Below are positions 1-29,640 of a stretch of DNA of 29,640 nt, one piece after another; positions within the stretch are counted from its first letter, which is position 1, and each line of letters opens with the position of its first letter. The DNA is from Candidatus Auribacterota bacterium (lineage in GTDB: Bacteria; Auribacterota; UBA6266). Position numbers and translations under genes: made by a program. Location: contig JAGLRQ010000004.1 of NCBI GenBank assembly GCA_023136205.1, forward strand, positions 1 to 29,640, in the 5' to 3' direction. The notes under the pieces are model-generated. The model was not told the origin of the DNA. It was given only the letters and a program-made list of their open reading frames with translations, and did no database searches.

Positions 1-650
1 GCTGTATAGAAAGGACACTTCTCTCTATCCTCTATCTTAACTGAAGCCGCGGATGACGCATCCTTTGCAATTTCAGAAACGCTGATTTTTAGGCGTTTCA
101 GCTTTTGCCCGGTAACAGCTGCAATTTCCCTGGCTATTCCTAAAATGCTAAGGCAGTCAGGCCTGTTAGGGGTTATTTCAAAGTTAAAAATAACATCCAG
201 ATCCAAATAATCTTTAACAGGTTTCCCCGGCACAGCATCAGGTTTAAGTATAATAATCCCCACGTGATCATCGCCAAGGGCCAATTCATCTTCGGCGCAA
301 AGCATACCTTCAGATTCAATGCCGCGTATTTTAGCTTTTTTAAGTTTCACACCGTTCGGCAAAAGCATACCGGCAGACGCAAAAATCACCTTATCTTTTT
401 CCTTCATATTTTTAGCGCCGCAAACAACAGTTATCTCTTTTTTGCCGGTATTAACCCGGCAAAGCGAAAGTTTATCAGCGTTGGGATGTTTCTTAATCTC
501 AATTATTTCTGCAACCAGCAGACCATCAAGATTCGGAGGTTCCTGAACACTCTCCACCTCTGTTCCAGACATGGTAAGAAGGTTTCTTACCTCATCAGGA
601 CAAAGGTTTATGTCCACATATTGCTTAAGCTGTTTATAAGATACTTTCAT
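1..650 (-). CDS. pheT: Phenylalanine--tRNA ligase beta subunit, N-terminal ~216 codons (gene runs off the window start)
   Basis: Hand translation of minus strand from ATG 650..648: MKVSYKQLKQYVDINLCPDEVRNLLTMSGTEVESVQEPPNLDGLLVAEIIEIKKHPNADKLSLCRVNTGKK...KIRGIESEGMLCAEDEL...FEITPNRPDCLSILGIAREIA. Frame stays open to position 1. The tRNA-binding OB-domain motifs are typical of PheT. ATGA start/stop overlap with pheS (647-650). Absent from the ORF track because it is open at the window edge. Confidence 0.9.
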   Translation of the reverse strand, partial: MKVSYKQLKQYVDINLCPDEVRNLLTMSGTEVESVQEPPNLDGLLVAEIIEIKKHPNADKLSLCRVNTGKKEITVVCGAKNMKEKDKVIFASAGMLLPNGVKLKKAKIRGIESEGMLCAEDELALGDDHVGIIILKPDAVPGKPVKDYLDLDVIFNFEITPNRPDCLSILGIAREIAAVTGQKLKRLKISVSEIAKDASSAASVKIEDREKCPFYT

Positions 651-1669
651 GCAAACTGATTTAAAAACCTCTCATCATTTTCATAAAACAGTCTTAAATC
701 ATCTATCCCGTATTTAATCATGGCTATTCTTTCAATCCCCAGGCCAAAAGCATATCCTGAATATTTTTCGGGGTCGTATCCAACCTTTTCATAAACTCTG
801 GGATCTACCATTCCCGCCCCGGAAATTTCAATCCATCCCGAATTCTTACAAATTTTACATCCCTTTCCCCCACACATTACACAGGAAAAATCATATTCCA
901 CACTCGGTTCTGTAAACGGAAAAAAATGAGGCCTAAATCTTATTTTTACATCTTTACCCATAAGCTGTCTGGCACAACTGTGCAAAACTCCTTTAAGGTC
1001 AGCAAAAGAAACCTTTTTATCAACATATAATCCTTCAATCTGGTGAAAGGTATGTCCATGAGTAGCATCGGGAGTATCATTCCTGTAAACTCTGCCGGGA
1101 GCAATTATTTGAATCGGGGGCTTTTTGCTCATCATCACTCTTATCTGAACGGGTGAAGTCTGAGTCCTCAAGAGGCTGCCATTTTCAAGGTAAAAAGTAT
1201 CCTGTAAATCTCTTGAAGGATGATCTTCGGGAGTGTTAAGAGCATCAAAATTATTGAATTCTGTTTCTATATCGGGGCCGTCAGCAAAAGAAAAACCCAT
1301 ATCCCTGAAGATTGCCACAACATCTTCTATGGTTTGAGTTATCGGGTGAACCGTTCCTAATTTCTTTTTAAGCCCCGGAAGAGTAATATCTATTTTATCA
1401 ACAAATGAACAAAGTCTTTCGCTTTTTTGTTCCAGAGATTTTTTTGCCTCGGCAATACCTGCCTGAATTGAAACTTTTAAGGAATTTACCTGTTTCCCGA
1501 AGAGAGGTTTTTCATCGGGAGTCATTTTCTTCATTTTCTCAAGTAAATCTGAAACTTTGCCCTTTTTCCCAAGAAATTTTATTCTGGCTGCTTCAAGTTG
1601 ACTAAGAGTGTCAGCTTTTGTAATTTCTTGAAGGGCTTCTTCTTTGATACTGTTGATATTATTATTCAT
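647..1669 (-). CDS. pheS: Phenylalanine--tRNA ligase alpha subunit
   Basis: 340-aa ORF with class II aaRS motifs FRPHFFPFTEPSVE, GAGMVDPRV and GLGIERIAM. SD AAGGAG at 1683..1678. Conserved position after rplT and before pheT. Confidence 0.95.
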   Translation of the reverse strand: MNNNINSIKEEALQEITKADTLSQLEAARIKFLGKKGKVSDLLEKMKKMTPDEKPLFGKQVNSLKVSIQAGIAEAKKSLEQKSERLCSFVDKIDITLPGLKKKLGTVHPITQTIEDVVAIFRDMGFSFADGPDIETEFNNFDALNTPEDHPSRDLQDTFYLENGSLLRTQTSPVQIRVMMSKKPPIQIIAPGRVYRNDTPDATHGHTFHQIEGLYVDKKVSFADLKGVLHSCARQLMGKDVKIRFRPHFFPFTEPSVEYDFSCVMCGGKGCKICKNSGWIEISGAGMVDPRVYEKVGYDPEKYSGYAFGLGIERIAMIKYGIDDLRLFYENDERFLNQFA

Positions 1670-1876
1670 ATTTCAGGCTCCTTAACCCAAAAAAGGGTTA
1701 CCGAGCCCGGATATAAAAATCAACGGCTCCTTAGTCCTTAGCACCAGGGGAAAGTATCAAATATCAGCAGAATTGATAATTTCAAGATCTCCTGTTACCG
1801 AAATTCGTGATGAATCTATAATTAAACTACTTGCTATAGCCATTGTTTTCAAACCCGAACACAGAATTAAGAGAAA

Positions 1877-2233
1877 CTATTTTAAACTGCTCTTTGCCGT
1901 CTCAACAATTTCTTTGAAAGTTTTTTCATCGCTTACCGCAATATCCGAAAGAATCTTTCTGTCCAACTCAACACCGGCTTTTGTCAAACCGTCTATAAAT
2001 TTGCTGTATGAAAGGCCAGCCTGCTTCACCGCAGCAGAAATTCTCACAATCCACAAAGAGCGAAACTGTCTCTTCTTCACTTTCCTATCTCTAAAGGCAA
2101 ATTTCCGGGCCCTTTTAACAGACTCATTTGCTGTCCGGAAGAGCTTACTTCGCCCCCCCACAAACCCCTTCGCACGTTTTAAAACCCTTTTATGCCTTTT
2201 TTTAGTAGCAGGCGCATTAGTTGCCCGTGGCAT
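1877..2233 (-). CDS. rplT: 50S ribosomal protein L20
   Basis: 118 aa, MPRATNAPATKKRHKRVLKRAKGF... is a typical L20 N-terminus. SD GGAGG upstream. rpmI-rplT synteny. Confidence 0.95.
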   Translation of the reverse strand: MPRATNAPATKKRHKRVLKRAKGFVGGRSKLFRTANESVKRARKFAFRDRKVKKRQFRSLWIVRISAAVKQAGLSYSKFIDGLTKAGVELDRKILSDIAVSDEKTFKEIVETAKSSLK

Positions 2234-2253
2234 TTTTCATCCCCTCCAATTTT

Positions 2254-2445
2254 CTAAGGAAGCATTCTGGTAATCCTACTCTTCTGAGACAAGGAAACCT
2301 CTGCACACTTCCTTAATTTTCTTTTTCTTTTACCTGTTTTTTTTCCCATCAAATGTCCCGCATTCGCTTTAAAGTGCAGGATTTTACCACTTTTGGATTT
2401 CTTAAACCGCTTTACAGCGGCTTTTTTTGTTTTCAGCTTGGGCAT
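2254..2445 (-). CDS. rpmI: 50S ribosomal protein L35
   Basis: 63 aa, [15 protein letters not shown]... is a typical L35. SD AAGGAG upstream. Lies between infC and rplT. Confidence 0.95.
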
Positions 2446-2600
2446 TCAATATCTCCTTGTACAGTGAAACACCACATAAAGCACTAAAGAGTAATACGTT
2501 TTAATTAAAAAGGCAAGATTTTTTTTAGGAAGTATTTATAATCATGGTAATTAGAGCTACAGCCGGAACTCTTATCTTAGTCAAACCACATTCGACACTT

Positions 2601-3125
2601 TTAAGAAGATTTCGTAGATTTAGAACCCATAACCATAGTCACAAACCTACCCATTTCCCGGGGCCGCATCTCGACAGCGCCATACTCTTTCGTGTCCTCT
2701 ACAATTCTCTCTAACACATTGCGTCCCAGTTCCTTATGTGCCATTTCACGCCCCCTGAACATAAGTGTCACTTTTACCTTACACCCTTTCTTCAGAAATT
2801 CTATAAGGTGTTTGATTTTTATGCCATAATCGTGATTGCCTATCCTGGGACTTATCTTTACTTCTTTTACTTTTACTACATGCTGCTTTTTTTTCGCCTG
2901 TCTTTCTCTTTTTGTCTGTTCATAGCGATATTTTCCATAATCCATTATTCTGCAAACAGGCGGTTTTGCCATAGGGGCAACTTCCACAAGGTCAAGTTTC
3001 TTTTCCCGGGCTATGTATTTTGCCTCAGCTATCTTCAAAATACCTAACTGTTTTCCGTCTGAGTCAATGAGTCTCACTTCGGGAACCCTTATTTTTTCGT
3101 TTACCTTTGTAAAATCCCTTTCGAT
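2601..3125 (-). CDS. infC: Translation initiation factor IF-3, probable non-canonical ATC start
   Basis: The ORF track gives GTG at 3077, but the frame is open upstream and encodes IERDFTKVNEKIRVPEVRLIDSDGKQLG, a conserved IF3 N-terminus. AAGGAGG (3138..3132) lies 6 nt before ATC 3125..3123. No ATG/GTG/TTG occurs in frame between that ATC and 3077. C-terminal domain motif MFRGRE is present. Confidence 0.85.
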   Translation of the reverse strand: MERDFTKVNEKIRVPEVRLIDSDGKQLGILKIAEAKYIAREKKLDLVEVAPMAKPPVCRIMDYGKYRYEQTKRERQAKKKQHVVKVKEVKISPRIGNHDYGIKIKHLIEFLKKGCKVKVTLMFRGREMAHKELGRNVLERIVEDTKEYGAVEMRPREMGRFVTMVMGSKSTKSS

Positions 3126-3144
3126 AAAACACCTCCTTTGAGTT

Positions 3145-4890
3145 TCAATTTTTTGCGTCTATTTTTCTATTTATTTCACTGATAAAATTTTCTATCTTTA
3201 TGCCATTTTGCTGGTCACCTTTTCTTGTCCTGACAGAAACCGTTTGATCTTCCATTTCCTTATTTCCAATAATAATCATGTAGGGGATTTTCTGCATCTG
3301 AGCTTCCCTAATCTTTGCTCCCATCTTCTCGTTTCTGTCATCCAGGTGAACCCTGATGCCTTTTTCTTCCAACTTTTTCTTAACCGAAGAAGCGTACTCA
3401 AGCTGAGCATCAGATATAGTAATCAATTCAGTCTGAACAGGAGAAAGCCATACAGGAAACGCACCTCCATAATGTTCAATAAGAACAGCAAAAAACCTTT
3501 CCAGCGACCCCATTAACGCCCTGTGAATCATTATAGGCCTGTGTTCGTTTCCATCCTCACCGATATATGAAACATCAAATTTCTCAGGTATGTTAAAATC
3601 TACTTGAATTGTACTGCACTGATGAGCTCTACCCATAACGTCTTTTATCTTTATATCGATTTTCGGGCCATAGAATACCCCTTCTCCGAGATCAACTTCA
3701 TATTTCATTTTCTTTTGCTCAAGAGCATTTTTAAGAGCGTTAGTAGCCTTTTGCCAATTTTCTTGTGAACCAACAAATTTTTCAGGCCTGGTTGAAAGAT
3801 ATACATCATATTCTTTAAAACCAAAGGTAGAAAGCATATAAACAACAAAATCAATTATTTTCTTTATCTCTTCTTCCAGTTGTCCCGGAAGGCAAAAAAT
3901 ATGCGCGTCATCCTGTGTAAAACCCCTGACTCTTATAAGGCCATGCAAAACTCCTCTTCTTTCATACCTGTAAACAGTTCCAAGTTCAGCCCATCTGATT
4001 GGAAACTCCCTGTAGCTGTGTATTTGATTCTTATATATGGCAATGTGAAAGGGACAATTCATCGGCTTTATTTCATATTTAAACTCATCGACTTGCATAG
4101 GAGAATACATATTTTCCTCATAAAAATCTAAATGTCCGCTTCTTTTCCACAAATCCAGCAACGCAATATGAGGCGTATTAACAAGGTCATAACCAGCTTT
4201 TAGATGTTCATCTTTCCAGAAATCTTCGATTATCTTTCTGATGAGTGCTCCTTTCGGATGCCATAAAACAAGACCGGGGCCTATAGATTCCTGCATACTG
4301 AAAAGGTTCAAATCTTTGCCAAGTTTCCGGTGGTCTCTTTTCTTCGCCTCTTCCAGTTTATTCAGGTGGTCTTCAAGCTGTTTTTTGTTATAGAAGGCTA
4401 TCCCGTAAATACGCTGAAGCATCTTGTTTTTCTCATCGCCGCGCCAATAAGCTCCGGCAATCTTTAAAAGCTTGAAAGCCTTCACCTCCCCCGTGGAAAC
4501 TACATGAGGTCCTTTACAGAGATCAATAAAATCTCCATGTTTATAGAAAAGAATTTTTTCATCCGGTATAGATTCAATAAGTTCCATCTTATAAATCTGA
4601 TCTTTCTGCCTGAAAAACTTTAATGCTTCTTCCCGATCCATCTCAATGCGCTCAAATCTGTGGTTAGCTTTTATACTCTCCGCCATCAATTTCTCAATTT
4701 CCTCAAGAACGTCGGGAGTAAAAGCCCCAGGGGTCTCAAAATCATAGTAAAAACCGTCCTCTATAGCTGGACCTATCGCCAACTTTGTTCCGGGAAAAAG
4801 TTTAAGTACGGCTTCAGCCATTACATGTGAGGCGCTATGTCGCAGAGCTTCAAGATCAGCTCCGGTAGATTTCAAAGGGGTCTTACTCAT
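3145..4890 (-). CDS. thrS: Threonine--tRNA ligase (short form lacking the N-terminal TGS domain)
   Basis: 581 aa. Editing-domain HxxxH (RHSASHVMAEA) is already at residues 18-22. Class II core (FRYERRGVLHGLIRVRGFTQDDAHIF, HRALMGSLERF) and C-terminal anticodon-binding domain are present. An in-frame TAG 9 nt upstream of the ATG excludes an N-terminal extension. Confidence 0.95.
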   Translation of the reverse strand: MSKTPLKSTGADLEALRHSASHVMAEAVLKLFPGTKLAIGPAIEDGFYYDFETPGAFTPDVLEEIEKLMAESIKANHRFERIEMDREEALKFFRQKDQIYKMELIESIPDEKILFYKHGDFIDLCKGPHVVSTGEVKAFKLLKIAGAYWRGDEKNKMLQRIYGIAFYNKKQLEDHLNKLEEAKKRDHRKLGKDLNLFSMQESIGPGLVLWHPKGALIRKIIEDFWKDEHLKAGYDLVNTPHIALLDLWKRSGHLDFYEENMYSPMQVDEFKYEIKPMNCPFHIAIYKNQIHSYREFPIRWAELGTVYRYERRGVLHGLIRVRGFTQDDAHIFCLPGQLEEEIKKIIDFVVYMLSTFGFKEYDVYLSTRPEKFVGSQENWQKATNALKNALEQKKMKYEVDLGEGVFYGPKIDIKIKDVMGRAHQCSTIQVDFNIPEKFDVSYIGEDGNEHRPIMIHRALMGSLERFFAVLIEHYGGAFPVWLSPVQTELITISDAQLEYASSVKKKLEEKGIRVHLDDRNEKMGAKIREAQMQKIPYMIIIGNKEMEDQTVSVRTRKGDQQNGIKIENFISEINRKIDAKN

Positions 4891-4898
4891 AAGGAACC

Positions 4899-4913
4899 AC
4901 TACAACCAGTAGT
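4899..4913 (-). promoter_or_regulatory. Small hairpin between the SD and AUG of thrS with a GGU anticodon-like loop (candidate translational operator)
   Basis: Minus-strand RNA reads ACUAC-UGGUU-GUAGU (5 bp stem). If the closing C-G opens, the loop reads C-U-G-G-U-U-G. AGGAG (4923..4919) lies 28 nt upstream of the AUG at 4890. Confidence 0.3.
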
Positions 4914-5020
4914 CTTTTCTCCTTCCTGATTCACTATCTTTTTTAAATTCAAATACTACAGGTGATTATCCCAATTTTCGCCAATTAAATCAAATAATAA
5001 ATTCAGCGTAATTTAGTCTT

Positions 5021-5050
5021 TGTCCTCCTACGCCAAAACTTTGGAGGACA
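5021..5050 (-). other. 8-bp stem-loop in the tRNA-Val/thrS spacer
   Basis: Plus strand TGTCCTCC (5021-5028) and GGAGGACA (5043-5050) are perfect reverse complements around a 14-nt loop. The arms carry SD-like GGAGG and anti-SD-like CCUCC. Confidence 0.45.
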
Positions 5051-5076
5051 TCCGCCATTAAATTTTTTAAGACTTG

Positions 5077-5124
5077 TCCGCCGTAGCTTCTGGAATGAAA
5101 CACCCAACTCCAAACGAAGGCGGA
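5077..5124 (-). other. Composite long hairpin directly abutting the 3' CCA end of tRNA-Val
   Basis: Outer stem TCCGCC (5077-5082) / GGCGGA (5119-5124). Hand folding adds a middle CUUC/GAAG stem and an inner UGGAGU/AUUCCA stem. No U-tract follows, so it is not a classical terminator. Confidence 0.4.
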
Positions 5125-5201
5125 TGGTGGGCGATACTGGAGTCGAACCAGTGACCTCTAGCTTGTCGAGCTAGCGCTCTAACCAGCTGAGCTAATCGCC
5201 C
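5125..5201 (-). tRNA. tRNA-Val (anticodon GAC), CCA encoded, with C at position 33
   Basis: Minus strand: GGGCGAT TA GCTC AGCTGGTTA GAGC G CTAGC TCGACAA GCTAG AGGTC ACTGG TTCGACT CCAGT ATCGCCC A CCA. This gives a complete cloverleaf of 77 nt with a 7-bp acceptor stem, T-loop TTCGACT and a 5-nt variable loop. Confidence 0.9.
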
Positions 5202-5219
5202 ATCTCAGAATGGTTAGTA

Positions 5220-5248
5220 ATATTACCGACGGATAAGTTCATTGTCAA
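5220..5248 (-). promoter_or_regulatory. Candidate sigma70-type promoter for tRNA-Val (and possibly the thrS operon)
   Basis: Minus strand TTGACA (5248..5243), 17-nt spacer, TAATAT (5225..5220), 18 nt upstream of the mature tRNA 5' end. Confidence 0.55.
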
Positions 5249-5267
5249 TAGAAAAACGATAGAAGCC

Positions 5268-5297
5268 GTATGTAGTATATAATATGTAGTATGTAGC
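5268..5297. repeat. Tandem ATGTAGTAT units (period 14), inverted partner of 5378-5406
   Basis: ATGTAGTAT at 5270-5278 and 5284-5292. Its exact reverse complement ATACTACAT is at 5396-5404. By hand alignment, arm 5268-5296 matches the reverse complement of 5378-5406 at 22 of 29 positions. Confidence 0.75.
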
Positions 5298-5344
5298 TAA
5301 AGGCTGACAGCTAATTTTATTTGCTATTTCTGCCTACCGGCAGG

Positions 5345-5446
5345 CTCTGTGGTTACTTTTTCTTTTGTTCGTTTTTACAATATACTATATACGAAATACT
5401 ACATAGTGCGAAGCGAAGCGGAGCCTCCCCGGAGGGGTCTAGATAC
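5345..5446. repeat. Composite intergenic repeat: a module homologous to 24543-24608 followed by a GC-rich module homologous (inverted) to 12329-12372
   Basis: Versus 24543-24608: CTCTGTGGTTA(C/A)TTTTT 16/17, GTTTTTAC 8/8, ATACTATATAC 11/11, ATACTA(C/T)ATA(G/C) 9/11, with a 4-nt indel in the T-rich middle. Segment 5403-5446 versus the reverse complement of 12329-12372: 40/44 by hand alignment. Confidence 0.8.
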
Positions 5447-5464
5447 CAGATACTAAAATCCTGG

Positions 5465-5493
5465 TTGATTAATATCGGCACCATATGTATAAT
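5465..5493 (+). promoter_or_regulatory. Candidate sigma70-type promoter for lptFG
   Basis: TTGATT (5465-5470), 17-nt spacer, TATAAT (5488-5493). The lptF ATG is at 5504, only 10 nt after the -10 box, and no SD is visible. Confidence 0.45.
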
Positions 5494-5503
5494 TTCTGAG
5501 ATT

Positions 5504-6604
5504 ATGAAAATTTTGACAAAATACTTATTAAAAGATTTTTTTACGAATTTTATGTTTGCTCTGGGAATATTTACATTCGTTCTTCTTATAGGAAATCTTG
5601 TAGAATTAATTCAACTCCTATTGAAAGGGGTTCAGCTTGCCTTTGTTTTTAAAATGATATTTTACATTACCCCTTACCTTCTTAGCTATACCATACCGCT
5701 AACATGTTTGACCGCCGGCCTTCTGATGTTCGGAAAGCTTTCAGCAAACCATGAAATCACTGCGATGAAAGCATCCGGGCTCAGTTTATTTTATATTTCA
5801 AAGCCTGTTCTTAAATCTGCCCTTGTCATTGCAGTTATAAGTTTTATTATAGCTTCCTATATTTCCCCCTCATGCCACTACGTTATCAGAAAAAGCAAAA
5901 AGCTGGATATAAGCAAGGTCGGAAACATTAACCCGGTTAAATTAATTGAAAAAGGAGTATTCATTGAGGCATTTTACCCCTACGTAATCTACTGCGAGGA
6001 TAAGACAGACAACATCCTGAAAGATTTAATGATATTCGAAGTAAAAGAAAATTCTCCCGCTAACACAATTATCGCGAAAGAAGGAAAAATTAAATACGCC
6101 GCAAAAGATAAAACAATAAAGCTTGAGCTTAAAGACGGCAGCTTCGATGCCCCGGATCCGGAAAATCCAGAAAACTTTTTCAGGGGAAGCTTTGACAACT
6201 ACCAGCTTGAATTCAAATTACCCGAAAAGCCCAACAAATATATAGCCCGCTGTGCCAATGATATGCCCATAAGCAAACTCCTCAGAAAAATCAAAGAGTA
6301 TAAGAAAAAAGGAATTAACGCGACACCTCTTAAAGTCGAATTCAGCAGCAGGCTGGCAAGTTCAGTTTCCTGTATAATATTCACTATTATAGCAATCCCT
6401 CTGGGCATAAAGGCCCACAGAAGCGAGAAAAGCATAGGAATTGCCCTGAGCCTGGGGCTCGCAATGTGTTACTACAGTTTTATAATCCTTGCAAAGGCCC
6501 TGGACAAAAAAACCGACATCCATCCGGAATACATAGTCTGGATACCCAACATTATTCTTCTATCCCTTGGAATATTTTTATTCTGGAGAACTAAAAATAA
6601 ATGA
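5504..6604 (+). CDS. lptF: LPS export ABC transporter permease LptF
   Basis: The ORF track starts at a TTG (5321), but the first 61 codons cover intergenic repeats and a promoter. MKILTKYLLKDFFTNFMFALGIFTFVLLI from ATG 5504 is a typical LptF/LptG (YjgP/YjgQ) N-terminus. The protein has 6 hydrophobic segments with a large periplasmic insert. ATGA overlap with lptG. Confidence 0.85.
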   Translation: MKILTKYLLKDFFTNFMFALGIFTFVLLIGNLVELIQLLLKGVQLAFVFKMIFYITPYLLSYTIPLTCLTAGLLMFGKLSANHEITAMKASGLSLFYISKPVLKSALVIAVISFIIASYISPSCHYVIRKSKKLDISKVGNINPVKLIEKGVFIEAFYPYVIYCEDKTDNILKDLMIFEVKENSPANTIIAKEGKIKYAAKDKTIKLELKDGSFDAPDPENPENFFRGSFDNYQLEFKLPEKPNKYIARCANDMPISKLLRKIKEYKKKGINATPLKVEFSSRLASSVSCIIFTIIAIPLGIKAHRSEKSIGIALSLGLAMCYYSFIILAKALDKKTDIHPEYIVWIPNIILLSLGIFLFWRTKNK

Positions 6605-7632
6605 AAATCATCGACAAATATCTTATAAGAAATTTTTTAGTTCCGTTTACTTACTGTATGCTTACCTTTATACTCCTTTATATAATAAGGGATCTGATCG
6701 TCAACCTTGAAGAATTTATTCAAAGCGGAACCCTTTCATTTACAAAGATTATTTATTCTTATCTCCTTATGCTCCCGCTTATTATCGTACGGGTTTCTCC
6801 TATCGCAAGTCTCCTGGCTGTCATATATTCCATGGGAAATTTAAGCAAACACAACGAGATAAGCGCAATGAGGACAAGTGGTATAAGCATCTATAGGATA
6901 CTGGTACCATATATACTTGTCGGTTCGTTTATAACATTTTTCACTTTCCTCATAAATGAACAATTCGCATCCGGAGCAAACCTGCTTGCCATGCAGGAAT
7001 TCAATAAAAAATCCGAAACTTCGGGACAGGACAATATTTTAAAAGATCTAATACTGATGGATAAAGAAAAGAACTTATATAATATTAAGACTTTTGAAAT
7101 AAACAGCAGCAAAATAGAACAAGTCGAAATTAAATACTATTACCCTGATAAAAAAATATTGAAAAAACGCATATACGCCAAAAAAGGAATAATCGAAGGA
7201 AATAAATGGATTCTTTACGATGGAAAAACAGAAAATTTTACGCGAGAGGGTAACTTGAACAGGGAAGATCCAGGCGGAAAATTCAGCAAGCAGATTTTCA
7301 GTACCGCAACAACAAAAGAAGATCTTATAAAATCAAAATTATCCAATGTTTTTCTATCGTTTAACACCGACAAACATCAGAGGACTTCCCTGCCTTTCAT
7401 CAATATTGTTGTGATTTTTCTCGCTGTTCCCTTCACCTTAAAGATAACAGGCCGGGGAGGAGCTATCTTTGGTGTAGCATTAAGCATTGGTATATTTTTC
7501 TTATATTATATCATCTATTCCGCATCAATAGCCGCCGGTAAAGAAGGTTTTATAAACCCGGCATTATCCGCATGGCTGCCTCATATTATATTTACAGTTT
7601 TAGGAATAGGAATTCTTTCTAAGACTCGCTAA
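6601..7632 (+). CDS. lptG: LPS export ABC transporter permease LptG
   Basis: 343 aa, MKIIDKYLIRNFLVPFTYCMLTFILLYII. Paralogous architecture to the upstream LptF and translationally coupled to it. Confidence 0.85.
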   Translation: MKIIDKYLIRNFLVPFTYCMLTFILLYIIRDLIVNLEEFIQSGTLSFTKIIYSYLLMLPLIIVRVSPIASLLAVIYSMGNLSKHNEISAMRTSGISIYRILVPYILVGSFITFFTFLINEQFASGANLLAMQEFNKKSETSGQDNILKDLILMDKEKNLYNIKTFEINSSKIEQVEIKYYYPDKKILKKRIYAKKGIIEGNKWILYDGKTENFTREGNLNREDPGGKFSKQIFSTATTKEDLIKSKLSNVFLSFNTDKHQRTSLPFINIVVIFLAVPFTLKITGRGGAIFGVALSIGIFFLYYIIYSASIAAGKEGFINPALSAWLPHIIFTVLGIGILSKTR

Positions 7633-7639
7633 TTTGGAC

Positions 7640-10098
<2,459 letters not shown>

Positions 10099-10169
10099 TT
10101 TTCTACTCCATAGTTCCTGGCTTTTACCCTGATTACTTTTACATTAAACCCATAAAAACAAGATTTCCT

Positions 10170-10198
10170 AATATAAAAAAATGAATCTCATAAGTCAA
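10170..10198 (-). promoter_or_regulatory. Candidate sigma70-type promoter for metK-ahcY
   Basis: Minus strand TTGACT (10198..10193), 17-nt spacer, TATATT (10175..10170), just downstream of the ptsI stop. This implies a leader of roughly 65 nt before the metK ATG. Confidence 0.4.
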
Positions 10199-10214
10199 GA
10201 ATGAATAGGAAAAA

Positions 10215-12032
10215 TTAAATCTGGGCATTTGATATGGGATCATCTTTTGAATATGGCATCCTGTAATTCTGCTGCATAACAAATTCCGGGGCAGTCTTTT
10301 TAAGAAGCGCTCTGGCCAGTTTCCTGACTTCATAGCTGGTACTGCATTTCAAAACCTTTTCTGAAAGCATCTGGAGACTTTTAAAAGAAGAACTTCTTAT
10401 AACCTTTTTTATCTCAGGAACAATAATCGAACTTGCACTCAACTCGTCAATGCCCATGCCCACAAGGATAAGAGTCATTTCAAGGTCACCCGCCATTTCA
10501 CCGCACATACCCACCCAGATATTTTCCGCATGTCCGTTATCTATAATACTCTTAATCAACCTTAGGACAGCGGGGTTCGCAGGCTCATAAAGGTAAGCAA
10601 CTTTCTCATTCACTCTATCTACGGCAATTGAATACTGAATAAGGTCATTCGTCCCTATGCTGAAAAAATCAACATGGCGGGCTATTATGTCCGAAGTTAT
10701 AGCCGCAGACGGAATTTCAATCATAGCACCCATTTCAATTTCCTTGTCATACGCAATTCTACTTTTATCAAGAGATGTTTTCACTTCTTCTACTATCTTA
10801 TTTGCCTCTAAAACTTCATCTACAGAGGAGATCATGGGGTACATTAACTTGACATTCCCAACCGCACTCGCTCTTAAGATTGCCCGCAGCTGTTGTTTAA
10901 AAACTTCCTGTTCTTCAAGGCAAATCCTTATGGCTCTCCATCCGAGAAACGGATTCATTTCTTTTTGGATACCAATTTGATGTGAAAATTTATCTCCTCC
11001 AATATCCAGTGTCCGTATTATCACAGGATTGGGGTAAATTTCTTCAGCAACCTTTTTATACGCAGTATACTGTTCTTCTTCCGAAGGAAGGTCCGTACGG
11101 TTAAAATAGAAAAACTCAGTCCTGTAAAGGCCAACACCTTCAGCCCCATGAGATATTACCGATGGTATGTCTGCCGGCATTTCAATATTCGCAGAAACAG
11201 AAACTCTGTAACCGTCTATCGTTTCCGCAGGAAGGTCTTTAAGTTCGGCAAGTTTTTCTGTCAACCGTTCAAATTTCGATTTTTCGATAGTATATTTGCT
11301 TAAAGACCGTTTTGAAGGATGGATAATTACCAAACCGCGGTTTCCATCAACAATAATCCTGGCGCCCGGTTTTATCTTTCCGGTAACATTATGAAGCCCC
11401 ACTACCGCGGGAATCTCCAGAGAACGCGCTATAATCGCGGTATGAGAAGTTTTACCCCCAACATCAGTAGCAAAACCCTTAACAAGCTCTTTGTGCATCA
11501 TCGCGGTATCAGAAGGGCTAAGGTCATAAGCGACAATGATCACCTCTTCCTCAAAATCCGACAGGTCCTTCTTTTTTTTACCCATCAGGTTGTAAAGGAC
11601 CCTTCTTGTAAAATCACGTATATCAGAAGCTCTTTCTCTCAGGTAATCGTCTTCCATATTGGAAAACAGTTCGACATATTTTTTCCCCACCTGCTGAAAG
11701 ATATATTCCACATTTATCTTTTCCTTTTCCAGTCTCTTAATAACCTGTTCTATCACCGACCTGTCTTCAAGAAACAATAAATGGGCGTTAAATATCTGGG
11801 CGTGTTCTTCGCCCACTTGACTGGCAATCTTATTTTGAATTCCAACTAATTCATGGCGGGTTTTTATGAGGGCTTCTTCAAACCTGGCTATCTCACCAGG
11901 AATCTGCTCCTCCGGGATCTTATACTTTGCAATAAATTCTTCTTTACTGTCAAAGAGGTAAACTTTCCCTATTACAACTCCGGGACAAACAGGTATTCCT
12001 CTGAGAACAATTTCTTTGTTCGCGGGTTTCAT
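10215..12032 (-). CDS. ptsI: Phosphoenolpyruvate--protein phosphotransferase (PTS Enzyme I)
   Basis: 605 aa. Phospho-histidine motif GGKTSHTAIIARSLEIPAVVG and PEP-utilising C-terminal domain (GTNDLIQY, GMCGEMAGD). ATGA overlap with the ptsH stop. Confidence 0.95.
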   Translation of the reverse strand: MKPANKEIVLRGIPVCPGVVIGKVYLFDSKEEFIAKYKIPEEQIPGEIARFEEALIKTRHELVGIQNKIASQVGEEHAQIFNAHLLFLEDRSVIEQVIKRLEKEKINVEYIFQQVGKKYVELFSNMEDDYLRERASDIRDFTRRVLYNLMGKKKKDLSDFEEEVIIVAYDLSPSDTAMMHKELVKGFATDVGGKTSHTAIIARSLEIPAVVGLHNVTGKIKPGARIIVDGNRGLVIIHPSKRSLSKYTIEKSKFERLTEKLAELKDLPAETIDGYRVSVSANIEMPADIPSVISHGAEGVGLYRTEFFYFNRTDLPSEEEQYTAYKKVAEEIYPNPVIIRTLDIGGDKFSHQIGIQKEMNPFLGWRAIRICLEEQEVFKQQLRAILRASAVGNVKLMYPMISSVDEVLEANKIVEEVKTSLDKSRIAYDKEIEMGAMIEIPSAAITSDIIARHVDFFSIGTNDLIQYSIAVDRVNEKVAYLYEPANPAVLRLIKSIIDNGHAENIWVGMCGEMAGDLEMTLILVGMGIDELSASSIIVPEIKKVIRSSSFKSLQMLSEKVLKCSTSYEVRKLARALLKKTAPEFVMQQNYRMPYSKDDPISNAQI

Positions 12033-12316
12033 TCTTCTCCAAATTTATTTATAAAAAGCTGTCCTAGTTCATCAATAGCTTTCTGAGCATCCTCTCCTTC
12101 TGCGATAACTTTAATTTTTGTTCCTTTCGCGGCCGCAAGCATCATAACACCCATAATGCTCTTACCGTTAATTGTTTCTCCATCTTTCATTACATGGACT
12201 TTCGCATTAAATCTATTTGCCGCCTGGACAAACATTGCCGCAGGGCGAGCATGTAAGCCAAGCTCGTTTTTAATTTCTATTTCTTTTTCAATTTTTAATG
12301 TATTTTCTTCACTCAT
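12029..12316 (-). CDS. ptsH: Phosphocarrier protein HPr
   Basis: 95 aa. His-15 motif GLHARPAA and Ser-46 motif NGKSIMGVMML (the HprK target site). Confidence 0.95.
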   Translation of the reverse strand: MSEENTLKIEKEIEIKNELGLHARPAAMFVQAANRFNAKVHVMKDGETINGKSIMGVMMLAAAKGTKIKVIAEGEDAQKAIDELGQLFINKFGEE

Positions 12317-12328
12317 AATTATAAAGCC

Positions 12329-12377
12329 GTATCTCGTCCCCTCCGGGGAGGCTCCGCTCCGCTCCGCACTATCTCGT
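12329..12377. repeat. GC-rich 32-nt core flanked by perfect 8-nt direct repeats, in the EIIA/ptsH spacer
   Basis: TATCTCGT (12330-12337), core CCCCTCCGGGGAGGCTCCGCTCCGCTCCGCAC (12338-12369), TATCTCGT (12370-12377). The core holds 3 tandem GCTCC units. Its reverse complement matches 5403-5446 at 40/44. Confidence 0.8.
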
Positions 12378-12391
12378 AGAAAAAGATGGAC

Positions 12392-12814
12392 TTATACATC
12401 TATTATTTCGATTTTTCTTTTCTTTAAATAACTCTCAGCGGTAAACACACTCCTGCGGCCGGTTCTTGTTATCTGCAAAGCCAGTTTCTTCAAGTCCTTT
12501 TCGTTTCTGTGCACAGCAAACTCCATCAGCATAGGAAGATTAACCCCTGTTACAATCTTAATTTTCTTCTTTTTAAGAATGCTCATCCCTATGTTCGCGG
12601 GGCTGCCGCCAAATATATCTACAAGAACCAAAACCCCGTCCGGGGAATCAACACTTTCTATTGCTTCCGTAAGATTCCTCTCAATATCTTCATGCTTATC
12701 CTTGTTAAGCTGAGAAACCACAGCCAATTTTTCTATCTTGCCGACTATTTCCTCAGCCGCCGATACAAGATCCCTTGCTAAATTCCCATGTGCCGCGACT
12801 ACTACTCCAATCAT
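12392..12814 (-). CDS. PTS EIIA component, mannose/fructose (Man) family
   Basis: 140 aa. MIGVVVAAHGNLARDL carries the N-terminal active-site His (AHG) typical of EIIA-Man. Start overlaps the hprK stop. No EIIB/C/D gene is nearby. Confidence 0.8.
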   Translation of the reverse strand: MIGVVVAAHGNLARDLVSAAEEIVGKIEKLAVVSQLNKDKHEDIERNLTEAIESVDSPDGVLVLVDIFGGSPANIGMSILKKKKIKIVTGVNLPMLMEFAVHRNEKDLKKLALQITRTGRRSVFTAESYLKKRKIEIIDV

Positions 12815-13785
12815 CTTTTCTTCTTCCTTTTTTTAACGCCGGCTATTTTTTTACTACCACCTGTCATTCTTTTTATTAACGAATCATTCAGATCTTTTGC
12901 CGAATTCCTTCCGAGCTTTCTAAGCCTGTGATTAAGAGCCGCAACTTCAATGATAAGAGCTACGTCCCGGCCCGGCTTAACGGGGATTACCATATAAGGA
13001 AGCTTAATGCCAAGTATGGTAAAAAAATTTTCATCAATACCGACCCTGTCATACTCTTTTTCAACATCCCAGTCTTCGAGAGAAACAACCATGTCAATTT
13101 TCTTATATTCCCTAACAGAGCCTGCTCCGAAAAGTTGTTCGATATTTATAATTCCCGGCCCTCTTATTTCCATATGGTACTTAGTCACCTCAGCGCAGTT
13201 GCCAATAAGATCTTTTCTGTCGCGCAGTTTTATAATAACAATATCATCAGATATAAGCCTGTGTCCTTTACTAACAATGGAAAGCGCACATTCACTTTTG
13301 CCAACTCCGCTCTCACCTATAATCAGAATTCCTATACCATAAACCTCGACAAGATCCCCGCTCATTGTTATCTGCGGAGAAAATTTATCCTCTAAATACA
13401 GGGTAGCCTCATTTATAAGTAATTTTGTTATTGAATTCGATCTGAAAAGAACTACACCAGTTCTATCTGCCTCCTCTATCATCTCCTTAAAGGGAACAAA
13501 ATGTCTTGTTATAATGCAGCAGGGAACTTTCTTTGAGAAAAAAGCTCTTATCATCTTAGTTCTTTCTTCCTTGTTGAGAGTCTTTAAAAAAGACATTTCA
13601 ACAAACCCTATAACCTGAATTCTCCTGTGAGGAAAGAAATCGTAATATCCAACCAGGGCTAGCCCGGGCCGATTTAAAGTCGGCTCTTTAATCTTTCTCC
13701 TCAGCCCTTTTTCGCCGCCGACAAGTTCCATCCCCAGATGGTCCTTCAAGCTATTGTAAAAATCTCTTACGGTAACCTCTTGCAT
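12811..13785 (-). CDS. hprK: HPr kinase/phosphorylase
   Basis: 324 aa. P-loop GESGVGKSE followed by LISDDIV and EIRGPGIINI, typical of HprK/P. Confidence 0.92.
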   Translation of the reverse strand: MQEVTVRDFYNSLKDHLGMELVGGEKGLRRKIKEPTLNRPGLALVGYYDFFPHRRIQVIGFVEMSFLKTLNKEERTKMIRAFFSKKVPCCIITRHFVPFKEMIEEADRTGVVLFRSNSITKLLINEATLYLEDKFSPQITMSGDLVEVYGIGILIIGESGVGKSECALSIVSKGHRLISDDIVIIKLRDRKDLIGNCAEVTKYHMEIRGPGIINIEQLFGAGSVREYKKIDMVVSLEDWDVEKEYDRVGIDENFFTILGIKLPYMVIPVKPGRDVALIIEVAALNHRLRKLGRNSAKDLNDSLIKRMTGGSKKIAGVKKRKKKR

Positions 13786-13833
13786 ATTTTACTGTTCCTC
13801 CAAAAACCTTTATCTTAATAGATCAATCCCGGC

Positions 13834-14166
13834 TTAGTCCTCGCCATTCTCCATTTCAAGTTCCTTTACGGATTTGGCTTTCCTATTATGAAATTTCCCT
13901 TTCATCCTTCTGAGTTTTTCCTCAATTCTATCTATAAGATTGTCTATTGACTTATACATATCATCACTTACTTCTTCCATATGAAAGGAAAAGTGAGGCC
14001 CGTTTAAAGTAACTTCTGCTTTTTGCCGATACTTTTCTATGTCCATTATTACATGAGAATCATTGATTCTAAGCGTAAATTTGTCCATCTTAGAAAACTT
14101 TTCCTTTGCGTATTCTTTCATCGGCTCAGTTACAGACACATGCCTTCCTGTTACAGTAATATCCAC
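13834..14166 (-). CDS. hpf: Ribosome hibernation promoting factor / ribosome-associated inhibitor, short form
   Basis: The ORF track starts at 14196. GTG at 14166 is preceded by AAAGGAGGT (14180..14172) and gives VDITVTGRHVSVTEPMKEYAKEKF, a canonical HPF/RaiA N-terminus. The product is 110 aa with no long-HPF C-terminal domain. Confidence 0.85.
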   Translation of the reverse strand: MDITVTGRHVSVTEPMKEYAKEKFSKMDKFTLRINDSHVIMDIEKYRQKAEVTLNGPHFSFHMEEVSDDMYKSIDNLIDRIEEKLRRMKGKFHNRKAKSVKELEMENGED

Positions 14167-14201
14167 ACAATACCTCCTTTTTGCATGAGACCACAACTTA
14201 C

Positions 14202-14238
14202 ATTATAAGTTATGTCCTAATTGTAAACATTGTAAACA
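14202..14238 (-). promoter_or_regulatory. Candidate hpf promoter region: TATAAT box plus tandem 9-nt repeat
   Basis: Minus strand TATAAT (14207..14202). The plus strand has TTGTAAACA twice in tandem (14221-14229, 14230-14238), covering the -35 position. No good TTGACA-like hexamer is present. Confidence 0.3.
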
Positions 14239-14289
14239 ATATATAACACAGAGATTTTAACAAGGCAATTATTTAAAACATAAATACTT

Positions 14290-15012
14290 TTACATTGTAA
14301 ATCTCTCACCCAGATATATTTTTCTTGCCTGGGGATCATTAATAAGTTCGTTAGCAGTTCCGGAAAGCAAAATTTTGCCATCATACATTACATACGCCCT
14401 GTCCGTAATGGATAAAGTTTCTCTTACACTGTGGTCAGTGAGAAGTATACCCAGCCCCTTTTCTTTTAAGGTTTCTATAATCTGCTGGACTTCAAAAACA
14501 GCAATCGGGTCAACTCCTGAAAATGGTTCGTCCAGAAGTATGAATGAAGGATTTGTTACCAAGGCTCTGGTAATTTCCAATCTTCTTCTTTCTCCTCCTG
14601 AAAGGGTACATGCTTTATTGTTTGCAAGGTCCGCAATTTTTAACTCCGATAGAAGCTGACCCAGCTTTTCTTTCCTCTGTTTATACGTAGATGGAAGAGT
14701 TTCAAGTATTGCCATTATATTTTCTTCAACTGTAAGGTTCCTGAATATCGAGGGCTCCTGCGCAAGATAGCCGATACCCTTTTTCGCGCGTTTACACATC
14801 GGATCTTTTGTTATATCTTTATTGTCAAAAATCACTCTGCCCAAATCCGGTCTTACAAGGCCTACAATCATATAAAATGTGGTAGTTTTACCTGCTCCAT
14901 TGGGACCCAAAATTCCAACAATTTCGCCTCTATGAACATTTATTTCAACGTCATTTACCACGCGTTTATTGTGATAGCTTTTACAAAGTTTTTCTGTATG
15001 CAAAAGTTCCAT
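14290..15012 (-). CDS. lptB: LPS export ABC transporter ATP-binding protein LptB
   Basis: 240 aa. Walker A GPNGAGKTT, signature LSGGERRRLEI, Walker B ILLDEPFSGVDP. Sits directly after lptA. Confidence 0.93.
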   Translation of the reverse strand: MELLHTEKLCKSYHNKRVVNDVEINVHRGEIVGILGPNGAGKTTTFYMIVGLVRPDLGRVIFDNKDITKDPMCKRAKKGIGYLAQEPSIFRNLTVEENIMAILETLPSTYKQRKEKLGQLLSELKIADLANNKACTLSGGERRRLEITRALVTNPSFILLDEPFSGVDPIAVFEVQQIIETLKEKGLGILLTDHSVRETLSITDRAYVMYDGKILLSGTANELINDPQARKIYLGERFTM

Positions 15013-15030
15013 TAGTCATTTCCTCTATGT

Positions 15031-15543
15031 CTAAAATATACTTATTTCCGATGAATCTTTATCTCTTTTGGGAAAAATTATAAGTTTTGCGCCAGGTTCG
15101 CAAACCATTCTATTCTCATCAATATAAAACGTTATTTTTTCGCCTGCAATTGTATCGGTACCCCTTTTTACAACAGGATCACCGGTAAGCACGACTATCC
15201 TGCTTTCCATTATAAAAACAGCCTCTTCGCAAGTGGCAATTTTATCCTCCTGATTTATTTCCACATTACCAAAAGCTTCTATTCTCTCTATCTTTTTCTT
15301 GTCTTTATTGAAAATAAGTTTTATTTTGTCAGCCCTGATATTCCCGTATTTATCTTCGACAAAAACATCGTTGTTCAATATAGCAATATTATTGTTATAA
15401 TCCACGTTCAGAGGGCCTGAACATGTTATAACTGTCGGAACTCTTTCAATCTTCTCAGGCCCTTTTGATTTGCCGTTCGCCTCTTCTGCCACGACACAAG
15501 AACCATAAAAAATAACAAGCAGCAGGATAAAAAGAAATCTCAT
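15031..15543 (-). CDS. lptA: Periplasmic LPS transport protein LptA (OstA-like)
   Basis: 170 aa with a signal peptide (MRFLFILLLVIFYGSCVVA), OstA-like beta-jellyroll sequence (FGNVEINQEDKIATCEEAVF) and lptC-lptA-lptB synteny. ATGA overlap with the lptC stop. Confidence 0.8.
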   Translation of the reverse strand: MRFLFILLLVIFYGSCVVAEEANGKSKGPEKIERVPTVITCSGPLNVDYNNNIAILNNDVFVEDKYGNIRADKIKLIFNKDKKKIERIEAFGNVEINQEDKIATCEEAVFIMESRIVVLTGDPVVKRGTDTIAGEKITFYIDENRMVCEPGAKLIIFPKRDKDSSEISIF

Positions 15544-16073
15544 AGTGAAAACTCCTTAAGTAAATTCTCATAAATTTCAATTCTTATATTCCTTTTTACA
15601 TTGAACAATCCCCGGCCAATGGAACCATAAACACCATCACCTGTTAACATAAAATCCTTTTTCTGTATTTTTAAGGGGCCTTCGCTCTTTATCTCTTTCG
15701 TTTTGGCAAAATAATTCAGATAATCCGCTATAATCGTTATCCCGCTTTCAGTGTTAATTGTCACATTTCCTTCCACATGGATAACCTGGTTTTCTTTATC
15801 AAGGGCTCCCTTATCAATTGTTCCTCTTTCAGCAACAATTTCATATGTTTCTGATTTTGACACCAGCTCGGCTTTTACTTTTTCCATATCTATTTTTCCA
15901 TCAGCATTTACAACAGCTTTTTCTCCTTTGACTTTCCACTGATTTTCCAGTTGGTCCGCCGGCGAAGAAAATGTAAAATCCGTAAATTGCCCTACCGGGC
16001 CATCTTCACCGGATTGAGAAAAAGTCGCCGCGGCAAACATTATAAAAAACCCTGCAAAATTTATAATTCTCAC
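15540..16073 (-). CDS. lptC: LPS export system protein LptC
   Basis: 177 aa with an N-terminal membrane anchor, LptC-like body (VEGNVTINTESGITIIADYLNY) and kdsC-lptC-lptA synteny. GTGA overlap with the kdsC stop. Confidence 0.72.
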   Translation of the reverse strand: MRIINFAGFFIMFAAATFSQSGEDGPVGQFTDFTFSSPADQLENQWKVKGEKAVVNADGKIDMEKVKAELVSKSETYEIVAERGTIDKGALDKENQVIHVEGNVTINTESGITIIADYLNYFAKTKEIKSEGPLKIQKKDFMLTGDGVYGSIGRGLFNVKRNIRIEIYENLLKEFSL

Positions 16074-16606
16074 TTGCCCTCAAATAGGTTAACATATCTC
16101 TCAGTTAAATCATCCCACTTACCCTGAACCTTAATAAGCATATCTGTCACTTCCCGAACAGCACCTTTTCCACCCCGTTTTTTTGTAACATAGTTAGCTT
16201 TTGCTTTAACGTACTCAGGCGCATCAGGAACAGCCACAGCCACCCCTGACTCCAACATCAGGGGAAGATCCACCAGGTCATCACCCATAACACAAATTTC
16301 TTCAGATTCAATCCGAAATTCCTTTCTGATCTCTTCAAATGCTTTCTTTTTCGATGTCATACCCATATAAACCCGTTTTATATTAAGTTCTTTAGCTCTG
16401 ATTTCTGTCACCGGAGACTTTCTGCCTGATATAATCACCGGCTCAATTCCGGCCCTTCGTAACATTTTAAGCCCCGCCCCATCCTGAACAGAAAATATTT
16501 TTGTTTCTACCCCCTCGCTGTTTATTATTATAGACCCATCGGTAAGAACACCATCTACATCAAGAATAAGAATTTTTATCTTTTTTAATTGATCTTCAAG
16601 ACTCAT
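16070..16606 (-). CDS. kdsC: 3-deoxy-D-manno-octulosonate 8-phosphate phosphatase
   Basis: HAD motif ILDVDGVLTDG. The ORF track starts at GTG 16618, but ATG 16606 (MSLEDQLKK...) is preceded by GAGGA at good spacing, so I prefer it. Confidence 0.88.
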   Translation of the reverse strand: MSLEDQLKKIKILILDVDGVLTDGSIIINSEGVETKIFSVQDGAGLKMLRRAGIEPVIISGRKSPVTEIRAKELNIKRVYMGMTSKKKAFEEIRKEFRIESEEICVMGDDLVDLPLMLESGVAVAVPDAPEYVKAKANYVTKKRGGKGAVREVTDMLIKVQGKWDDLTERYVNLFEGK

Positions 16607-16632
16607 ATTTTTCCTCACAATCTAGAATATTT

Positions 16633-16705
16633 CGTATTAAGTATCGTGTATCGTGTTTAAAAACTCATTTAATACTCAATACTCACGACGCAATACGCAC
16701 AACGA
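16633..16705. repeat. Intercistronic imperfect inverted repeat built from 7-nt units (kdsD/kdsC spacer)
   Basis: Left arm CGTATTAA GTATCGT GTATCGT (16633-16654). Right arm AATACTC AATACTC ACGACGC AATACGC ACAACGA (16671-16705). About 19 of 25 positions pair, and 3 A-C mismatches on the plus strand become G-U pairs on the minus (sense) transcript. Confidence 0.75.
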
Positions 16706-16708
16706 ATT

Positions 16709-17683
16709 TCATCCTAATCCAAGCAAATCTTTTTCATCCAGAAGGCCTACAGGCCTGCCTTTTTTATCTATAACCGGTATTTCATCAAACTTCTTGTCTT
16801 TTATAATACGCAAGGCTTCCATTGCCAACTTATCCTGAGAGATAACTGTCGGGTTCCTGGTCATGTATTTTTTTACCTGTTTCGTGATAAGATCCGGGTC
16901 TTTTTCGAGGTGCTTTCTTAAATCTCCATCAGTAAAAAGTCCCACCATCTTACCCTTTGAATTTACTATTGATGCCGAGCCTGCTCTCGCCCTGGTTATT
17001 TTTATAAGCACCGCTTTGATAGATTCATCTTCTTTTGCAAAAGCAAAGTTTTTCCCTGTTCTCATTATATCCCGCACTTTGAGAAGCTTCCTGCCCAAGG
17101 TACCGCCGGGATGAAAAAACGCGTAGTCCTCAATTTTAAAATTTTTGCTTTCAAGCAGGGCTATGGCAAGCGCATCCCCCAGTGCCAGAGCGGCGGTCGT
17201 GCTTGCCGTTGGAGCCAGGTTCATCGGACACGCTTCCCTGCCAACACCAGCATCAAGAACTACATCACTATAACGAGCAAGTGTGGATTTCTTATTTCCT
17301 GTTATCGCAATCATACTGGCTCCGATTTTCTTGATGATGGGAATAAGTTTTACAATCTCATCCGATTCTCCACTATTTGATAACGCAATTACAACATCTC
17401 CTTTAAGAACCATCCCAAGGTCCCCGTGAATAGCCTCTGCCGGATGAAGAAAAAGAGATGGAGTACCAAGACTTGCAAGTGTAGCCGATATTTTTCTCCC
17501 TATTAAACCAGGTTTCCCCATACCCGTTACAATAACCCTTCCTAACGAATGGAGGATGGTATCAACTGCCCTATCAAACTGTTTATCGAGTTTATCTAAA
17601 ACTGTTTTTACTGCCCCTGCCTCAATTCTTAACACCCGCTTCGCAATACTCCTATGAGATACTTTCCTTTTTGCCTTCGTCAT
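16709..17683 (-). CDS. kdsD: Arabinose-5-phosphate isomerase (SIS domain plus CBS pair)
   Basis: 324 aa. SIS motif VTGMGKPGLIGRKISATLASLG, a C-terminal tandem CBS region, and a position between kdsA and kdsC. Confidence 0.9.
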   Translation of the reverse strand: MTKAKRKVSHRSIAKRVLRIEAGAVKTVLDKLDKQFDRAVDTILHSLGRVIVTGMGKPGLIGRKISATLASLGTPSLFLHPAEAIHGDLGMVLKGDVVIALSNSGESDEIVKLIPIIKKIGASMIAITGNKKSTLARYSDVVLDAGVGREACPMNLAPTASTTAALALGDALAIALLESKNFKIEDYAFFHPGGTLGRKLLKVRDIMRTGKNFAFAKEDESIKAVLIKITRARAGSASIVNSKGKMVGLFTDGDLRKHLEKDPDLITKQVKKYMTRNPTVISQDKLAMEALRIIKDKKFDEIPVIDKKGRPVGLLDEKDLLGLG

Positions 17684-17697
17684 TAATCCGCTCCACT

Positions 17698-18525
17698 CTA
17701 TACGCTGTTTTTCACTATCCTATCTATCTTAGTTAATTGGTCAAGCAGTTTTTTAAGATTCCCAATCTTAAACATGTTAGGGCCATCGCAAAACGCCTTC
17801 GAAGGATTATCATGGGTTTCTATAAAAACAGCATCACAGCCAGCACCTACGGCCGCCCGTGCCAGATAAGGAATAAATTCACTCTGCCCTCCTGAAGAAC
17901 CAGCTCCAGCACCGGGAAGCTGAAGGCTGTGAGTCGCGTCAAAAATTACAGGCACGTTATTAGCCGCCAGTATTGGGAGACTCCTAATATCGCTTACGAG
18001 ATTATTATATCCGAAAGAATATCCTCTTTCCGTAACCATTACCTTGTTATTGCCGGCACTGCAGGCTTTGCCTATTATATACTTCATATCCCACGGTGAA
18101 ATAAATTGTCCCTTTTTTATATTTAAAGGTTTCTTTGTTTTTGCCGCCTTCATAATAAGGTCAGTCTGCCTGCATAGAAGAGCAGGAATTTGGATAACGT
18201 CCACAACTGCCGCAACCTGTTCAATTTCTTCCTGTGTATGTATATCCGTAAGAACCGGAATGCCAACTCTTTTTTTCACTTTTTTAAGTATTTTCAACCC
18301 CTCCTTTAATCCAGGCCCTCTGTAGGATCTAAGATTCATACGGTTGGCTTTATCATAGGAAGATTTAAAAATAAAAGGCACCTTAACCGAATCAGAAATT
18401 TTTTTTAACTCTTTAGCCATTTTAATACAGTGCTTTTCCGACTCTATTACACACGGCCCCGCTATCAGAACAAGGGGTTTATTCTTACCAATAAAAACGT
18501 CACCAATTTTTACAGGATTGCTCAT
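17698..18525 (-). CDS. kdsA: 3-deoxy-8-phosphooctulonate (Kdo8P) synthase
   Basis: 275 aa with LIAGPCVIES, FKSSYDKANR and FDATHSLQLPG motifs typical of KdsA. Confidence 0.95.
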   Translation of the reverse strand: MSNPVKIGDVFIGKNKPLVLIAGPCVIESEKHCIKMAKELKKISDSVKVPFIFKSSYDKANRMNLRSYRGPGLKEGLKILKKVKKRVGIPVLTDIHTQEEIEQVAAVVDVIQIPALLCRQTDLIMKAAKTKKPLNIKKGQFISPWDMKYIIGKACSAGNNKVMVTERGYSFGYNNLVSDIRSLPILAANNVPVIFDATHSLQLPGAGAGSSGGQSEFIPYLARAAVGAGCDAVFIETHDNPSKAFCDGPNMFKIGNLKKLLDQLTKIDRIVKNSV

Positions 18526-18540
18526 TTTTCTATTCGCTCC

Positions 18541-19269
18541 TTACCTGTTTTCAATAAAAGCTGAAGCTTTCTTCAAATCCTCGGGCGTATCAATTCCGAA
18601 TCCGGAACACTTAACCTTTTGCACATATATATCCACCCCTGATTCAAGTATTCTCAACTGTTCCAATTTTTCAGCTTTTTCCAGGGATGACTGTCCCATT
18701 TTTACAAATTCTAAGAGATATTGCTTTTTCATGCAGTATATCCCCAAATGTTTCAGCCACTTTTCATTTTCAGTGCCATTTCTGTAATAAGGAATCATAC
18801 TTCTGGAAAAATACAGAGCCTTATTTTCTTTATCCACCGCAACCTTAACAATATTAGGATCTTTCGCTTCAGTTTTATCCGTTGTCTCAACGGCCGCAGT
18901 CACAACCAGAAGAGAAGGATCTGAATAAATTCTATCAATAAGAGCATCTATTATCTCCGGATTCAAAAAAGGTTCATCCCCCTGGAGATTAACCACAACA
19001 TCACAGTCGAGAGTACTAAGAGCCTCAGCTATCCTGTCAGTCCCGGATAAATGTTCACAAGAAGTCATCACCGCGGTAAACCCGGCATTTACAACCACTT
19101 CCTTTATCCTCTTATCATCTGTCGCGACAATCAATTCATCAGCTCTCTTTGCTTTCGACGCAGATTCACATACCCACAAAACCACAGGTTTTGTCCCGAT
19201 CAATGCCAGGGGCTTACCCGGAAATCTCTCCGAATTATATCTTTCAGGGATAACGATTATTGTCTTCAT
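18541..19269 (-). CDS. kdsB: 3-deoxy-manno-octulosonate cytidylyltransferase (CMP-Kdo synthetase)
   Basis: MKTIIVIPERYNSERFPGKPL matches the KdsB N-terminus, and NLQGDEPF is present. The ORF track begins at TTG 19287, immediately after the gmhB stop. I place the start at ATG 19269; start choice is uncertain by 6 codons. Confidence 0.9.
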   Translation of the reverse strand: MKTIIVIPERYNSERFPGKPLALIGTKPVVLWVCESASKAKRADELIVATDDKRIKEVVVNAGFTAVMTSCEHLSGTDRIAEALSTLDCDVVVNLQGDEPFLNPEIIDALIDRIYSDPSLLVVTAAVETTDKTEAKDPNIVKVAVDKENKALYFSRSMIPYYRNGTENEKWLKHLGIYCMKKQYLLEFVKMGQSSLEKAEKLEQLRILESGVDIYVQKVKCSGFGIDTPEDLKKASAFIENR

Positions 19270-19287
19270 TTTTCTAACCATATTCAA

Positions 19288-19848
19288 TTACATTTCTGCC
19301 TCACCATTTGCCGCTTCCCTAAGGATCTCAACTGCTTCTTCAATATTGCTAATTACATAATCAGGATAACAATCTTCTACTTTAGAATTATCTCCCTCTT
19401 CACCGGTCTTTACAAGAATTGTCTTACATCCCGCTCTTTTCCCGGTTTCAATGTCAGAGCGTTTATCACCTATAAAAAAAGATCTTGCCACATCTATCCC
19501 GTGTTCCCTCACAGCAATCCTGACCATTTCAGGGGAAGGTTTCCTGCAATTGCATTTTTCTCCAGGATGATGCGGGCAGTAATAAACACCCGCAACTTCA
19601 ACCCCCTCTGCCTCAAGTTCTCTGACCAGCTTCTGATGAATCTCTTCAAGAACATCTTCCTTTACAAGACCGCGCCCGACACCCGACTGGTTTGTAATAA
19701 CAAAAATTTTATAGCCAATATCATAAATATTTTTTAGTGCCTCTTTGGCTCCTTTATAAAATTCAAATTTGTTCGGTTCGTTTATATAACCCGGATCCGG
19801 ATTGAGCGTACCATCGCGGTCAAAAAATACAGCTTTAGCGCTTCGCAT
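19288..19848 (-). CDS. gmhB: D-glycero-D-manno-heptose 1,7-bisphosphate phosphatase
   Basis: 186 aa. HAD motif FFDRDGTLN and Zn-binding CPHHPGEKCNCRKP, typical of GmhB. Confidence 0.9.
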   Translation of the reverse strand: MRSAKAVFFDRDGTLNPDPGYINEPNKFEFYKGAKEALKNIYDIGYKIFVITNQSGVGRGLVKEDVLEEIHQKLVRELEAEGVEVAGVYYCPHHPGEKCNCRKPSPEMVRIAVREHGIDVARSFFIGDKRSDIETGKRAGCKTILVKTGEEGDNSKVEDCYPDYVISNIEEAVEILREAANGEAEM

Positions 19849-19868
19849 TAATATCCTTCTCTGCCTAA

Positions 19869-20861
19869 TTAGTGTTTTTGCATCACCGCTGTTCTTACTT
19901 CATCAACAGTTGTAGTCGCAGTCCCCAGTTTAGCAACAACAATTCCCGCGGCATAATTAGCTATCACCGCAGCAACTTTTATGTCTGCTCCTACCGCGAG
20001 GGCTGCTGTGAGCGAGGATATCACAGTATCGCCTGCTCCGGAAACATCATAAACTTCCCTGGCGGAGGATGAAATCTTAAATGGCTTTTTCCCCTTCTCA
20101 AAAAGACACATCCCCTTTTCACCCAGGGTCATCAGAACATATTTTGTCTTGAATTTATTCAACAATCTTTTTCCCGCATCATACAGAATATCATCCCGGT
20201 CGATATTCAGCCCGGCAAAAGAATATCCTTCATAATGATTTGGTGTAAACACCGTTGCCCCGTTTAAATTGAAAACCCGGCCCAATTTCGGATCAAAAGC
20301 AACAATTTTCTTGCTGTCTTTACACATCTTTATAATCCCGGTAACAAGCTTCTGTTGGATAAGGCCCTTTCCATAATCTTCAATTATAACAGCATTAAAA
20401 TCATTAATTTTAGTTTTAGCAAAATGCAATATCTCTTTGATGATTTTATCACTAACTTGATCTGTCTGCTCCTTATCAAACCTCACAACCTGCTGCTGAT
20501 GAGCAATTACCCTTGTCTTTACAATCGTACCCCGCTCATTTATTTTTATTACCCCTTCCAGGTTAACCTTTGATGGTTCCAGAATAGAACAAAGCCTTTC
20601 CCCATTCAAATCACCTCCAATCACACCACACATAAAAGAATAAGCACCCAGAGACATTAGGTTATTTACAACATTGGCAGCCCCACCCGGCATATAACTT
20701 TCTTTGGCAACTTTGACAACCGGAACCGGCGCTTCCGGAGAAATCCTGTTTACTTTGCCCCAGACAAAGCAGTCCAGCATCATATCCCCAACAACAAGCA
20801 TTGAGACATTTTTAATCTTATCCAGCACACGAAAAATCTCTTCTTTTTTCACTCTTTTCAC
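19869..20861 (-). CDS. hldA: D-glycero-beta-D-manno-heptose-7-phosphate kinase (RfaE domain I only, monofunctional)
   Basis: 330 aa of the ribokinase/PfkB family: VVGDMMLDCFVWGKVNRISPEAPVPVV and DVSGAGDTV. There is no C-terminal cytidylyltransferase-like (HldC) domain. Confidence 0.88.
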   Translation of the reverse strand: MKRVKKEEIFRVLDKIKNVSMLVVGDMMLDCFVWGKVNRISPEAPVPVVKVAKESYMPGGAANVVNNLMSLGAYSFMCGVIGGDLNGERLCSILEPSKVNLEGVIKINERGTIVKTRVIAHQQQVVRFDKEQTDQVSDKIIKEILHFAKTKINDFNAVIIEDYGKGLIQQKLVTGIIKMCKDSKKIVAFDPKLGRVFNLNGATVFTPNHYEGYSFAGLNIDRDDILYDAGKRLLNKFKTKYVLMTLGEKGMCLFEKGKKPFKISSSAREVYDVSGAGDTVISSLTAALAVGADIKVAAVIANYAAGIVVAKLGTATTTVDEVRTAVMQKH

Positions 20862-20938
20862 TTTTCTGTTCCCTTTTATGTTTTTAAATTCACGCTCACC
20901 CCGTTTATTTTATCATTAACGGCTATTCTTTTCCATAG

Positions 20939-23545
20939 TTAACAGACGCCGATCCTTAACATTTCTACAGCTTTTAAAGAAACCTCATTCGGTAACAAAT
21001 CCGTCATGCATTCTCCCTTTGAACAGGTTTTACTGAAGCACGGGGCACACGGCAAAGCCGATTTAAATATATAATTATCTTTCCCGACGGGGCCTGTTCT
21101 GTCAGAAGAAGTAGGCCCAAAAAGGCAAATTACCTTCTTCCCTAGTGCCGCGGCAAGATGCATTGCGCCATTATCATTTGTTATAACAAGATCGCTTAAA
21201 GACAATATACCCGCCAGTGTAAAAATATTGGTTTTACCAGCCGCATTAAAAGCCTTGTTGTGCCCGTAAATTATCCTTTCCCCGCACCCGATTTCCTCCG
21301 ATGTCCCCGCTATCATGATGCGGGCATCCACATCCTTTCGAAGGTTAAAGGCCACCTTCCTGAAATTTTCCATATTCCACCTCTTTGACTTCCACCTCGC
21401 TCCGGGAATAAGACATACTTTTGGGCCTCTGGACCCTGTTTTAGACCATAAAAGATTGCCCTGTTTTAGAGACAGATCAGGCAGCTTCAGGTCAAAAACA
21501 CAACCCTCTTTCTTACCGCAAACAATAGCAGCAAGTGAAATATACCTTTCTGCGGAGTTGGCTTCTGCTCTCCCTATTAAGCATTTTTTATTATAAAACA
21601 AAGAAGAAAATTCCCTCGCATCGGAAAACCCGGCCCTTATCTCCGCACCACTCAACCAGCTGATAATACCGCTTCTAAAAAGTCCCTGAAAATCAATACA
21701 TATATCAATTTTTTCTGAACGAATTTTAAAAATGAACCTGAAAATTTCAAAAATCGTTTTAGGCAAACATAAAAATCTTCCCCAGCTTTTCCTTTTTATC
21801 TCAAAAATCATATCAACAGCATCAACCATCGCAACAACATCTTTAAACTTATCGGAGGCCACCCAGCAAATTTTCGAATCGGGCATTGCTTTTTTAATGC
21901 ACCTGACAGCAGGAATAGTCTGGACTATATCCCCCAACGAACTCGGTTTAACAATTAGAATTTTTTTTCGAAGACCTGCCGATTTATTTTGCAACCCTGT
22001 ACCCGCGGAAAGATTTGCACCGCAAATCCGCGGGGATGTAAAACAGGCGGGGTCAGCACTTAGTTCTTTTTTCAGTTTTTGTTTCTCGCGACAAGTAATA
22101 TTCCTCAGCGAATCAAAATAAATTTCTATAAACTTTTTCCTTTCATCACCATTTATTATACCAATCAGGTTGTCAATTAACCTCTTTATATTTTTAATCT
22201 TTTGCAGCCTGCTTACACTTTGCTTAAAATAAACTCTGTCTGTATCCAATATAAAAATCTTAATCCTGCCGTTGATATTTTTCACAAACACATTTCCGGG
22301 CTTTGTATCCCTGTGATAAATCCCTTTATTATGCATATCAGAAATAAATCGAGCCGCAGAACCAAGAACATCCATTCTCTCATATTCAGATAAAGATTTT
22401 TCCCTGATATAACAATCTATTCTCTCTAAATCATTTTCAGCAATAGATAAAAAGTACCCTTCTCCTGATGAAGCTTTCACCCCAAGCATAGGTTCAGGTG
22501 TGTTTATCTTTCTTATTTCAAGTCCTATTGCCCCCTTCCATGAATCAATAGCTTTAACTCCCGAAGGGCGGCTGGGATTAACCATATTATACCTTTTTAT
22601 ATACAGATCCAAATCCCCCAGATTGACCCTTGTAATTGTAGTTTTTATATCTTCCTTTATCTTTTTCCCGGTTTTAAAAAGGTTTTTAATGTCTTTAAGA
22701 GCATCTCCGCATTTCTCTATATATTCTCTTTTACCAACACCCCGAAACCCGCTGTCTCTTATAAAACAATAATCCTCATTTTTACCAACGGCCTTGCGGT
22801 CTCTTCTTTTCCATAAATGATAAAAACTTTCGTCAGTCCCTTTCTCAATACAAGCGAATTTACTTCTAAAATCCTCTCCAAAATATCTGTAAAAAAACTT
22901 ATCCTGGATATCCTTTCCGAAGCACTCTCTTAAAAACATATTTACATTGATCAGGTTCATCTTAGAGGCAGAATAAGGAAGTGCGTCTTTATAAAACCTT
23001 AATCTATGTAAATCTATCAGAAAAAATTTTCCCTCACTTAAAAGAACATTGTCAAAATGGAAATCTTTCTGAAAAACTCCTTTCGCGTGAAGATCTTTTA
23101 CAAAATCACAAAATTCGCGAATATAGTTTAACGGCTCATCCTTGATTTTTTCCGCGAGTGTCACACTGCCCGGGACCTCCGCGGAAATAAAAATACTTCC
23201 AGACATCCTGCACTTACCCCATGTGGTACCCCACAACCCCGCGGAAGGAGATTTTCCATTGAAAGTTCCAAACGCTACCGGATCAGGAACATTTATCCCA
23301 ATCTTCTTTAATCTCAGACAATTCCCATATTCTATGCATGCCTTGTTGGTTTTAAAAACATACCTGACATGATCAAAAAATGACGGGTTAAAATATATCT
23401 TTACGTAGCAATTCAGTCTATTAAGTTCGCCCTTAAAAACTTTTCTTGCAGCCGTCTGATCTATCTTTTCCAGCATGTCAAAATCTTCAAGCAGCAACGG
23501 AAGGCCCTGAAATCCTTCTTTAACAGAATGCCATTTTATCTTCAT
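20939..23545 (-). CDS. Tri-domain fusion: two tandem Kdo/WaaP-family LPS kinase domains plus a C-terminal GT9 heptosyltransferase
   Basis: 868 aa. D1 (aa ~20-235): CYVKIYF ... LHAKGVFQKDFHFDNVLL ... FLIDLHRL. D2 (aa ~295-470): LYIKRYN ... MHNKGIYHRDTKPGNVFV ... FILDTDRV. GT9 (aa ~527-868): ILIVKPSSLGDIVQTIPAVRCIKK, IPGARWKSKRW, TNDNGAMHLAAALGKKV, PCAPCFSKTCSKGECM. Confidence 0.8.
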   Translation of the reverse strand: MKIKWHSVKEGFQGLPLLLEDFDMLEKIDQTAARKVFKGELNRLNCYVKIYFNPSFFDHVRYVFKTNKACIEYGNCLRLKKIGINVPDPVAFGTFNGKSPSAGLWGTTWGKCRMSGSIFISAEVPGSVTLAEKIKDEPLNYIREFCDFVKDLHAKGVFQKDFHFDNVLLSEGKFFLIDLHRLRFYKDALPYSASKMNLINVNMFLRECFGKDIQDKFFYRYFGEDFRSKFACIEKGTDESFYHLWKRRDRKAVGKNEDYCFIRDSGFRGVGKREYIEKCGDALKDIKNLFKTGKKIKEDIKTTITRVNLGDLDLYIKRYNMVNPSRPSGVKAIDSWKGAIGLEIRKINTPEPMLGVKASSGEGYFLSIAENDLERIDCYIREKSLSEYERMDVLGSAARFISDMHNKGIYHRDTKPGNVFVKNINGRIKIFILDTDRVYFKQSVSRLQKIKNIKRLIDNLIGIINGDERKKFIEIYFDSLRNITCREKQKLKKELSADPACFTSPRICGANLSAGTGLQNKSAGLRKKILIVKPSSLGDIVQTIPAVRCIKKAMPDSKICWVASDKFKDVVAMVDAVDMIFEIKRKSWGRFLCLPKTIFEIFRFIFKIRSEKIDICIDFQGLFRSGIISWLSGAEIRAGFSDAREFSSLFYNKKCLIGRAEANSAERYISLAAIVCGKKEGCVFDLKLPDLSLKQGNLLWSKTGSRGPKVCLIPGARWKSKRWNMENFRKVAFNLRKDVDARIMIAGTSEEIGCGERIIYGHNKAFNAAGKTNIFTLAGILSLSDLVITNDNGAMHLAAALGKKVICLFGPTSSDRTGPVGKDNYIFKSALPCAPCFSKTCSKGECMTDLLPNEVSLKAVEMLRIGVC

Positions 23546-23564
23546 TTTTAATCTTCCACTTTTT

Positions 23565-24503
23565 TCATTTGTCTATCCCCCAATTCTTTCTCAGGCCAAA
23601 AAAATGCCAGACCAGGATACCGGAAGACATAACCAGCTTTTGCTTAAATTCACGCACCGCAAACACAGTAATAATATTAAGAATAAAATACAGCATTGAC
23701 CTTACAAATAAAAGGAAACCAAGAGCAAAACACAACAAAATTTTACCAGAAAAACCGTAATATTTATCAAAATAGGAATATCTTGATATATAATATTCAA
23801 TTCTTGCTTTGAGCAGTGCTTCTCCGGCACTTTTTCCCTGAAGATGTAAAACATTGACGCCCGGAAAAATAAAAATTTTTAATCCGTTTTCCCGAACCCT
23901 GCGGCAAAAATCACTTTCCTCAAAGAAAAAGAAATATCTTTCATCAAAACCGCCCAGATCATCAAAGGCTTCTCTTTTCACAAGCATAAAAGCACCAATA
24001 AGGGTTTCAACCTCGAAAGGCTCTTTTCTTAAAAAAGCTTTTCCCTCGTATTTTTCAGGAAAAACTTTTTTAAGAAGAGACTTATTTATTATCTCGGTTA
24101 TAAAATCCGGTGTTTTGCCGAATGAATTTTGTTCTGAACCATCAGGATTAATTAACCTGGCACCACAAACAGCAGCGGAATTATCCGCCCGCATAAATTT
24201 GACAAGAGGTTTTATTGAAGCGCTCAGTTCAGCGTCACTGTTTAAAAAACATACTAACGCGCCTTCTGACTTGTTAAAACCTTTATTGCAGGCTCCGGCG
24301 AATCCTATATTCTCCCTGTTCTCAATGACTTTTACGTCCGCGAAACTGCTTTTTAACCCGGACACACTCTCATCCGCAGAACCGTTATCCACGACTATAA
24401 TTTCGTAATCAAAATCCGAAAACCGCTTAACAGAATTTATGCACCTAACTGTAAGAGCAAGAGTATTGTAATTTATGATAATAAATGAAATCTTTAAATT
24501 CAT
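23565..24503 (-). CDS. Family 2 glycosyltransferase
   Basis: 312 aa with SFIIINYNT, IIVVDNGSADES and FFFEESDFCRR motifs, plus C-terminal hydrophobic helices. Confidence 0.85.
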   Translation of the reverse strand: MNLKISFIIINYNTLALTVRCINSVKRFSDFDYEIIVVDNGSADESVSGLKSSFADVKVIENRENIGFAGACNKGFNKSEGALVCFLNSDAELSASIKPLVKFMRADNSAAVCGARLINPDGSEQNSFGKTPDFITEIINKSLLKKVFPEKYEGKAFLRKEPFEVETLIGAFMLVKREAFDDLGGFDERYFFFFEESDFCRRVRENGLKIFIFPGVNVLHLQGKSAGEALLKARIEYYISRYSYFDKYYGFSGKILLCFALGFLLFVRSMLYFILNIITVFAVREFKQKLVMSSGILVWHFFGLRKNWGIDK

Positions 24504-24522
24504 ATTTTTTACTTATTTTTTT

Positions 24523-24608
24523 TTCTCTGTGAACTTTGTGTTCTCTGTGGTTAATTTTTAGGTATTTTTTTTGTTTTTACTACATACTATATACTCAATA
24601 CTATATAC
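24523..24608. repeat. Bipartite intergenic repeat block (sugar-transferase/GT2 spacer)
   Basis: TTCTCTGTG at 24523-24531 and 24541-24549. ATACTATATAC at 24584-24594 and 24598-24608 (period 14). 24543-24608 is homologous to 5345-5406. 24523-24550 resembles the reverse complement of 28393-28419 (about 22 of 27 aligned positions). The 12-mer ATACTCAATACT is shared with 16672-16683. Confidence 0.8.
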
Positions 24609-24617
24609 CGCTTTTAC

Positions 24618-26015
24618 TCAATACGCATTCTTGAAAGACGCAAACGTCATTATAACTATCCTCAGGTCAAACATAAGCGACCAGTTCTCCATATAATAAA
24701 TGTCATATTTTGTTCTTCCTGTGATGGATGTATCACCTCTGTATCCGCTAATCTGTGCCCAGCCCGTAATGCCGGATTTTACTCTATGCCTTGCCATATA
24801 ATATGGAATTTGCTCTTTAAATTTGTATACAAAATGCGGGCGTTCAGGCCTAGGCCCAACCAGACTCATATTTCCTTTCAGAACATTCCAGAACTGAGGA
24901 AGTTCATCTATATTATACCTTCTCATAAAACAGCCGATGGGAGTTCTGCGCTCATCATTTTTTTTAGCCCAAACAGGCCCTGTTTCATCCTCAGCACCAG
25001 ATCTCATAGAGCGGAATTTAAAAAGAGTAAAAACCTTACCGTCTTCCCCTACCCTCTGCTGTTTATATAAAAGCGGCCCTTTCGAAGTTGTTTTTATAAT
25101 TATTCCCAACACCGGAGTAACGAGCAAAAAAACCATAACACCTATTAGCGAACCCGCTATATCAAAAACTCTTTTCAGGATTCTGTTGCCTACATAATCA
25201 AGCGGAAGCTCTTTCTGTCTCATAATTGGGATACCATTTATTTCTTCAAGCCCCAGGCGGGCAACAGTCATCTGCATTATATCAGGAATCATTTTCCAGG
25301 AAACCAGCTCTTTCGAACATTTAACAATAAAATCCACTATCTTTTCATGCGACAGCGTTGAAAGTGTTAAAATCATCTCATCCACAATTTTTCTTGAAAA
25401 ATATTTATCCATGTTTTCCAGTGTATCAATAACCTTAAAACCCATTATTTCACTTCCGACCATTTCAGGATGAGTCGTCAGGAAACCAATAACATTGGAA
25501 ACATACTGCGGGCTATCCCTGAAAGTAACGGCCAGCCTCGATGCTGTATCTCCCGTCCCTATTATTAGAATCCGCTTCTTTTCATGCAATTTTTCAAGCA
25601 TTCTAATCCTTATGTGACTGATCAGAAACCTGTATAAATTAATTATAATTATAGAACTAACTCCTGAGATAACAATAACCAGTGTTGAGTATTGAAAAGC
25701 CCTGTATAATGTTGAAGCCGCGAGAAGTGCCACTGCCCCCCAGAGAACAGCCCTTGTAACATTACCTGCCTGATTCCACCTTGATTCAATATTTGAAATA
25801 TTGTAAAGCCCGTAGTGCGCGAAAATCAGCATCCAGACAAATGTGGCAGCCGGAATAGCTTTCAGGTATGCGCCAAACTCCGGAATTCCTTTGTAAATCG
25901 GGAAAACAGTATAAAACCTGAAAAGATACACACAGACAAAATTAATGGAAATCAACAATGCATCACCACACAATAAAAATAACATTATCATAAAGTCTTT
26001 CTTTTTCGAATCCAC
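24618..26015 (-). CDS. Polyprenyl-phosphate sugar-phosphate transferase (large WbaP-like PGT, initiating enzyme)
   Basis: 465 aa with N-terminal TM helices, a central Rossmann-like region (ILIIGTGDTA) and a C-terminal bacterial sugar transferase domain (DELPQFWNVLKGNMSLVGPRPERP). GTG start with GGAG upstream. Confidence 0.88.
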   Translation of the reverse strand: MDSKKKDFMIMLFLLCGDALLISINFVCVYLFRFYTVFPIYKGIPEFGAYLKAIPAATFVWMLIFAHYGLYNISNIESRWNQAGNVTRAVLWGAVALLAASTLYRAFQYSTLVIVISGVSSIIIINLYRFLISHIRIRMLEKLHEKKRILIIGTGDTASRLAVTFRDSPQYVSNVIGFLTTHPEMVGSEIMGFKVIDTLENMDKYFSRKIVDEMILTLSTLSHEKIVDFIVKCSKELVSWKMIPDIMQMTVARLGLEEINGIPIMRQKELPLDYVGNRILKRVFDIAGSLIGVMVFLLVTPVLGIIIKTTSKGPLLYKQQRVGEDGKVFTLFKFRSMRSGAEDETGPVWAKKNDERRTPIGCFMRRYNIDELPQFWNVLKGNMSLVGPRPERPHFVYKFKEQIPYYMARHRVKSGITGWAQISGYRGDTSITGRTKYDIYYMENWSLMFDLRIVIMTFASFKNAY

Positions 26016-26032
26016 TATATCTTCTCCGTATT

Positions 26033-26122
26033 TAGTTATTAAGTTATTGGTTATTAGGTTATTAAGTTAACAGGTTACTCATTCAATGCTTAATAACTCA
26101 GTAACTTAGTAACTCAATAACC
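26033..26122. repeat. Inverted arrays of 8-nt GTTAnn / nnTAAC units spanning the GT4 stop codon
   Basis: GTTA-type units start at 26035, 26043, 26050, 26058, 26066 and 26074. (A/G)TAAC units are at 26092, 26100, 26108 and 26116. A perfect 9-bp inner stem joins GTTATTAAG (26058-26066) and CTTAATAAC (26089-26097). The right arm overlaps the last codons and TGA stop (26114-26116) of the GT4 gene. Confidence 0.75.
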
Positions 26123-27247
26123 TTCTTTTTTAAATTCCGTAATCTTTTCTTCCACAAATCTTCTAAACTCTTTTACAAATCTTTCGCGGTTAAATCGTTC
26201 GGCATTTTCTCTTATTAAAACCGGATTGAACAATTTTCTCTTTTCCTCAAAAATCCGGACAGCATCGATAAGAGAATCCGCATCCTGAGAATAGAAAAAT
26301 ATTCCCGTAGGATTATCTTTTCCACAACTGTTTATATCCTTCACAGTTTCAAGCTGTCCGCCTTTCCCATAAGCAATAACAGGTTTCCCCGATGCCTGCG
26401 CTTCAACCGGAGTTATACCAAAATCTTCTTCCCCGGGAAAGATAAATGACCGGCATCTGCTGTAAAAATCGGCCAGCTTTTCATCACTCACCCAGCCAAC
26501 AAATTTTATGTTGGGTTTCGCCATTTTTCTAAGTTTCTTTTCATCCTGTCCTTTTCCTATCACAATAAGCGGCTTCCCAAGCCTGTTAAAAGCTTCTATT
26601 GCAATATCCACCCTTTTATATGGAGCAAAAGCGCTTACAATAAGGTAATAATCTTCCTCTCTTTTTGAATAAAACGCGTCAATATCAACAGGAGGATATA
26701 TTACCACAGCATCTCTCTCATATCTCGTCTTAATTCTCCGGGCAACATTCATGGAATTAGCTATAAAGTAAGAAACCCTGCCGGTAGTGCGTTTATCCCA
26801 TCTGTCGATAAAATCAAGCGCCGGTTTTAAAAGCGCATGCTTTACAGCTCCGGCTTTGCCTCTTTTAAAATATTGCTCAGACATATCAGAAACATACCGC
26901 ACCGGCGTATGACAGTAACATACATGAAGATTCCCTTTGCCAGGTATTGCTCCTTTTGCCGCACAGTGACTACTGCTTATTACTATTTCATAAGCGGACA
27001 GGTCAAAACTTTCAACTGCCTTAGGGAAAAATGGAAGATAATACCTGTAATATTTCTGAATACCCGGAAACTTCTGAACAAATGAAGTAATTATCTTATG
27101 TTTCTCAATTTTTTTTGAAACAGTTCCGGGTATGTGAATAAGTGTATAAATGTCCGCTTCCGGAAAAACATCGCATATTGATTCAAGACATTTTTCACCG
27201 CCTCTCATACCGGTCAACCAGTCATGTACAATTGCAACCTTTTTCAT
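26114..27247 (-). CDS. Family 4 (GT-B) glycosyltransferase
   Basis: 377 aa with N-terminal VAIVHDWLTGMRGGEK and the E-x7-E region EEDFGITPVEAQASGKPVIA. ATGA overlap with the upstream GT4. Confidence 0.85.
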   Translation of the reverse strand: MKKVAIVHDWLTGMRGGEKCLESICDVFPEADIYTLIHIPGTVSKKIEKHKIITSFVQKFPGIQKYYRYYLPFFPKAVESFDLSAYEIVISSSHCAAKGAIPGKGNLHVCYCHTPVRYVSDMSEQYFKRGKAGAVKHALLKPALDFIDRWDKRTTGRVSYFIANSMNVARRIKTRYERDAVVIYPPVDIDAFYSKREEDYYLIVSAFAPYKRVDIAIEAFNRLGKPLIVIGKGQDEKKLRKMAKPNIKFVGWVSDEKLADFYSRCRSFIFPGEEDFGITPVEAQASGKPVIAYGKGGQLETVKDINSCGKDNPTGIFFYSQDADSLIDAVRIFEEKRKLFNPVLIRENAERFNRERFVKEFRRFVEEKITEFKKEGY

Positions 27248-28347
27248 TGATCTGAAACTCTCCTGTAAAGATTTAACGTCTTTTCAGCCATCTTTTCCAG
27301 TGTAAAGGACTTGACTCTCTCTTGTCCCTTCTTAATAAGTTTCTGCCTAAGATCCCTGTTTTTCAACAGTTTTGCCATTATACAGGCAAAGCCCTCAAAA
27401 TCAGAGGAAGAAACCATAAGCCCGGCGTCACCAACTATCTCAGGCAATGAAGAGCTGTCTGCTGTAACCACAGGAACTCCAAGCGCCATCGCCTCCAGGG
27501 GCGGATATCCAAAACCTTCATAAAACGAAGGGAAAACAAGGAGTTCGGAAGCCTTATATGCCGAATATAAATCTTTCTCCTGCAAATTATTAAAACAGTA
27601 AGTTTTTCCTTTCAATAAAGGGAAATTTCTTTCTATAAATATTTTATCTACCCCTGATATTACCATGGCAAGATTATCAAAGCCCATGGCCTTAAGTTTC
27701 GAATAAGCTTTTACCGCGACAACAAGATTTTTATGAGGTTTTTCGTTCCCCACACACATAATATAATCTTCGCTTACACCAAATTTTTCTTTCATATAAG
27801 TCTTTGCCTGGCTAACAGCTTTTTTCTCTATAGTTTTAATATCCACCCCATTGAAAATCACTTCTACTTTAGTCGCGGGGAGTTTAAAAATCTTACAAAT
27901 ATCCACTTTAGAATTTTGAGAAACAGTAATAACCTTTTTCGCATTCTGAGCCGACTTACCGACAATATATTGGTAATAAAGCTTATGAAATAGTGTATAG
28001 TCCTGTGGGAATTTAACATGTATCAAATCATGGATTGTCATAATAAAAGGAACCTTTAGAAAAACCGGCGCGGAAAAAGTCGGTATATGATACAAATCCG
28101 GTGCCAGTTTTTCCAACACCCGCGGCATTAAAATTTGCTCCTTGATGGAATACATGGATATGTCAGTTTCAAAAAGTTCCATATTAGGAAAAGAAAAATC
28201 AATAATATGCCCCGGCCTGACTAAAACAACATATTGCGTTTCGCGGTCTATTTGCGCTAAAGCCTTTATGAGATTATAGGTATGCACCGCAATCCCATGA
28301 GTTTTAGTAGTAAGCATTCTTCCGTCTATAACAATTTTCATCTTCAC
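27244..28347 (-). CDS. Family 4 (GT-B) glycosyltransferase
   Basis: 367 aa with E-x7-E region YEGFGYPPLEAMALGVPVVT. The ORF track start is GTG 28347. ATG 28341, preceded by AGGTGA, is an equally plausible start. Confidence 0.85.
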   Translation of the reverse strand: MKMKIVIDGRMLTTKTHGIAVHTYNLIKALAQIDRETQYVVLVRPGHIIDFSFPNMELFETDISMYSIKEQILMPRVLEKLAPDLYHIPTFSAPVFLKVPFIMTIHDLIHVKFPQDYTLFHKLYYQYIVGKSAQNAKKVITVSQNSKVDICKIFKLPATKVEVIFNGVDIKTIEKKAVSQAKTYMKEKFGVSEDYIMCVGNEKPHKNLVVAVKAYSKLKAMGFDNLAMVISGVDKIFIERNFPLLKGKTYCFNNLQEKDLYSAYKASELLVFPSFYEGFGYPPLEAMALGVPVVTADSSSLPEIVGDAGLMVSSSDFEGFACIMAKLLKNRDLRQKLIKKGQERVKSFTLEKMAEKTLNLYRRVSDQ

Positions 28348-28392
28348 CTAAATACGTTCTACATAAATATTTAAAAAACTTTTTTTAATTTT

Positions 28393-28491
28393 GCCACAGA
28401 GACTCAGAGTTCACAGAACTATTTTAAAATATTTTATATATTATAATTCTTGTTTTTCTTTGTTTCTCCTGAGCCTCAGTGTCTCCGTGGC
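28393..28491. repeat. Intercistronic inverted repeat of 8-nt units with an AT-rich centre (GT9/GT4 spacer)
   Basis: Left arm CCACAGAG ACTCAGAG TTCACAGA (28394-28417). Right arm CTCCTGAG CCTCAGTG TCTCCGTG (28466-28489). The 11-bp terminal stem 28393-28403 / 28481-28491 has one A-C on the plus strand that is G-U on the minus (sense) transcript. The right arm ends 1 nt from the GT9 stop codon. Confidence 0.78.
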
Positions 28492-28492
28492 T

Positions 28493-29620
28493 TTATTTCT
28501 CTTCTATTATTTTCTTTATTTCCCCAAAAACCTCTTTTTCGGTGATAGATTCCATACACGGATGCCCTTTAACCCCGCACGTAAAAGAACAACATGGAGA
28601 ACACGAGGTATCTCTGTAAATAACCGTAATATTGCTGCCCTGAGGAGCCCATCTTGTAGGTAAATTTGCACCGCTAAAGATTATAACACTCGGGACTTTA
28701 AGCGCCGCGGCGATATGCGCCGGGCCTGAATCCGTCCCAACAAAAAAGGCCGCCTCACTTACCACTGCCCCAAGCTCCCCAAGTGTAGTTTTGCCGCCAA
28801 GATCGATAATATTTTCGGAAGAAGCCAGTGCTTTAAAAACACTGTCGGTTTCATCAGCACTTCCGATAAGAACAATCTGCTGAACCCCATCTTTCTGCAA
28901 TAATGATATAAGTTTTGCATATTTATAAGGATGCCATCTCTTCACGGGAGCACCGGAACCAGTATGCAAAACCCCATATTTCTTAAGCTTAAGGCCCAAT
29001 AATTCTGTTTTTTTCTTAAGCTCTTCTGAAACGAAGAACTCAGTATCTCTCAACAGATTAGAGCACCCAAGGCTTGAAGCAAGAGAAAGGTTAATATCTA
29101 TTTCATGCCCGCCGAATTTATATTCGGGAGATATATCCAAAAGAAATCCTCCGCCTGTAATTCCATAAGATGCAATTGCCCTTGCCTTTCCGAACTTCAA
29201 CATCAATATTTCCCTTAAATCTCCCCTTACGCTGATTCCAAGATCATATTGCTTAAGTTTTAAAAGTGAGGCAACTCCAAAAACAGAACCCCAGGAAGGC
29301 CGGGAAGTGCCCGTTTTTTCATAAAGTGTGGTTTTTACGACAAAAACATTGTTTATCCGGGGATTATTGCTTAAAGCCTCTTCACCCCATGGACTCACAT
29401 ATACATCAATTACCGAATCGGGAAATTTATCTCTCAACGATTTCAAAAAAGGTGTGGTATTTATAACATCGCCAATGTGGTCAAACCTTAAAACCGCAAT
29501 GTTTTTCGGATGGGATCCAAGTTTTTTCTTTTTCCAGCCGGGAAAATAAAGAATTCTCCCTAGAGTATCAACGATACCCATAAGAATCCTTAACCATAAT
29601 TTTTTGAATATGTATTTCAC
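28493..29620 (-). CDS. Family 9 glycosyltransferase (LPS heptosyltransferase-like)
   Basis: 375 aa with IAVLRFDHIGDVINTTPFLKSL, GSGAPVKRW, GTDSGPAHIAAALKVP and CSPCCSFTCGVKGHPCM. GTG start at 29620; Met-14 is an alternative start. Confidence 0.85.
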   Translation of the reverse strand: MKYIFKKLWLRILMGIVDTLGRILYFPGWKKKKLGSHPKNIAVLRFDHIGDVINTTPFLKSLRDKFPDSVIDVYVSPWGEEALSNNPRINNVFVVKTTLYEKTGTSRPSWGSVFGVASLLKLKQYDLGISVRGDLREILMLKFGKARAIASYGITGGGFLLDISPEYKFGGHEIDINLSLASSLGCSNLLRDTEFFVSEELKKKTELLGLKLKKYGVLHTGSGAPVKRWHPYKYAKLISLLQKDGVQQIVLIGSADETDSVFKALASSENIIDLGGKTTLGELGAVVSEAAFFVGTDSGPAHIAAALKVPSVIIFSGANLPTRWAPQGSNITVIYRDTSCSPCCSFTCGVKGHPCMESITEKEVFGEIKKIIEEK

Positions 29621-29640
29621 GTATAGATTAATCGTTTTTT

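Follow-up and report, generated by a model that had tools for sequence, protein, structure and literature searches.

The 29,640-nt stretch analyzed here (the window; Candidatus Auribacterota bacterium, contig JAGLRQ010000004.1) carries stuttering repeat modules in six of its spacers, at 5.3, 12.3, 16.6, 24.5, 26.0, and 28.4 kb, which raises the question of what these modules are and how they came to be there. They lie where the initial annotation placed them and apparently represent a family of very small, fast-turnover elements undescribed so far. The reading that we favor, and consider reasonably probable, is that the six spacers hold small non-autonomous mosaic repeats of Aureabacteria/Auribacterota and Omnitrophota that are copied or replaced as cassettes. 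Three building blocks would compose them: arrays of 7-9-nt units, arms whose own sequence is conserved (module C), and GC hairpin cores.

Degenerate 7-9-nt units in tandem fill all six spacers, each of which separates co-directional genes (Table 1). At periods of 5-9 nt and at least three copies, Tandem Repeats Finder (TRF) identified arrays at 5268-5296, 5376-5405, 12351-12367, 16671-16699, 24523-24549, 24578-24608, 26029-26077, and 26089-26121; the sole array in coding DNA was at 12273-12294. The intergenic arrays (8/9) are thus concentrated in ~7% of the window, and 9/10 arrays of the flanking loci were also intergenic (the intergenic share of DNA in window and flanks is 5-8%). The proposed confinement to spacers describes the window, and fails elsewhere, where Omnitrophota cores lie in frame in genes. 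On one strand the units loosely follow AC-N4-5-A, and on the opposite strand T-N4-5-GT. Usually the GT-rich version is 5' and its AC-rich complement 3', and the two pair as foldback arms, which a clamp, AAAGCNGT...ACNGCTTT, often closes. Four of the six spacers have such inverted arms around an A/T-rich centre. Module C arms (RCCACAGAG-ACACAGA-GTTCACAGAG) carry their own conserved sequence: the arm at 24.5 kb aligns with five others, from four loci in two genera.

Table 1. Features of the repeat-bearing spacers, in window coordinates.
Feature	Position	Strand	Description
Left boundary block TTGTCAATAGAAAAACGATAGAAGCCGT	5242..5269	+	Read from sequence; contains TTGTCAAT, the -35 region (TTGACA, minus strand) of a putative tRNA-Val promoter, and AAGCCGT, the clamp motif ahead of the stutter arms
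Left arm, 5.3-kb foldback	5268..5297	+	GT-rich heptamers GTATGTA GTATATA ATATGTA GTATGTA; TRF period 7, 4.1 copies; inverted repeat I5 with 5373-5405; plus-strand fold z = -4.3
Centre, 5.3-kb foldback	5298..5372	+	GC hairpin CTGCC-TACC-GGCAG (5330-5343), then CTCTGTGGTTA, then T-rich run; Omnitrophota locus L017 has two hairpins of this type, TCGCC-TACC-GGCGA
Right arm, 5.3-kb foldback	5373..5405	+	AC-rich heptamers ACAATAT ACTATAT ACGAAAT ACTACAT A; TRF period 7, 4.3 copies; I5; direct repeat D4 with 24565-24607, 84%
Core copy 1	5406..5438	+	GTGCGAAGCGAAGCGGAGCC-TCCCC-GGA-GGGGT; 2 mismatches to 33-nt consensus; flanks ACTACATA and TCTAGATA
AC-type array after core copy 1	5438..5453	+	TCTAGAT ACCAGAT AC; read from sequence; 5438 counted twice because one base is assignable to core or array
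Clamp ACGGCTTT and right-hand unit ACGAGATA	12323..12337	-	Adjoins HPr start codon
Core copy 2	12338..12369	-	GTGCGGAGCGGAGCGGAGCCTCCCCGGAGGGG; 1 mismatch to consensus; last A of 33-mer shared with flanking unit
Left-hand unit ACGAGATA	12370..12377	-	Perfect 8/8 direct repeat of 12330-12337
GT-rich arm, 16.6-kb spacer	16633..16656	+	CGTATTAAGTATCGTGTATCGTGT; TRF 16641-16656; as minus strand pairs with 16671-16704 via 6 G-U pairs
AC-rich arm, 16.6-kb spacer	16671..16704	+	AATACTC AATACTC ACGACGC AATACGC ACAACG; TRF period 7 and 14; module type also in L078 20888-20981 and L080 EIIA-HPr spacer
Module C arm	24523..24553	+	TTCTCTGTG AACTTTGTG TTCTCTGTG GTTA; TRF period 9; single, without local partner
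AC-type heptamer array	24579..24617	+	ACTACAT ACTATAT ACTCAAT ACTATAT ACC, then clamp ACCGCTTTTAC, adjoining sugar transferase stop codon; TRF period 7, 4.4 copies; in D4 and I2 repeats
GT-rich octamer arm, 26.0-kb foldback	26029..26073	+	TATTTAGT TATTAAGT TATTGGT TATTAGGT TATTAAGT TAAC; TRF period 8, 5.2-5.5 copies; fold z = -6.8 (plus), -4.3 (minus strand)
AC-rich octamer arm (26089-26122, TRF) and remainder of replaced block	26089..26146	+	
Module C arm, left arm of 28.4-kb foldback	28393..28419	+	GCCACAGAGACTCAGAGTTCACAGAAC; fold z of foldback -4.0 and -4.4
A/T-rich centre, 28.4-kb foldback	28420..28463	.	Read from sequence; scan places no promoter-like or terminator-like site here
Module C arm, right arm of 28.4-kb foldback	28464..28491	+	TTCTCCTGAGCCTCAGTGTCTCCGTGGC; stops 1 nt short of upstream gene's stop codon

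The spacers had been expected to be conserved in close relatives. Instead, they are the least conserved DNA of the region and are replaced wholesale between strains: strains whose genes are 96-98% identical carry entirely different modules in the corresponding spacer. The spacer from EIIA to HPr has three unrelated alleles (window, L069, and L080) between identical coding flanks. The L069 allele starts with a 28-nt block near-identical to 5242..5269, and the right end of its foldback aligns with the clamp and unit at 12323..12337; the L080 allele is ~40/48 identical to another spacer of the window genome. Core copy 2 is the same in eight more assemblies of this and sister strains; L069 and L080 carry other modules in its place, and L072 lacks it. 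Between kdsD and kdsC, L075 has a core where the window has stutter arms, in genes 97% identical, and the 16.6-kb spacer is wholly different in L075, with a core there, and in L069. The 24.5-kb spacer of L069 has AGGGTCC units instead of the module C arm and keeps the 24579..24617 half at ~88%.

Other comparisons revealed sites without elements. Spacers of 98, 114, and 75 nt in the window correspond to 19, -11, and 23 nt in L072, from another genus. L098 lacks the whole ~190-nt block at 5.3 kb, although TTGTCAAT remains at an equal distance from the tRNA. L097 has the 5.3-kb foldback in an otherwise conserved orthologous spacer and lacks core copy 1; this core and the array following it stand in place of 20 nt of other sequence in L097. 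The same module also occurs at different loci in different strains. Module turnover outpaces 3% coding divergence, one block is found at non-orthologous loci, and sites are empty in the more distant relative; tolerant sites thus receive copies of blocks, and have their blocks replaced, in cassette fashion. All comparisons showed replacement rather than simple insertion, with no clean pair of filled and empty sites among them. Wholesale replacement between close strains fits mobile DNA better than conserved RNA structure. The strain alleles and non-orthologous matches bear out the earlier suggestion that modules are shuffled between loci, as in E. coli BIMEs. Also like BIMEs, they form a major source of intergenic polymorphism.

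One replacement reaches into a gene. As first noted, an arm at 26.1 kb crosses a stop codon: within the GT4 gene (26114-27247), the replaced block supplies the last eight codons and the stop (ITEFKKEGY and stop). The C-terminus reads ...EEKV and stop in L075 and L069 versus ...EEKITEFKKEGY and stop in the window, with DNA identity ending at GAAGAAAA. Apart from this replaced C-terminal tail, the window has no coding insertions.

REP/BIME hairpins act on the expression of malE-malF in E. coli, and a comparable role for the modules is unlikely, though it deserves some weight. They would then be host-selected intercistronic RNA hairpins that determine how stable an mRNA is, how it is processed, or how strongly genes are expressed relative to one another in LPS, PTS, and polysaccharide operons, with the hairpin kept while its sequence drifts. 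Their position between co-directional genes fits such a role, as do fold energies far better than those of shuffles at 5262-5411, 26016-26125, and 28348-28492 (z -3.2 to -6.8). The 12.3-, 16.6-, and 24.5-kb spacers, however, fold no better than shuffles. Compared with L097, the 5.3-kb foldback is best conserved between lineages in its centre (1 change in 75 nt versus 8 changes in 60 nt of the arms), and four substitutions in the arms still pair through G-U; together these hint at a function, at least at 5.3 kb. A paired change in the spacer between GT4 and sugar transferase of L069/L075 (TAGTA/TACTG to TAGCA/TGCTA) likewise retains a hairpin, and 11 of ~14 core placements are on the sense strand.

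Strand preference is nevertheless inconsistent. The two best hairpins were thought to gain G-U pairs on the sense (minus) transcript, yet for these hairpins, at 5.3 and 26.0 kb, the plus strand gives the more stable fold (-45 versus -35 and -28.8 versus -24.5 kcal/mol). At 5.3 kb, wobble pairs are more numerous on the plus strand (10 versus 2); they favor the minus, sense strand at 16.6 kb alone (6 versus 1) and show no preference at 26.0 and 28.4 kb, leaving 26.0 kb better as antisense and 28.4 kb neutral. Selection on RNA structure is weakly supported. Also against it, one spacer may be a foldback, a bare array, or a core depending on the strain, the elements are missing in L072, the core lies in frame within enzymes and twice in antisense, and our scan gave no enrichment of promoter-like or terminator-like sites at modules.

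A local origin of the modules, by slippage and quasi-palindrome template switching in A/T-rich spacers with no transfer between loci, is improbable. It would account for degenerate, locus-specific units, for arrays as slippage products, for arms that pair in several registers, for the variable number of pentamers in the core, and for very fast turnover. It leaves unexplained the matches of 40-50 nt between non-orthologous spacers. Four cross-locus matches had been reported, and all were recovered. For comparison, all 14 spacers were shuffled 60 times with dinucleotides preserved, and the top Smith-Waterman score among the shuffles was 34. The 5403-5446 match to the reverse complement of 12329-12372, joining the two core copies (40/44; score 70), the 5345-5406 match to 24543-24608 (52 identities over 62/66 nt with one 4-nt gap; score 57), and a further match of 5260-5301 to the reverse complement of 24575-24616 (score 42) were all far outside the shuffles. 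The match of 24523-24550 to the reverse complement of 28393-28419 (23 of 27-28; score 33) is marginal if judged as the single best score, yet above the 4th and 5th ranks of the shuffles, while the exact 12-mer at 16672 and 24591 (score 24) is at chance level alone. A module C arm sequence common to two genera is equally unexplained by local origin.

The cores bear further on this point. Those at 5.4 and 12.3 kb are 28-33 nt long, GTGCG(RAGCG)nRAGCC-TCCCC-RGA-GGGGA, and form a short GC hairpin of 5 bp after a pentamer stutter; cores occur singly and have no terminal inverted repeats. Among 14 independent copies, 12 differed from the consensus at no more than 2 of 33 positions, one was a short variant (L079), and one was long (L062). 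They come from Aureabacteria (two copies in the window, L075, and L079), from the Omnitrophota MAGs L017, L048, and L051, from L009, a MAG with the label Planctomycetia, and from metagenome contigs that are not binned. Further copies of the modules, by which the initial annotation proposed to judge the family, were present on either side of the window on its scaffold, at other loci of sister strains, and in other candidate phyla; a scan of one genome collection for the core yielded three Omnitrophota genomes with one match each, and the window's own species was not matched. A 33-nt sequence within 2 mismatches in 12 unrelated contexts and under different phylum labels does not follow from slippage. 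The core, the non-orthologous matches, and the module C arms already contradict local generation as the sole cause. That MAGs with different phylum labels carry a nearly identical core would imply constraint by a conserved trans-acting partner.

Every core lies in phase within a locus-specific 7-8-nt AC-type array, with a like unit on either side. Thirteen cores were scored for flanking repeats, and all 13 had a direct repeat of 8-10 nt, 5 of them perfect, whereas perfect repeats of at least 8 nt occurred at 2 in 10,000 control positions; the remaining core, L062, was read by eye (ACTCTCTA and ACTCGCTA). The flanking repeat is one base longer than the period of the array around it and may therefore stem from that periodicity and not from duplication of a target. 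At least four cores lie in frame within conserved enzymes (a Mur ligase, a polysaccharide deacetylase, a RimO/MiaB-type enzyme, and PrmC), and coding insertions of the core use all three reading frames; in these other lineages, enzyme linker regions tolerate core and arrays in frame.

It is quite improbable that the arrays are sites for a DNA- or RNA-binding protein (a nucleoid, gyrase- or IHF-like factor, as BIMEs have, or a multimeric RNA-binding regulator), each 7-9-nt unit being one site. Periodic short units with a loose consensus, their location in regulatory DNA, and a core as highly conserved as the sites of conserved proteins would suit this reading, but the units differ greatly from locus to locus and even from allele to allele at a given locus, their period does not match the helical repeat, and the elements are dispensable in relatives, also occur within coding sequence, and have no known candidate protein. 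Misassembled spacers or chimeric joins in metagenome contigs can be virtually dismissed, for although N runs in L075 at the spacer between sugar transferase and GT2 and at one further site show that assemblers do struggle at such spacers, the window spacers are base-for-base identical among independent assemblies (ENA, NCBI, and Logan, several samples), and cores recur in unrelated projects.

For cassettes of non-autonomous repeats, a copy mechanism that targets, or creates, short tandem units could spread the modules, possibly by inserting where two units meet or by gene conversion over short homologies between similar arrays. A trans-acting enzyme, if one acts, would be encoded elsewhere than near these loci: as originally observed, the window has no transposase or RAYT domain, and the surrounding 46.6 kb likewise held no candidate enzyme (transposase, RAYT, or other). 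If the host is affected at all, this is probably incidental. Transcripts of the LPS, PTS, and polysaccharide gene clusters likely include the elements as hairpins, which may alter mRNA stability or processing.

Several known systems share parts of this organization. Rickettsia palindromic elements (RPEs) are reportedly small repeats that lie in frame in protein genes and are translated as an extra peptide in tolerant regions, as the core is in the four enzymes, but RPEs are 100-150-nt palindromes without tandem heptamer flanks. Bacterial MITEs (Correia/NEMIS, ERIC, RUP, and Nezha) and eukaryotic foldback transposons likewise combine inverted arms with an A/T-rich centre over ~80-200 nt, are noncoding, and show presence/absence polymorphism; eukaryotic foldback elements have arms made of short tandem units. 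Module C arms resemble conserved terminal inverted repeats in behavior, whereas the window arms are mostly locus-specific rather than a family-wide terminal repeat, no parent insertion sequence is known, and no clear target-site duplication was found around the window foldbacks. The GGGNATC heptamers of Xanthomonas and Nostoc are a single G-quadruplex-forming unit type (PMC4692102). They are similarly abundant in tandem, over-represented between co-directional genes, near stop or start codons, and variable in unit number (PMC4692102), but the window family has many unit types, is not G-rich, and has, in addition, inverted arms as well as cores set into its arrays.

In Enterobacteria and Pseudomonas, RAYT transposases mobilise REPs, which are imperfectly palindromic, ~20-35 nt long, and share a 5' GTAG; REPs act as inverted doublets (REPINs) and cluster beside a RAYT gene (PMC3116915). 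Like REPs, BIMEs, and REPINs, the window modules are short extragenic mosaics of few motif types that form single-strand hairpins, lie between co-transcribed genes, and generate intergenic polymorphism. Membership in that family, which the annotation's BIME/REP comparison had invited, does not follow, because the core is not a 5'-GTAG palindrome but a 5-bp hairpin after a pentamer stutter, stands singly inside tandem arrays rather than in inverted doublets, and has no RAYT in the DNA searched; in-frame genic REPs, moreover, have not been reported. The small dispersed repeats (SDRs) of heterocyst-forming cyanobacteria are reportedly embedded in tandem heptamers, and the STRRs of cyanobacteria are said to be such heptamers. 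Both groups comprise very small noncoding hairpin elements (21-27 nt for SDRs versus 28-33 nt for the core), embedded at precise positions in heptamer arrays or larger mini-elements, variable between related genomes, and with mostly intergenic arrays. They differ in phylum (SDR families were compared with the window modules by description), and the arrays of the window family also make inverted foldback arms and lie, with the core, in frame in enzymes. SDR5 inserts precisely into HIP1 and is restricted to Nostocaceae (PMC4390886, PMC5861425); SDRs are reported in Nostocaceae only, while the window core is near-identical across MAG phylum labels. By this comparison, the elements appear to resemble BIMEs in behavior and the cyanobacterial SDR/STRR elements in anatomy.

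The module family is real. Of nine arrays with a period of 5-9 and at least three copies that Tandem Repeats Finder located in the window, eight lay in the six module spacers (5.3, 12.3, 16.6, 24.5, 26.0 and 28.4 kb), which make up ~7% of its length, bearing out the stuttering repeats that the initial annotation had placed there. The flanking DNA showed the same enrichment, with 9/10 arrays in an intergenic fraction of 5-8%. All four cross-locus matches of that annotation are present in the sequence; when 14 spacers were compared by Smith-Waterman alignment in both orientations, with 60 dinucleotide-preserving shuffles as the sole control, three pairs scored 70, 57 and 42 against a top shuffled score of 34. 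Relatedness between loci thus stood up to shuffling for these three pairs, with the 24.5/28.4-kb pair borderline (33) and the 12-mer common to two spacers, taken alone, at chance level. The long inverted arms at 5.3, 26.0 and 28.4 kb folded far better than shuffles, and the folding energies of the 12.3, 16.6 and 24.5 kb spacers were unremarkable by the same comparison. The earlier reading that A-C mismatches become G-U pairs on the sense (minus) transcript did not stand for the two best hairpins, both of which fold better as plus strand. By wobble-pair count, the plus strand came out ahead at 5.3 kb (10 versus 2) and the minus strand at 16.6 kb (6 versus 1), with neither strand preferred at 26.0 and 28.4 kb.

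The window corresponds, in reverse complement, to a segment of a 291-kb metagenome scaffold (ENA ERZ23498405, ZHAN22-2 scaffold_5), and its sequence recurs at 99.8-100% identity in the MAG GCA_030639325.1 and several other assemblies. NCBI assigns its proteins to Candidatus Aureabacteria bacterium. Its genes are ordinary housekeeping and envelope genes, almost all on the minus strand (pheS, L20, L35, infC, thrS, tRNA-Val, ahcY, metK, ptsI, HPr, EIIA, hprK, hpf, lptBAC, kdsCDAB, gmhB, hldE and a series of glycosyltransferases), with lptFG on the plus strand. Domain searches of the window and of 46.6 kb of the source scaffold found no transposase or RAYT domain, in agreement with the initial annotation. 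At Rfam 15 gathering thresholds tRNA-Val was the only match in the whole window, and at E values up to 1 the best sub-threshold match in 5200-5520 was a snoRNA (E = 0.86). A promoter and terminator consensus scan of 12000-29640 returned counts equal to those of shuffles; terminator-like sites numbered 17 against 13.5 expected, none of them in the module spacers within the scanned interval.

Several features of the gene setting were recorded alongside (see table). The ~190-nt module block sits exactly between the near-consensus divergent promoters of tRNA-Val and lptF and is missing in L098, from a different genus. No recognisable Shine-Dalgarno sequence precedes the HPr ATG in the window, strain L075 or sister species L069, unlike the neighbouring genes, which have GGAG-type sites. 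About 13 kb beyond window position 1, the gene-free stretch after zapA precedes genes for a RarA-type ATPase and 5-formyltetrahydrofolate cyclo-ligase; 6S RNA (ssrS) is classically located here, and the stretch is a candidate for it.

Positions of the window cores and of accompanying features in the window and related sequences
Sequence	Position	Strand	Feature
Window	5215-5250	-	Near-consensus tRNA-Val promoter, TTGACA-17-TAATAT, by eye
Window	5406-5438	+	Core
Window	5465-5493	+	Near-consensus lptF promoter, TTGATT-17-TATAAT, by eye
Window	10099-10214		ptsI-to-metK spacer, orthologue of the L069 spacer
Window	12317-12329		Sequence before the HPr ATG, ACGGCTTTATAATTATG
Window	12338-12369	-	Core
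Window	20939-23545 (especially 21967-22110)		Kdo/WaaP-type kinase and GT9 heptosyltransferase as one 868-aa ORF
L069 (sister species)	~17560-17700		Extra ~149-nt insertion in ptsI-to-metK spacer
L075 (strain)	~1640-1660		GT4-to-sugar transferase spacer: AAGTGCGGT, then T-run
L075 (strain)	3134-3221		N run at sugar-transferase-to-GT2 module spacer
L075 (strain)	5642-5741		N run at kinase/GT9 junction
L078 (flank, window's own scaffold)	13744-13987		244-nt gene-free stretch directly after zapA
L078 (flank, window's own scaffold)	20888-20981		~40/48 identical to the EIIA-to-HPr allele of strain L080
L017 (Omnitrophota MAG JBDRSA010000007.1)	63-7010		2315-aa open frame with many small GC hairpins

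The best-defined module, the core, starts with GTGCG; its 5' 20 nt form an unpaired pentamer stutter, and its stem comprises only 5 bp (TCCCC/GGGGA) around a 3-nt loop. Scanning a genome collection (one genome per species) with the 18-mer GGAGCCTCCCCGGAGGGG gave 47 single matches, mostly in GC-rich genomes without the extended core or further similarity, and most were ruled out as chance on the absence of the extended core. The full 33-nt core was found in four MAGs, three from Candidatus Omnitrophota and one labelled Planctomycetia; none of the 47 matches came from the window's own species. A metagenome scan with a 20-mer yielded 16 loci, including six more independent copies as well as contigs of ~65% GC that are unrelated to the core, and two further copies came from sister strains and the flank of the window's scaffold. 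These copies beyond the six spacers substantiate the dispersed family initially proposed. There were 14 independent copies in all, 12 of which lay within two mismatches of GTGCGGAGCGAAGCGGAGCCTCCCCGGAGGGGA in a Hamming scan against the consensus; one of the others was a short variant (one pentamer fewer, loop AGA) and one a long variant with an additional GC hairpin inserted. The G+C content of core-bearing contigs ranged from 39% to 54%. The core pattern had 0 matches in viral contigs, the 5.3-kb composite matched nothing among plasmids and phages, and full-text searches on Omnitrophota repeats and on the core sequence turned up no earlier description.

Every core copy breaks an array of 7-8-nt units exactly in phase, the array becoming continuous once the core and one A are deleted. 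All 13 scored cores have an 8-10-nt direct repeat on both sides, five of these repeats being perfect, compared with 2 in 10,000 at control positions. The array units around the cores differ per locus (ACGAGAT, ACGCAGC, CACAACG, GTCACAAA, ACAAGGTC, ACGCAAT and others) and can be grouped into a few recurring types, also present in the window's remaining spacers but there with no core. Since the length of the flanking repeat equals the local array period plus one base, a true target-site duplication was downgraded as an explanation of these repeats.

In Omnitrophota-type contigs, the core and its arrays lie in frame within long ORFs, and four of the enzymes were confirmed by Pfam: a MurF-type Mur ligase, a polysaccharide deacetylase, a RimO/MiaB-type radical SAM enzyme and PrmC. 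The inserts are placed between domains or at domain edges. All three sense frames are used, encoding the peptides SAERSGASPEGT, CVAKRSLPGGD and VRSEAEPPRRG, and the core is free of stop codons in all six frames. When the protein collection was searched with the three peptides that the core encodes, no candidate had three 5-residue words in common with them. The intergenic confinement first noted therefore holds for the window, but not for the core elsewhere. Relative to the surrounding genes, 11 placements are sense, two are antisense (L009, the MAG labelled Planctomycetia, and L062, the long variant, where the core makes up the tail of ruvC) and one, L065, is ambiguous; universal sense orientation was dropped on these exceptions, and the sense bias is a trend, not a rule. 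In L017, an Omnitrophota MAG, one very long frame contains hairpins such as TCGCC-TACC-GGCGA and TCGCC-TGCA-GGCGA, with ACGAYAT stutters after each and ...RESPTGEKNDIRHTIYDIRE... as the translation; this frame crosses an antisense toxin-antitoxin-like gene pair, and so may not be one real gene.

Syntenic relatives made it possible to follow the modules between genomes, with gene identities to the window of 96-98% for strain L075, ~96% for strain L080, 90-96% for L069 and L097 of a sister species, and 65-74% for L072 and L098 of a different genus. Ordinary spacers (lptB-to-hpf, upstream of hldE, ptsI-to-metK) were ~90% conserved between the window and L069, whereas module spacers showed wholesale replacement between identical coding flanks, contrary to the conservation in close relatives that the initial annotation had expected. 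The EIIA-to-HPr spacer has three unrelated alleles: the core with ACGAGAT units (window and L075), a foldback of other units (L069), and a bare AC-type array (L080) whose near match lies at another locus of the window genome. Likewise, stutter arms (window), the core (L075) and a third sequence (L069) occupy the kdsD-to-kdsC spacer. At GT4-to-sugar transferase, the window has an octamer foldback, in place of which L075 and L069 carry a different element; the window block extends into the gene and provides its last eight codons and stop codon, so the arm at 26.1 kb does run over a stop codon, as initially read. The corresponding spacers of the different genus are 19, -11 and 23 nt long, and the tRNA-Val/lptF spacer is 147 nt without a foldback, versus 311 nt in the window; that genome has, in its thrS-to-infC spacer, a foldback of the module C type together with a perfect array of octamers. 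Six module C arms, from four loci and two genera, share the consensus RCCACAGAG-ACACAGA-GTTCACAGAG. These spacer comparisons included no filled/empty site pair for the core or modules, and searches for further alleles via kdsC, lptF and the sugar transferase recovered the window's own allele only.

The N runs in L075 coincide with variable module sites and could reflect population heterogeneity. Kinase and GT9 also form a single ORF in L069 (881 aa); they are separate genes in L072 (483 and 351 aa) and L076 (503 and 346 aa, 115-nt spacer), and the linking stretch of ~150 nt is an N run in L075. The ptsI-to-metK insertion in L069 differs in kind from the modules and contains two GC hairpins (GCAAAATCTGCCCGAAGGGCC... 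and GGGGTATCCCTTTTAGGGAT); the window and L075 lack this insertion. The motif AAGTGCGGT in L075 exactly matches the core of the Haemophilus uptake signal sequence, probably by coincidence.

The 5.3-kb foldback is kept in L097, where 20 unrelated bases replace the window's core and array (49 nt). Its center differs by 1 change in 75 nt and its arms by 8 in 60 nt, and four of the eight arm changes keep pairing via G-U, which hints at some function, at least at this locus. It is difficult to reconcile a conserved RNA structure with unrelated alleles in one spacer, with the absence of modules in relatives and with their presence in frame in proteins. Local slippage alone cannot be the source, as it yields neither the cross-locus matches nor a core common to MAGs with different phylum labels.

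Taken together, the observations portray small modules without coding capacity, copied from one locus to another and exchanged as cassettes at sites that tolerate them. The cross-locus matches, the core across phylum labels, the unrelated alleles, the absence in relatives and the in-frame copies therefore favor a selfish mosaic-repeat family, and we consider it moderately probable that the modules are selfish, non-autonomous mosaic repeats. They apparently form an undescribed, fast-evolving miniature mosaic-repeat family in Aureabacteria and Omnitrophota. The mode of movement is inferred: the in-phase position within arrays could mean insertion at unit boundaries of arrays already present, duplication of a 7-9-nt target, or gene conversion through short homology between arrays of like type. 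With a flanking repeat one base longer than the local period and no filled/empty pair among the loci compared, each of the three may apply. That the core is nearly identical in MAGs carrying different phylum labels implies that it would have a conserved trans-acting partner. A bolder proposal, which we think improbable, is that the core, at CRISPR-spacer length, is smaller than any mobile DNA seen so far and is put in by an enzyme that spans phyla and makes cuts staggered by 7-9 bp, with the arrays being accumulated footprints of repeated insertion and excision or made by the same machinery. If true, a single new transposition/integration mechanism would have produced the arrays, foldbacks and in-frame peptide inserts of Omnitrophota and Aureabacteria alike.

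To our knowledge, very small dispersed repeats occur in few bacterial groups and their means of spread is unsolved for most, REP/RAYT being a partial exception; we know of no explanation of cyanobacterial SDR/STRR elements since 2008. The core adds a second example, unrelated to the first, of a hairpin in phase within tandem heptamers or octamers, and its 33 nt provide an unusually sharp marker across phylum labels, usable in phylogenetic profiling for the responsible enzyme. Module turnover is rapid enough to be visible between strains that co-occur in public metagenomes. The modules account for part of the poor intergenic assembly in these candidate phyla, as the L075 N runs illustrate, and for odd low-complexity peptide inserts in their enzymes; they also caution against taking module spacers for conserved regulatory RNAs.

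Among known systems, integron attC, terminator, sRNA gene and CRISPR identities were rejected on anatomy. The spacers scanned have no terminator-like site (GC hairpin then U-run); the cores are single and 7 kb apart with degenerate tandem units of 5-9 nt, unlike the identical 28-37-nt repeats and unique spacers of CRISPR arrays; and a curated RNA family was set aside, as only tRNA-Val reaches the Rfam 15 gathering score. Window foldbacks are like MITEs, and the module C arms behave like family-wide terminal inverted repeats; other foldbacks have locus-specific arms, and the core has none. MITEs make a target-site duplication of fixed length on insertion; direct repeats of 8-10 nt flank all scored cores, and their length follows the local array period. 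The arms of eukaryotic foldback elements are built of tandem units, as are those of the window foldbacks, and the in-frame core inserts recall Rickettsia palindromic elements.

The initial annotation had likened the modules to BIME/REP sequences, and their behavior is BIME-like, but the defining features of REP/REPIN sequences that were tested, a 5' GTAG palindrome, doublet arrangement and extragenic restriction (PMC3116915), are lacking. REP, BIME and REPIN elements are imperfect palindromes of ~20-35 nt that carry a conserved GTAG-type tetranucleotide at the 5' end, in contrast to the GTGCG start and short stem of the core. REP/BIME units are mostly arranged in inverted doublets (REPINs) or in Y/Z mosaics with fixed linkers, whereas all 14 cores are single with no inverted second core in the flanks inspected. 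REP/BIME sequences are strictly extragenic, unlike the core in four enzymes and the ruvC tail, and are accompanied by a RAYT gene (IS200-like Y1 transposase), usually repeat-flanked, of which the 46.6 kb of scaffold have none.

The closest anatomy to the core with its arrays, compared by description only, appears to be that of the SDRs of Nostocaceae. Elhai and colleagues reportedly described these in 2008 as 21-27-nt hairpin elements often within tandem heptamers (STRR). Both are hairpins below ~35 nt within arrays of short units, the core (28-33 nt) lying in phase within 7-8-nt arrays in 13/13 scored cases. SDR5 inserts precisely into HIP1, and SDRs are restricted to Nostocaceae (PMC4390886, PMC5861425). 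With Aureabacteria and Omnitrophota as its hosts, the core may be seen as at most an analogue of the SDRs.
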